Assembly: GCA_958009085.1 (NCBI GenBank) | Contig: OY253672.1 | Span: forward strand, 372,001-436,000 | Length of the DNA: 64,000 bases | DNA from: Protoeuglena noctilucae | Lineage: Eukaryota | Direction of reading: 5' to 3' | Shown: one piece after another, positions 1 through 64,000 of the stretch | Layout: the number at the start of each line of letters is the position of its first letter | Position numbering within the stretch: the stretch's first letter is position 1 | Notes under the pieces: model-generated | What the model was told of the DNA's origin: nothing | The model's input: only the letters and a program-made list of their open reading frames with translations | Databases searched by the model: none | Program-made: the position numbers and the translations under genes

Positions 1-3000
1 CACGGACGTAGCCCTCCCTGCCCAGGTGCCCCATGCGGGCCACCAGCGGCCAGCACCGCGCCCACGGCTGCCGCATCGCGTCCGCCAGAGCACGCATGAC
101 CCCGTCCTCCCAGAACGCCACCGCCACCACCGCCGTACCCGCCGCCTCAAGCCGACACGCCACCTCGTACGCCACATTGCACGCGAGACCCTCTGCAGCC
201 AGCACCAATGCCTGCGCCAGCCCCGGCTCCCTCGCCACGGCTCGAACGCACGCGGCCACAAACACCTCCAGGCCCTCACGAGGGTCTGTTGCTTCTTGCG
301 GTAACTCCACCGTGTACACGTCCCGCTCCATCACCCCCCAGTCCGGCACCAGGCTCCCCAGGCCCATGCCAGCCGTCACACGCCAGCCCCCGCAGCCGCC
401 CCCGCTGACCGCGATGGCCTGGTCCCAACCGACCACGAGCACCGGCGCGCGCGCCTGCCCGCTCTTGGCTGCATGCACGCGCTGCAGCCTCGCGGCGACC
501 CCACCCGCAGCTCCCACGGCCCGGCCCGGCAGCTGCGACCCAGAAGTGCTCAGGTACCTCTGCGCTGCCTCAATGGCTGCCTCGTCGACCCCCATCTCCC
601 GCAGCTCCTTGGCCACTATCTGCCGGTCCGCCACCAACGCCAGGCGCGGCCCGGCGTCGCTGCCTGGGAGGCACTCAGACCATCCGAAGCTGAGCAGGTG
701 CGCCTTCATGACATTCGCCAGCACCGCCATGTCGGCCTCCTCCTGCCGCAGAAGCGAGAAGTGGTCCCCTGGGACGTCCACCACCTCCACTTGGTCGCAG
801 TACCTAAGCCAGCTGACGCCGTACATCTCAGGGCCCTGCCGCCCGTCCTGCACGTAGTCGCAGGCGCCACGCCTCGCCCCCCGGAAATACACCACGCGGC
901 CCTTGGAAAGACGCCCGGAGAAGGTGTGGCGACGCAGGTCGCTGATCTCCGATCCCTGGCGCACGGACCGGGTCACAAAGGCGATCTGCTCGATGCACTC
1001 CTCGAGCGTCAGGTTGGCGTTGCGCATGATCCTGGGAGACAGGGGTGGAAGAGGCTGTGAAGAAGGGGAGCAAGCATTCAGGGCGACAAGCATGCGGTCG
1101 TCACTTGCAAGGCGGCGTTACCCTGATGGTTGATGAGCGGCTAGTATGCACACAATTACTTGTCGCATCACATGCAGTCAACTGAGACAACCTCACGTTT
1201 GCTACCCATATAACGCCCCTCACCTCCACACGGGTGCGAAGAACTCCATTCGCTCCTGGAAGCTCATGCCTCGCCATTCCTCGGACTCCCTCGGGTGCGA
1301 GATGCCCGACCCCATGCCGATCGCGTCACGCCCCAATGCCCCCAATATCATCTCCACGAACTCCATGACGAGCTCACGAGTCACCTGGTCCGATTGCTCC
1401 AAGGGGCGCACCTGGTGCGGCAGTGGCGAGTCCATGACAAAGACGAGGCCCACGTCGTGACCCAAGCGCTCAAGCTGAATGGCCACCTCCAGAGCCACCA
1501 CGCCGCCGTACGAGTGGCCGCCCAGCAGGAAGGGACCCTGCGGCTGGACCTTGAGGATGTCTTGCACGTTGGCCCTTGCCAGGTCTGCCACGCAGAGATC
1601 GTCGTCCTTGTCAAGTACCAGAATGGGGCTGGAGCTCCACGCGAGCACGCGGGAGAAGGAGTAGTAGGCCGACTGGGCGTTGGCGACGCCGGGGGCGGCC
1701 AGGAACAGAGGCAGCACCGTCTGGCCCCTCAGGGTCTTGAGAAGGTCTGATGGAACAAGGTCCCCTGCCACCGGGCGAGTGCCCTCCCTGGGGGGCGCGG
1801 GGGCCGCGGGGACGGCTGCACTGCCGGGCTTGGATCGCCGGGAGGGCTGGTCAATTGTGGTGGCTTGCGACGGACCTACGACCTCTGCCGTGGCGCTGTC
1901 GAGGGCGCCCCTCGTGCCACCCTCGGCCTTCTCTTGGGCTGCACCAGAGGCCAGCTGGGCCTCGTGAGGCTCTGCGCTAGGGCCGGGGTCGTCGGGGCTA
2001 CCATCAAGGGCCTCTTGGTCCCCCATGCTGCAGAGCAGGGCGATGCTGTCTGCGATGAAAGTGGCGACCTCAGCAACTGTCTCCCAATCATACAACAGCG
2101 TCGGCGGCAGGTCCACTCCCAGGTCCTGGCTCAAGGCCTGCCGCAGCTGCATGCCTGCGCGTGAGTCGAGGCCCGCGCTCATCAGCGCTGCGTCGGTCGC
2201 GATGGGCTCGCCGGTCATGGCCGTCACGTGGCTCACGAGCAGACGGGACACCAGGGCCAGCAACTCGTCCCTGTCCATCGCCAGCAGCTCCAGCTGCCTG
2301 TCGCTCAGCTCCACGCCCAGCGACGAGCTCCCCGTGCGCGTGCGCGTGCGTATGCCTGCTTCCACAGCCGGGCTAGCAGCAGCGTCCGCGGTGACTGGCG
2401 CGTGCGAGGCAGGCTCCTCCGGCGCCGTATCGGATCGCCGGTGCGTCAGCGTGCCGCCTGCCACGCGGCCCTCGTCGATGGGTGGGGCAGTGCTCGCACG
2501 GCGCACGGTCCCAGCCACGCCCGGTCCCCCGCTGCGGTCTCCAAGGCCGCCGCTCGTCGCCGCATCTACCGTCCTCTCATCGACAGTTCCCCGCCTCGCG
2601 GGGGTCTCCGATCCGCTGCTGGTCCCCTCGCCACTGTCCGTATCCGCGCTGGCCCGTGACCCGACTGACCCCGCCTCGCACAGCGCCTCCATGTTGGCGG
2701 CAATGTGCTCCGCGATGCCCATCGGCGTCGGGAAGTCGTACAGCAAACTCGCGGGCAGGTCGACGTGCAGCTTGGCGCTCAGGCTCTGCCGGATCATCAT
2801 GCCCACCCGCGAGTCGATGCCTGAGTCAAGAAGCACTGTGTCAGGTTCCAAGGCATCCCCGGTCAGCTCCGTCACGGAATCCGATAGCAGGCCCAGCACG
2901 TGGTCCCGCAGGCGGGTCGGACCCATCGAGAGCAGCGCTGCGTGCTCTGGGGACACTGCCGGCCACGCCCTCCTTCCCGCAGCTGGCGAAGGGGCGGGTG

Positions 3001-6000
3001 GGCCAGCCGAGTCCCCAGCAGTGCGATCGCTCGGCCCCTTCCTTGGTCCAGAACCATTGATTTTCTCAAGTACTGGCTTCTCTTTGCCCTCGACAGCTTC
3101 CCATGTCCACGTGCTGCGCCACACCTGCCGCGTTCCAGTCTCCGACCCAAGGCTCGTGAATCCTGACACAGCTGCGCCGCAGAGACCCGAAGGGCGCGTC
3201 GGCGCTGCGTAGCGGGACGCGCCGGGGCTGGGGAAGCCCGGCAGGGGCACCGCAGCTGCCCAGAACCCTGGGCCCAGAGCATCTGGAACAGACACCCGCA
3301 TCGATGTTGGCCCCTGCAGCTTGAGCACGCTGACGACCTGCTGCTGAGCCTCCGCGGCGCCGTCACACACCGCGTCGTCCGGCACGGCGTCCACCTCGGC
3401 GCTGATGGCCCAGCCCTGGGGCCTGGCCCTGCGCATCGCAAGGGTGGGCGCTAGGCACGCGACAGCTGCACGTTGCGTACGCTCGACGCCCTCAAACGCC
3501 CCCGAGGCGATCGGAGCCCCCAGGAGCGCGCGGACGGTCCACGCGGGCCCTTCACTGGCCCCGTCAGTGACTGTCAGGGCCCCCGATGTCACGTCCAATC
3601 GCACCGTCACTGTGTTGTCAGCCGCGGCCCTTCTGGACGGCTTAGTGAGCTCCATGACTTGCACCCGCATGGACTCGACCAGCATAACCTCCCGACTCGA
3701 GGCCTGGTGCGTAGTGGACCCCAGGGCTGCGTCATCAATGGCTGCCGCCACGGCTGAGGACGCCAGGTTCATGAGAACGGATCCGGGCACCACTCTCGCC
3801 CCAGACATAAATACATGTGCAGCGTACACCAGGCTCGCGTCCGTGAGGCTGGTGGAGAAGGTGAGGCTGGCGAGAGAGGCGCTCTGGCAGAGCCGTGCGC
3901 CAGAGAGGATCCTTCCGTGCACCCATTTGCGCTGCCAGCGGAGCGAGCGATGCCCGGGCCACTCGCTGCCGTCCGAGATGCGGTGGCCCGCGCCCGCCTC
4001 GATCAGCACGTGGGCGTTGGTGCCCTGAGCCCCAAAGGAGCTCACCCCAAGCACCGATAGGTCGACCTGGCGGCACGCGGGCAGAGGGGCGCTCTGCCTG
4101 CCCGCCCACCCTGCGCCCGTGCTTAGGTAAGACGCCACATGCGGGCTGAGCGAGCGGAGGTGCGCGAACGGCGCCTTGCTTGCCAGGGATGCCGTCCTCA
4201 TGGCGTTAGCCAACGACTGAGCCCCTGACCCCGCCTCCCCGTGGCCCGTGAAGGCTTTGTGAGAGGTCAGCTGCAGCGGGACCGCCCCTGGGCCCATCGT
4301 GCGCCGCAGTATGGGCAGTGCCGCGGCCAACTCCGCCGCATCTCCCACAGCCACGCCATTGGAGTGCATGTGGAGCACATCCACCTCGGAGCCAGCCAGC
4401 CGCGCGCCCCGCAGCGCATCCCGCAGCAGGGCCTGCTGCGAGGGCGCGTGGGGCGCCGTGAGGGAGGAGCTGAGGCGGTTGGCGTTGACAGCCGATGCCA
4501 GCACACGGGCGCTGGATGCCACCACCGCCTGTCCCACCCCCGCATCCGCATTGGCCAGCACCAGTGCCGTGCAGTTCTCCCCGCGCGCGTAGCCGTCCGC
4601 CGCCGCGTCCAGCGACTTGCTGCGGCCGTCCGCAGCCAGCAGACCCGACAGTGCCACCGCAGCGCTCGCGTCCGGCGCCAGGCAAAGCAGCACCCCTCCC
4701 ACGATCGCGGCATCCACGGTCGCCCACCGCAGCGCCCCCGCCGCCATATGTGCCGCGACGAGGGAAGCCGCACACGCGGTGTCTACGCTGACCGTCTCGC
4801 CACCCAGGCCCAGGCAGAAGGCCACTCGGCCTGATGCGACACTGGCAGACGCGGATGTGAAGCCATACACCGACTTGGCGGCACCCGCTCTCACGCTGAC
4901 CGCCTCGTAGTCCCGCGTGGCGATGCCCACGTACACACCCACCCGCTCCGACGGCAGCTGGGGTGGAGCTACCCCATCGCCGGCCACCAATGGCGCAACG
5001 CGTGCCCGGGCGCCCTGGAGAGTGGCGGAGGCCTCCAGCAGCAGCAGGCGCTGCTGTGGGTCCATGAGCAGCGTTTCGATGTGGGTTAAGCGGAAGGCAG
5101 CGGCGTCAAACATCTCGACGTCTTGCAGGAACACACCATAGTGTGGGAGGAAGCCCAGCGGCATGTTGGAGTCTCCCTGCGTCTCCACATCCCACCTCGC
5201 AAGCGGCACACGGGTCGCCTGGTCTACTGTGCTGAAGACGTCCGGCGTTGATGTCCGGCCGGCCGGCCAGGGACCCGACATGGCCAGCACACACACGTCC
5301 CTCATGAGCACGTCGTCCTTCTGATCCCAGAAATCCACGCGAATGGCCGCGTTGGGCACCGTCCGCAGCTCGGTCGCCTGGGCGTGCAGGCCCTTGGCCG
5401 GCTTGGCATCCGCGTGACCGGGCCGGGCCATGTGATCCATCACATGACGAGCCACAGCAGCAATGGTGAGCTGCTCATTGGCTGAGGCGATGGGCAGCGC
5501 CACGCCGAACTCGTCCTGCACCCGCTGCTGCAGCTCCGCGGCCCCTAAGGAGTCCAGCCCCGCATCCAAGAGCGGGGCCTCGTCCGCGACCTCCTCCCCA
5601 AGCACCGCTTGTATGACGGACCGTACCGTGGCCAACACCTGACCAGCATCCGCGGCTGAGGCCTGGGGCGCGGGCATCGGCAGCGGCCCTGCCTCGCTGG
5701 GCGGTGCAGGGACCGACTCCCATGCAGCCTCTGCCATGGGCGGCTTCCTAGTAGTGCTGTGCACCACGCCGGCCAGCCACTCGGTCACGCCGGGGATGAC
5801 GTCCAGCCTGGAGCCAGCCGTCGTGCAAGTGCACGTGTGTGAGCCCGGGCCTTGCTGCTTGTGCCCGGGGCGCTGTGGCGGCGACCGCGTGCGCAGCATC
5901 ACATCCACAGCAGACACGCCATGACCCACCGCGTCTGTCTGGCTGCTAGTTCTCGCAAGCAAGGCAGACATGGCGAGGGCTGCGTCGGTGATTCCGAGCA

Positions 6001-9000
6001 GCGGAGAGCTCCCAAAGGCATCGTGTCCCGGCGACCCACCACGCTTGCCCAACTCTACCATCGCCATCGCTGCTACGGCATCACCGTCACTGTGGCGAGA
6101 GTGGACAGGGGCCACGAGCAGCGTTTGCTGCGATGAACGAGACCCCTCTGCGCTTGTGATAGTGGACCACGGGCGGCGCCTGGCCATCATGATGTGACTC
6201 TGGAGGAGCGTGCCTTTCACGTCTGACACCGTGAGCTGCCCATCTGAGACGCTGACGGCCACATCGCGCGTGGAGGGACCGGGTGCGTGTCCCAGGACTG
6301 CGCGGGACAGCGCCCCACGGACAGCGCTGCTTGTCACATCATCCGCACACATCGACTCCACCACAGCCGCCGCCGCGCTCAGCACTGCGCCTCCCAGCAA
6401 ACCCTTCCCGGCACTCCACAGTGCGTCCTTGAGTAAAACCCGGAAAGGCCCCGGCTGCGTGGTGCTCAAGACCCGGGACAGGTGCCACATGTCTGCGTGT
6501 GGGACCACGCTGGCCCTCGTGGCCCGCCAGGGCACGGTGGGTGTTTCTGACACCTCACGGTCCTCGCAGCGGCCGAGGATGGCGTGCGCCAGCGTGCCCT
6601 GGAAGGCAAAGGAGCTGACACCAACCGCAGTGGCAGCGCCGCTGGTGGGCATGGGCCCAGGCATGCGGGGTGCCGACACGCGGTGCCCAGCGCTGTCCAG
6701 GCTGCCCTGGATGTGCGGGTTGAGGGCGTGGAGGTGCAGGATAGGCAACGCAGTGCACAAGGTCAGCGTCCGCGTTGCGTGGAGGACGCCCAGGGCCCCC
6801 GCGGCCGTCTCCCCGTGGCCGATCCACGACTTGGCCGCCATCATGACGATCGGTAGGTGATTGGACGCACGGAAGGTGGCCATGACGGCGCCGACCTCGA
6901 CCGGGTCGCCCAGGGCCGTGCCTGTGCCGTGGGACTGCAGCGCTGCAACATGACCAGGGCCGACTCCGGCGTCACGCAAGGCGCCCTGAATGCAGGCGCT
7001 CTGGGAGGGCCCGTGCGGGGCCGTGAGGGACGAGGAGCGGCCGTCCTGAGCCACGCAGACACCCAGCACTCTGGCCAGGGGGGCCGCCTCTGTCGCAAGG
7101 GCGCCGTCAGCACCGTGCGTGGGTGAGGCCCGAGACGAGACATGATGCGGGGCTAGCTGTGCCGCATCAGCGCCACCGTCAGCGACCCGCGAGAGCAGGA
7201 ACACGACGCACCCCTCGCTGCGCACGTAGCCGTCCGCTGCCGCGTCGAACGTCTTGCACCGCCCGTCCGCTGCCAGCATCCCCGCCCTATGGAAAGCCAG
7301 GGTGGATCCCGGTGCAAGGAACAGCTGAACGCCCGCAGTGATGGAGGCAACAGAAGCGCCGCTGGCGACCTGAGCTGAAGAGAGCTGCAGTGCAACCAGG
7401 GATGCGGAACATGCGGTGTCGACCGCCATAGACGGCCCCTTGAGACCGAACGTGTACGACACCCTCCCTGCCGCCACGCTCAGCGCGCCCCCGGATGCCG
7501 TGAAAGGCCCAGGGGCAGAAAACGCGCTGGTCAGCGTGGCATACTCGCAGCTGCCGATGCCCACGTGTACGCTTGTGGCAGCAGGGCAGGGCCAGACGCG
7601 CGACGCCGTGAGGCACTCCAAAGTCAGTGAGAGCACCAAGTGTTGTTGTGGGTCGCAGTGCATGGCCTCTGCGATGCTCATGCCGAACATGGGAGCGTCG
7701 AAGACATCAAAGCCCTGCATAAAACTGCCGAAGCGAGGCAGGGGACCGTACGGGTGGGGGTCGTCCACGCCCCACCGCGTCGGCGGCACGGGCGTCACCG
7801 AGTCAGCCTGGCTGGGACGGCATTCTGGCGCTGACAGGGCGTCCCAAGGGACCACGTGAGCTGCGGCGACGATGGCCACGGTCCCTTGCGTTCCCCGCGC
7901 CAGCTCGTATACCCCAGCGGGCCTGGCAAGGGCGACAACGTTCATGTTCTCCAGTGATTGCACTGCCTGTGCGGTGGTCTGCCCCTCCTGGCTGGGCCCA
8001 CCGAGCTGCCCGTAGATGAGCTGCGCGATGTCCCCGGCTGTGGGGTGGTCCAGGACCAGCGTGGGCGGCAGATCGACTGAGAAGGTCGAGGATAGCGTCT
8101 GCCGCAGCTCCACAGCTCCCAAAGAGTCGATGCCGCTGGCCATGAGAGGCTCTGCGGCGTCGGGGCGGCTGCCCGTCAACTCCTCGACCTTGCTTTGCAC
8201 TGCCTGGAGCACATGATCGAATGGGATAGCATCTGCGGATCCTGAGGTCGATTCCATGCTTGGTCCCATGCCTGGGCGGTCATCGACTGGGATGGCCCCC
8301 GCAGCCACAGCGTTGTCGCCCTCTGCAGGGCTCGCCAGGCTCCCTGCGGCACGTGCCAGAGACCAGACATGCTCCGCCACCTCTGCCACCGTGGTGTAGT
8401 TGATGGCCAGCGTGGGCTCCAGTGGGACCCCGAAGCGCGACTGCAGCGACGCGCGGAGCTCCACGGCGCCCATGCTGTCAAGGCCAGAGGCCACCAGGGG
8501 CTCTGAGGGACCCAGGGGCCTCCCCACGAGGTCCGCCACGATGTCAGAAACGGCCGACAGCACCTCCTGCTGGCTCAGCTGGGGCACCGATTGCACCTGG
8601 CGCACCGTCGCCTGTCGTGCTGTCAACGTCGCCACGTGCGGCACAGCAGCCACCGCTTGGCTCGTCGATGGCTGGCGGACGCGGCAGATCTCGGATACCA
8701 AGTCGCGGTGTTCGGGCATAGCCCCACCCAGGCTCTCCGGCACCATCGGCGTCACAGCGACCGGGGAGTGCAGGACCATAGCACGATCGCACAGGCATCG
8801 GCGTAGCAAGTCTAGGCCCTGCGCGGGGTCCACCAGTCCCAGCCCGATCTTAGCCAAACGCTTCGCTGTGTGCGAGTCGCGAGCTGCCATACCGCCACCG
8901 GCCCAGCCGCCCCACTGAACAGCGATGGCGTGGACACCCGCAGATGCCAGTCGCTCGCTGTGGCTCTCCAAACGAGCATTGGCTGCCGCGTAGCACCCCT

Positions 9001-12000
9001 GCCCGGGGCTGCCGAGCAGGGCGGCCACGGAACTGAAGCTGACGAGGAAAGCTGAGGGGTGTGAGAGCTGGGCCAAGTGGCGCAATGCGACGGCCTTGGC
9101 AGCGTGAGAGGCACGCAGCGCAGATGGAGTGGCGCCGGACAGGGTGCCGTCCGCGAGCACACCCGCGGCGTGAATCACACCGCATAGGGGAAGGACTGGA
9201 GCGGTCGTGTGGTTCGACCAGACGCCGCAGAAGCTAGAGCGGTGAAGGATCCCTCGCAGCGACCCCACCTCCGCCTCCACCGACGCATCGCACCGCACCC
9301 ACGCCACCATCCCCTCCGACCCCACCGACCCCACCGCTCCCGCCGACCCCCTCCCTCTCTCCCTCGCACCCGCCACACCCGCCGCCCTCCCGCTCCTCCC
9401 CAGCAGCGCCACCCGCACCCGCCCCCGCCCCTCCCACGCCTCCCGCGACCCCAGCCACCGCCCCACCAGCGCCCCCAGGTACCCCGTGCCCCCCGTCACC
9501 ACCACAACGCCACCCGCACTGGCCCCGCTCCCCATCCCACCCATGCCCGCCCCCGCACCTCCTCTCCTCCCCGCCCCCCGTGCCACCACCACCTTCCCCA
9601 CGTGCCACGCCTGCGACATCTGCCGCAGCGCCGCCACCACCGCCCCCATCCCGTGCACCACCCGCCCCACCCCCACCTCCCCCCGCGCCACCCGCGCTGC
9701 CACCCGCCGCATCGCCCCCTGCACCGCCGCCCCCGGCAGATAGTCTAGCGCCACCAGCGAGTACGCCACGTCCGGCCGGTCCCGCCCCACCGCCGCCGCA
9801 CTTGCCACGTCCCGCTTCCCGATCTCCACCAGCCGACCCCCCCGCCCCAGCCCCGCCAGCGCCGCCCGCACCATCCCCGGCGACGTCAGGCTGTTCAGCG
9901 CCACCGTCGCCCCCCGCCCCGCCAGCATCTCCACAAACCCCACGTCCCGCGACGACCCCACCTCCCGCACCCCCCGCCCCCGCAGCAGCGCGCGCTTCCC
10001 CGCCGACCCCGCCGTGCACACCGCCGTCGCCCCCGCCGCCTCCGCCAGCCCCACCGCCGCCAGCCCCACCCCCCCCCGCCGCCGCCTGCACCAGCACCCG
10101 GTCTCCCGCCCCCAGCCCCCCCGCCCGCCCCAGCGCCAGCTCCACCGTCGCCAGCACCGTCGGGCACGCCGCCGCCTCCTCGAACCCCACCCCCGCCGGC
10201 ATCCCCACCAGCCCCTCCGCCCCCGCCACCACGTGCGACCCCAGGCACCCCCCCGCCAGCCCCATCACCGCCTCCCCCACCCGCAGCCGCCCCTCCCGCG
10301 CCACCCCCGCCCCCACCTCCACCACCACCCCCGCGCAGTCCCCCCCCGGCGGCCCCGCCTCCCCCGGGTACATCCCCGCGATGCTCAGCACGTCGCGGAA
10401 GTTTATCCCCACCGCCATCACCTTCACCAGCACCTCCTGCGGTCCCAGCCGCGACGCCACCGGCACCGGGCGCAGGTTCGACAGCGAACCCACGGGGGAG
10501 GCGACGAGGTGCCAGTCCTGGCCGTTGACGAGGCTGGAACGGCCGGGCACGATCCTCTGCACCGTCAACACGCCCGCTGCAGTCGCCGTGCATGCCTCAG
10601 CACCCTCCAGTGCAGCTATTGGACCTGTCGACATCACAGCGCTTGGTTGGCTGTCGAGCAGTGTCAACCATGGGCGCCGCATTTCATTCAATGCAGTGCG
10701 GCACAGTGCGGACCATGCCGCTCCCACTTGGGCAGCGTCATTGTTGGCATTAGTCATGGACTGGATACCAGAGACGGCATCGGTATGTTTGCCACCGATC
10801 CAAGCGTGCTCGGAGACCGCAGCAGTCGTCAGTGCTTCCAGCACTCCTGATATCGATGTGCTGATGGGTCTGCCACCACGCGCCTGCCTCCACAGAGCAT
10901 TGCTCGTCAGTGCCTGCCTCACTGGCTCAGACGCTTCCCATGATGTCTCGAACAGGGTGCGCTGCTGCATGGCAGCCGCCTGGGGCTGCGTGCTGCGTAA
11001 GGGCTTGAGCTGCAATGCTCGTACTGCCAGCCCCGCCGTCCCAGCTGTCACGTCCCATGCCACGTCGCATTGGTCGACCCCAGACACAACACTAGACGTA
11101 CAGCACACGGATCTGACCCCGGCACCGCTGCGTGGGACCACCTCGAGACCGTCAGTGGACCCAGTTATGGCATCGAATCCCACGGGCACCAACAGCCGCA
11201 GGGGCGCAGTGGGCGAGGACAGGGCGGCCTTCAGGTGCAGCGAGGCGTCCATTTGCGCTGGATTATGGATAAAGGACCCGGCGAGGGAAGGGAGAGCGAC
11301 GGTGGCCACACCCATGCTGCGGTGGCTGGGCACATCCTGTGGCCTGGTGAGCGCTCCGTGGGCCTGGGATTGGGAAAGCGAAGCGACGCGGGACGCCACG
11401 CTGCGCATCCGTGCTCGGAAGTGCGTCGTGGCGGCGCCTCTGGGGTCCTGGGTGCGAATGACGACCTCCCCAGAGTCGACGTCAGCCACCAGCGTCGCCA
11501 AGGCGTGACCCTCTGTGTCACCCTCTCCCTCCTGGGCCAGTCGCAGTGCTGCCGAGACGATGCCTAAGGACACCGCCCAGTCTCCCGTGCGAGTGGCGTC
11601 CGGCAGGGCCGTGAAAGCCACCGTCGCTTGGCAGGCCGCCTCGGCAAGGGCGACGCCGGGGACAATGCCCTCGCCAGAAACGCAGTGCTCCATGAGCCAG
11701 GGCAGCCTGCCGAGATCCATGTAGAAGACGACCTCGCTTGTCGCCGCGCCCCCGCATGCCGTCAGGAGCGAGAGGGGCGTGGGCACTGGGTACGCCCAAT
11801 GCCCCGCCAATGGCACGATTGGCGGACTCTGTAACCCCGTTGCGGCCCGGTCCGGCTCGCAGCGGAGCATGACGTGGGCGTTGCTGCCCTGGAATGCAAA
11901 CGCGCTCACTCCAAACACCACTGCATCGTCGGATGTCACGATGGGGCCGCCCTGCCGGGGCAGGTGCGTGAAGTAAGGGGCAGCGCGGTCGACAGCTGAG

Positions 12001-15000
12001 CCGGGCGCGTTGCCCATGACGGCCTGGATGTGGGGATTGACCGTCGTCAGATGCTGCAGCCCGCGGGCGGCACGGGATGCGCTGCCCACCACACCATGCA
12101 GCACGCCCATCGCCCCCGCCGCCGCCTCCCCATGCCCCGTCCATGATTTGCTGGCCTCGATCACAAGCGGGTGACCGGTCTGCCGAGCCCTATCAGCCGC
12201 AATAATGCTCCACATGGCGTTAAATTCGATGGGATCGCCCAGGTGCGTGCCTGTGCCGTGCAAGTGAAGGGCGTGAACGGCAGTGATGGGCATGCCCGCC
12301 TCTGCCAGGGCGGCACGCAGGGTGGCCTGCTGCGCGGGGCCGTTGGGCGCCGTGAGGGACGAGGAGCGGCCGTCCTGAGTCAGAGACGAGGCGGCGAGGG
12401 CCGCGAGGGCTGTACCCGCTGCGCTGGCGGACCATAGGACGACATGCCAGGCCACGACACCCTCAGCTCTGACGTAGCCACTGGCAGACGCGTCCAGGGT
12501 CTTGCACCTGCCGTCCTGCGCCAGCATGCCCGCCAGGTTGAAGGAGGTGTGCACCTCAGGCAGGGCAATGACGTTGACACCAGCCGCGATTGCCCCCGAC
12601 GCCTCCTGTGCCACGCAAGCCCTGCCTGCCAGGTGCAGAGCGACGAGGGACGAGGAGCAAGCCGTGTCGCACGACACACACGGTCCCTTGAGTCCCAGAT
12701 GATAGGAGACGCGCCCAGCAACGACGCTGTTGGATGCAGACGTGGCGGCGAGGGGCGACGACTCGAGAAGACCGAAGCGCTTGACGACCATGATGTGGTC
12801 CTGTTGCGATACTCCCACGAACACCCCGTGTCGGGACACGCCCTCGCTCAGTCCGGTCCCAGTCGCTGACTGCCCCAGCGCGGCTGCTGCCACGTGCAAC
12901 ACCAACCGGTGCTGTGGGTCCATGGATGCTGCCTCTGTGGCATTGACCCCAAACGCCTCGGCATCGAAAGCAAAGGGCTGGTCGATGAAGGCACCAAAGC
13001 GTGGTGGCACCCGGGCCTGTCCCGACACCGGCTGTGTGTCTGGATCCCATCGCGACAATGGCACGGGCGTGATTGGGTCAGTCATCGTTAATGCAGTCAG
13101 GGCGGCACCCGGCGTCTTCGACGCCACGTCGACGATGACCGCGGCGAGGCGTGGTGCGTCGTGGATCTGCGGCGGCGCGCGTGGGGTGGCAGCGGGGGCG
13201 TGCGGGCGAGTGTCTGTAGAAACGTGGGTCATGGACGCGGCCAAAGTGGCAATGGCTGTGACGGTGGGGTAGTCGAAGGCGAGCGTGGATGGGAACTGCA
13301 CACCCAGCGCCGACTCCAGGGCATTCCTCAGCTCCACGGCACCCAGGGAGTCCAGCCCCGCGGCCGCAAGAGTCTCCGTGTCAGAGACGGGACGCCCCAG
13401 CACCGTCCCCGCCAGCTCCCGGACTGTCGCGAGAATGCTGGCGTAGGAAACAGCCGGGGCCGCGTCAGGGCCGGGCGCCTCGCCATCCGCGGCAAAAGTC
13501 GGGTGCTGCGTCATCCGGCGCGGCACGTTCTCTGTGCTGTGCGCCAGGAGGTCGCAAACGTGCTGTGCGAGGAGCTCCGGGGTGGGGTAGTCCATGGCAA
13601 CCGTGGGGTCGAGCCGGACGTGGAATTGTGCCTCTAAGGCGCTCCGCAGTTCCACAGTGCCCAGGCTATCGAGACCCGCACTCATCAGGGGCTCCCCTCT
13701 GCTCACAAACCTGCCCACAATGGACGCTGCGAGGGCGCAGACGCCGTCAAGCACGTTTGCGAAGCTGGGCAGCGCCGCACCGGCAGCCGCCAAGCCGGGC
13801 GAGGCGTGGGGTGCGGAGGGGTGTGTGCTTGGATAGGCGAACGTGCTGCCGTGCTGGCCCGGCCCGGCCTCTCCCCGCCATGCATCCGCGGCGCTCTCGG
13901 AAGCCCTCTGCTCGAGCGTCGCGTGCAAGAAGGCCGCCATCCTCGCCGCATTGGGGTAGTCGAACACGACCGTGGCTGGCAGCTCCACTCTCATCGATGC
14001 TTCCAGCGACGACCTTAGCTCTGAGGCACCGAGGCTGTCCAGCCCCGCATCCATGAAGGGTTCCGATAAGGCCACGGACCTGCCCACAATGCCAGAGACG
14101 GCACTCAGCACCACGCCCTGCACCGTCGCCATGTCAGGGGTGCTTGGCTCAGCTGAGCGCTGCGCTGTGGGCCCAAACGCCCTCTGCATGCCAACACCCG
14201 CGGCGACAGGCGTCGTGCGACGTCGTGCGACGTTCGGAGTCGGCTGTGACCCACCCGCCGGCAGCTGCGACGTGACAAACGTCGCCAGGTCTTTGACGGT
14301 GGGGTAATCGAACGCCAAAGAGGCCGGCAGAGACAGCCCGAAGGCCGACTCGAGACCGGAACGCAGCTCTGCGGAGCCCAGTGAATCGAGGCCCGCTGCC
14401 ATGAGGGGCTCGCTGTCCCCGACGTCCCGGCCGATGATCCCAGACGCGACGCCCCTGACCCGCCGCAGCACGTCCGCGGACTCTGTCCTCTGCACCGATG
14501 CCGCAAGCTGCGGGCGAGGGAGCGGCGCGCGCTGCACTGGCGATGGGAGGTGGGTAGAGAGCAGTCTCGCAACCGGGGCTTCCGTCGATGGGATGGCACT
14601 GCCATGGGTGAAGAGCGGCTGCAATCGTGGGTTGCGTGCCAGGAAGGTCGGCATGTCGAGGGGAGCAGCGCAGAGTGCAGGGTCGGCGAGGGCGGATGCG
14701 CCCAGGGTCGCCTCGAGCGCCGCAAGCCCCGCTTCGGGTGTGATGAGCCGGAACCCCAGGCGCTGGATTCTGGCAGCCACGGCCGCGTCAGAAACGGCCA
14801 TGCCGGCGCCTCCCCAGGGTCCCCACTGCAGCGAGGTGGCGTTCAGGCCCATGGAGTGCGCCGACGAGCACCAGCTGTCCAGGGCGGCGTTGGCGGCAGC
14901 GTAGTTGGTCTGGCCGGCCGACCCCAGAAGGCTCGCGACTGAGCTGAAGGCCACGGTGGTCGCCAGGGCGTGCTGGGAGGAGAGGGCGCTAACGAGAGAC

Positions 15001-18000
15001 AGCCCAGAGAGCTTGGGAGCGACGACGGAGCGGATGGACGCGGGCGTCATGCGGGCAAAGAGGCCGTCTGCCAGGACACCCGCGGCGTGCAGCACACCCC
15101 ACACCCGCATCGGCTGCCGGTCCCGGGTGCCGCGAGCGCGCTCGCAGGTCGGCAGCAGCGCAGCACGGTCCTCTTCGCGCCCGGTGTCGCAGGCAACGCA
15201 GGTGGCGCGGCCGCGTGCCCCCGCCAGCCCCGCCATCGCCGCCCGCCCGCTCCTGCCCAGCAGCACGACGTCCCGCACCCCCCGCGACGCGAGCCATTCC
15301 GAGGCCAGGCCACCGAGGTACCCCGTGCCGCCCGTGATGATCACGCAGCCGTCGGCAGCGGTGGCACGGGCCCTGGCGCTCACCACCACCACCTTCCCCA
15401 CGTGCCGCGCCTGCGACATCTGCCGCAGCGCCGCCACCACGCTGCGCATCGCGTGCTGGACCTGGGGGATGGGCACGAGGCCAGCTCCAAGGGCCTTGGC
15501 TACCCTCGCCATGACAAGCCGCACCGCAAGGGGTGGCAGGTAGTCCAGTGCCACGAAGCTGGGCGTGACGTCGGGGCGGTCGCGTGTGAGCGTTTGCGGG
15601 TGGAACACCCCCCGCTTCCCGATCTCCACAAAGCGCCCGCCACGGGCCAGGGCAGCCAATGAGGCGCGGATGGCGCCGGGTGAGGTGAGGCTGTTGAGAA
15701 TGACCGTGGGTGCAGCGAAGGCGGCGACCTGGGCGAAGTCGACATCGCGCGTAGACGCCACGTGCATCACACCCTGTTGGCGGAGCAGGGCACGCTTGCT
15801 GGGTGACCCCGCCGTGCCAAACACCTGCGCCCCCATGTCTTGCAGGTAGGCCAGCGCTGCCATGCCCACGCCGCCCGTGGCTGCGTGCACCAGCACCCGG
15901 TCTGAGGGCGTCACGCGAGCGGCGTCGTGAAGCGTGAGATCGACCGTGGCGAAGACGGTCGGGCACGCAGCTGCCTCGAGAAGGGACGTGTGGGGCGGCA
16001 CGGGGGCCAGGTTGCGTGCGTCGGTCACGGCGTGGGTGCCCAGACACCCGACAGCCAGGCCAAAGACCCGGTCGCCGACTGCGAGGCCGAGCTCAGAGGA
16101 TGCTTGCGCTCCCACACGGGTGATGACGCCGGCGCAGTCACCGCCGGGGTCCCCGGCGTTGCCCTCGTACAAATCCAGGACATTCAGCACGTCACGGAAG
16201 TTGATCCCCACCGCATGCACCGCCATCTCCACCTCCATCGGCGCCAAATCCCGTGCTGTGGTGTGCACAGCTGCGAGGTTCGACAGCGCGCCACGAGGCT
16301 CGGCGCGGAGGGCCACGCGGGGCGGCGTGGGGCGCGCGGCGGCAGGCACGACAGCGGGGGCGAAGGCGGCGCCCATGTCGGACAGGTGCGACGTGCTTTG
16401 ACGAGTCGGCAGCGAACGTGCTGTAGTGGCACCGGGTGCAGTAGCTTTGGACGCGTTGTCATGACTTGAATGGCAGCCCACCACCACGTCGGCCCTTGCC
16501 ACGCGGCCCTTGCCCGCTTGCGCCATGCGCAACGGCTTGTCTGGCAACTCGGCTGCCAGAGTCCGCGCAAGGCCGGGAATCATGGCGGCCAGCGCAGTGC
16601 GGCCGAGGTCAGCAGCGACCCCACTCCCAGGGCGGCTGGGCCCAGCATCGGTGGCTGAGCTGAAAAGGGTGAGGTCGTTGCCTGGGCCCACTCGGGCCAT
16701 CGCAGCCTGTACTCCCGCAAACAGCGCCAGCGGGGAGGGACCCTTGATGGTCCACGTTCCGCGAGCCGGCGTCTCTGCTGCTGGCTCCGTCACCGCCCAC
16801 TGCAGCTCCGTTAACGCCTCCCAGCGGTGCGGCCCCGCCTGTGCCGGCTCAGGTGCAACGACGGGTGCGGCAGCGCGTTGTGTCTCGGGCGTAGCTCTCG
16901 GAGCCAGGGGCTTGGCCACCAGAGCTGCCAGGGTGCCAAACTTGGCACCGTCGTGATGCCCGCCACCCTCGCCACTCCCCACACCGTACGTGCCGATCAG
17001 AGCGAGCCCGTCCCGCTTGCAGTCTGCCCAAGCATGCAGACTCTCGCCTTGCCTCGGGACCCAAGCGGGCTGCGAGACATCACACGCCAAGATCGCCCCA
17101 GCTGACGCCGGCACCCGCACCTGCCCCCGCTTCTCCCCAGCATCGCGGCCACTCATTGCGAGATCGAAGAGAGCCCCCAGGTGCAGGGCGCTGTCCAACA
17201 GCTCCGGCGGCAGCAACATCTGCAGTCGGCCGGAGCTGCGGGTGTCCAAAGCACCGACCAATGCCCGGCCAGTTGCCAAACGCTGCCGTCGGACCAACGC
17301 GTTCAGTGCGGTGTGTGAAGGACCCAGCGGGTCCGATCCCATCGCCAGTGTCCCTGCGACCTGCACTGCGCTGGCCAGGAGGTTCGTGGAGGTGCCGCGG
17401 GGTCCCGAACTCGACACCCGCACAGCGCCAGACGCGCGAGTCACAGACACCGCCCACGCGCTGCCCTCCGCGCCAGCCAGGAGCAGCGGTGCGGGGATGG
17501 CGATGCCGGCCAGCGCCCGCAAACCCCCACCCGCACCCGCACCCGCCTCGGATCCCGCCAATGCAGCCTCCGCCTCCAGTGCCACCTCCATCAGCCCGGC
17601 CCCCGGGAAGAGCGCCCTCCCCGACACGGCATGGTCCATCAGATACGACAGCGCTGGCTGGTCGGAGTCTCTTGGGATGAGGAACGTGACATCGGCCGCC
17701 GTGACCGTAGGGGCGCGCACGAGGGGCAGCACGGGAGGGGCAATCCAGACGCGGGCACGGGGCCCTGCCGCGGGTTCACCGAAGGTAGGCGACTTGCGAT
17801 CATGCCCCGCTGCCTCAACGAGCACAGCGTGGGCGTTGGTGCCCTGAAAAGCGAACGCGCTGACGGCGTGCGTGGTTTGGTCCAGGAACGCCGACGCTGA
17901 CGGCAGGGGCTGCCGGGACAGCCGCCACGGCGACCGGACCCCCTGCAGCGCCTCAGCGACGTAGGGGTTTACCCTGCGCAGGTGTAGGGTGCTGGCGGAG

Positions 18001-21000
18001 GACTGATATAGCGAGCCCGCTGCCAGTTGCGCCAGTGCCACTGCCCCTGACGCCGGCTCGCTGTGGCCCAGCCAGGATTTGCTAGCCACGGCCGTGATGG
18101 GCTGATGGGAGCCCTTGATCGTCGAAACGATCGCCCCGATCTCAATGGGGTCCCCAAGCGCAGTGCCGGTCCCGTGCAAATGCACTGTCGACACGTCTTG
18201 TGCCAGGGTGCCACCCTGGGCCAGAGCCGCCGCCATGCACTCCGCCTGGGCTCGGCCGTTGGGTGCCGTGAGCCCCGAGGACCGCCCGTCCTGATTCACT
18301 GCCGTTCCTGTCACCGCCAGCAGCGGGCGTGTGTCTGTGTAGCCGTGCGCTTGTGACGGCTGCTGCCCTGGCGTTGCAGATGAGGACCTCTGCCTGTCCG
18401 CGTGCAGGGGCACCAACAGCGTCGCGGCCACCGCCTCGGCGCGCACGTAGCCGTCCGCTGCGGCGTCGAGGGCCTTGCACCTCCCCTCGATGCTCAGCAT
18501 GCCCGCCGCCTCAAACATCGCCCCGCTCTGGGGTATCAACTGCGTCTCGCAGCCACCGCACAGGGCCGCCGTGGCCCTCCCGCGCAGAACGTCGGTGTGG
18601 GCGAGGGAGAAGGCGACGAGAGCCGACGAGCAGGCGGTGTCTGCGGTGATGGCGGGCCCCGTCAGGCCAAAGACATACGCCACACGACCCACCGAGACTG
18701 ACATCGAGGTCCCCTGTGCCGTGCACCCCCCAATCGGGGTAGGCGATAAGTAAATGGCCAGACGTCTATACTCATTCCACGATATCCCGTTATACACCCC
18801 CGCAGGCGTCCCTTTGAGACCGTGCCCCGCCACCATCTCCGCACACAGGTCGAGGAAGAGGCGCTGCTGGGGGTCCATGTTCAGTGCCTCCGAGGCGCCG
18901 ATGCCGTAGGGAGAAGGGTCGAATCGCTCAATGTCTGGAATGTATGCCCCGAAACGCCTTCGAATGCGGTCAGGTCCGGTTGCCAGAATCAGCTGGTCGG
19001 GGTCCCAACGGGAATAGGGAACGTGGTGAATGGCGTCTGGCAGATGCCCGGATGCCATCGCCCGCGCGAGGCCGCGCCCGACGGCGGGGAGGTGGGCGCC
19101 CGACGCAGCGATCGCCACGATGGGTGGCACGTGACCCTCGGAGGTCCCCAGGGGCCGGGGTGGGGGTGGGGTGGGGGTGGTGGGTTGCGGCACGCGTGGC
19201 ATCGGCGCGTTGTGCTCCTGTACAGTATCGGGCTGCTGCTGGGTTGCTTCTGCGAGGGTGGTGTGGATGAAGGCCGCCACCTCCGCCAGAGATGGGAAGT
19301 TGAAGACGAGAGTGGATGGCAGGGACATGTGCGTCTCTCGAGATAAGGCGTTGACGAATTCCACGGCGCTGAGGGAGTCCATCCCCGCGGAGAGGAGCGG
19401 GGCGTGGGGGTCTGGGGTCTCGCCGGTCACCTGAGAGGGGCGCAGAGAAGCAAATGCGTGAACACTCAATAAATGAAGAAAGCATAGCTGGATGAGGGTC
19501 ATGTACATGGTGATATCGCAGGGCAATGGAGGGGCTTTGATGTGAAGCAGTGCAATGCCATAAGACAAGCGCATTGCTAGTCTAATCATCACCCATACAC
19601 AGCAGCTCTGCTCTGTCTTAGTCACCTGCGTAAAGACCTTGGCGACGAGCGCATCCACGCGCTCCCTGGTCCACGCGGCCCTGCTCGGCGCATGGGCCCC
19701 TGCATCCGTCGCAAACGTTGACCCCTCCGCGTGTTGCAGAGACGCCTGCCCTGTCTTGTCATCCGATGCATCTGATGAGAACGTGACGTCGGAGAAGAGC
19801 ATCGGTCGATCAGTCATAGATTCGGCAAACACCGCCCAGTCAAAGGGATTGGCCACCACAGTGTGAGGGTCACGCTGGGCCAGGCCAGCGGTGGGCGGTG
19901 CCGCGAGCACACACAGCGTCTGCTGCAAGAGTCGTATCCCCTGATCGGGCGACAGCAGGCCCTGCCCCAGTCGCCTCAATCGCCTCTGCAGAGCGGCGTC
20001 AGAGGCCATCCCAGACCCCTCCCACGCCCCCCACTGCACCGACGATGCCGCGTGGCCCGACTGGGTCATGGCCTCCGCAGCGCCGTCCAGGGACAGGTTG
20101 GCCGCCACGTAAGGCGCCTGGCCGCGGTTGGCCAGCACAGCGGCGACCGATGAGAAGAGAACCACAGCGCGTGTGCCGCAGACGTGCACGGTGTCAGCCA
20201 CCGCATTTGCAACCGCAGCCTTAGACGCCCACACACGCCGATGGGACGCGACCGTGACGTTCCTGCACAGTGCGTCCTCGAGAACGCCCGCGGCGTGGAT
20301 CACAATGGGGGCAGCAGTGGTCGCGCCTGAGCCAAAGCCAGTGGCACCCTGCAGGGCTGAGGCGTCCAGGCCTCGGACCGTCACTGCTCCCGTGGACCGC
20401 GTCAGGCGTCGCAGAGACGCCGCGGCCTGCTTCGAGACGCCCTGCCACCTGCCGCTGCGTGAGATGAGGGTCACGTGCGCACGAGGCACGGACTGCATGA
20501 GGTGAGAGGTCACCGTCAGGCCCAGGGCCCCCGTGCCGCCGATGACGACAAACGAGCGTGCCTGCGAACAGGATGGAACATAGCATGATTCGAAGCAGTT
20601 AAAGATGCACCAGTCGAGCAGCATCATGGCCCTGCCTAGCGCAGCACTGGCTGTGGCAACGGCAGCGTTGGCAATGGTACGACCCGCACCCGCACGCTCA
20701 CCAAGGGAGGGAGTCGCCGTGAGCGCGACACGACGACCTTGCCCACGTGCTGCGCCTGCGAGAGTTGCCGCAGCGCCGCCACCACGTCACAGAAAGCGTG
20801 GCGGACCTGAGGAAGAGGCTCTGACCCGCAAGCGAGCCGCATCGACACTCGCGCCAGCATCTGCCCCAGCGCCGCGGGCGGCAGGAAGTCCAGTGCCACC
20901 ACCGAGTAGAGCACGTCCGGCCGCTCTCTCGCGACGCGCTGTGCGGCGTGTATGCCCCGCTTGCCGATCTCCACGAACCGCCCGCCCTGCGCCATGCCAG

Positions 21001-24000
21001 CTAGACTGGCCCCGACAAAGCCGGGGCTCGTGAGGCTGTTGAGCACCACGGTGGGTGGACTGAACGCCAGCGCCTCCGTAAACGACGTCTCGCGCGAGGA
21101 GACGGCCGCACGCGCGCCCCACCGCCCTCGTAGCAATGCACGCTTGCCGGGCGACCCCGCCGTGCACACCACCCTCGCCCCCATGTCCGAAGCAGCCTGC
21201 ACGGTGGACATACCCACGCCGCCCGCGGCCGCGTGCACGAGCACGGTGTCGGCGGGTCCCATCTGGGCCGAGCAGTGCAGAGCCAAGTCCACAGTCGCAA
21301 GCACGGTCGGCACTGCCGCTGCCGCCTCCATCGCCACGTGCGGTGGGACGGGCGCCACCGCCCGCGTATCGACCCGGACGACGTCCGCGAGGGCCCCAGA
21401 CGCGATACCAAAGACCGCAGACCCCGGAATCAGCCCCATGGCAATGGCCTTGTCCCCCGCCCGCATCACCACCCCCGCGAAGTCGCCGCCCGGGTCCCCC
21501 GGATCGCCTTTGAACATATCAAGCATTGATAACACGTTTAGAACGTCCTTGAAGTTGAGTCCCACCGCCTGGACAGCCACCTCGACCTCCCAAGGGTGGA
21601 GGGCAGTGGTCGTGTTCACCAGTCGCGGTCGCAGATTGTCAAAGGTGCCCCGCGGCTGGGGAACCAGTCGGAAACCAACAAGCGGGGGCTCAAGGGCGGA
21701 CTGCGCCAGCACGCTGTGGGAGGTGGCGTGGGGGTGCAGGGCGTGGATGTCGAGGCGAGAGGGCGGGGCGAGGGATGTGACGTCTATGTGAGGTGACTGA
21801 GGAGAGAAGAAGAAGCGTGTGGGTGCTAGGGACTCGCCCATGGCGCTCTGAAGCATCCCGAGATCGGGGGCGGGCACTGGGGAAGCTGTACTGCCGGGCG
21901 CACTGACGGCAACGTCAGTGACAGTGCCAGAGTGCGGACTGAGGAGCGCATGGGCAGCGGCGAGTGCGGAGGGGCAGTTCCCTCCCTTCCACTGCAGACG
22001 AGCTCTGCTACGGCCCACGCCTGCATCCACCGTCACCCTGCCGTGGCTGGCGCAGAGGTGACGGTCCGGATGGGGTGCGCTTGGGGCGGGCGTGGCTGCG
22101 ACGTTGCGCAGGATGTCGTAGGCAATGCGACGATCCTCGGCCCGGGTCCTCGCGGACGCGCGCATGGGGGCCGTCGTGACTCCCGCACCCGAGCACTCGG
22201 AGCCCCTCCTCATGACACGCAGGTCTGACACGTGCCGACTGGCATCCGCGTCGCCAGTGCGCTCCCTGGGCAGCCACGTGGCCCACGACTCCTCCGCAGA
22301 CACGAACTCGTTCTTGCTGCGCCAGTCCCGCTCCCAGCAGTCCGCCACGCGCATTGCACCAAACGACACCGGCACAAGCACCGATATCGGCGGCCGCCCC
22401 GACACACCCAGCTGCAAGGCGGCGTCCAGGGCAGGTGCCACGAGCTCCGCCGCGGACAGCAAACTCTCCACGGCGCCCATGACTGGGCCCGGGGCCGCGG
22501 GAGCTGAAGGTCGTGAGGCAGCGAGCGGGCTCGCGCTAAGCGCAGTCGTCGCGCAATGCAAAGCCCCGCCGACGACGGCGCAGCGCCCGGTGGCGTGGGT
22601 CGTGGGCGCATCGCCCGACGCGTCGTGCGAGAGTGCGACGATGCCGGACTCTGGATGCACGGTGCAGCACAGGAGCGTCTGTCCCGCATGGCTCGCATCG
22701 CGCAGGATGAGAGGGGCGGAGATGACGAAGGAGGCGATCGCCCGGGGCTCCTCAATATCTGTGAAGACGTCCAGAGCTGTGCCGCACGCGGCAGCGGATG
22801 CCTCGACCATCGCCGCCCCCGGGAGCAGGGCCCTGCCCAGCACGACGTGGTCGCGCATGCAGGCCAAGCTGGGGTCCGAGAGGCGGCAGAAGACGACGAC
22901 GGCGCGGTCGGCAAGAGCGGAGCCTGACAGGGCCCTCGGACCCAGCACCGACGCACGACGCCAGATCCACCACGGCCGTCGTTGCCACGCCAATGGCGCA
23001 GAAGCCAGCGGGCCTGCCGCCTTGTCCACTGCTGTGTCAGGCACGTGCAATATCGCGTGGGCGTTGGTGCCCTGGAACGCGAACGCACTTACGGAGCCCC
23101 ACACGCCGTGGCTGTCAGGCACAGGCAAAGGCGCCACGGTGCGGGGTGCTGACATGGACGGCGGCGCGCCCCCACGCCCGTGGCTCCGGAGCGCAGCGGA
23201 GACGTAGGGGTTGAGGGCCACCAGGTGGTGCAGGGGCAGACCCTGCCTGCGGTCCTGCAGAGCCCGCGTGAGGGTCGCCAGTCCCACGGCACCTGCGGCC
23301 GGCTCCGTGTGGCCCAGAGAGGCCTTCGCTGAGGTCATCGCGAGCGGAGGGGCGGCCCGGGCGCCGGCCGGGGCAGCGGGGCGCAGGGCGGCCATCGCTG
23401 CAGAGACCTCGATCGGGTCACCCAGGGCAGTGCCTGTGCCATGCATCTGCAGCGCGGCGATGGCGGCGCCCGGCGCGTCGCGCAGAGCGCCGCGGATCGC
23501 GTCCTGCTGCGCGGGGCCGCTCGGGGCGGTGAGCGACGAAGAGCGGCCGTCTTGGTTGACGTGAACGGCGGCGACGATGGGGGCGTCGTCACCCGTTGCC
23601 TGGGGTGAGGAATGAGGAGTGAGAGTGAGGTCTAGGTGGGTAGGGGCAGCGTATGCAGTGGTAGCTGTTGGGGCACAACAGGCTGACTTGCAACAAACAG
23701 AGTGGTAATGCGACAGGGCAGTCACTGTTACCATCGCGGGACACAAAGCCTTAGCATGCGTGCACAAGAGGATGGAGCGGCTCGCATTGAGTATGGACTC
23801 GCACCTCGCAGAAGAGGATTGCCACTGCCGCCTCGGATCGCACGTAGCCGTCGGCCGTGGCATCCAGGGTCTTGCACCGGCCCACGTCAGAGAGCATGCC
23901 CGCCTGGGATCATTTGAAAGCAAGAGGATATCAGTCACTCTTTGATATACCACAGCTCTCTTACGTGACCCTGACCCTTTCCATCAATCTTGTCAGTTGC

Positions 24001-27000
24001 AGCGACGGCCGTCCATGCACGTGCCAATTGTAGCCATCATTGCCAACATGACGCACCGTCAGACCGAGCAGCACAAGTCACCTGGTGGCAGACGAAAGTC
24101 CAGGAAGGCACCAGGCACAGGTTGACTCCGAGCACGCCAGCAGCCCCGACGTCCGCCCTTTGGATGGCTGCCCACCCACACGCGGCCGCCACCAAAGACG
24201 ATGAGCAAGCGGTGTCGATGGTCATGGCGGGGCCGCGGAGGTTGAATGCGTACGCGATGCGGCCGGACGCCACGCTCAGGTGGGCCCCTGTGGCGTAGTA
24301 AGGCGACGCGGCGTGCATGCGAGCCTCGCAAGTCATGCGGGCGTACTCGAGCTGAGAGGTGCCCACATAGACCCCCGCTGGGCCCGGCCGTCCCTGCACC
24401 GCCGCCCATGCCTCGGCAAAGGCGATCAGGGCGAGGCGCTGCTGGGGGTCCATGAGGGTGGCCTCGACGGGGGAAATGCCAAACGCAGCGGCGTCAAAAG
24501 CATCTGCAGCAGACACGTAGCCCCTGCGAGCGGATTGGAGAGGGACAAGGATGGCTTGGCTGTGTATGTGTATGGACAAAGTGTCAGGGCAGAGATCACA
24601 AGCGGCGCTGTCGACCGAGACCATCTTTACCGAATACAGCCCATAAGTAGCCCGTTCCAGCATCCCTCATACTGCTAGCAATCACAGCCTCACCCGAACC
24701 GGACCATGTCGTGATCGTCAGGGTCCCATCGCTCAAAGGGCGTCTTGCTAATTGCGTCTTCGTGCGCGTTGACGTCCGCCGCAGTGGCACCGCCAGGCAA
24801 GAGGGCAGACAGGGCGCGCAGGGCCACCACACGCGCATGTGACGACGGCACAGCCCCGACCGAGAGCCCCGCAGTGAGCTGAGGCAGCGTGGCTGGCACA
24901 GCGGCGGTGGCGGTGGTATTAGCGGCTACGCCATCTGTGCCCGGCAGGGCCAGCCCCTGTGCCTGCGCCTCTCGGATGACCAGGGCGGCGATGTAGTTGA
25001 TGGTGGGGCAGTCGAAGATGAGCGTCGGGGGCAGCGACAGGCCCAGGGCGTCCTCCAGTCGGTCCACGAGCACTGCAATGAGGGGGTGTCGGTGGGCATT
25101 GATCAAAATTGACCAACCCACTGTTTAAGCGACATAACCAGTAACCAACAAACCCCATGAAAGCTCCGAACCATTCGCAGTGCTCTCGCACTCACTGGTG
25201 GCGGAGGATGAGTCCACGCCTGCCTCCATCAGCGGCCGATCGTCAGAAACGGCCTCTCCGTACAACGCCTCCGAAACCACCTGGCCCACCAGGGCCCTGA
25301 CACGAGCCACAGTGCCCCTGTCGCTGACACTTGGCGCGGGCGACACGGTGCCCGTCCCCGTCACAGCCCCCGCCGTCTGCGTTGCGCCGTGGGCGGCTGA
25401 ATCGTCGCCGGTCAGCGTGGCGGCATACGCAGCGATCGCGTCGAGGGTGGGGTGGTCAAAGGCCAGCGTGGCGGGTAGCTCCACGCCCAGCGATTCGGAC
25501 AGACGCTCGGCGAACTGCACAGACAGCGATGAGTCGATGCCGGCGTCCATCAGAGAGGCATTGGGGTTGATCTGCGACCCCACCAGCTCCTTGGCTACCT
25601 CCGCCGCCACCCGGAGCACCCTCGCCCGGGCGCCGTTGCTAGCGGCACCCGACTTGGTGTGGGTGACGCTCGGCACCCCAGCCTGCGCCTGGGCAACTGC
25701 CACCGGCTGTGACGGGGTGTTGACAGAGCTGGTGTCACAGATGACGTAGGCGACGGGGGGCAGGGAGGCGAGGGCCTCGGTGAGCAGGTATGCCACTGCA
25801 CCCTCGGACAGGTCCGCGCTTGCGTGGATTGCCACGACAGACCCGGGCACATCGATGGCCGACAGCGAGATGAGCGACGGGTCGCGGGGATCGGTGCTGG
25901 CGGGAAGCAGCACAAGGAGCGCCGGGCTGGCGAGGCCGTCGTGGGCGTCGCGCGTAGCAGCGGCGGCCGCTGCCAGCCTGGTGGCTGAGTCGGGGCCGGT
26001 GCTGACGACCACGTGGGTCATACCCGGCAGGAAGCACGGCACACGGGTCGCAGAGACATGGAACATCCCCGCGCCTACCACAGACGCCACCTGATCCGCC
26101 AAACGACTGGCCTGGGGGTATGGGAATGAGAAACCGTGTTTGTGTCTCGTGCAGCCGTGTGTGGGAACGAGAGGTGATTACCTAGCATGTATCGCAACTG
26201 TTGATAGCAGCCATGATCTGCTTGCATGGAAAGCGGAAATCCCCCTCACCCAGTCGGACGGTGTGTCGCTTGACCCCGCTGCCTCCCTGCGCAAGTGACG
26301 CCGCGTCCGCTCCTCCGACAGCACCGCCTGCAGCGTGACCTTGACCTCTGCCTTCTTGACCTTACCAGAACCGGTCTTCGGCAGGCTCCGCGCGAAATGG
26401 ACGCCGGCGGGGACCTTGTAGGGCGCCAGCTGGGCCCGGCAGTGGCGAAGGAGGTCCATCGGCCCAGGGGCTTCGGGGCTCAGGCGCATCTCTGGGCGCA
26501 GCACCACCACGGCGCGGACCTGGGAGAAATGTCGATGAATGATGCGGATGTCATGTCTAAGCGGTGCAGGCGCAAAGCGGCCACAAGGGTGCGACTGCCG
26601 GGCAGCACCGCAAGTGTGCCCCGCCCGGCGCTCGTCAGTTTGGCTATCCCCACAACGCTCACACCCACACCCTGCCCTGCGCTCGCCTGTTCGCCCATGA
26701 GAGACTCCGGCACTCCGACGACGGCTGCCTCCAGGACAGCAGGGTGCGCCTGCAGCACGCGTTCCACCTCCGAGCTGTACACGTTCTCTCCCCCGACCAG
26801 CACCATGTCCTTGGCTCTGTCCACGACATGCAGATAGCCCTCTGGGGTGACGCGGGCCAGGTCACCGGTGCGGAAGAAGCCGTCTGGGGTGAAGCACGAT
26901 GCGTTGACCTCGGGGGAGGCGCCCGCGTAGCCACTGAAGACTGCGATGGGGGTGGTTGGGTTGGGAGTTGGCTCAGGCAGTGGCTAAGGTGTCGAGGTGA

Positions 27001-29071
27001 GGTAGGCGGCGATGTGAGGGACGTGCGGTGCATCGGAGCGGCAGCCGCCGCGACTCTCGTACATGTTTCTCGCCCCTGTGTTGGTGTTGCCACCCATGCC
27101 AGCACATGCACACCCGCGTCCCTCACCAGTCGGCCCCTTGATGACAATCTCGCCGACCGCGACCCCGTCCGGCACCACGTCTTGGTCCTGCTCGTCGATC
27201 ACGCGGATGTCCATGTCGGTGAACGGCCGCCCCGACGATGCCACGAGCGACAGGTCCCCAGCCCCAGGGGCGGGCGAGTCGACGTTCGCGGGGTCGTCCG
27301 GGTCGGTCAGAAGGGACATGGCGATCTTCCCGCACGCCTCAGTCATGCCGTAGCTGACGAAGACCTCGCAGCCGAACAGCGCAATGGCGGCGGCCACCAC
27401 CGCCGGGGACTGCATGGAGCCCCCGCAGGACACCAGGCGCAGGGAGGAGAGGTCGAATGCGATGGCCAAGGGGTGCATGACCATGAGGGTGAGCATCGTG
27501 GAGGCCACATTGGTGACCGTCACGCCCTCGCGCTCCATCAACGCCAGCGCGTCGGCCGCGGTGAAGGAGCGGAGGATGGCGTGGCGGCCGCCGTGGAACG
27601 TCACTGAGAGAAAGGAGCTAAGCATAAGATGACAGGATGCTGCCAGGCCCAGGCATGTGTGGTCGCAACGCATGGGTGCGTCGACCATCTCTCACAGGCC
27701 AGCGCCACAGGCAGCCAGACACAAATGCATCGCTCTCTCCCAACCCCTCGCCTGTGTAGACGGCAAAGACGTCCACGAGGTGGAACATGGGCGCGATGTG
27801 GCCCCACACGTCGCCCTCGTGGATGCGGTGTTCGAGCGACGCCGACAGCGCGTGCCGCACCACTATGCGGTGGCTCAGCATCACCGCCTTGGGCAGGCCC
27901 GTCGTGCCGCTCGTGAAGTACAGGTGGAAGCCGTCCTGCGGAGGTAACAGACAAGGGATGTGGACGCTGCATGGCAAAGCACGTGCGTGGCACAGCGGGC
28001 GCAAGGCTGCCAGCGGCCCAAGGGACCCGGGCGGGCAACGGTGCTTTGCCCATTCATAGCTAGCTACAAGTCGTGGCTGGGTTTCTGGCACGGGTTGTCA
28101 CCTCAGAGAGGGCGGCTGCCCCGGGGGACGTCAACCCCTCACGGGCGCGCAGGTCGGCCACCGCTTGGCAGAGCGCTTCCCGGTTCGGGTAATCCGCGCG
28201 AACGCTCTGAAGAAAGGAGGCGAACGCAAGCTGCTCAGCAGGGTGGCCGTGGGACGGGGGCGCGCTCGTGGGCACCGACGAGTTGCCACGGTCCTCCAGG
28301 TCAAGCCACAGGAAGAGGCGGACGTGCAGGTCCTGTACGGCTGCGACCGCAGACGAGAGCTGCGGGGGAGGGGGAGGGGCGGGAGCGCGCGACCGGTGGG
28401 CGCTTCGCGTGATACTTTGGCTGTTGGCTCAGCGCGTGCCCGCCACCCCCTCGCCTGGGCTTCGAAGCGGGTCTCGGCGATCAGGACAGCCGGATCGGAC
28501 ACGTTCATGACGTGAGCCAGCTCGGCCGGCTGCAGGTGCGTGTTGACGTTCACGACGCAGAGGTGCAGGGCCGCGCAGGCGAAGTGCGCCGCCATGACCT
28601 CCCACGCGTTGCGCATCATGACAACCACGCGATCGCCCCGATGCAGACCCTGCGGAGAAGGCGTGGCGAAGCTAGCATAGGAGGCGGGGTGGGGATTTGT
28701 CCGCGAAGGGAGTGCATCTTTCAGGGCAGCAGCATCGCACCTGCCGCGCCAGCGCCAGCGCCAGGGCGCACGAGGCCTCCTGGAACTCCCCATAGGTCTG
28801 GAGAACATCGCCATCCACGACCGCGAGCTTCGACGCCCGGCCGCGTGCCCCTGCCTCGAGCAGCTGCGCGGGCGGGGAAGGGAGCGCATGTTGGGTTCGA
28901 GGGAAGCTTCCATCGGCTCCGTGATGCCTCGAGCAATGCCGGATGGGAAGCGCCGCCCTGATTGATGAGCCATGATGGCGCCACACGGGCGAGAAACAAG
29001 CGCCAGAGCCCCACCTCCCAGACGTCGGCAGGGGACGCCGATTCCATTCCTAGTGATGCTATGCGAGACAT
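1..29071 (-). CDS. Giant multi-exon AT-less modular type I polyketide synthase (3' end beyond window)
   Basis: Phase-compatible splice junctions join ORF pieces from MSRIASLGMESASPADVWE (29071) through an adenylation domain, 5 KS (DTAC...H...GH), DH, 3 ER, 3 KR, 12 ACP (GxDS) and TE (GHSYG). About 15 introns; the last exon (1031 to <1) is open at the window edge. One +1 frameshift at ~10070. Confidence 0.93.
700..1720 (-). other. Thioesterase domain (split by intron 1223-1032)
   Basis: PLFLAAPG, QPQGPFLLGGHSYGG, VMDS, and after splicing VEVVDVPGDHFSLL, giving a complete Ser/Asp/His set. Confidence 0.88.
2050..5300 (-). other. PKS module 5: atypical KS-DH-ACP x2
   Basis: DTACAAS, HSNGV in place of HGTGT, GHGE; HVFMSGARVVP; ACPs GIDSRVG (~2810) and GLDSRAG (~2160). 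Confidence 0.8.
5440..7890 (-). other. PKS module 4: KS-(degenerate DH-sized region)-ACP, no KR/ER
   Basis: DTACSAS/HGTGT/GHGE; the following ~250 aa lack HxxxGxxxxP; GLDSLG ACP at ~5550. Confidence 0.75.
8010..13140 (-). other. PKS module 3: KS-DH-ER-KR-ACP x2 (frameshift inside ER)
   Basis: DTACSSS/HGTGT/GHGE; HCVSGEGIVP; GINFRDVL and QAAAGG[+1]VG; GGTGYLG, YAAAN; GLDSMG and GIDSLG. Confidence 0.88.
13240..19130 (-). other. PKS module 2: KS-DH-ER-KR-ACP x4
   Basis: DTACSSA/HGTGT/GHSE; HAVSGRALFP; GINFRDVL and HAATGGVG; GGTGYLG, YAAAN; four GLDSLG ACPs (~14385, 14035, 13665, 13350). Confidence 0.9.
19270..24830 (-). other. PKS module 1: KS-DH-ER-KR-ACP
   Basis: DTACSSS/HGTGT/GHTE; HVVLGRALLP; GLNFKDVL and HAAAGGVG; GGTGALG, HAAGVLED, YVAAN; GMDSL. 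Confidence 0.88.
24980..25630 (-). other. Two loading ACP domains
   Basis: LMDAGIDSSLSVQF...FDHPT and LMEAGVDSSSAT|MLVDRL...FDCPT (second split by an intron at ~25195-25073). Confidence 0.85.
26300..29071 (-). other. PKS loading domain: acyl-CoA ligase-type adenylation domain (8 exons)
   Basis: YFTSGTTGLPK, APMFH, SYGMTE, FFRTGDL, DRAKDMVLVGGENVYSSEVE and LPKTGSGK motifs after splicing. Confidence 0.9.
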
Positions 29072-29540
29072 CGAAGACGGGCACCGGGCTGTCGACCCCG
29101 GGGGACCCGGAAATCGGCGCGCCTAGGCCACGAGGCGATCCGAGGGGTCACGGGGCTTGCCAGGCTTCCCGGGCGACTTGCATCGAGCGGCGCTTTGAAG
29201 AATCTATATTAAGGGCTATTCGCGATGGACGAGCGGCGAGAGGACGAGGCGCTGGGCCATTCCCTCGAGTTTTTCGACACGAGCAAAAACCGACACGAAT
29301 GCAACGCAGGGAGTACCAATGTATACAAACGATGCGATGGGGCGCCAAGGCTGGTCGCCTCGTTTCAGGGCCCGGCCGGCTGTCAAACTCGGTTTGCCCG
29401 CGCTCCCCAAAAAAACCTCCAAACCCTCGCCTGCCACCCCCGATCGACGAAGTGTCGCGAGCACGACCAACCTTGACGCCCCGAGGGTCAGGACCAAAAC
29501 CCGGTCGTTTGGCTGATCGGGAAGGAAGAAGGGGCCCAAG

Positions 29541-30903
29541 ATGATGAAAGACCGCTTTCAGAACCTGATGAATAGGTTCAAGACCATGGTGGGGGGAAAG
29601 CCGCGGGGGTACGCCCAGCTGGACGCGCTGGACCAGCCCCTGAACGCGGGATATGACTACGGTGAGCCTGGGGGGGCGAGCGAGGGTCACGGGGTGGCGG
29701 ATGTGCGAGGACGCGGGGCTGCGGGGGCAGAGCGGGAGCCGGGGGCCGGGGGGACGGGCTGTTAGGGTTTGGTCAGCGCGGCTCCCTTGCGCGCGCAGGG
29801 AGCGCGAACTACGACCAGGCGCCGCAGGACAGGTATCGGTTGGACGACGAGGGCAACGGGTACTCGGGCGCGAGGGCGGGGCAGCTCTACTCGGGCCCGG
29901 GGCTGTACGGTTCCGACTCGGCCGCTCCGTACAGCGGGGCCCACGCGCAGGTGAATGGCGCCCCGGCTCTGCTCGCCACCTCGGGAGCCACTCGTGTCGT
30001 GCGCCGCTCGAGATGCGCGCCGAGGTCTTGTGCGCTCCCCGCGAGACGCGGGGGCCTGTCAACTCGCGTGACGTGCGGGCGGCGCCATCCGCGCGACGCG
30101 CCTCGCCCGCCGGCACCTGCGGCCGCGGAACGCCCAGACCCACAGATCTGCCCCTCGACCGCCCGCGTGTGAACTCCCGAGACCGCGGGGGACGCGGCGC
30201 GCCGGGATCTATCGCTTCTGTGTGGCCGTGGCGGGTAGCCCCGCCCCGCGGCGCGAGCGCCTCGCTGCCCCCGGCCGCCGCAGGAATGGCGTCCATCTGG
30301 CGCCGCGCCCACCTCGGGACCCGCGTTCGGCGGCGGGGCCGCCGGCCCCGGCGGTGGCTTCCACTTCGACGCCCCGCAACAGGAGGCGGTCCCGTCGAGC
30401 AAGCTCCCGACGCAGACGGAGGACCTTGGGGAGATGGCCCGGCTGGCCAAGGACGCCGCGGAGTTTCTGTGGGAGATCATCGCGCTGGCCAACGGCAGCC
30501 TGGCCAACCTCGACGACGAGATGCGCGGCTCGGCCTTTGAGCTCCTCTCCCAGGTCAACAGCCTCGAGCGCCAGATCCGCGGGCTGGTGTCGGACTTCTC
30601 CGAAAGCGGGACGCTCGCCGAGCACACCCTCATGGAGGGCCTCTCCTCGCTCGAGTTGCTACAGGTGACCCCTGTCGCGACGCGACCCCGACCAGATGCG
30701 GTGGGGGCGATTACCCACTGGCTGCCAACACCCGCGGCCCTCCCGTCGCGTGTGCAGAACGTCCAAGGGGAGTTCGACCGGCTCCCCAAGTCCGGCCAGG
30801 GGCAGCCCCAGGCTAAGGGGCCTGCTGGCCAGGCACAGGCGCCCGGCTCGCAGCCCAAGGAAGCAGCGACTGGCACGGACCTGCTGGACCTTGGCGGTGC
30901 CGA

Positions 30904-30953
<50 letters not shown>

Positions 30954-31506
30954 GGTACGCACAGCAGGGGTATGCGCAGCAGGGGTATGCGCAGGGATAC
31001 GCACAGCAGGGGCAGGGGTACGCGCAGGCGGGGTACGGTGGGCAGGGCTACCCGGGGGCACACGGCCAGCCTCAGCAGTACCAGGGGCAGGGAGGGTACC
31101 CCCAAGTGGGCTACGCACAGCAGCAGGTGACAAGTGCACGGTCAGGGTTGGGCCTGCAGCTTTGATCGATGCGTTTCCACCCAGCCGGCCGTGCAACGCT
31201 CCCCTTGCCTCTGGCGCGCAGGGTAACCCATACAACGCGCCGTCTTACCCAGGCGGGTACGGCTCGCCGTCGCAGTACCCTGCGTACCCACAGCAGTCGA
31301 CGCCACAGCAGAGCCCTCTCATGCCCCAGGCCGGGCGCAACCAGGTGTCGCCCGCGCAGCTGTCGCCGGGGCAGATGGACCCGGCCACGTTCGGGTCGCC
31401 GGCGCAGTACGGGGGTCGCGCGGATGGCGGCCTGCCCGTCTCGATGCAGCCCAGCGTGGAGCAGCAGCAGGGGGCGCGCAGCGGGGGGGACCTCTTGGAC
31501 CTCTGA
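29541..31506 (+). CDS. GAT-like domain protein with Q/GYAQQ-rich region and two DLLDL motifs (putative membrane-trafficking adaptor), 5 exons
   Basis: Exons ~29541-29661, 29799-29950, 30284-30664, 30758-31126, 31222-31506 are phase compatible. Helical segment MARLAKDAAEFLWEII...LELLQNVQGEFDRL resembles GAT; the protein ends DLLDL*. Confidence 0.6.
30908..30952 (+). repeat. (CAG)15 microsatellite encoding polyQ
   Basis: Perfect CAG run in exon 4, followed by GYAQQ repeats. Confidence 0.95.
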
Positions 31507-31795
31507 AGCCGCAACCATGCCGTCTCGCCACCCCGCGCATGCCTAGCACGTCCGCTCGCACCTGCCCACTCACCGCTTGAGTTGGGGTGCTTGGGGCCCC
31601 GTCTTAGCTAGTGCCACGTGCATCACGCCGTCGTGCCATCTTTTCGTGCCGCTGGCGCCCAGCGGGCGAGGTTCGTTGTGATTAAAGCTCCGTTTCAATG
31701 CAACGCTCGGGGCAAACCCGGTCGCTACCCCCGAAGTGACCCGTGACCCCATCACTCGAGCCTGCCGGGTTACTCCGAGTTGACTAGGCGTCCGC

Positions 31796-34681
31796 TCAGT
31801 ACACGCGAGCCTTGGGCGGGATGTGCTCCATCTCGCTGTCGAGCGGCTGCAGGTGGACCGGGCGGTAGTCGACACGGAGTCCGCGCCTCGACTTGCCGGA
31901 GTTGTCCATGTACGCCAGCGTGTGCTTCATCCACTCCTTGTCGTTGCGCTCGGGGAAGTCCTCGTGGGCGTGCGCACCCCGCGACTCCTTGCGACGCTCG
32001 GCGCTGCGGGGGCAGTTAGTGACGAGCGTCGGTGCGCATAGTTACTGACCCAGATGAGTAAACTCGACTAGCCACTGGCCATGCTTTGCTGTCGCACTCC
32101 ACGCCCACCCATGCACCACCCTCGCCCGACTCAACATGCACCCGGCCTGGCACCCTCACACGCCACGTGCCCCCGCATGCGCCCCCGCGCTCGCCTGTGC
32201 ATGGTGAGCTGGGCGTTGATGAGGAGGTTCTCGAGCTCGAGCGTCTCGATCAGATCCGTGTTCCACACGAGCGAGTCGTCGGCGACGCGGACGTCCGCGA
32301 AGGCGTCAAAGACATGGTCGATCTTCTCGCACCCCTCGCGGAGGAGCTCGGAGGTACGGAACACGGCGGCGTTGTTCTGCATCGTCTTCTGCATCCGCAG
32401 CCGCAGCTGCGCCGTGGGCACGGAGCCCTTCTGCGCGTGGCGGAGGGCGTCCAGCCGCGCCATGGTCGCCTCCCCGGCGCTCGGCGGCAGGGGCGGCTGC
32501 GATGCGCCGGGCTTCAGGACCTGGGTGCGGGAAAGAGCGAGCGAGTGATTGCGTCGCCGGGCACTCGCAACAGCGCGAAGTCGCTGCGAGGCACTGGGAG
32601 CGACACCCTGAGCAGTAGGCCCAGTCCAGGTCGCGGCGTCACCTGGGCGGTGCGGTTGGCGCACGCGCGGCCGAAGACGACGATGTCGAGGAGGGAGTTG
32701 GCGCCGAGGCGGTTGGCGCCGTGGACGGACGCGCAGGCTGCCTCGCCCGCCGCCATGAGGCCCGGCACCGTTGCATCCGGGTCTCCGTTGCGAGGCGCCA
32801 CGACCTCCCCATAGTGGTTGGTAGGCACGCCTCCCATGTTGTAGTGCACCGTGGGCAGGACCGGGATCGGCTCCTTCGTCACGTCCACCCCGGCGAAGAT
32901 GGCCGCAGTCTCGGAAATGCCCGGCAGGCGCTGCGTGAACGGATGGGGGGTCCATTCGCATCTCCTTGCAACGATGCGCCCAACGCCAGATCCATGGAAT
33001 GTGCGCTAACTAAGTGCCACTACCCTCCTGATACCGCTGCCGCCCTGCGTCACACCGCCAAACCTCTTGCTCCCAAGCCCTGCCCAGCCTCACCTCAGCC
33101 AGGAGCTCCGGCGGGAGGTGGTTGAGGTGGAGGTAGATGTGGTCCTTCTCGGGACCCACGCCTCGGCCCTCCCTGATCTCCATCGTCATCGAACGGGACA
33201 CCACATCGCGAGAGGCGAGGTCCTTGGCCGTCGGTGCGTAGCGCTCCATGAACCTCTCGCCCTCCGAGTTGCGCAGGATGCCGCCCTCGCCGCGCGCGCC
33301 CTCCGTGATCAGGCAACCGGCGCCGTAGATGCCCTGCAGGACGGGGCAGCAGGGGTTGGCGTGCGCTGACCCGACGCAAGCGCGCGTGACGACAGACGGA
33401 CCCAAGGGCGCCATCCACACGCCATCTCGTGGCAGGATGTAATATGGCGCACGCAGACTTACCGTGGGGTGGAACTGCACGAATTCCAGGTCTTGCAGGG
33501 GCAGCCCAGCGCGCGCCACCATGCCGTTCCCGTCCCCGGTGCATGTGTGGGCCGAGGTGGCGCTGAACCAGGCGCGGCCGTAGCCGCCCGTGGCCAGAAC
33601 CGTCTGGTTGGCGCGGAAGCGGTGCAGGGTGCCGTCCTCCATGCACATGGCTGCTCAGGCGAGGGGCGGGTGTGTGTCATGCGAGCGCACTCGTGCATAA
33701 CAACAGGCAGTGCACCCCCGAGCCAGCATCCCGCGCACAGACCACGCTTGACTGACAACCCAATCATGCCTTGCTTCCCGCTGCACTAGCCACCGATGCT
33801 CACCGATGACCCCCCGGCACGCCCCTGCCTCGTCCATGAGGAGGTCGAGGGCAAAGTACTCCACAAAGAACTGCGTGTTGTGCTTCATGGCGGCGCCGTA
33901 GAGCGTGTGGAGCATGGCGTGGCCGGTGCGGTCGGCCGCGGCGCAGCAGCGGTAGGCCTGGCCGCCCTTGCCGAAGTCCAGGCTCTGCCCGCCAAACGCG
34001 CGCTGGTAGATCTTGCCGTCCTTGGTGCGCGAGAAGGGCATGCCGTAGTTCTCCAGCTCGATCACGGCCTTGGGCGCCTCCCGACACATGTACTGGATGG
34101 CGTCCTGGTCGCCCAGCCAGTCGGAGCCCTTGACGGTGTCGTACGCATGCCACCGCCAGTCGTCCTCGGTCATGTTCGCGAGCGCCGCGTTGATGCCGCC
34201 CTGGGCGGCCACCGTGTGCGAGCGCGTCGGGAAGAGCTTCGTGATCACGCTGCGAAGGTCGGGGGACGAATCGCGGGTCGCGCGGGGGCGACGTGCCAAG
34301 AGGTCCCAACCGGCGAGGCCTTGACGCGGCCCGCCCGGCCGGGCGCGAGGCATCCGGAACCCAGGACTCGGCAGAGAGATAGGCAAGTGCAGCGACGATC
34401 GCAAGGACCCATCGCCGGCCAGCGAACGCGCGCGAGCTCGAGGAACTGCCCCGCACTCACGCAGTGTTGAACCCGTGTTCCGAGAGCCCGATTGCCGCCC
34501 GCAACCCCGCCCCGCCCGCGCCGACGACGATGGCATCGTACGTGTGGTCGATGATGGTGTATCCACCCATGGCGGAGGACGCGAACCGCGCGACGGGACG
34601 CGTTTCGCGCACCGTCGACGTCCCCCCCGAGACCAGCCCCCACGTGCCCCGCAGGGCGCGCAAGGCCTTGCTGCGCAGCAT
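31796..34681 (-). CDS. SDH1: Mitochondrial succinate dehydrogenase flavoprotein subunit, 7 exons
   Basis: [52 protein letters not shown] and C-terminal ARVY*; Arg-rich presequence. Confidence 0.97.
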
Positions 34682-35187
34682 GATCTCGTCCGGCCCCTAC
34701 CCTCTACGCTGCCTCAGCTAAGACGCCTTGAATAAAAAGTCGTGGAGAGGCGCGCAGAGTCTGCAGGTCGTCGCGCCTCCCACGGTGCCAGGCAGTGAAA
34801 ATGACGCGCTCGCTGGTATGCAGGAGCTGGCCGGGGATGCGGGCGTGAAGATCGAGCTTCGCTTGCGCCAGTCTGTCTGGTGTCAATCGTGGCGGTCCCA
34901 GTGACGAGCTGCGGGTCCACTTATTCGCTAGTGAGATGTGTGCGGGGCCCGCTGGCCAGGGGATTGGGGACCACGGGCACGCCAGATGGCCCATGCGTAG
35001 GCGACAGCAGCAAGGTCCGGTCGGTTCAACATTGAGCACACACGAGGCCGGCCTGCTCACGCTATCCAAGGCGCAACTGCCATCCGAATCGATGCCAGCG
35101 CCAGCAATGTCACAGGGGACCGACATCCACCCACACCCTCAGCCACAAGCCCATCACCCGCCCCTCCCGGGGTACCGTAGCCCCCCA

Positions 35188-36282
35188 TCACTCCTTCTTG
35201 TCAATGACCTCCCCCGTCTTGCGCAGGAAGCGCACCTTGTCCCCGTTCTCCAGCACCTTGATGCCCACCCGGGACCGAACGCCCTGCTCCTTCGAGTAGT
35301 GCATCACGTTCGACGCGTGGATGGGGCCCTCCTGCACCCAACGACGCGAGAGGGTATGAGAGCAGGACGACATGGGCCATGGACGGGAAACTACCGCCCC
35401 GCCGAGCACTGCCCGCCATGCCACGCCCTGGCACGCGGGTGCCCACCTGAAGACGCCACGTGTGCACCCGGCACCCCCGGCCGCCCGGACAGCTCGCAAC
35501 GCAAGTAGCGCGCAGTGGCGGTGGCAATCACCTGCTTGTCAATGGTGCCCGTCTCCCCCTGCGCCATGGGCTTCTTGTGCCGGGTCACGATGTTGACGTC
35601 CTTCACGATGACCTTGTTGGTCTTGGCGTACACGCGCACGACCTCGCCCACCTTGCCCTTGTCCGACCCCGCGATGACCTGCGGGCGCGCGGGGCGCGGT
35701 GCTGAGCCCTGGGGCCACGGGGCAGCGGGCGGCCGCGCCGTCGCACGTCGCGTCCCCCCGCGCGGGGCGGCGCCTTGCCTGGACCGTGTCCCCCGTCTTG
35801 ACATGCATCTTGGTCTTGATGACCTTCCCCTTGCTGTTGGTCGGCAGCTGCTCCCACCGCTTGCCCGGGCCGATGGCGCCGGCGGTCACCACCAGTCGCG
35901 CAGGCGCAACCTGCGGCGCAGGGGGAGCGGCCCGCGTGAAGCGACGCCAGGCGCTCCAACACAATCCCGTGCGCCGTCTCGCTGTGTCCGCGCAGCCAGG
36001 AAACGGCCGGGACCGGCGGGGAAACACGATAAACCGTGGTCAGGGGCCACTCGGGGCCTCCCGCGCCTCTCCGCGGGGTCGACACGGGCTCCCGGGGCTC
36101 AAGGGTTGCAATCCAGCAATTATCTCCCAGCAGGCGGGCCCGACAGCGCGACGGGCGTCCCCCCGTCGCGTTACCGCAGGCCGTCGCAGCCCCGCCCCGC
36201 AGGAGCGACAACTCACCCTCCCCGCCACCGTCGCGGTCGCGACGGAGGCGCCCGCGAAAGAAGACGCGCGGGAGCCGAGCAT
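35188..36282 (-). CDS. RPL24: Plastid 50S ribosomal protein L24, 4 exons
   Basis: Ser/Ala-rich transit peptide [11 protein letters not shown]..., then [21 protein letters not shown] (KOW), [23 protein letters not shown]. Confidence 0.93.
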
Positions 36283-36584
36283 GGCCCACCCCCGGTGCTT
36301 TTGCGGCCGAAAACCGGCGACGGGACCCTCCTGTCAACGGCGGCGCGGAAGCCAGGGCCACCGTGAATCGCGAAGGAACGCGGGGGACGGCGCTGGCGAC
36401 CCGAGAGGTGAGCTTCGCCGGCCGGGTCGTGCCCTGCCCGAAACGAGGCCCACTCTTTCGATTCTAATGGCAGGATTGGCCCTCCTTGCATCAATTGGCT
36501 AGCTTGGCGTTGCACCTGACGAGCTCTGTAGAACGGAGACTCCCAGGCCCTCCCGGCACCATCCTAAATTCCCTCGGTGGCGAG

Positions 36585-37480
36585 ATGGGCAGCCTGGCCG
36601 TCATCACCGGCGCGAACAAGGGCATTGGGCTCGTCCTGGCCCGGCACCTGCGCAACAAGGGCTACAGCGTCGTTGCCTCATGCCGCACGGCCTCGCACGA
36701 GCTCGACAACATCGGCAAGGTCGTCGAGGGCGTGGACGTCCGGTGCGTGCGAGGGGACGAGCTCGGGCGTCGTTTGCGGGTTTGCATTCCGCCGCAGGAC
36801 GCGTGCCGGCGCTTCGATCGCCTGCCAGGGACCCCGCGGGGGTCAACCGCCTCCGTGAGGCTGTGGGCGATGCCCAGGTGAACCTCCTCTTCTGCAACGC
36901 GGGCCTGATCGAGGCCGAGGAGGGCGGCTCTCTCGACGACATGGTGCGCGCCATCCCCGCCATTCGGGAGGAGTTCGAGACGAACGCCATGGGGCCCCTG
37001 CGCACCGTGCACGCCCTCAACTCCAACCTCAAGCCGGGGGCCTCCAAGGTCATCGTCATTGGCTCGTCCACGGGGTCGGTCGCCAAGGCCCAGTCCGGCT
37101 CGTTCATGCCCGGCACGCTGGGCTACTCGTGCACCAAGGCCGCCGAACACATGGTGGCGGTGCACATGAGCAAGGCCCTGGCCGAGCGCAACATCCCTCT
37201 GGGCATTGTCCACCCGGGGACGGTGCTCACCGACAACGCCCTCGAGTACCACCACCAGGACGAACAGGCGAGAGCGGGGCGACGGGCGACAGGCGGGGGC
37301 GAGCCGTGTGCTTGGGACGGCGCTTTATGGGGGGCCCTGCGCTTGCAGCTGGTCAAGGAGAAGGCGACGGACACCGACGAGAGCGTGGACGCCATCATTG
37401 ACATCGCCGAGCACAAGGTCAACATCGAGAACACGGGGACCTTCTGGGATGCTCGGGGCAAGGAGCCGCGGCCCTTCTAG
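36585..37480 (+). CDS. Short-chain dehydrogenase/reductase (CsgA/C-factor-like), 3 exons
   Basis: ITGANKGIG, CNAG, YSCTK (YxxxK), HPGTVLTD, TGTFWD. Confidence 0.9.
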
Positions 37481-37537
37481 GCGTGTCGGGCGCGGCCAGG
37501 CGTGCGCAACGCTTTGCTTGCAGCAACCTTGGCGGGC

Positions 37538-38351
37538 TTAGAAGGGCATGTCCACGTCATGGTCCATCTTGAAGCCGCGGCGAGGGCAGTCCGCGCAAGC
37601 CTGCATGGATCGGGAGGTGCGCGTTTCACCCCAGTTGAGCGCAGCACGCGACTCCTGCCCGGCCTGCCACACCCCTCGTGGTGCACGAGCCCGTTGGACT
37701 CCCCGCACCTGCGACATGGGGCGGCCGGGGTGGACGCACTTGGACTTCTTGGCGTCGACAGCAAACATGAGCACCTGCTGGAGCTGCATGCGGCCGCGCC
37801 GGGGGCAGTCGCCGCACGCCGACGACAGGGGCCGCGTCGGGTGCAGGCACTTGAACTTGCCCTCGTAGACCTCGAAGGACCGGGGAGCCACACCCGGCGC
37901 GGGCGCCGTGAAGGCCTGCGTGTGCGCACGCGTGTGCGCACGGATGGGAGCCACATCGATGGGCCCAGGATGCGCGCCGGGGAGCAAGGGGGCTGAGCGC
38001 CGTGGGTATGCTCGTCAAGAGGTATGCGTGAGGAAGCACGAGGCAATCGGCGATGTCCAAAAAGCGTTTGTGCACGTTGGATGGAGTGGTGAGGGACCAA
38101 AATCGCACGGACAAGAGGGGCTAGCGACGCGCGTCCCTGCCTCTCGCCATCACAGACGAAAACATAGCCAACGCGTTGGCAATGGCCTTGTATATCGCTC
38201 CCTAACGGGCAGGCCAAGGATGCCGCCTCTGTGCACCCTCCAACGCCCGGCCGCGATCGCCTCGCATCTCCCGCAGCTCGACTCTCACCTGAGACGAAGA
38301 GGCCGCTGTGGCGTTTGCCGAGCAGGCGCAGGAAGCGCGGATGGACGCCAT
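37538..38351 (-). CDS. Small (~110 aa) protein with two CxH-x7-CxxCPRRG repeats, putative metal binding
   Basis: Exons 38351-38289, 37915-37709, 37600-37538, all phase 0 with GT-AG; KCLHPTRPLSSACGDCPRRG and KCVHPGRPMSQ|ACADCPRRG. First exon less certain. Confidence 0.65.
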
Positions 38352-38741
38352 GGTTTTTCGTGGGGACGGGCGCGTCGGCACGACAGCAGCGAGGGGCTGA
38401 TCTCTCACGTCTCTCCAGCGACTCGTGCCCTCGACAGGCCCGGAAGCGTTGTGGGCCATCGCGTTTCACTGGCACTGCGACGCGGGGGCGGAGTTGGTCG
38501 TTCCAGGAAGCAGCCATGATCTCCCGTGTCGCGCATTGGCCAGGAGAGGTTGACGGGGGCACCGCGCTGCGCCACAGACATCGTCACATTGCGCACTCTC
38601 GCACTGCGCACGTTGCCGCTGGTCACTGCCCGCACCTTTAGGCATCAATTGTTGCCAAGTGCACAGCAGGGGTCCCATCGCATCGGAGCGGAGGTCAAGG
38701 GCCCAGCCTGGGCGTGGCGGCGACGCCGTGAGCGGGCCAAG

Positions 38742-39976
38742 ATGGGGGGTGCGCTGTCGTCCCTGGGGAAGCAGAAGGTGCACCTCCCCTACGGCGTACC
38801 CTCTCACTGCCGCACTGGCTTTCTAGAAGCCACTGACGCCCGCAAGGGGCAGCTGCCCTGCGCACCCCGCGGCTCGCCCTCCTTGCCCATTGTTGCCCGT
38901 CACGCGGTCAAACGCCGTGCTTCCCTGCCCGCTCGTTGGTCAGGAGCATCGCTGTTAACTCGTACTCTAAGCACGTGGAGGGTGGGCCGAAGCTGTTGCG
39001 CGGTCACGCCGCCGGGGCGCAGCATGCGGGGTCGCGCCATGTAACTCCCGCAGGCGCGCCCTCCGAGCCGGGTGCGGCGCGGCGTGCGCCTCTGTCCCCG
39101 ACCTTTGCACGTGCATCTTCCTGGCGCGCAGCTGAACGTGCTCGTCGTGGGTCTGGACAACTCGGGCAAGACGACGATCATCAACTCGATCAAGCCCTCC
39201 AAGTTCACGACGCAAGAGGTCGTCCCCACGGTCGGTTTCCAGGTCGAGCAGTTCTCCAAGGCGGGCCTGAACTTCACCATGTTCGACATGTCGGGCGCCG
39301 GCAAGTACCGCTCGCTGTGGGAGTCGTACTACAAGGACACGGAGGCCATCATCTTCGTGATCGACTCGGCGGACGAGCTCAGGTGCGACGGGCGCGGAAA
39401 CGATTCTTGCAAATCCCGCTGCGGGATGCGCCGCACCCGGGCCCCCTCGGGGAGGCGGGCGCGCACGCATGCAAGCACGGAGAGGGCGAGATATCGAAGC
39501 GTCGCGCGCCCTTGCAGGATGACGGTGGTGAAGGACGAGCTAAACTCCTTATTGATGCACAAGGACCTGCCATCGGGGGTGCCCGTCCTCTTCTTCGCGA
39601 ACAAGAAGGACCTGCCGACGTCAATGCCTCCCGGGTGCGCCCTATGCTCGCTGCCACGGCGCTTTTGCAGCCGCTATCGTTTCCATTCGATGACTCGTTG
39701 AGAATGGAGTGTCTCAGGGACGCATCGCTGCAGGACACGCGCAGGATGCTTGCAGCCACGTTGCTTTGCCCAAACCAAGACGGCAGATGGGCGTGTTTTG
39801 TGCCATCGCCGCTTGTGCCCCTGTGCTCCCGCAGGCACTGCGCCCAGGTGCTTCAGTTGGAAGAGATCCAGGACCGTCCCTGGCAGATCTGGCACTGCAA
39901 CGCGCTGACGGGGGAGGGCGTGGACGACGGGTTCGCGTGGCTGGCGGACACCGTGCGCAAAAGGCGCACCAAGTGA
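38742..39976 (+). CDS. ARL6: ADP-ribosylation factor-like GTPase 6 (BBS3), 4 exons
   Basis: MG start, GLDNSGKT, PTVGF, FDMSGAGKYR, FANKKD, NALTGEG; exons 38742-38777, 39132-39382, 39518-39634, 39835-39976. Confidence 0.92.
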
Positions 39977-40352
39977 CGGCAAGCTACGGAAATGACGATG
40001 TTGGGCGAAATGACGCCCGGCGACACTGCACGCCGACACAGCATGCTTGACAGCGAGCGGACGCACATGCGTGGTGCGTGAAGCGACGCTCGCGAGCCTG
40101 CCTGCTGTTGCGCTGCACCGTGCTCGACGGTCCTGGTGCCATCCGCCCCTCTCACTGCCTTTTCCTGTGCCGCTGTTCCGTCCCGCTGCCTTCCCCTAGC
40201 AACAGACCCCGCATCCCAGCGCGACCGCCCTCGCCAACGCCGCCACCCATTAATTCAACCATCTATCGACACCTTATCAACACCCAGGCAGTTCGGAACA
40301 ACAAGCGCTACCCTTGGTACCCGAGACACACATCCCCGAGGGCTGGATAAGC

Positions 40353-43300
40353 TCAGAGCAGCGCCGTCTCAGGCTCTTGCCCCTCTGCCCCACCCATGAC
40401 CCGCCTCACGGCCGCGTCCCTCCTCACGCGCCCCTCCACCAGCCGCCAGGCGTCCGCGGGCATCGCGGCGCGGATCGCGCTCACCGTCGCCTCTGCCCGC
40501 GCCCTCCTGGCCCTGGCCTCGTGCGCCGCTGCCACCGCACGCTCCCGCTCCGCTTGCGCCTCGCTCAGCTGCTCCACCAGCGCCTGGACCGTCCGCTGCC
40601 GCTCCTGCAGCTGACGTTCTAACGCGCCCCTCCCGGCCGCCAGCTCCAGGTGACCCCACGCCACACGCTCCTGGGAGAGACAGGAGGGTGCGTGGAGGGG
40701 TGAGTGGTGAGTGTTGAGGTGAGGGATTGAGTGGTAAGTGCTGTATACTGTGTGTGGAGTGTCGAGTGCTGAGGGTGGTTGTTCAGTGTTGATACACCAC
40801 TGTTACCCTAACCCTATTCCACAGCACATACCCACACCACCCCACCCCATCCAGGGAATGTCTCACCTCTTGGTCCGACAGCCTCCCCGCCATCTCCTCC
40901 ACCCGGCACCGCAGCAGCGTGGCCTCCTGCACCGCAGCCTCCCTCTCCTGCACCGCCCTGGCATGCAGCGCCTGCACCTCGGCCGCCCGCCCGCGCAGCG
41001 CCTCGCACTCGCGCTCCAGCGCCTGCACCGCCCCGCCCGAGTCGTCCGCGAGTTTTTTGCGCACCGACCGCTCCTCTTCTAAGGCAATGCGCAGCCGGGA
41101 CACCTCGGGCTCGAGCTCCAGCCGCACCGATGCCTGCAGGGGTAGGGTGAAGTGGGGTGGGGTTTCATGGTGGGTGTTGCAAGTACGCAGGGTGCGATGG
41201 GGGGGCACCTTTAACCTCCTCTCACCCACCCAAGCCACCTGCGCACCCCTCATATTTCATCCTCAGCTTCCTCACATCACCCACCCACCCACCACCCCAC
41301 CCCTCACCTCCCTCTCCCCCTCGGCCCTGGCCTCCCCCAGGGCCCTCTCGTGCGCGTCCTCCCTCGTGGCCCTCTCCGCCCTCGCCGCCGTCAGCTGCCC
41401 CTCCGCCGCCGCCAGGACGGTCTCCAAATCCGTGCATTTCACGCGCAATGCGTCCCTCTCCGTTCGCAATGCCTCCGCCTCGCCCCTCGCCCTCGCGCCC
41501 TCCTCCGCGGCCGTCGCGAGCCTCGCGGATCGCTCGTCCAGCTCCTCTAGGACACGCTCCAGCGCACGCTTGCACGAGACGTTCTCGCTCAACAGGCGGT
41601 CGCGCACCTCCTCGTACCTGGGGCAGCGAGGGTGGCGGGGTGGGGTGAGGGTGGCAATGGGGGTGGGGGTTGGGGTGGCTGGGAGGGTGGCAGTGGGGGT
41701 GGCAGTGAGCGTTGTGGCAGTGAGCATAGCAACAAACATCAAACCCCTCACCTGGCGACCGTGAGCTCCGATGCGTAGAGCACCAGAGCCTCCCTGGTCT
41801 CATCAGATACACGATCGCCCGTGACCAATGCGCCCGGTGCCGCCTCCACAATCGAAGTGCCAGCGGCATTGACAGCGGCAGTGGCATTGACAGCGGCAGT
41901 GGCGGTAGCATTGGCACTGGTGGTCGCTGACGGGGCGCCTTCGGTGTCGGTGGGGCGGGCGGGGGCCGAGGGGCGGTGGCCGCCGAGGAAGTCAGCGATG
42001 TACTGCGGGAGAGTGATGGGACGTGGAAGATTGAGAATATTATATAACAGTATGCATCTAGGACATCACCTTACACTTGCATCCACCGATGCACAACATC
42101 ACCCCACCCTCAACGCATGCACTAGTACTTCATCACCCCACACCCCACACGTCTCTCCCTCACCTTGGACGCGTCCAGTCTGGCGAACAGCGCCTCCTTG
42201 AAGGTCTCTGCCTTGGCCTGCTCCTCCTCCAGCAATGCTGACTGCTCCGCCACCGCCTCCAAGAGGCGCTTGTGGGCAGACTCGAGGAGCCTGATGGGGG
42301 GTAGAGGATGGTGGTTGGGTGGGTGGGTGAGGCTGAGAGTGTGAGTGGGGCCAAGGTGCACTCAGTCAGTGCAAATGCAGGAGTCCAAGCCGTGTGCCAT
42401 CGCTTAACATCCAGTCACCCCCTCACCTCCTCTCCTGATCTGACTTGTCCCTGGCAGCCACCGCTGCCTTGGCTTGTTCCTGTGCCTGTGCCTTTTCTAG
42501 GCCCAGCTGACCCGCACGGTCCTGGACGCGGCTGGGTGAGGGAGGGGGAGAAGAGGTGGGTGAGGGAGGGGAGGGGGAGAGTGGGCGAGAGCAATGAACG
42601 GTGAGTGAGGGGAGCAGAGGTTGGGACGGCACCCTCCATTACACATCATTTCTAAATTAAGATTAGTCACACACCCCATACTCCTGCATCCCTCACTTGA
42701 GCCTCTCCTCCGCCTCTCCCCCTTCATTCACACCCCCCTTTCATCACACCCCATCCCCACCCACCATCCCAGCCCTCCACTCACTTGAGCCTCTCCTCCG
42801 CCTCCCCCCTGGCCCTCCTCTCCACCTCCAGCGCCCTCTCGAGCCTCCCCACCTCCTCCCTCATCGCAGACTCCCCCTCCGCCAGCGCCGCGCGCGTCTT
42901 GCCCAGCACCGCCCCCATCTCCGACACGCGCTCGGCCGTGGTGCGGCGCAGGGACTCCAGCTCCGATCGCAGGGCGCGGCACTCGCGGTGGGACTCCAAG
43001 AGAGACTGGGTTGGGTGGGATGGGGGATGCTAAGAGTTAGTAGTGCTAATCAGCTGATCATGTGCTAGTGATGGAGGGTGAGGCACTCGCGGTGGGACTC
43101 CGAGAGGGACTGGGAGTAGGAGGAGATGGGGTAAAACAGTAAGTAGTGTTGATTATGGGCTTATGATAGGATGATGGGAGGGTGAGGCACTCGCGGTGGG
43201 AATCCAGAAGGGACTGGGGGGGTGGATGGGGGTTGGGTGATGGTGTCATGTAATGGTGTGCATGGTGTGTCTACATCAACCCTTGACACCCACTCATCCC

Positions 43301-46300
43301 TTCTCACCTGGTACAGGTCCCCCCCCCTCACGTACACGTCCTCCCCATCTACATCAACCCTTGACACGCGCCCACGCCCCCCCAGCGCCCCCCGCACCGC
43401 CCCCTCCACTTCGGAGGACAGAGACGCGTCGTCCGCGTCCCGGGATATCGCAGAGTCCATGCGCTGCACCTTCCGGCGGCGACCCACGGGGCCGCCCCAG
43501 TCGCGGTCTGCGAGAGGGCGGCGGGGAGGTGGGGTGGGTGTATGGGGATGTAGTATGAAGGAGGTGCAGCTGCGGTGTTTGTCTAGTGAGGAAGCGAGTC
43601 TGGGATACAACGTCTTGCGCCATTGCACCCCCAGGCATGTCTGCCCACTCCACCCCACAAGCCACTCGCTTGTTCAGCGCCCACCACCAACCCCACCCCT
43701 CGTTCCCCCACTCACCCGCCCCCCGCTCCCCCCTGCCCTCCTGGCTCACGCCGCTGTCCCTCCTCGCGCCCCGGCCCCCCTCCTCCCCCCCAAGCCCCTC
43801 CCCCCGTGCCACCATCGACGTCCGGCGCCTCAGCTGCGACGCCGGGCTTGGCTTCAATGTGGCCTGGATTGCACTGCGCGCCACCTCTCGCAGATACATC
43901 GGGAAGTCCTCCGCGTCCGCCTCCGAGAGACCCAGGCCCTGGGGAAGAGACGGGGCATTGGTTATTATCAATAACCATCGGTTAATTGTTGTCATGCAAT
44001 AGGTATCGGCACCGACCATCGTGGGGTCATTTACTGCGTGGTGCTAGTAGTGCCAGTGATGCACGTACCACCCCACCAGTGCATGCATGACCCAGCCCTA
44101 GGCTCACCCCATGCACTGCCACAACAAGCATTTCAACACCATCACCCATCGCCACCGCTCGCCCCACCCCATCCACCCCTCACCCCGAACGCCTGCTCAA
44201 ACGAGGCCAGGTACTCATACTGCCGCTCCTTCTCCCTCTTCCGCTCCATCTCGCGCTCAACGTCCCCCGTCCCAACCCGGGGCGCACCCTCGGCCTCCAC
44301 CACCACCCCCGCCCCCGCCACCGCCCCGCCCCGCCCGTCGCTCCCCGCCGCCGACCCCGCCTCGGACCCCGGACCCGGCTGGGACGCCGTTGACTCCGCG
44401 CGGACTGACACCCGTCCCTCGCCAGAAACGCGGCCGTCGTCCCCCGCCGCCAATGCCACCCCCCTCGCCCCGCGCTCGTCAAGCATCCCGTCCGCCTTGC
44501 GCACGTCTGCTCCATTGACACGAGCCCCGCTCGCATCGTCCCCGTCAGGCATGCGCCCTTCCACCCCGGCCCCGTCCGCACGACCGCCGCCCGTAGTACC
44601 ACCCTCCCTGCCCACGCGACCCCCACCCGTCTTATCCCCCATCGCCCTATCACCCTTATCCATCAATTCCCCGTCCACCGCCTCCGGCGACGCCAGGCGC
44701 ATCAGTGCCGCCAGGCTGTCCCGACTCAGGCCCTCGCTGTCAGGGTTCCGGGGGGACCCGTCGGCGTTCCTCGAAACTACGCTGTCCGCGCCGCGAGACG
44801 AGGACCCCTCGGGGCCCTGGGAGGAGGCCCGGGGCCGGCGCTCGGTCCCTGGGGCAGCCATGCGCATCGGGGTGGCACCCGGGCTGCCTGACGCAGACAC
44901 TGCCACCGCAAAGGTGGAGCTGGGAGGGGCCGGGGCCGCCGCGCTCGCCGCGGAGGGCGGCGGCGTGGGCGGGGCGCGGCGGGCGGGGGAAAAGGTCGAC
45001 ACCACCGCCCCTCTGCTAACTGCAGTGGCGGTGGTGGTGGCGGTGGCGGTAGCAGCTGGGGCGCTGGTCGCGGGGGCTGGGTCGGGAAGGGCCCGGGACG
45101 GTCGCCGAGAGACGCTCTGCTCCGAGAGAGCTGCGGCAGAGGGTCCGTGCGGGGGCAGCGCGGTGGGGGGGCCGACGTGCAGGGCGGGGTCGCCGGTGGA
45201 TGTCACCTCCCTGCCCTCGTCGAAGAACCGGACGCCCACGTTACTGTCAACGTCTGCGTCAGCGGTACCTGCGCTGTTACGTGCACCGTAGTTGGCGTCG
45301 GCGCCCGCATCGCCGCCCGCGCTGCCGTTTGCGCGAGGGCCGTTTGCCTCGAGGGAGGCACGCGGCCGTGGCCGGGGAGCCCCGTGGGCCGCGGGCCACG
45401 TGGCGGCGAGGGAGGGGGCTTGTATCGCCTCCCGCGGCTCGCCGTTCGCCGCAGCGTCCGCCACGGCAGCCACGACAGAGCCCTGATCCTGTCCCCCCTC
45501 GCCTTCCTCCTTTGGCAGCGCACGCACGGCTGCCTCGTGACCCACGCGCGCGTCGCCCGACCCTTGCGCGCCCGCGTTGCCATGGAACGCCGCGCTCGCC
45601 GGCGCAGGTGCGATGGGAGCATCATCTCCGTTGGCACCCCAGGGCCCCACCGGTCCACCCATGTGGTTGGACGTTACCCCACCCCACGCCTGCGCCTCGT
45701 AGCCCGGCTGGGGGCCGGGTGCAGCGTAGCGCTGCGGATGGTCGTGCTGGTGGTAGTGCACGGGCGGGTAGGCGGGATGCGCCGCGTGGGGGTCTGCCTG
45801 GATGGGCGGGCCGCGAAGGGGGGCGGGGGACAGGGGCAAGTCGTAGGGGAGACTGAGGACGTCGCGGGTGTGCTGCGGCGCCAGCGGGAGCGTCTCGGCG
45901 GCGTACGGGCCGCGATGGGAGGAGACGCGCGCGGTGCTGCGTGGAGAGGGACGAGAGGGTGACGGTGTGAGCAAAGAGCCATCGCAGCGAGGTGTTGGCA
46001 TGTGTCAACATGCGAGGGGGAGACGCGCACTCGCTCGCTTGGCATCGCTTGCGATGGGCGCCGTTTCCCATCGCCTCAGGCGCGTGAGGGCGGAGCAACA
46101 CAACACACAACGCCCATCGGCCACCCCTCACCTCGCGACCCCGGGTGCGTCCCCCGTCACGTGCCACGACGCCCGGCCCCAGTCGGGCTGCGGTAGGCCA
46201 GCGGCTGCATCGGACGGGCCGTAGGTCCGCGGGAAGTCGCGGGGCCAGAGGGCCGGGTCGGCAGCGGGGAGCGGGGCGTGGGCAGGCGCCGCGACGCGGA

Positions 46301-46510
46301 ACGGGGTGACCACGGACGGGCGAGGCGAGATGGGATCGGCGGAGGCCGTCGGAGGAGGAGGAGGAGGAGAGGGAGGTAGCGCGGGACCCGGAGAGGCGAG
46401 CGCGGGCTGCAACTGGCGGGCCGCGGGGCCTGCTCCCGGGTAGCGCGGAGGGGGCGGGCTGGGGTACTCCTGCAGGACCTCCCGCAGCCATTCGGGCACC
46501 TCATCGAGCC
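40353..46510 (-). CDS. Large multi-exon protein with low-complexity N-terminus and coiled-coil C-terminus, function unknown; 5' end not resolved
   Basis: Series of E/R/A-rich heptad exons (e.g. 40353-40670, 40866-41133, 41307-41597, 42785-43005) bounded by GT/AG, and a long exon ~44186-45960. Confidence 0.6.
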
Positions 46511-47395
46511 TGCGGAGAAAACACACTAAAGCAGGCCGTCGCGATTCAGCTCGGGGCGCGGTTCGCGTGCTGGGCGGGTTGAATGCTGTCAGCAGCTCAT
46601 GTCGACCCCTGATCCCCGCTGCGCGGAGCGCAATGCACATCGCCAAGCTCGCGATGGAGCGGCAATATGAGCACGTGCCGAGGAAAGGCTCGCGGTGTCG
46701 CGGAACGTGCGAAGCGGGCTCGGGACAAGTCCTCGAGTGTTCGAAGTCACCCAGCATCCCGCGCGGGTCCAGTTGCGCGGGAGACGGGTTGGATCGTTGC
46801 ACCCTTACCCACAAAATCACATGCAGCGCGGCAGGGTACCAGTGCACCGTTTGCCGCTGGGACATCACCTTACGGGGGCCGCAGAGGGGTACGCCGCGCC
46901 ATACGGCCCAACTCCTGACGCTGGGTCAGCGAAGCCGCGTCCCACGGCGCTCATGTTTGAGTCTCAGTCAAACCCAGTAATCATCCCTGCAAGGCTTGAG
47001 GAATTGCCTTTCCCTTTGTTGCTGGACTGGCACGGAGCCACAGTGCCCCGCGGGACTGGAGCGCGGGCTAGCTCAGAACTCTGGCAAGCATCGCAGATGC
47101 AGCGTCCCACCACGCGCTGCAGGACAGTCATTGCTGACGGCGGTGCTGGTACCACTTTCTGACTGCCCAGTCTGCGAACAGGTGAAGCCAGTTGGGCCGA
47201 AAAAGTGATACTCATATGCAGGGACGGAGACAAGGTTGCGTTGGACGCCTGAAAATGCATTCGTGAGCTGCAGGTGCCGTCCTTTGGGTGGGGTGGCCCT
47301 AGCGCCGGAAAAAGCCGACAATCCTTGCTCTTTCACACATCAGGACGCGACATCGACCAAAAAGTCGCGTCGGAGATCCCCTCGACAGCAGACGA

Positions 47396-47456
47396 TAGCG
47401 CGATTCGTGGAGTTGGTCGACGCGCCCTTAGCGCGATTCGTGGAGGTGGTCGTCGC
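47396..47456 (+). repeat. 28-nt imperfect direct repeat just upstream of the GH32 ATG
   Basis: 47396-47423 vs 47429-47456, 26/28 identical, 33-nt period. Confidence 0.85.
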
Positions 47457-47462
47457 ATCCCC

Positions 47463-49599
47463 ATGGCTTCGTTAACCGCCGTCGACGCGGTCGCACTGCA
47501 CAATCGGCCCCGCTTCCACGTCAGTCCCAAGGCGGGGTGGCTGAACGACCCGAACGGACCCATCTTCCTCCCCCCCTGTCCGCGGGCAGGGCCCGTCACG
47601 GGCAAGTACCACGTATTCTTCCAGTCTAACCCAAAAGACGCGACCTGGGACTGGTGCATCCAATGGGCACACGCCACGAGCGACGATGGAGTCCGCTGGA
47701 CGGAGCTGCCACCCGCAATCCAGCCGGGCAGGGCATCGGGGGACCTGGATGCCGACGGGTGCTGGTCCGGCACGTGCGTGATGCAGGGAGATACGCCCGT
47801 GCTACTGTTCACGGGAGTGCGGAAGGACGACGAGAGGCTGCGCCAAGGCGCTTTCCACGACCTGCTCACAATCCAGCAGGTGCAGCTGGCGGCTGTGCCC
47901 AAGGTAAGCCAGCCCAGCGCTCCATGCGGCGGTTACTGTGCGGCGCGTGGTTGCTGAAATGCAGCATGTAAATATCCGCAGGACCTCAGCGACCCGCGCC
48001 TCACGGAGTGGCGCAAGGTGCCGGGCTTTGCGGTCGCCCCTCCGCCCGAGCTGCGCCCCGAGATGCAGGGCTTCCGGGACCCGTTCGTGGTGCAGACGAT
48101 CGAAACGATGAACAGGCCCGAGAAGCACATCATCGTGGGCAGCGGACTGCGCGGGCGTGGCGGCACAATTCTCGTCTACCGCGCCACGGATGTGACGCAG
48201 CCGTGGGATTTTGCAGGGGTCCTGTGCACGGAGGGGACCGACACGGGACCCATCTGGGAGTGCCCGGGGCTCATCTCCGTCCCGGTCGAGCACGTGGCAG
48301 GCCACACACCCAGGCAAGCACAGAGGTCACGTGATGTGGCCGGGGCTCACTCTCTGCAACGCATGCGGCCTATGACCACGGCATGGACTGCGCACCCTTG
48401 CACTCGCAGCGGATACGCGACGCTCGGGCCGCAGCATGCCGGGCCGCCCGGCCGGGCTGACGGGGCTAGCTTCGGTCACGTCCCGCCCAGCCCCGGTGCC
48501 CCTGCGACGGTCGACCTTCTGTCCGTGGGCCACTTCCCCCCCGACACGTGCCTCACGCACTGCTGGCTGGGGCACTACGACCCGGACTCTTGCAGATTTG
48601 ACCTGGCGAACGCACGCGGTGAGTGCCTGCGTGGCAATGATTGCCGCTCACCTGGCCCTTCCCAAGCCCGCGCACTGACCACTCCGATCCCCTCCACGCA
48701 GGCCCGGCGTGCCTGGATCACGGCGACGCGTGCTATGCCCCGACCTTCTTCAGGGATGCGAACGGTCGTGTGGTCGCGTATGCGTGGGTCATGGAGAAGC
48801 GAGACACACAAGGGCTGGGTTACGCGGGGTGCTTATCCGTCCCTCGCGTGCTCAGCCAGGCGGGGCCCGGGGGCCCACTGGCCCAAGCACCCTTGCCGGA
48901 GCTTTCAAAGCTGCGGTGAGACCAAAACTCACGTGCGCTGCATGGGCACAGGAGGTGCCAGAGACTGAGTGGGCACAAACAAGGAGCGGTGCGTCCCGCG
49001 TCTGCAGGATGGGCGACGGCTGGCAGCGCGACAACCTCACGCTGCGTCCTGCCGAGTGCGTGGCGCTGGACGGAGTGAACGGGCGGCACGTGGAGGTGGA
49101 GCTCCTCGTGCGGCCCGGCAGCGCCCCTGCACCGGGGTCAGACGGCGACCCTTCCCACGACGTGCTGGCCCTGGTGGTCCCGGCAGCCCCGCCCCACACG
49201 AACGGCTACCTCTTGTCCGCCGACGCTGACGCCGCGCAGGGCGCCATCGTCGCCATCTCCCTGGACACCCACGAGACGCTCGTGGCCGTGGGCGATGGGC
49301 CCCCGGACCCCCAGTGGTTGCGCCGCTCCGAGGCCAAAGCACGACGGGCAGCTTGCAAGCCAGGGCCGGACGGCGCCATGCACGTGCGCGTCTTCCTCGA
49401 TGGATCCTGCCTCGAGGTCTTCTCCGGAGCCACCGGCCAGGTTCTGACGCGGCGGGTGTATCGATCGTGGGGCGCGGCAGGCGCAGATGCGGGGCAGGGT
49501 CCGGCGCCCCGGCTGTCCGTGCACAACTGGGCCTGGGGCGATGTGACGCTCGTGCGCGCCAGGGTATGGGACATGGAGGGGGCGTTCCCGGACCGATGA
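47463..49599 (+). CDS. Glycoside hydrolase family 32 beta-fructofuranosidase/invertase, 4 exons
   Basis: RPRFHVSP..GWLNDPNG, WAHATSDD, CWSG, GFRDP, IWECP, YAPTFF, VFLDGSCLEVF; exons 47463-47903, 47982-48618, 48702-48915, 49008-49599. Confidence 0.92.
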
Positions 49600-50314
49600 G
49601 GGGGCAGCCATCCAGCTGTGCTAGGCACATGACCCATTCGCATGAGTCGGCACTGGCATCCTGCCAGTCTCCTTTCCTTTTGAACCAGACGGACCGCTCT
49701 CCAGCACTGCCAATGTGGTGGGTCGAGCACACCGCACTCACAGCGCCGCTGAGGTAGCCGCCGATCCTTTGCCGCTTGACACACAGACGTGCCTCGCAGG
49801 CAGCCCCGCCAGCCGCTGCTTGGCGATGGCGCTGTCGGTTGCGCGGCTCCCAGGTGAGCTTGACGCTTCGATGAGACGTCCGTCAAGGATCGCGAAGAAA
49901 TCGCAGAGGACGAGGCCATGGCAGCGCGATGATGCCCCGCCACGCGCTGGGGTTGCGAGGAGGCCGAAGCGCGAACAAGCAACGTCACATCCTTTGTTGC
50001 AGTAACGCTGGGAGCGCGTCCGTCCCTTCCCGCCCGGCCACGCGCCCGCGCTGGCGCAAGGACGGTGGCGGTGCGTGCCGCCGCCGCTGTGGCCGCGCCC
50101 TCCGCCCCGTCCACCTCTGGCGAGGACAACCTGAGCACGCGTGTTCTCGTCCCCTTCCTTACGGTCGCAAATGGTGAGCGGGATGGGGCTGGGAGCACTG
50201 GCTGCTCGGGGTTTGGACTCGATCTGGTTGTCCCCGCGCACCCAGCCTCCGCATGGTCCTTGTCGGGCGCCCGGGGTTTGCTTGAGTAATAAGTATAAGC
50301 ACCATGTGCTCTAA

Positions 50315-51052
50315 ATGACTGGGCATGGCTCCCGTCGCCTTGGCGCAGTGGTGACGGGGGCGCTTGAGGAGGCCGGTCGCCGGCTCGCGCTGGCGTTCTC
50401 GAACGCCGTCGGTGGGAGGATCCGCGCGTTGGTTGACTATGAGGCCATTAACGTTGCCATCCGCAAGGTGCGCGGCTCCTAGCCCCCGCACGGCTCCTTG
50501 TTCAACACCAGCCCGTCGCCGGCACGCCCGCACGCCCCCGCGCCCCCGCAGGCCGCCAAGGACCTCCGCGTGCACCGCGCTATCATGATCCCGTTCGCGG
50601 CCGTGTCCGCCTCGGGCTCCGCGTCGGTCTTCCTGCTTTTTGTGCGCGCGGTGGCTTCGTTCATGAAGCTCTACCTCCTCCTCCTGTTCATCCGCGTGCT
50701 CCTGTCCTGGTTCCCTCAATTCAACTGGGACCAGCAGCCCTGGCTGACCCTTCGGCAGCTCACCGACCCGTACCTCAACCTCTTCCGGGGCCTCGTGCCG
50801 CCCCTGCTGGGCCAGGTCGACCTCACCCCGCTCCTGGGCTTCTGGATCCTGCAGTTCCTCGCCGGCATGATGGTGAGGCGCGGCGGCAGCCGGGGGCACC
50901 CAGGCGTACCAGTATGCATTCTGGAGAGGGTTGCAATGCAGGTCGCATGCTTTGTGCACGTGTGACCTGGGGTGGTGGTTGTCAGGGCTGTCAGATGTTA
51001 AGACCCGAGCTCTGTTTCGCAGGACGTGGGGGACTTTGAGGACGAGTGGTAA
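50315..51052 (+). CDS. YLMG: YggT/YlmG family plastid membrane protein, 3 exons
   Basis: LYLLLLFIRVLLSWFP...QPWLTLRQLTDPYLNLFRGLVPPLLGQVDLTPLLGF; exons 50315-50467, 50552-50872, 51023-51052. Confidence 0.88.
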
Positions 51053-51240
51053 CGAGGCGGGGATCGAACGGCGGGGGCGAGGGGAGGGTGGGCGGATCGG
51101 CATTGAACTGCCGTTTGGTGGCGGGGGCAGAGTTCGCGCACGCTTGAAGGGCGCAAAGACAAAGACACTGCTAGTTGCGGATGTGGCTAGAATCGCTCGA
51201 GATCACGCGCAGAGGAACTAAGAACAGACTGCATCTGCGA

Positions 51241-53859
51241 TCACACGATCACTGCGACGTCGCCCGCGCCACCCTCCGTCGCACGCCCAGCCCTGTGCTT
51301 GGCGCGGGTGACGGCGGCGGGGGACGTGACCCCGACAGGCTCGCTTTGCTCCGCGTCACTTTCTGCGTTGCGACGGGGCGGCAGGGCCCCCGCGGTCTTG
51401 GCGCCCACGTCTGGCACCAGGCGCAAGAGCGGGACGGGCAGCGCGTGCATGAGGCTGCACAGAACGACGAGGGCGGGGAGGCCCCAGAAATCCCGCGATG
51501 TGATCCCCAGAGCGCGAACGCATGCGGCGTTGAGGAGGGACGACACGAGGCCTGCCAGATTGGACACGCTCATAACGGCCGCGAACATAGTCGCCTCGAT
51601 ACCCTCTGGGCATATGCGGGCCGCCAGGACCAGCAGCGGCATGTGGCCCAGCTCGTGGAGGGCGGCCAGCAGGGCGCGGTCCGTGAGGACAAACGCGGGG
51701 TCGGGGATGCTGGGGGAGGGGGTCGGGGTGGGCAGCGGTTGGTGCTTGGCATGGCAATGGGCTATGGCAGAGTCTTCTAGCTCATGCAGCGGGTGGCCGG
51801 GGTCAGACATGCGCTCAAGAATCACAGCCTGGGTTGCCACCCAGCGCTTGGGTCCTTGCCACTCTCAGATCTGATCAGATAGCACACAGCCAACGTCACG
51901 CACCCGAGGCGAAGGTTGGCGCGCGTCACGAGGAGGACTTGGCCCAGATGCAGAAGCAGACCGATTAACGCCACCCACAGGAGGAGCTTGCGGATGGGAG
52001 TGGCTTTGAAGAACTGCGGGGGAGAGGCCTTGAGGTCAGTCACATGGGCAAGGCAGAGTGTTGTAGAGAAGAGGAAAGGGGCCCGGCACACGCTTGGGGT
52101 GCAAATCTTGATCCAAGCCGAGTGTTGAGAGAGCGCGGGTGCTTGGGTGGCCACATGATTTGGTCGACTACGTGCTTACGTCGACATTATGCGCAGCCAC
52201 GCGACCACGTCACGGATGTCTCGCACTCTGTGCTTACCCGGTGGAAGAGCAGGATGCCGAGGAGCGTGAAGGCCGACCCCACGACGGCGGCCAGGCCCAT
52301 GAACCTCTTGCTGAAGTGCAGGGCGTTGACGTAGAAGAAGAACATGGCTGAGGATGAGAGACGATTGCATGATAGGAGTCACATGAGGGATGGAAGGAAA
52401 CCACGAGGGACACACGGACAGCAGGGGACCACGAGCCCCTTGGTCGGCAATGGTCAGGCGGACTGTCCACCAGCGATGCGACCAGCCAAGCACCTGAGCT
52501 AGGGGAGGGGATGACGACCCAGACGAACAGAAAGGCGACGGGCAGGAGGATGCGCCGGTCTAGCATGGCCCGCCGCAGCTGCTCCAGCTTGTCCCAAGCA
52601 CTGTGGGCCATTGCTGGCCCGGCATGAGCGACTGGGCTGCCCCGATGGAGCGAGCCGGGAGTGCTCGCCATGGCATCTCCGCATTCTGTCTCCAGTGCCA
52701 CGGGGACCCCGCGGACCCCGGCAGCGTCCTTGGGCACAACGGCACCCGGGTAGCGCCGCCCTGACGCACCCCGCTCGAGCCGCACGGGACCAACCGGGTC
52801 CGTAAATGCCCCACTCGCCGCCCCTGCCTCGTGGCCACCTCCCCGCCTGTGACCAGCACCTAAGATCCCCATATGCATGTCCTTCTCGACTGCTTCTCTC
52901 GTCTCTCCTACCTTCGGCTCAACGAGGGCCACCTCAGTGTCGCTCACGGCGAGCGACGTGGCGGCCGTCAGCAGCGGGAGCGCCGCTGTCGAGAGGAAGA
53001 TGGCGCGGGCGCTCAATGCCGAGACGAGGTACCCCGATGCGCAGGCGGAGGTGATGCTGCCGACGGCCTTGGCGGCCCAGCACAGGGACTGAAGGGAGCC
53101 GGCAGAGCTGCGGTGGGGAAGTCGCCATGTCCTCAACACAGCCACTGGCATGGCAGGGTCAGCGACGACGCATGGGTCGTATGGCAAGGATCACGCCACC
53201 TCGACGCGCTGTGCTGCAGTTGAGCTGTGACTGCGCTGCACACCTGGCAGCGGCGTCACGGGCGCGTGTAACGACCATCGAGTCGACCACCACATCCGAG
53301 AAGGCGCTGGCGATGGCTTCAAAGAAGATAGAGGCTTGGAGGATGAAGAGCGAAGGAGGGAAGGTGCCTAACATCACCCACACGACGGCCCCCAGCAGGC
53401 CGCACAACACCAGGTACGAGCGGCGCTGCAGGCATGGCGTGGGGAGGTGGGGGTCTGTGAAAATGCGGCGCACGGCCTGGTGGTCGTCTGCCGTGCCATC
53501 TGCTGCTCAGAGGCAAGCGCAGCACCTTGGATCCGAAAATAGGGTAGGTGTCGGACAGGAGCCCGTAGGCCGGCTTTAAACTCCACGCCAGCGAATGTAG
53601 CCCGCCGATGATTGACATGAGCGACGGGTCTGCCATCAGTTCATCCTTGAGAAAGTACCGGATAGCTGCGGCGGGTGTGAAAGGGCTTTGGTGAGCTACG
53701 AAACAGCACATACCCTTCAAACAACGTGCCCCGCGTGCGAGACTCGCCCAAACGGGAGAAGCCAGTGCCTCCTTGAGCGAAGTACACGGCCGCGAAGGCG
53801 ATGCGCTCAATCGACTGCTCTGAACCGGCAGACGGGGGCCGGTAACCCCTTTCGTCCAT
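51241..53859 (-). CDS. BT1 family folate/biopterin transporter (MFS), 7 exons
   Basis: VYFAQG..SRL|AIRYFLKDEL, WSLKPAYGLLSDTYPIFG, RRSYL, AFSDVVVDSMVV, GSLQSLCW, MPLLVLAARICPEGIEATMFA. Confidence 0.9.
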
Positions 53860-54013
53860 TTCTCACGCCGACCTTCGCATGGCGGGGCAGCGCCACGCCC
53901 CACCCATGCGAACCGGGACGTCAGCAAGCTTATGCGCAACAACTCACCGCGCAATTCAAGTCGCAAGAGCTTGCTCGGCCCGGCGGTGCCAGCGACACAA
54001 GTGACACCAGCCC

Positions 54014-55641
54014 TCACGCCTCGTTGGGCTGCGCGCGGCTAATAATTTCCACAGTTGCGTTCGCGCGCGTGCAGAGCGAGTGGATGCGCGCGTCCCACCG
54101 CTGCAGCGGCAGCTCCCGGCGAAACACGATGACATTTTCCTGCTGGTCGACGTGGCCCTCGAGGCGCCCCTCCGCAATCATGCGCGCCGCGATCGACTCG
54201 GCGCGGCCGGGGAGAACCCCGAGGAGCTCGCCCAGCTGCTCGAAGGAGATGTTGCTGTACAGCTTGCTGCGGGCGATGCGACCCAGCAACCTCGCTTGAT
54301 GGGTGCAGCCCATCCGTTCAGACCTGTAAGGGTCAAGGTGAAGCGCCACCCGGTGTCCTCCGCGGCTCACCTCACGGCCTGCAGGTTGTGCTCCGTCGCC
54401 GCCCTGTCTAGCACCGTCGACCCGTCTCCCAGGCTGGCCAGCTGGTGGGGCGCGAGGCGTGCCCGGAAGCCCTCCACGTCCGCCTGCGTGCACGGGGCCA
54501 CAGGGCGCGGATAATACCCTTCCCATGCGACCCTCGTGGCCCTCTGAGGGCCCCACAGATGGCCCCACGCTTGCCTGAGTCAAAAGCCGTCCCAGGAAGA
54601 CCTTGACGAGCAGCGAGTGCACGGCGAGCTCGGCGCAGCGCTCATCCTTGCACAGCTGCGCGAGCACGCGGGACCGCTGCGGGCCTGCCCCGGCCAGGAT
54701 GGCGCAGGAGGCTGCCGCGTCCAACGCCTGCCGCCGATCGTCGCCCGACACGAGCGCGGCGGGGGCCTGGCTCAGCTCGTAGTACCGCGTCGCGGCCTCG
54801 AGGAACTTGCGCTTGTGGTCCAGGATGCGCGCGTAGCACGTCTTGTACTGCAACTCCAGCCCCTTGTCACCCGTACCCGCAGCCAGGGGCGACGCCCGCT
54901 GCGGACAGGGCGGGGCGCCAGTGGTGTATCGTCGATCGCCACCGCCGCGGGCTCACGCGGGAATATGAGCAGCGCGTGCTCGCCTTGATGTAGGTTTCGG
55001 CAGACACCGAGTCGCTGTCCTCGAGGAAGAGCATGGCGATGCGCACGTAAGTGGCGAGCTTGTACTCGTTGGACGCGTGGCGCGAGCGGGACTCGAGGTC
55101 GATCCCCGCCAGCATCCGCGCGGCGCCCACGTAGTCCTCCGAGCGCTCTAGAGAGCCTGCCATCGCCTCCCGGACCCTGCGAGGTCCAGGCGGGGCGAGG
55201 GATGTGCGAATCGAGCGATGAGGTGGGCGTCACGCATATCAGAGAGCATAAGGAGGAATCTCACTTCGCGGCTTGCTCCTCGAACGTCCCGAGCCGCGGC
55301 TGGAGGAGCTGCAGGGCGTCCTGGGAGACCGCGCGCAGCGTCTCGTCGGACAGGCGCGGCAGCGACTCGGCGAAGGCCGCCACCAAAGGCTTGCTGACCA
55401 TCATGGGGACATCTGCGGTAAGGCCGGGGGCTGAGTGCTTAGGAAGAGGATCCACGCGCACGCGCAGCGCCTCGACGGGTCCCCATGGCGCGCCTCGCGC
55501 ACCTTCAGACAGCACGTGTTCTAGGAAGCCCCGCAAAGACGCATGGTTCCCGCTGGCGATGCGCTCCTCGAGGCTGCTGAGGTAGCGCGCCTGCTTCTCC
55601 TTGTGGTCGGGGATCCCCGCGATGGCCTGCAGGTCTCCCAT
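54014..55641 (-). CDS. CSN4: COP9 signalosome subunit 4, 6 exons
   Basis: FEEQ, YKTCYARILDHKRKFLEAA, ILAGAGPQRSRVLA, STVLDRAATEHNL, SKLYSNISF, PCI-domain end. Confidence 0.93.
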
Positions 55642-56241
55642 CCTAAGCCCCCCCCGCTCCGATGGCCACGTCCCACTGGTTGGGTTGCAAGAAATCTAGG
55701 CACTCAGCGGCTTGATGGTACGCGGGGTCTTTGAATTAGCACAGCGCCTCGGCCCAACTGCTGAAAGTTTACACCAATGCCGCGATGAGCCACCTGTGTT
55801 GATACGCAACGCGATGCACAAGTTGCTGGGCAGGGGACCCCACGGCATCGTTGGGATGACGGTCCAGAGGGCAGGCTGGCAAACGTTCTCGCGTGGCGGG
55901 CTGCTGGGACCGCGCGGGCGCCCAACCGCGCGTGCGCTGCACCTTTCCGGTCCCTGTATTGATGTGAAGGCGTAGCGAAGATCACGTGGTCGCCTGCCAA
56001 TCAGCATTCGCTGTGCACCACACTATGCGCACGTTGGCGCGGACGTGCTCCTTTGCCAGCCGCGCATCGCGCAGGATCTTCACCCGGGTGCGGTCTTAAT
56101 GGAGCGGCGTTCCTGTGCCCGTGCCTCCCCGCCCTTGGCGCCCGCCCTTGGCCGAACGGGGAGTAACCGATTCGCAGCAGAGCTTCACTCTCCTCACGAC
56201 AGCCGCAGGCGACCCCGGCTCCCGGCCAGAGGCCATCGGCG

Positions 56242-57181
56242 ATGGCTGTCACGCCCAAGCACGTGTTGGAGTACTGGTTCGGTCCCGACTGGTGAGGGCA
56301 GCGAGTTGTCGTAAATTGTCGCACACCGCCCGGTCTCCCTGGTCCCTCCCCACACGCCACCCGCCATCCCTGATGACACAGGGAGACGAGGGACCGAACG
56401 CAGTCGTTCCCGTCGTCGTCAACCAAGAAGTGGTTCAACGGTGGGAAGGAGACGGACGAGTACATCACGCACACGTACGGTGCGTTGCTGGAAAGGCCCC
56501 CAGCCGAGGTGGCCAAGGACTTGGAGGAGCAGGGGACCGCGGGGGCGGTCGCGAGGATCATTGTGCTAGACCAATTCCCACGCAACGTCTTCCGCGGGTC
56601 TCCCCGCGCGTTTGCATACGACCTCGAGGCCGCGGCCCTCTCGCGCCGCGTGGCGCAGGGCCAGGGGGTGCACGAGGTGCACCCGCAGGTCGCCGGGTTC
56701 GTATATATGCCCCTGATGCATTCCGAAGGCGAGAGCAGCTCAGCCGTCCTGGCGGGTCGTCTCGTGGCATGCAATTGAGACAGAGGGGGGACGGTTGGCG
56801 CTCACGTGACGTATCCTGCAAGTGTTGGGTGTCCCGCAGATTTGAGGGACCAGGAGCGGTGCGTGGAGTTGTTCACGAAGCTCTTGCAAGGGGTGCAGGA
56901 GGCGGGGGGCGATGATGAGTTAGCCAAGGTCCTGGGTCACAACGTCAAGTATGCCATCGCCCATCGCGACGTCATCCAGCGGTGGGGGCGCTTTCCCCAC
57001 AGGTGAGGGCCATCGAGCTGCGGGGGCGAGCTGCGGTGCTGCGGCGGGGCGCAGGGTCTGCATTGTGGCTTTGAGCCATGTAAGAGGCACCCTTCTGCTC
57101 GCCAGGAACGCCATCCTTGGGCGCGAGAACACCGCGGAGGAGGACCAGGGGCTGAAGGACGGCACGATTCCCAAGTTCTGA
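56242..57181 (+). CDS. DUF924 family protein, 4 exons
   Basis: VLEYWFG, KWF, IIVLDQFPRN.FRG...AFAYD, FVYMPLMHSE|D, HRDVIQRWGRFPHRNAILGR. Confidence 0.9.
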
Positions 57182-57439
57182 GGGGAAACCCTAACCTAGC
57201 GGCGCAGCACAGACAACAACATTCCCACAAGGTCTTCACGGCTGCCCACAAATGTGTAGACGTCATCTTATGCGACCGTGACTGGATTGCCTTGCCTCTG
57301 TGACCGTCCCTGCACTGGCCAAGACCAGCTGCTTGCATTCCTGCGGCAGAGAGCAGCTCTACCTGGCGTTGTCGTGGCCCTTGTGTTCCTCGTTGCACAC
57401 GCGGCCCTCGCCGCGCAGGCATTGCCTCGGGGGACCTCG

Positions 57440-58675
57440 ATGGAAGCCTCCTGGACGAGCGCTGCGTTCCGCATGCTCCAGCCGCGCAAGGTGGAGGCGC
57501 TGGAGGACCTGGACGACGTGTTGAATGCTCCGGAGCCATCCATAGGCGAGGGAACGCACTGAGACGCCCCCACCTCCGCTGCCAGCTCACTTCCGAGCGC
57601 TCTCATCTTTGTCGTCGTCTCACGACGGCCGCAGGCGCGCCGGCGGGCATTGGCTTGCCTCTACGGACTCCAGGAAATGCAGGGCCGGCACACGATGCGC
57701 GAGGCCCTGAGCAGCACGACGCCGCTCTCCCCGTAAGCGTGAGACCCCGCGCCCCGCTTGGCGAGACGGCGCCCGCCCCCGCGGAGCAGCCGACGACGTC
57801 GCCTGGGCAAGATTCGTGGTTAGCGACGCGCTGGGTGAGGTTGTGTGCGCTCGACGCGACGCTACGACATCCATTACAATGTGACGGTGAATTTCACCTT
57901 TTCTTACCTACGCAGCTGTATCCATCAGCCGTCACTGTGGAGACAGCATCGTATTTTGGTAAAGTAGCGAGCGCGTTTACTCCCGCTGCTCTGGGGGCTT
58001 CTGTTGTGGGCGGAGGGGTCGGTGCCATCCTGGCCGGCCCCCTGGGCCTCGCCGCGGGCGTCAAGACAGGTGAGCGGGCTCATTGCTGAGCAATTGATTT
58101 GCATCATTTGCCGCGCTGGCCGTTTTAGAGCATGCAAAGGGCGTGGTCCGCAGGCCTGGCCCTGGGTGCGGGGACCGCCGTGGCAGGCGGGGTGGCAGAG
58201 GCGTACGCGGGCCCCATGTTGCCCCAGAGCATCGCCAGCTTCGGCTTACGCGCGTTGGAGGGAGCGCAAGCAGGTGCGCAGTCGACCAGACCGCGTGGGT
58301 GCACTGGGTGTTGCACTTGTGCGGCCTTGCATGCGCTCGCTCCCCGCGCCTGCAGTGACCCATCGGGCCACGCTGGCATTGCCCTGGCCCTACCAGCGCG
58401 CCACTGCCGCGTCCCCGGACGCGACGGTCGAATTGCGGCAGGGGCTGCTGCCGGGGTTGACGGAGGAGGCCGGGGTGAGCGCCCGTGATGACCGTAGCAT
58501 CGGCAATGTCAATGGCGGCGAGGTGCAGGAGGGAGATGAGGGCGCGGGAGAGTGCGAGGACGCGGCTGTTGGGGCACAGAGTGGGGCACTGGGGGGCGCG
58601 GAGGCAGATGGGACACCGAGGGGCGAAGGGGCGGGGAGTGATGCAAGAGAAAGCGCACACCCTGTGAGCGCATAG
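57440..58675 (+). CDS. Hypothetical multi-exon protein with Gly-rich hydrophobic (glycine-zipper-like) segment
   Basis: Phase-consistent exons giving VVGGGVGAILAGPLGLAAGVKTG|GLALGAGTAVAGG; no recognisable family. Confidence 0.5.
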
Positions 58676-58870
58676 ATAGACATTTGCACGGTTTCGCGAC
58701 AGTTTGGGGTTGCACAGCAGCTGACCCACTTCGGTGCTATGTTCAAAGCGACTCGCGCACCTGAAGGCTCACACGTTTGCCCAGCCAAAGCTCATCACGG
58801 CACTCGGCTGGCCGGCAATACACTTTCTAACAACAACGTAGTCAAACATCACTAGCCGAGACGCGGCGCT

Positions 58871-61800
58871 TCAAGCCCGCGCTGCTGCCACCGGACGCCT
58901 CGCATGGCCACCCACGCCGCCCTGCCCCGGCCCCTCCAACTCCTCGCTCAGCTCCCCCACCTCCCCGTCCCCCGCCCCTCCCCCATCGTAGTCCAAATCC
59001 TCCTCCACCTCCCTCACCAGCGCCATGCTGTCCATGCGGCCCCACGCCCCGTCGCCCGGAGGCTCCAGCGGTGCCTCCCCCGCCCCACCGCCCACCCCGC
59101 TGGACGTGCAGGTGGGCGGCGAAACGAACGACTCTGGCACCCCGGAGCGGATGGAGGTGAGCTTCTCGGGCACGCGGCCGCTCGTGGTCGGCAGGGCGCC
59201 GGGCTCGGGGCCACTTCGGTCCAGGCGGAAGGAAGAGCTCCTCAGGCGCTGCATGCGCACCGCGGACGAGTCAACTTGGATCGCCGGGGCTGCGGGGGCC
59301 GCCGGGGCCGTGGCCGCCGCGGAACCCGGCGCGTCGCGGCCGATGGAGTTGACGCGCCACTCGGCGCCGCTGCGGGAGGACGAGCTGAGGCGAGAGGGGC
59401 GGTAGGCGCCGCTGCTCGACGCCCGACGTGCCAGCAGCGCCATGGCGCCCAGGGCCTCGCCAGACCCCATCGCCGCCCCGGCGGCGAGGGACGGGACACC
59501 CTTAGGGCTCCCAGGCTCGTCAGACACCAGCCCGTCCGCACCCCACCCGCCCACCCCATTGTCGCTTTGGTCCGCGCCCCCCGCATCGTCGCTGGCTGTG
59601 GACAGGCCCTTCCTCGTCAGCTCCCTCTCGACCATGACCTTGAGTTCCCGACGCATGGAGGTGATCTTGCGATGGATGGCCTCCTCGACCTCCCGCCACT
59701 CGTCGCCCAGGTCTGGGGGTGGAGGCACGAAGGGCGACGGTCACACGCAGGTGTCCATTCTAGCACGATATGCGCATTTGTCAGGCGACCCGCAACGCAG
59801 ATATTGGAGGCGAGCAGTAGTGAGGGTCGGCATCCTTGCAGGCAACCGTGATGCAGACTGCCCTGTCCACCACACCCCCTCCCACCCCTCACCGCTGTCC
59901 GTGTCGAGTCCGTCGCCCTCCGCGTCCCCCTCGGACACCAAATCGAGGTCGCCCGTGTCCGTCGACCCTACTGACACATAGTCCCTCACGTCGTCGACCC
60001 TCGGGGGGCTCGGCACGCGCACCGGCTCTGGCGCGGGGACGCTCGGGACCTGGAAGTCCTCTTCTCTAGACATGGACACGTCCGGGTGCGCCCCGTCCAG
60101 CCCCAGGCGCAGGTGCACGTACCCGCCCCGGCCCGCCACCAGCGCCACCCGCACCGTACCAACCAGCTCCGCCCGCCGACGCTCCGCCGCCGCCGCCGCC
60201 TCCTGCCGCGCCCGCGCCTCCTCCTCGCGCGCTTTCTCCTCGGCAGCACGGCGCTCACGGGCCCTGCGGAGACACACAAGGGTGGCACTGGTCATAAAGC
60301 ACGCGTTGCGCGGCGCAGCAACACTGACCCCTCTCACCACCCCGCACCAACTCACCTCTGTTTCAAGCTCCCCGGGCTCTCTTGTTCCTTGACCTCCTCC
60401 ACTGGCGCCGCCTTCTTCCTCTTCTCTTCTGGCACCAGCTTGGGTATGAGCACGGCCGGCTGGTACCGATGCATCTCCGCCCTCCGCCTCTCAAGTTCCT
60501 CCACCAGCCGCCGCCGCTCCCTCTCCTGCTCCTCCTCCAGCTCCGCTTGCAGGCGCTCGTGCAGGGGCACGCGGCCCCGGATGCGGCCGATCTCAGCGCG
60601 ATAGGCCTTCTCACGCTCCTGGGAGAGGTGAGAGAGAAGGGAGGGGGTGTTGGGTCTAGAATGGAGATAACGAGGGTGCAGAGAGCAAGGGTGGACAGGG
60701 CAGATGTGCAGAGAGAGCAGAGGTGCAGGGAGAGCAAGCGATGGAGGGCGCCAATGGGAGTGTGGCAGCATCGAAGCAAACAGCGAGTGACCGTACCGAG
60801 ACCACCCTGCGCTCCCTCACCTCCAGTTCCCTCTTCCGCGCCTCCCTCAGCTCCTCCTCCCTCCGCAGCCGCTCCTCCAGCGCCCGTGACTTCTCCGCTC
60901 GCACCGTCTCCTCCGCCTCGCGCCTCGCGATTTCATCGGCCTCACGGCGACGCTGCTCCGCCTCCTCGCGCGCGCGGCGGCGCTCCCGCTTCTGCCGCTC
61001 CCACTCCCGGCGGCGCTCCAGCTCAGCTGCGGGGGGCGACAATGGATGGTGGGTGTCGACATTGGGGAGTGCTGTGCACTGTGCTGAGGGAGTCTTTCGC
61101 TGCTCCTGCTACCCGGCAGCGTCGAGGCAGCATGCAGCGAGGCGATCGTGATGGAGTGCATGTGGTTCTCACCTTCGTCGGGCTGGGACACCTGCACTTG
61201 GTCCGGGCGGGGCTTGCTCCGGCGCTTCTCCCGCTCCCCGCGGTCGAAGAGCGTCCAGGATGGCGCGTGCATCAACGCAGCCTTGCGCGCCCGCGGTGGG
61301 GATGGGTCCTGCTCTGCGCGGGCATCCGCACGGTCCCCACGGCCCTCGGTCGTGGACACCTGCACCGTCACGCGGCCGTCCGCGCGGACTGCGGGACAGG
61401 GAGCGAAACGCCTGACATGAGACGCGCTGCTATTCGCGTGACTCATCGCGAGGAGCGTCCCGTGGCAAGGCCCGCCATGGTATGCAGTCGATGTCGCCCA
61501 GTACCCTGCGTTCCAGTCCTCACCCTTCATGTCCACATCGACGGCGTCGCCCGCGCCCTCCGCCGCACGCGCCGACGCCCGGCGCACGCGCGACCGGGCC
61601 CCCCGCCCCTCGGCGCTCCTGCCTCGCGCCGCTGCCTCGCGACCCTCGTCCCTTGCCCCAACGCGACCCTCCCGCACCGGACCACCCCCGTTCGCCGCCA
61701 TCGCACTCGGCGGGCCCGCACCCGGTCCCTCAGCTCCCTTGGCTTTTTTGGGCCCCCGCCGGACGCGCGCCGGGGCAGGCACGGGCGCCGCCCCCTGCTG

Positions 61801-63517
61801 CCGCCCTGTGGAGTCGTACCTTCGACCGTCCTTGCCCACATGGAGCACCTCGTACCCAACGCCATCGTCCACGATCGCCCCGCCACCCCCGCGCCGCTTG
61901 CTCTGCGGACGGCGACTCCCACGATGAGTCCCACGATGGGTATGCACCTGAGCATTGCCACGCATCTCCCACCCACCAACACACATCTCACCTCGTTCCG
62001 CCTCGTCGATGGCTCCAAATCCCGGTCCACGTAATCCGCGATGCTCGTGGCGGGCAGCGCTGGTCCCGGGGGTCCCCGGGGCTGCGCGCGCCTTTGCTCC
62101 GGGAGTGGGCGGGCCCCGGGGCTGTGCGCCCCGGCGATGGGCGGCAGCGTCACGCCAGCCGGCGACGCCGGGCTCCCCACGTCCACGAGCCGCTGCGCCT
62201 CGGCCCTGCGCTGCTGCCGGAGGGACTTCTCCTGCTCCAGTTTCTCCCATTGCGCTCTCAAGTGGTCCGCACGCGCGCGCAGCTCCGCCAGATTGCCGGC
62301 CGGCTTCTGCGGGGGGCGACGGGGCATGCCAGTCAGCAATTACCGCGCGCCATATGCAGCGTCACGTGCTCTGCCATGCAGCCACCCAGGCAGACCAGCG
62401 GCGGGGACACAGGCAGGACTCTGCTTATGGCTGAATATGGACAAACGGTGTTGCTGGTGGCTATGGCCACGCTCCACGTCACCTTGGCGGCGTCCGTCTC
62501 GACCGGCAGCGGCCCGCGCTCCACCATGGTCCCCAGCTGCTTGTCCAGGGCCTGCAAGCGCTCCTGGATCGTCTGCGTCATTTGGACTTGACGCGGGGAC
62601 GCAGTGGCGAGCGCCTCCGGGGCAGCGGAGGGACCCGTAGGGGCGCCAGCGGACGCGCCGGGAGGTCCGGGCGCCGGCATCGGGGGCCCTCGGCCGGCCA
62701 ACACTGCAACCCCCGAGGGTACCCGTCCGGGCTGGACAGGCGGGCCTCGCCCCGGCATGACGGGGGGGCCGCGGCCTGGCATGGACTGCCCCGGGGGAGC
62801 GCGGCCTGGCTGCGGGGCGCCGCGCCCCGGCATGGGAGCCAACTGAGCCGGAGGGCCGGCCTGCTGCGTGGGCGCAGGGCCGCCAGGCCCTGGCTGCACC
62901 GGCATGCCGGGCGGGCCACCCGGGCCAGCCGGCGGACCCCAGGGACACATGGGTGGGCCGCCCGTGGGCCCCGCCGCTTGCGCCGGGCCCTGCTGCGGCG
63001 CCCACGCGACCCCCGGCTGCCACCCAGGTGGTGGGCCCCGCCCAGGCATCGGTGCCCCGCGCCCCGGCTGCCAGCCGGGCGGAGGGCCACGGCCCGGCGC
63101 TGGGCCTCCGGGACCGAGCCCTGGGCCTCCGGGACCGAGCCCTGGGCCTCCGGGACCGAGCCCTGGGCCTCCGGGACCGAGCCCTGCAGGAGGCGCGGAC
63201 GCGGGCCCAGCGACGGGTGCGCCAGCCTGCATGTCCCCACGCCCGCTCCCCTGGGGAGGGCCCTTGTCACCGGCCCCGGAGCTGCTTGGACCTTCTGGCG
63301 CTGCAGGTGGGTGGAGGATGAAGTACAACTTTACAAGGGCCCCTCATGGGCACGCGGGCTCTGCTGGCGGTTGTGGCAAGGGCCCCGACGCTGGCGCACC
63401 TTCCGAGTTCAGCGCACCCAGCGCCTTTGCCACCCCGCGGGCCTTGCGGTGCTTGTCCGTTTCGGAGTCGACTCTCTCAGCATCGACACCTTCCTCCTTA
63501 GAGCTCCCGGCGCCCAT
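58871..63517 (-). CDS. Hypothetical multi-exon protein: MGAGSS N-terminus, Pro/Gly PGRG-repeat region, charged coiled coil
   Basis: Exon 63517-63400 splices to 63300-62483, then phase 0 to 62306 (CTGAC branch-like motif plus CAG acceptor). E/R-rich exons follow at 60180-61020; last exon stops at 58871. Confidence 0.55.
63100..63183. repeat. Four perfect 21-nt tandem repeats (coding GLGPGGP on minus strand)
   Basis: CTGGGCCTCCGGGACCGAGCC at 63100, 63121, 63142, 63163. Confidence 0.95.
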
Positions 63518-64000
63518 CTGGGCGCGTCATGCGCAGGGCCCGTCCTACGCGGGGCACCTGCCGCGTCCCCTAGCCTGCGATGCGGCAGGCTAGGTGTTCA
63601 GACAGAGCGCTCGCGATGGGGTGCAACATACTGCAACGCAACGAGGCGTGGGGCAACCGCAATGCGCGCACATGTGTGCATGCACATTCGCGCCCTACGG
63701 CGGGCCGCAGCCGAACATCTCCCAGCTGCGCGCTCACCTTTGCGGAGCGATACCGGCAAAGCGCTGTAGCTCAAAGGCCGTGCCTGGTTGGAGTCGTGAC
63801 CCGATGCTTAGCCGCTGGCGCCAAAACACCAACCGGGGGATTTCCCTGCGCAAGTTTGGAAAGAATAGCTTGGTTGAAATGGGACAGCTTCTCCTTGGTC
63901 GCGCTCTGACGCACAGATGTGCCACTGGCACGGCAACGAGGGTTTTTGGTTGAACAGTCGAATGATCGTAGCTTTCCACACACATTTCGTGCGGCGACAC

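Follow-up and report, generated by a model that had tools for sequence, protein, structure and literature searches.

CrePKS1 of Chlamydomonas reinhardtii reportedly has a role in the zygospore wall. The literature citing Heimerl et al. 2018 gives a wall phenotype alone for this enzyme, and no product is known for any chlorophyte PKS1-type synthase. CrePKS1 and the Chlorella enzyme CvaPKS1 are both listed with the domain order Lig-ACPn-(KS-DH-ER-KR-ACP)n-KS-ACP-KS-ACP-TE and classed as trans-AT, as is the domain string of MicPKS1 (Table S2 of Shelest et al. 2015, PMC4661987). As described in that paper, the AT-less modules of trans-AT systems rely on a free-standing AT that is used iteratively, and the algal KS form clades separate from those of bacterial KS.

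Here we describe a gene of this kind from Protoeuglena noctilucae, found within a 64,000-nucleotide stretch of DNA that we refer to as the window. It is a PKS1-type multimodular type I PKS without integrated ATs, and a compact, five-module member of that family. The first-pass annotation had presented the line as new unless an identical architecture was already characterized; the AT-less design with a ligase at the start and a TE at the end is already in print for CrePKS1 and CvaPKS1, as far as the plan in Table S2 of Shelest et al. 2015 goes, and the claim of novelty falls. Its pointer to the Chlamydomonas PKS1 as an AT-less relative was apt, with the same plan in that table and CrePKS1 given as a zygospore-wall enzyme.

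Gene model and reading frame

The PKS gene lies on the minus strand, where its visible part runs from 29071 to 1. It starts with the ATG at 29071, the first after an in-frame stop, and its reading frame is still open at the left end of the window, with length and C terminus incomplete; to judge by relatives, 50 to about 600 further residues may lie beyond it. The main stop-free minus-strand frames in a six-frame reading comprise 3014, 3850 and 1115 codons; with small exons added, and with one G of a G9 run skipped, they give a gene of 16 exons and 8,908 codons within the 64-kb window. The 15 introns that link these exons are of the GT-AG type in 12 cases and of the GC-AG type in the other three, which follow exons 3, 5 and 7. 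This is a real nuclear, intron-bearing gene. The host is a marine alga and, to judge by its relatives, most likely a green one; DNA of this alga is present in marine metagenome runs. The genes around the PKS (SDHA, L24, Arf, GH32, YGGT, BT1 and PCI) are housekeeping genes, which bears out the earlier description of a housekeeping setting and not a cluster.

Exon 1 (29015–29071) is the weakest exon call. It is followed by exons 2 (28741–28863), 3 (28455–28649), 4 (28102–28359), 5 (27752–27935, with the TSGTTG motif), 6 (27127–27603), 7 (26687–26940) and 8 (26250–26519), the last of which carries the end of the ligase with its GKVKK motif. Exon 9 (25196–26111) encodes about 150 aa with no family match, ACP-L1 and the first half of ACP-L2, and exon 10 (24694–25072) encodes the second half of ACP-L2 and the start of KS1, which continues through exon 11 (24082–24523, with DTACSSS) and exon 12 (23805–23903) into exon 13 (20702–23599), where its C-terminal part is followed by DH1 and ER1. 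Exon 14 (19626–20561) holds KR1 and the start of the module 1 ACP. That ACP is split by intron 14 (19431–19625), which is in frame and stop-free. The 18.2-kb exon 15 (1224–19430) extends from the module 1 ACP to the N-terminal half of the TE, which is split in turn by intron 15 (1032–1223), and exon 16 (1–1031) supplies the C-terminal half of the TE and a serine-less region before running out of the window. Within the large exons, the additional stretches that could be read as in-frame introns had an exon-like GC content of 0.55–0.76 (nearly all at least 0.66) and lay inside domains, and none was adopted; a GC3 profile did not discriminate exons from introns.

Contigs from marine RNA libraries match the PKS gene; aligned with the window, they contain neither a splice joint nor a letter that differs from it, and the bins 18132–18795, 19460–20787 and 24772–25435 have no cover from them. 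One contig (X9, 23276–23694) extends 95 nt beyond the uncertain acceptor of exon 13 into predicted intron 12, where about 23686 competes with 23599 as the acceptor, and another (X10, 29193–29347) lies upstream of the ATG. Given this overlap and the contig upstream of the start, the RNA-library contigs may be DNA carry-over or unspliced RNA. With no splice joint seen and one contig reaching into intron 12, the transcription of the gene, its splicing and a single transcript are therefore predictions. A scan of metagenome contigs for the missing 3′ end with the exon 16 protein gave 55 pattern matches and no relatives, and a search with the same protein found only two relatives, P0124 and P0125, with the longer product of the window itself absent.

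The first-pass annotation had read the locus as a single spliced path of about 8,900 aa. The 16 exons and 8,908 codons agree with this, but the gene is open at its left end and the two halves of ER3 (9584–10445) lie in different frames. A G9 run at 10069–10077 on the minus strand causes a +1 frameshift inside the GGVG motif of ER3, and a G8 run would restore the motif; because of this shift, no single continuous polypeptide can be read from the window's letters as they stand. The extra G may be real. The gene would then be broken in this strain, either as a very recent pseudogene or with two products, the first running from the ligase through the N-terminal half of ER3 into about 280 junk residues and the second, if made, consisting of the downstream piece. 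We consider a broken gene unlikely, although it has evidence on its side beyond the G9 run itself. A Logan contig from run X1 (record 2), an independent assembly of a same-organism run, is 83 letters long over the masked interval 10019–10101, as is the window, with no net indel, and the existing gene call P0004 (3797 aa) likewise runs on into the junk frame. Against this, X1 may be the sample behind the window's own assembly, the frameshift site falls inside an interval masked as a repeat in the contig alignment, and the pieces listed for the independent metagenome run X5 leave 9981–10336, and with it the site, uncovered. Moreover, past the shift the frame continues without a stop for 3014 codons, through well-conserved ER, KR, ACP, KS and TE domains, whereas the longest other frame in the window has 756 codons; a break must accordingly have arisen very recently, unless the shift is an error.

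Domain order and the missing acyltransferase

Read through the G9 run, the protein has the order Lig, about 150 aa with no family match, ACP2 / KS-DH-ER-KR-ACP / KS-DH-ER-KR-ACP4 / KS-DH-ER-KR-ACP2 / KS-DH*-ACP / KS(HSNGV)-DH*-ACP2-TE-(TE-like?). Pfam matches cover AMP-binding, AMP-binding_C, five KS, three sets of PKS_DH, ADH (ER) and KR, and the TE, and the serine motif is present in all 12 ACPs, so that the inventory given by the first-pass annotation (a ligase, five KS, three DH-ER-KR sets, 12 ACPs and a TE) holds in full. The KR Tyr, ER GGVG, DH HxxxGxxxxP, KS Cys/His/His and TE Ser/His motifs are all present.

The AMP-dependent ligase (26352–28863, exons 2–8) matches both AMP-binding and AMP-binding_C. 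Of its five pieces, four have the long-chain-fatty-acid–CoA ligase family NF004837 as their best NCBIfam model and one has it in third place, with matches below the family's own cut-off. Two loading ACPs (24960–25628; GIDSS and GVDSS) lead into module 1, which comprises KS1 (23033–24908, spanning introns 10–12), DH1 (22049–23002, HVVLGRALLP), ER1 (20729–21592), KR1 (20019–20552) and an ACP (19248–19667). Module 2 repeats the set with KS2 (17805–19166), DH2 (16806–17777), ER2 (15384–16241), KR2 (14811–15350) and four tandem ACPs (13221–14480), and module 3 with KS3 (11850–13196), DH3 (10896–11822), the frameshifted ER3, KR3 (8900–9511) and two ACPs (7997–8572).

The last two modules have neither KR nor ER. 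KS4 (6557–7933) is followed by a degenerate DH-like region (5633–6556) that has lost the catalytic His, and then by a single ACP (5423–5647). In KS5, the last KS (3986–5320), HSNGV replaces HGTGT while the Cys and both His are kept; the DH-like region behind it (3284–3952) has its His offset by one residue and precedes two ACPs (2036–2908; GIDSR and GLDSR). Neither DH-like region has the canonical His/Q(H) pair, and a PDB sequence search with the two regions returned nothing below E = 0.08. These degenerate regions of modules 4 and 5 are an addition to the earlier description of the locus.

The thioesterase (700–1705) carries GHSYGG at 1502–1519 and PGDHF at 758–772, the latter in the half encoded by exon 16. 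The TE that had been called terminal is thus present, but it does not end the protein: at least 230 further residues (2–658) come after it, with no Pfam match, no nucleophile serine and AAEGLA at the GxSxG position. A BLASTP comparison of the N-terminal half of the TE with this region was not significant, and its association with thioesterase clusters in the Atlas (0.90, with 157 shared features) is a lead only. The serine-less region may be TE-like.

Several searches bear on the absence of an AT. PF00698 was matched at E ≤ 0.1 in none of 43 overlapping 360-aa slices of the PKS protein. A purpose-built AT profile, which found an AT in 179 of the 237 sequences searched, left the model protein without a match at E ≤ 10 even with filters off, and its best value among the window's 920 six-frame reading frames of at least 40 aa was E = 0.57. 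By the same profile, none of 19 algal or EukProt relatives has an AT, while the Besnoitia control has three. The architecture leaves no room for one: the KS is fused directly to the DH, with envelope gaps of 7–11 aa and with 67–74 aa separating the GTNAH motif from the His of the DH. The median KS–DH gap is 11 aa over 27 junctions in 16 named green-algal proteins, as against 428.5 aa over 232 junctions in AT-bearing proteins. Across 29.1–64 kb, none of 215 reading frames of at least 100 aa (148 + 67) matched AT or PPTase families at E ≤ 1e-4. The first-pass annotation had stated both that KS and DH leave no space for an AT and that the window holds no free-standing AT or PPTase, and both statements stand.

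An integrated AT that was missed, either highly divergent or located in the unseen 3′ part, would need to sit in one of the two stretches with no family match (between the ligase and the first ACP, or after the TE) or in a tail such as that of P0127, from Pedinophyceae sp. YPF-701, and P0032, which have about 610 extra residues past the equivalent of the window's end. We regard such an AT as most improbable. Neither Pfam nor the unfiltered profile finds one here, every KS–DH gap is short, and the tails of the relatives show no AT by profile and no Pfam AT entry; by eye, the tail of P0127 contains more TE-like GxGxG stretches.

Proposed product and its release

The best overall explanation, which we hold to be likely, is a PKS1-type AT-less assembly line. 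In the starter and release chemistry that we infer for it, the fatty-acid-CoA-ligase-like domain would adenylate a carboxylic acid, probably a fatty acid, and load it onto the first ACPs, and the TE would release the product by hydrolysis or lactonization. A free-standing malonyl-CoA:ACP transacylase, assumed to be encoded elsewhere, would charge every module, and a PPTase, likewise assumed to be encoded elsewhere, would prime the 12 ACPs. The line had been called self-priming, which is apt for its built-in starter ligase but not for the PPTase and malonyl-AT that it needs from outside. The three complete modules would each add one fully reduced C2 unit, and the two KR-less end modules would add two unreduced C2 units to give a 3,5-dioxoacyl thioester. 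Given the homology with CrePKS1, we expect a lipid-like building block for a resistant wall or envelope sooner than a toxin.

The HSNGV motif of KS5 and the odd DH-like regions cast doubt on elongation by the final module or the final two. Were one or both of the last KS to act in transfer or gatekeeping only, the product would be a saturated acid made of the starter and three (or four) C2 units, in effect an elongated fatty acid. The departure from HGTGT in KS5 is consistent with this, as are the loss of KR and ER and of the canonical DH pair in modules 4 and 5, and non-elongating terminal KS have been described in other chlorophyte PKSs by Shelest et al. 2015 (PMC4661987). However, the Cys and the two His are intact in both KS4 and KS5. 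The same source gives the terminal KS motifs of CrePKS1 and CvaPKS1 as HANGT and HSNGT (supplement File 1) and sets the HANGT-type terminal KS, which retains Cys and His and mixes with canonical KS, apart from a true KS0 clade in which the His is replaced by Ser. The KS-ACP-KS-ACP-TE end is also conserved from Chlamydomonas to Protoeuglena noctilucae, which argues for its use. We therefore think non-elongating terminal KS decidedly unlikely and favor the full five-module line.

Relation to known systems

The KS domains place the gene among AT-less algal PKSs. In a quick FastTree of 112 rows, a sample without bacterial trans-AT, FAS, CrePKS1 or CvaPKS1 rows, each of the five KS has rows from algal or unnamed AT-less proteins as its closest neighbors. 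KS1 groups with the first KS of proteins from Tetradesmus (label as read), Trebouxia and Tetrabaena with a support of 99, and KS5 with the last KS of the Pedinophyceae protein P0127 (HSNGT), its sister, and with P0131 (HANGT) with a support of 97; KS1, KS3 and KS5 all fall in small starred sets with green-algal KS. The 30 cis-AT KS in the sample fall almost into a single group, with two changes needed. The earlier identification of an AT-less modular PKS holds. P0127 is collinear with the window's protein from KS4 through its ACP, KS5 and its ACP to the TE and the region after it, at 37–46% identity, and P0126 from Trebouxia sp. C0006 matches the TE region at 58%; both are gene models from other species, possibly incomplete.

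Bacterial trans-AT PKSs of the bacillaene or pederin type share the AT-less modules and the ACP multiplets. In those enzymes, a flanking or docking subdomain follows each KS. No such subdomain is present here, where KS meets DH within the same 7–11 aa and the Pfam family KAsynt_C_assoc is matched only over about profile positions 20–63 of 111, below cut-off. The gene differs further in being nuclear, intron-bearing and unclustered, with no AT gene in the 64-kb window. Iterative type I FAS and highly reducing PKSs consist of a single module with an integrated (M)AT, in contrast to the five AT-less modules seen here.

In land plants, the acyl ligase ACOS5 acts with PKSA/PKSB in the sporopollenin route. 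PKSA/PKSB (LAP6/LAP5) are hydroxyalkyl α-pyrone synthases, and the plant sporopollenin pathway is stated in the literature to be absent from algae. The end of the line described here would comprise two KR-less modules whose DH-like domains are catalytically degenerate, an H[AS]NG KS, a TE and at least one serine-less TE-like domain. By analogy, this conserved PKS1-type end might be the assembly-line counterpart of the plant acyl-CoA synthetase and hydroxyalkyl-pyrone synthase route: a fatty acid loaded by the ligase and elongated in part would become a 3,5-dioxoacyl or alkyl-α-pyrone unit destined for a resistant wall polymer, and the DH-like domains would act as product-template-like holders. 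We offer this as a speculative idea that is probably wrong. The logic is alike by analogy only, with a ligase-activated fatty acid, two unreduced malonyl extensions and a resistant-wall precursor, whereas the plant enzymes, which are type III PKSs, are unrelated to the type I assembly line described here. If the analogy were to hold, a five-module version with less than half the modules of the 11-KS CrePKS1 would bring the product of the family within reach of heterologous expression.

The closest likeness is to CrePKS1 and CvaPKS1, compared through their published domain strings and motifs. Shared with both are the N-terminal AMP-dependent ligase followed by ACPs, the run of KS-DH-ER-KR-ACPn modules, the ACP multiplets, and two KR-less KS-ACP end modules in which the last KS carries H[AS]NG[TV], followed by a TE, with no integrated AT throughout. 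The present enzyme differs from them in the two ACPs of module 5, the serine-less region after the TE and its marine origin, and also in its detected end-module DH-like remnants, which are absent from the Table S2 listing for the other two. It has two loading ACPs and three reducing modules, as against three loading ACPs, eight complete KS-DH-ER-KR modules and a further KS-KR module in CrePKS1. With five KS instead of 11, it is a compact member of the family that is more practical for expression, domain assays and product discovery.

Reading frames and gene model

The minus strand of the window, whose G+C is 63-73%, carries three long stop-free frames, at 1223-10264 (3014 codons), 9237-20786 (3850 codons) and 20639-23983 (1115 codons), with PKS sequence evident in the translation of each; elsewhere in the window, the longest frame is 756 codons. 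Junctions were located by reading the PKS in three frames and then seeking nearby GT/GC...AG pairs compatible with an open frame. The resulting model has 16 exons and 15 introns, all on the minus strand: exon 1 at 29071-29015, 2 at 28863-28741, 3 at 28649-28455, 4 at 28359-28102, 5 at 27935-27752, 6 at 27603-27127, 7 at 26940-26687, 8 at 26519-26250, 9 at 26111-25196, 10 at 25072-24694, 11 at 24523-24082, 12 at 23903-23805, 13 at 23599-20702, 14 at 20561-19626, 15 at 19430-1224 and 16 at 1031-1. The predicted introns are 91-205 nt long with a G+C of 0.48-0.76; 12 of the 15 are GT-AG, with donors mostly GTGAG or GTGCG, and three (28360-28454, 27604-27751 and 26520-26686, minus strand) are GC-AG with a GCGAG donor. 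Intron 14 preserves the frame and contains no stop, and so is hidden within the 3850-codon frame. The exon 15/16 junction (FAPVWR/IMRN) is confirmed by a relative, P0125, which has the same stretch unbroken, and a scan for more in-frame introns inside the large exons gave none that was convincing. The chain amounts to 8,908 stop-free codons within the window, provided one G of a G9 run is skipped, in agreement with the approximately 8,900 aa estimated in the first-pass annotation.

That annotation had also proposed a single spliced reading path, which fails at the G9 run. The junction between the 3850- and 3014-codon frames is not an intron: the third ER domain (ER3) is split across both, one frame supplying ...RVLVQAAAGG and the next VGLAAV...CTAGSAGKRALL, and both pieces align gap-free to ER1 and ER2. 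Between them lies the run of nine G (10069-10077), where eight would preserve the frame, and this one-base frameshift breaks ER3. A recent break or a sequence error is favored by the downstream frame, with its 3014 uninterrupted codons and intact domains. The extra G may nonetheless be a real base, as the interval is 83 letters long both in the window and in a Logan contig from a same-organism run, but the stretch is masked in the contig comparison and that run may be the source sample of the window. Among the pieces listed from an independent metagenome run, none spans the site.

The PKS stretch is present in four runs of one organism and in marine metagenome and metatranscriptome runs. One RNA-library contig (23276-23694) overlaps predicted intron 12 by 95 nt (23600-23694), which may stem from unspliced RNA, carried-over DNA or a misplaced acceptor; an in-phase alternative acceptor lies near 23686. 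Another (29193-29347) maps 120-280 nt ahead of the predicted ATG and may represent 5' UTR, a neighboring transcript or DNA carry-over. At 19157-19186, a short low-complexity Pro/Thr-rich linker preceding KS2, word depth is far above the surroundings in a same-organism run and the first of these RNA runs, and contigs end there, some with an extra G behind 19167; this sequence is probably common to other loci.

Domain order and absence of an acyltransferase

A Pfam scan of the three long frames and of shorter ones as far as 29.1 kb returned AMP-binding, AMP-binding_C, PP-binding, ketoacyl-synt N and C, PKS_DH_N, ADH_N/ADH_zinc_N, KR and Thioesterase, and no Acyl_transf_1. The domain map, built from 43 overlapping 360-residue slices, exon scans and motif positions, begins with a loading unit of ligase, approximately 150 aa without a Pfam match or obvious motif (25605-26072, minus strand) and two ACPs. 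Module 1 is KS1-DH-ER-KR-ACP; modules 2 and 3 share this order with four and two ACPs, respectively. Module 4 consists of KS4, approximately 300 aa and an ACP, and module 5 of KS5, approximately 370 aa, two ACPs and a TE. The counts of five KS, 12 ACP serine motifs and three reducing sets are exactly those first claimed. All five KS domains keep the Cys and both His, with KS5 carrying HSNGV instead of HGTGT.

Direct searches bear out the claim that the modules lack an AT. PF00698 matched none of the 43 slices of the model protein at E<=0.1. For an AT profile of our own we took a random 80 of the 458 post-KS segments, in 171 retrieved proteins, that carry a GHSxG...xxHS pattern; this profile detects AT in 179 of 237 sequences searched and finds three in an apicomplexan control. 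In the model protein, the same profile had no match at E<=10; its best E among 920 six-frame ORFs of the whole window was 0.57, and none of the 19 relatives, algal or EukProt, showed an AT. The spacing between the KS envelope and the beginning of DH is 7-11 aa in the window gene, compared with medians of 11 aa in 16 named green-algal proteins (27 junctions) and 428.5 aa in AT-bearing proteins (232 junctions). The reading as an AT-less assembly line is right.

Nor do the 215 ORFs of >=100 aa elsewhere in the window include an AT or PPTase, as had been noted. They encode SDHA, ribosomal protein L24, SDR, Arf, GH32, YGGT, BT1, a PCI-domain protein and DUF924. The short-chain dehydrogenase gene (36468-37477, plus strand) lies 7 kb upstream of the PKS, with SDHA and L24 between, and we found no evidence of a functional link to it. 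The GH32 gene (invertase or fructanase type; 47253-49596, plus strand) has several exons and belongs to an organism whose DNA occurs in marine metagenome runs. Long open frames of 504-620 aa without Pfam matches, at 44145-46004 (minus strand) and 60328-62361 (both strands), occupy the most G+C-rich parts (0.70-0.73) and may be genes or composition artefacts.

End modules and C-terminal region

Pfam slices show no KR or ER in modules 4 and 5. A DH profile built from 150 DH domains of retrieved proteins matches the post-KS5 region (i-E 4e-07) and the orthologous region of P0127 from Pedinophyceae sp. YPF-701 (2e-08), and weakly the post-KS4 region (0.006). When the five regions are aligned, all share the Asp; the His and Pro are lost after KS4, and the His is shifted by one residue after KS5.

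The TE, split between exon 15 (GHSYGG) and exon 16 (PGDHF), is not the terminal domain it had been taken for: at least 230 residues lacking a nucleophile serine follow, with AAEGLA at the expected GxSxG position, and exon 16 reaches base 1 without a stop, the gene running past the left end of the window. Beyond the window-end equivalent, the relative P0124 (45% identity) extends 52 residues, and the gene models of P0127 and P0032 (EukProt label Tetstr1) approximately 610. The post-TE region is without a Pfam match, and comparing it with the TE by BLASTP gave nothing significant; Atlas points to thioesterase clusters, as a lead only. By eye, the tail of P0127 (residues ~2100-2781) holds two more TE-like stretches in which Gly (GIGQGG, GVGPGG) replaces the nucleophile Ser, suggesting that serine-less TE-like repeats may be a family trait. 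In Shelest et al. 2015 (PMC4661987), Table S2 gives 'TE2' for MccPKS1.

Relatives, proposed mechanism and known systems

Every one of the best named protein matches comes from a green alga, with 31-44% identity across parts of the query (source labels Trebouxia, Pedinophyceae, Micractinium, Myrmecia, Monoraphidium, Sobl393, Bathycoccus, Chlamydomonas eustigma and Parachlorella), and none of them carries a PF00698 annotation. For the KS5-to-TE portion, the top matches come from Trebouxia sp. C0006, Tetstr1 and Pedinophyceae. A quick FastTree of 112 KS rows comprised the five window KS, 42 KS of 16 named algal proteins, five of Besnoitia, 30 drawn from 563 cis-AT KS and 30 from 130 AT-less unnamed KS, with bacterial trans-AT, FAS and CrePKS1 sequences left out. 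In this tree, the window's KS domains do not cluster together: KS1 groups with the first KS of three ligase-bearing algal proteins (99), and KS5 with the last KS of P0127 (HSNGT) and another relative, P0131 (HANGT) (97). The 30 cis-AT KS form nearly one group.

From the directly observed domain order, motifs and AT absence, we infer a route in which the ligase would put an acid onto the first ACPs and a free-standing AT and PPTase would work in trans. Three fully reducing and two unreduced extensions would follow, and the TE would free a 3,5-dioxoacyl product or its pyrone. NF004837 (long-chain-fatty-acid--CoA ligase) is the first match for four of five ligase pieces and the third for the fifth, all below cut-off because each piece is one exon. 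The plant ACOS5/PKSA-B route would be a parallel in logic only.

According to Shelest et al. 2015 (PMC4661987), an integrated AT is missing from almost all of ~30 noniterative algal PKSs. Chlamydomonas reinhardtii PKS1 (CrePKS1) is described there as ligase-ACP3-(KS-DH-ER-KR-ACPn)...-KS-ACP-KS-ACP-TE, and Chlorella variabilis PKS1 (CvaPKS1) begins and ends alike; the paper assigns both to the trans-AT class, with terminal KS motifs HANGT and HSNGT. CrePKS1 is reported to be required for the zygospore wall to mature and for survival of desiccation (PMC6912462, PMC12633428). Our search found no paper on a product for the PKS1-type family, a weak negative since most subscription journals lay outside it. 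The window gene and its anatomy are real and belong to this known family. The first-pass annotation was right about the AT-less line, but the family is a known one, with the CrePKS1/CvaPKS1 plan already in print. New are the compactness of this member, the DH-like remnants in its end modules, the serine-less post-TE region and the ER3 frameshift. Set against the published plan, the window gene has three reducing modules, and the ~150 residues between its ligase and first ACP fall in the region where CrePKS1 carries a third ACP.

Follow-up and report, generated by a model that had tools for sequence, protein, structure and literature searches.

A short five-module member of the chlorophyte PKS1 family in Protoeuglena noctilucae, with two unreduced terminal modules and a candidate alkyl-pyrone product

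The gene at the start of a 64,000-nucleotide stretch of Protoeuglena noctilucae DNA (hereafter the window; contig OY253672.1, positions 372,001 to 436,000) is a short, five-module member of the PKS1 family of trans-AT modular type I polyketide synthases (PKS). Three fully reducing modules are followed by two without KR or ER, and an alkyl-hydroxypyrone would be our best guess for the product, with about an even chance of being right judging from the sequence. This interpretation is plausible but not new: a hydroxypyrone from two unreduced modules, together with a role in the wall, was proposed for PKS1 before this copy was seen, in a source stating that no product of the family had been isolated (PMC7073580, section 2.2.1). 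The window copy is a shorter, five-module version of that line.

Domain order and coordinates

The PKS gene runs from about 29,000 down to about 2 kb past the window start, and its 5′ end is bounded by other genes. The domain order on the minus strand is A-ACP2-[KS-DH-ER-KR-ACP]x3-KS-DH0-ACP-KS*-DH0-ACP2-TE plus a TE-like tail, with the following features.

26260..28960, minus strand: A loading domain, N-terminal, acyl-CoA-ligase-like, in several exons
24990..25620, minus strand: two loading ACPs, GIDSS and GVDSS, the second split by an intron (read from the translation)
19230..24830, minus strand: module 1, KS-DH-ER-KR-ACP, fully reducing, with introns
13240..19110, minus strand: module 2, KS-DH-ER-KR-ACPx4, fully reducing
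8011..13130, minus strand: module 3, KS-DH-ER-KR-ACPx2, fully reducing
10069..10077, minus strand: nine consecutive G within the NADPH motif of ER3, with a +1 frame shift
6571..7882, minus strand: KS4, canonical (DTAC, HGTGT, KSWIGH)
5827..6568, minus strand: module 4 spacer, decayed DH-like domain (DH0) without the catalytic His, assigned from orthologs and position
5428..5626, minus strand: ACP4
4003..5287, minus strand: KS5 (KS*; DTAC, HSNGV, KAFTGH), in the chlorophyte PKS1 terminal-KS clade
3277..3937, minus strand: module 5 spacer, decayed DH-like domain (DH0), second-half Asp motif absent
2038..2893, minus strand: two terminal ACPs with the DSR motif typical of the family
700..1717, minus strand: thioesterase 1 (TE1), with GHSYG Ser (1513), Asp (1432), GDH His (763) and a GT-AG intron at 1032-1223
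1..700, minus strand: start of the C-terminal tail with further TE-like repeats, about 2 kb more of which lies outside the window (L001)

Pfam analysis of the four long reading frames and a motif scan showed five KS domains between the A domain and the TE. The DH/ER/KR set that the initial annotation had assigned to modules 1-3 was borne out by both approaches and by the catalytic motifs: the DH His/Asp motifs are DHVVLG/ALDAAL, DHAVSG/LLDSAL and EHCVSG/MDASL, and each module has an ER and a KR with YxAAN. No PF00698 match was found in the four reading frames, indicating that there is no integrated AT and that the line is trans-AT. The single PF00698 match in the genome, on contig C3, is a FabD-like malonyl transferase (GLSLGE, GAFH). 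A second PKS on contig C5 was considered as a missing front half and rejected, as it gave no A, ER or TE match and the two KS tested grouped elsewhere. A collapsed assembly behind the low module count was also rejected for the span 600-13,000, downstream of modules 1-2, where depth was flat in runs X5 and X6 except in the G-rich bins at 9,708-10,535.

Modules 4 and 5 and their spacers

Modules 4 and 5 had been described from the letters as free of KR and ER motifs, and this description held: Pfam found neither domain between KS4 (7882) and the TE. A local KR profile disclosed no cryptic KR: it was silent across the window's modules 4-5 and gave 176 and 239 bits on the controls. When this profile was applied to 12 sequences, 10 (the window and nine homologs, with P0162 scanned whole) showed no KR after the penultimate KS; the exceptions, P0305 and P0128, have a single KR-less module each.

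The spacers after KS4 and KS5 comprise 340 and 396 residues, respectively. Profile-profile comparison matched them to DH with probabilities of 99.5% (module 4) and 98.5% (module 5), compared with at most 0.1% for KR or the KR structural half. The module 5 spacer scored 0.95 to a PKS DH in the ESM Atlas, where the module 4 spacer had no usable match. Taken alone, the window's own module 4 spacer reached only 0.7% against DH and is too diverged, so its assignment comes from orthologs and position. A hidden KR was therefore rejected on Pfam, KR-profile and profile-profile evidence, and the formerly unassigned spacers can be named as dead dehydratases. The module 5 motif AAHVFMSG raised the possibility of an active DH, pyran synthase or product-template domain; this was rejected, as none of six aligned spacers has His in the catalytic column, that of the window and of P0125 lying one residue away. 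His is retained in three of seven homologous module 4 spacers, and the catalytic dyad is missing from the window DH0 domains. An AlphaFold model of module 5 built on a 9-row alignment (mean pLDDT 44; Foldseek matches to KS domains only) was set aside.

Relation to the chlorophyte PKS1 family

The window gene is almost certainly an ortholog of the chlorophyte PKS1 family, judging from its sequence features. It has an N-terminal AMP-ligase with tandem ACPs, no integrated AT, two unreduced terminal modules followed by a TE, an HxNG terminal KS that falls in an orthologous clade, and a conserved TE. The described members have 10-11 modules, which is typical but not diagnostic; five KS are present here. 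Chlamydomonas reinhardtii PKS1 (CrePKS1; Cre10.g449750) was not among the sequences retrieved, and the link to it is through published motifs and domain order. The Chlamydomonas, Volvox and Chlorella enzymes (CrePKS1, VcaPKS1 and CvaPKS1) share with the window gene the AMP ligase and tandem ACPs, the lack of AT, the fully reducing modules and the KS-ACP-KS-ACP-TE end, with a terminal KS of HxNGT type, HANGT or HSNGT (PMC4661987 and its Tables S2, S3). They differ from it in having 10-11 KS rather than five, about nine reducing modules rather than three, and none of its HSNGV motif, doubled terminal ACP and ER3 frameshift. Unlike them, the window gene has no KR-only module, so that no mid-chain hydroxyl would be expected, and the PTNTAC-type KS that stands one module ahead of KS4 in five homologs is absent. 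The copy is about half the length of described members, showing that such a line can lose modules at the front and keep its end.

A five-module size has precedent in other A-started trans-AT lines, namely MicPKS1 (Micromonas) and OtaPKS5/OluPKS2 (Ostreococcus), which have 4-5 modules, MicPKS1 ending KS-ACP-TE. In contrast to the window gene, they have KR or DH-KR modules that lack an ER, and a single KR-less module precedes the TE; one such module is also listed ahead of the TE for MnePKS8, MicPKS1 and MccPKS1. Among the homologs, P0305 (Picocystis salinarum) runs from the end of an ER through KR, ACP, KS*, DH0 and ACP(DSR) to three TE, with module 4 absent, and KS* is absent from P0128 (a Haematococcus model). 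In both, the missing module ends at an ACP, so an assembly or annotation error is possible.

In a quick tree, KS5 fell in a 13-row terminal-KS clade with support 99, characterised by altered HxNG and KG(Y/F)TGH motifs, and KS4 grouped with the orthologs' penultimate KS (support 89) in a clade that also includes the window KS2. KS5 has HSNGV where HGTGT is expected and retains Cys, His and His; it is thus no KS0, a class defined by loss of the HGTGT His and from which the terminal KS of PKS1 has been set apart (PMC4661987). The first His is retained in 12 of the 13 clade rows and in L006, and Cys, His, Lys and His together in 12 of the 13; the paralog P0158, with AANGT, has lost the KS* His. 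L006 matched the window equally well in KS5 (51%) and KS4 (49%), at 25% in the module 4 DH0 and at 78/68/55% in the TE, and gave no match to the module 5 DH0. The first exon of TE1 is 62-67% identical to that of six orthologs, compared with 37-46% for KS domains. The TE retains Ser, Asp and His, the third TE-like repeat of the tail lacks Ser (GVGYAG), and P0151, P0305 and P0158 each have three Pfam thioesterase stretches.

Predicted product, rival readings and wall role

On a collinear reading, the A domain would activate an acyl starter and load the tandem ACPs, the free malonyl transferase would charge the ACPs, and modules 1-3 would lengthen the chain by six saturated carbons. Two unreduced units would then come from KS4 and KS5, with the DH0 domains playing a structural part; from its retained residues only, we infer that KS5 elongates. 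Ring closure of the resulting 3,5-dioxoacyl thioester on or at TE1 would yield a 6-alkyl-4-hydroxy-2-pyrone. There is bacterial precedent: alpha-pyrones are released, with or without a TE, by type I lines that carry out two unreduced extensions, as in venemycin and truncated Plt lines (PMC10204065; PMC6941969), and the TE was dispensable for release in PMC10204065. The venemycin synthase VemG/VemH has A-domain loading, two unreduced extensions, a dead processing-domain spacer and a TE, and makes an alpha-pyrone; it differs in being bacterial and cis-AT, with an aromatic starter, no reducing modules and a KR0 instead of DH0 as the dead domain. By analogy, the window line would work like VemG/VemH but is no member of that group. 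The collinear 3,5-dioxo reading of the initial annotation agrees with the lack of a cryptic KR and the catalytic residues retained in KS5 and TE, but in Picocystis P0305 a fully reducing module stands directly ahead of this KS*-TE end, and no pyrone can form there. P0128 without KS*, the lines listed with one KR-less module and the AANGT motif of P0158 also speak against a pyrone. A TE so well conserved and followed by TE-like repeats likewise seems to exceed what spontaneous release of a pyrone would require.

These observations bear on three other chemistries. It is unlikely that KS* is non-elongating and forms with DH0, ACP(DSR) and TE a hand-over or release unit, so that the chain gains one unreduced unit (module 4) and is released as a 3-oxo acid, as the corresponding methyl ketone, or bound to an acceptor as ester or amide. 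The separate clade with altered motifs, the His-less P0158, the Picocystis arrangement and the top NCBIfam match for the TE exon, a weak one to Pks13 (E 2e-10), agree with such a unit; the Pks13 TE hands its chain over to a sugar. The four residues kept in nearly all clade members, the published distinction from true KS0 and the equal conservation of KS5 and KS4 in L006 argue against it. Alternatively, both modules elongate and TE1 hydrolyses or transfers the 3,5-dioxoacyl chain in linear form, so that decarboxylation yields a 2,4-diketone or a dioxoacyl ester is built into the wall polymer. This would account for the highly conserved Ser-Asp-His TE with its repeat tail and for architectures with one or two KR-less modules, but Plt unreduced triketide thioesters cyclise without a TE, so pyrone formation competes, and we consider it quite unlikely. 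A free-standing reductase acting in trans on modules 4-5, which would turn the product into a hydroxy compound or a lactone rather than a pyrone, is very improbable. In its favour, there is a short-chain dehydrogenase gene at 36,503-37,480, some 7.5 kb away from the start of the PKS, and some homologous module 4 spacers keep the DH His. Against it, the dehydrogenase is generic and its PDB matches are weak (E 2.5e-7 at best), several genes including succinate dehydrogenase intervene, and the window DH0 domains lack the dyad.

Independently of the chemistry, the ER3 frameshift (10,069-10,077) may speak against the pyrone line, as it divides the modules 1-3 frame from that of KR3 and modules 4-5 and may cut the protein ahead of the latter. 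The shift may be a sequencing or assembly error or real. That the sequenced strain carries a broken copy, with translation ending at 9234 and modules 4-5-TE off the chain, appears improbable. In favour of a broken copy, there is no room for an intron, since the ER motif runs on without a gap in the other frame, and a contig of run X4, labelled as Protoeuglena noctilucae, has the same length across 10019-10101 (83 letters); these letters were skipped rather than compared, and X4 is possibly the source of the assembly. Against a broken copy, the nine-G run, upstream of modules 4-5, is the longest G run of the gene and a typical site of sequencing error, and catalytic residues are intact on both sides. 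The listed long pieces of three marine DNA or isolate runs match with no differing letters, and pieces of RNA run X9 flank the site, although none listed from X5, X6 or X9 spans it. As an independent check of the frameshift, an exact-match scan gave 0 stretches and a protein search no entry covering it, and L006 stops ahead of ER3. Candidate RNA runs X17-X20, with the same species label, contained almost none of the sequence words and so count neither for nor against the shift.

The lipid would most likely enter a resistant wall layer of the zygote or cyst, a role borrowed by analogy from Chlamydomonas, where PKS1 is required for tough zygote walls and desiccation-proof zygospores and where, as relayed in PMC6912462, the walls of pks1 mutants have no knobs and the mutants do not tolerate desiccation. 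The proposed parallel with sporopollenin stands as analogy but not as homology. The plant ACOS5 + PKSA/B (LAP5/6) route likewise involves acyl activation, unreduced malonyl extensions and alkyl alpha-pyrones for a wall polymer (PMC8133574), but its PKS enzymes are type III, ACP-free and iterative. The type III family (PF00195) had no match in this possibly incomplete genome and was found in 4 of 14 control genomes. Green algae are reported to lack the ACOS/ASCL/TKPR route (10.1101/2024.10.10.617703). If the PKS1 product is an alkyl-pyrone, chlorophytes and land plants would share similar wall monomers made by unrelated enzymes.

We tentatively suggest, as a rather doubtful idea, that the KS*(HxNG)-DH0-ACP(DSR)-triple TE segment of PKS1 serves as a portable finishing unit, making or transferring a wall lipid's head group, and that the modules ahead of it vary: Chlamydomonas has about nine, the window gene three, and Picocystis lacks the KR-less module 4. 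Were this so, lineages would tune the tail length and head group (pyrone or beta-keto) of a sporopollenin-like monomer, the type I route would be convergent with that of land plants, and the five-module copy would offer a compact natural system in which to identify the monomer.

Architecture of the PKS gene and its reducing modules

The PKS region corresponds to the 3′ portion of a single minus-strand gene of about 31 kb on contig C5 of the P. noctilucae genome (G000), a eukaryotic genome of 26.3 Mb in 27 contigs; marine metagenome runs also contain the window stretch. The domain order was obtained from four long frames, Pfam, a motif scan and 5′-exon translation. The N-terminus has an acyl-CoA-ligase-like A domain and two ACPs. 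Modules 1, 2 and 3 are each KS-DH-ER-KR, with one, four and two ACPs, respectively, and the 3′ end reads KS4-spacer-ACP, KS5-spacer-ACP-ACP, TE and a tail extending about 2 kb beyond the window start. The whole protein is estimated, with no full gene model behind the figure, at about 9,000 residues. No AT domain was found in the PKS, and the genome gave a single PF00698 match, to a FabD-like gene with an N-terminal extension (L005, G000:C3:907,479-910,787). The tail carries two further TE-like repeats (window 1-700 and 5,900-8,000 of L001, the DNA beyond the window start), and the third TE-like repeat has GVGYAG in this PKS, compared to GHSFG kept in the homologous proteins P0151 and P0305.

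The initial annotation described three fully reducing modules followed by two without KR. Modules 1-3 indeed showed intact DH dyads and ER and KR motifs, and Pfam gave neither KR nor ER in modules 4 and 5. A KR profile, for which 80 pieces were used out of a collection of 220, scored 239 bits for module 2 and 176 bits for module 3 as controls and gave no match in the window's modules 4 and 5. From the penultimate KS onward, 10 of 12 sequences (two of them scanned whole) showed no KR; the other two showed one because those have a single KR-less module.

A one-base frame shift was found within the G9 run (10,069-10,077), inside the NADPH motif of the module 3 ER (ER3). A contig from sequencing run X4 spans this run with the same 83 letters in count, which were passed over as repeat and not compared. 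Among the matches listed, no piece from X5, X6 or the RNA run X9 crosses it; X9 contigs flank it on both sides without differences. As none of the listed X9 contigs crosses an intron, expression is only hinted at. In ER3 and the start of the module 3 KR (window 9,250-10,500) almost every codon ends in G; the resulting tract is very rich in G and holds two long frames that overlap.

PKS1 family membership and the module 4 and 5 spacers

PKS1 of Chlamydomonas, Volvox and Chlorella (CrePKS1, VcaPKS1 and CvaPKS1) are described in PMC4661987 as AMP-ligase-started trans-AT PKSs ending in KS-ACP-KS-ACP-TE, whose terminal KS has HANGT or HSNGT with Cys and His kept. A search with the TE exon gave six strong homologs among 25 matches, four being from named green algae. 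A quick tree was built from 56 KS rows (five truncated or motif-less rows dropped; window KS1 not included). In it, KS5 fell inside a 13-row terminal-KS clade (SH-aLRT 99) and KS4 clustered with the penultimate KS (SH-aLRT 89), the window KS2 being in the same group. The DSR motif occurs in the terminal ACP throughout the family. Conservation is highest in the TE, at 62-67% compared to 37-46% for KS in six orthologs and 78% compared to about 50% in L006, a closer metagenomic locus with the same order, KR-ACP2-KS4-DH0-ACP-KS*-DH0-ACP-TE (KS*, terminal KS; DH0, decayed dehydratase). The protein searches covered lengths up to 5,000 residues and did not bring up CrePKS1 itself, so this gene is tied to it through the domain order and motifs in the literature. 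The feature is real, its family is already known and the interpretation is a previously published hypothesis.

Alignments of the spacers (seven rows for module 4, six for module 5) gave 99.5% and 98.5%, respectively, against DH and 0.1% against KR. The catalytic His was present in three of the seven module 4 spacers, which also have Glu for Asp, and absent from the window's own; none of the six module 5 spacers has it at the right column. Judged from these alignments, both spacers read as putative DH0, the window's module 4 spacer being assigned by position since it alone falls below significance.

Predicted product and variation of the terminus

PMC7073580 takes the lack of reducing domains in the two final modules to suggest a triketide-like molecule, with a hydroxy pyrone as its possible cyclisation product. 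It adds that the PKS1-family product, a proposed zygote wall component, had not been isolated, and its Figure 2 legend marks some domains as unassigned. The pks1 mutant phenotype is reported second-hand in PMC6912462 (loss of wall knobs and desiccation tolerance), PMC11808170, PMC9832785 and PMC12633428. If the modules act collinearly, six saturated and four unreduced carbons would be added to the starter, and two unreduced extensions are reported to yield alpha-pyrones even without a TE (PMC10204065, PMC6941969). A C16-C18 starter would give a pyrone whose tail is C21-C23, close to the C22-C30 chain lengths that PMC9832785 cites for the Chlamydomonas monoica wall polymer, and a short starter a small pyrone; the A domain does not discriminate between the two. 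With only five modules, the line would need a longer starter or iterate, or else its product would be shorter. The plant route, with which the initial annotation drew a parallel, is argued to be absent from green algae (10.1101/2024.10.10.617703), and PF00195 gave 0 matches in this genome.

Several homologs argue against a pyrone throughout the family. P0305 (UniRef name Picocystis salinarum) comprises an ER end, KR, ACP, KS* (HSNGT), spacer, ACP (DSR) and three TE stretches, an order implying at most one unreduced step; the homolog P0128 lacks KS*, and in three published models a single KR-less module stands ahead of the TE (PMC4661987 Table S2). These are individual records whose junctions fall within ACPs, and they may be artefactual. 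With ends that appear to vary between one and two KR-less modules, the pyrone is not proven as a family constant. Pedinophyceae sp. YPF-701 has two terminal-unit copies, P0125 and its paralog P0158, one with HSNGT and the other, P0158, with AANGT at the KS* motif and a variant TE motif, GYSHG. P0151, labelled as the haptophyte Diacronema (Pavlova) lutheri, is a KS*-DH0-ACP-TE3 protein whose KS* is sister to that of Picocystis, most simply explained by contamination.

A limited literature search found no publication that covers the Picocystis form or assigns the spacers as DH0. Newly described here are the five-module form, the DH0 spacers, the variable KR-less module count and the ER3 frameshift, whether error or real; the short homologs may already be covered by Heimerl et al. 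2018.

Neighbouring genes and a second PKS

Pfam gave matches in 13 of the 60 frames scanned in window 31,800-55,000, with no tailoring cluster evident there. These matches and a second PKS on the same contig are as follows.

Window 36,503-37,480: short-chain dehydrogenase (Pfam)
Window 31,800-55,000: succinate dehydrogenase flavoprotein, Arf GTPase, GH32 hydrolase, BT1 transporter and PCI-domain protein (Pfam)
G000:C5:94,283-105,867 (L002-L003): second trans-AT PKS, KS-KR-ACP, KS-DH-KR-ACP2, KS-DH-KR-ACP2

The second PKS showed no A, ER or TE match inside 86-116 kb. The C-terminal halves of its KS domains and its ACP pairs are almost identical between modules 2 and 3.
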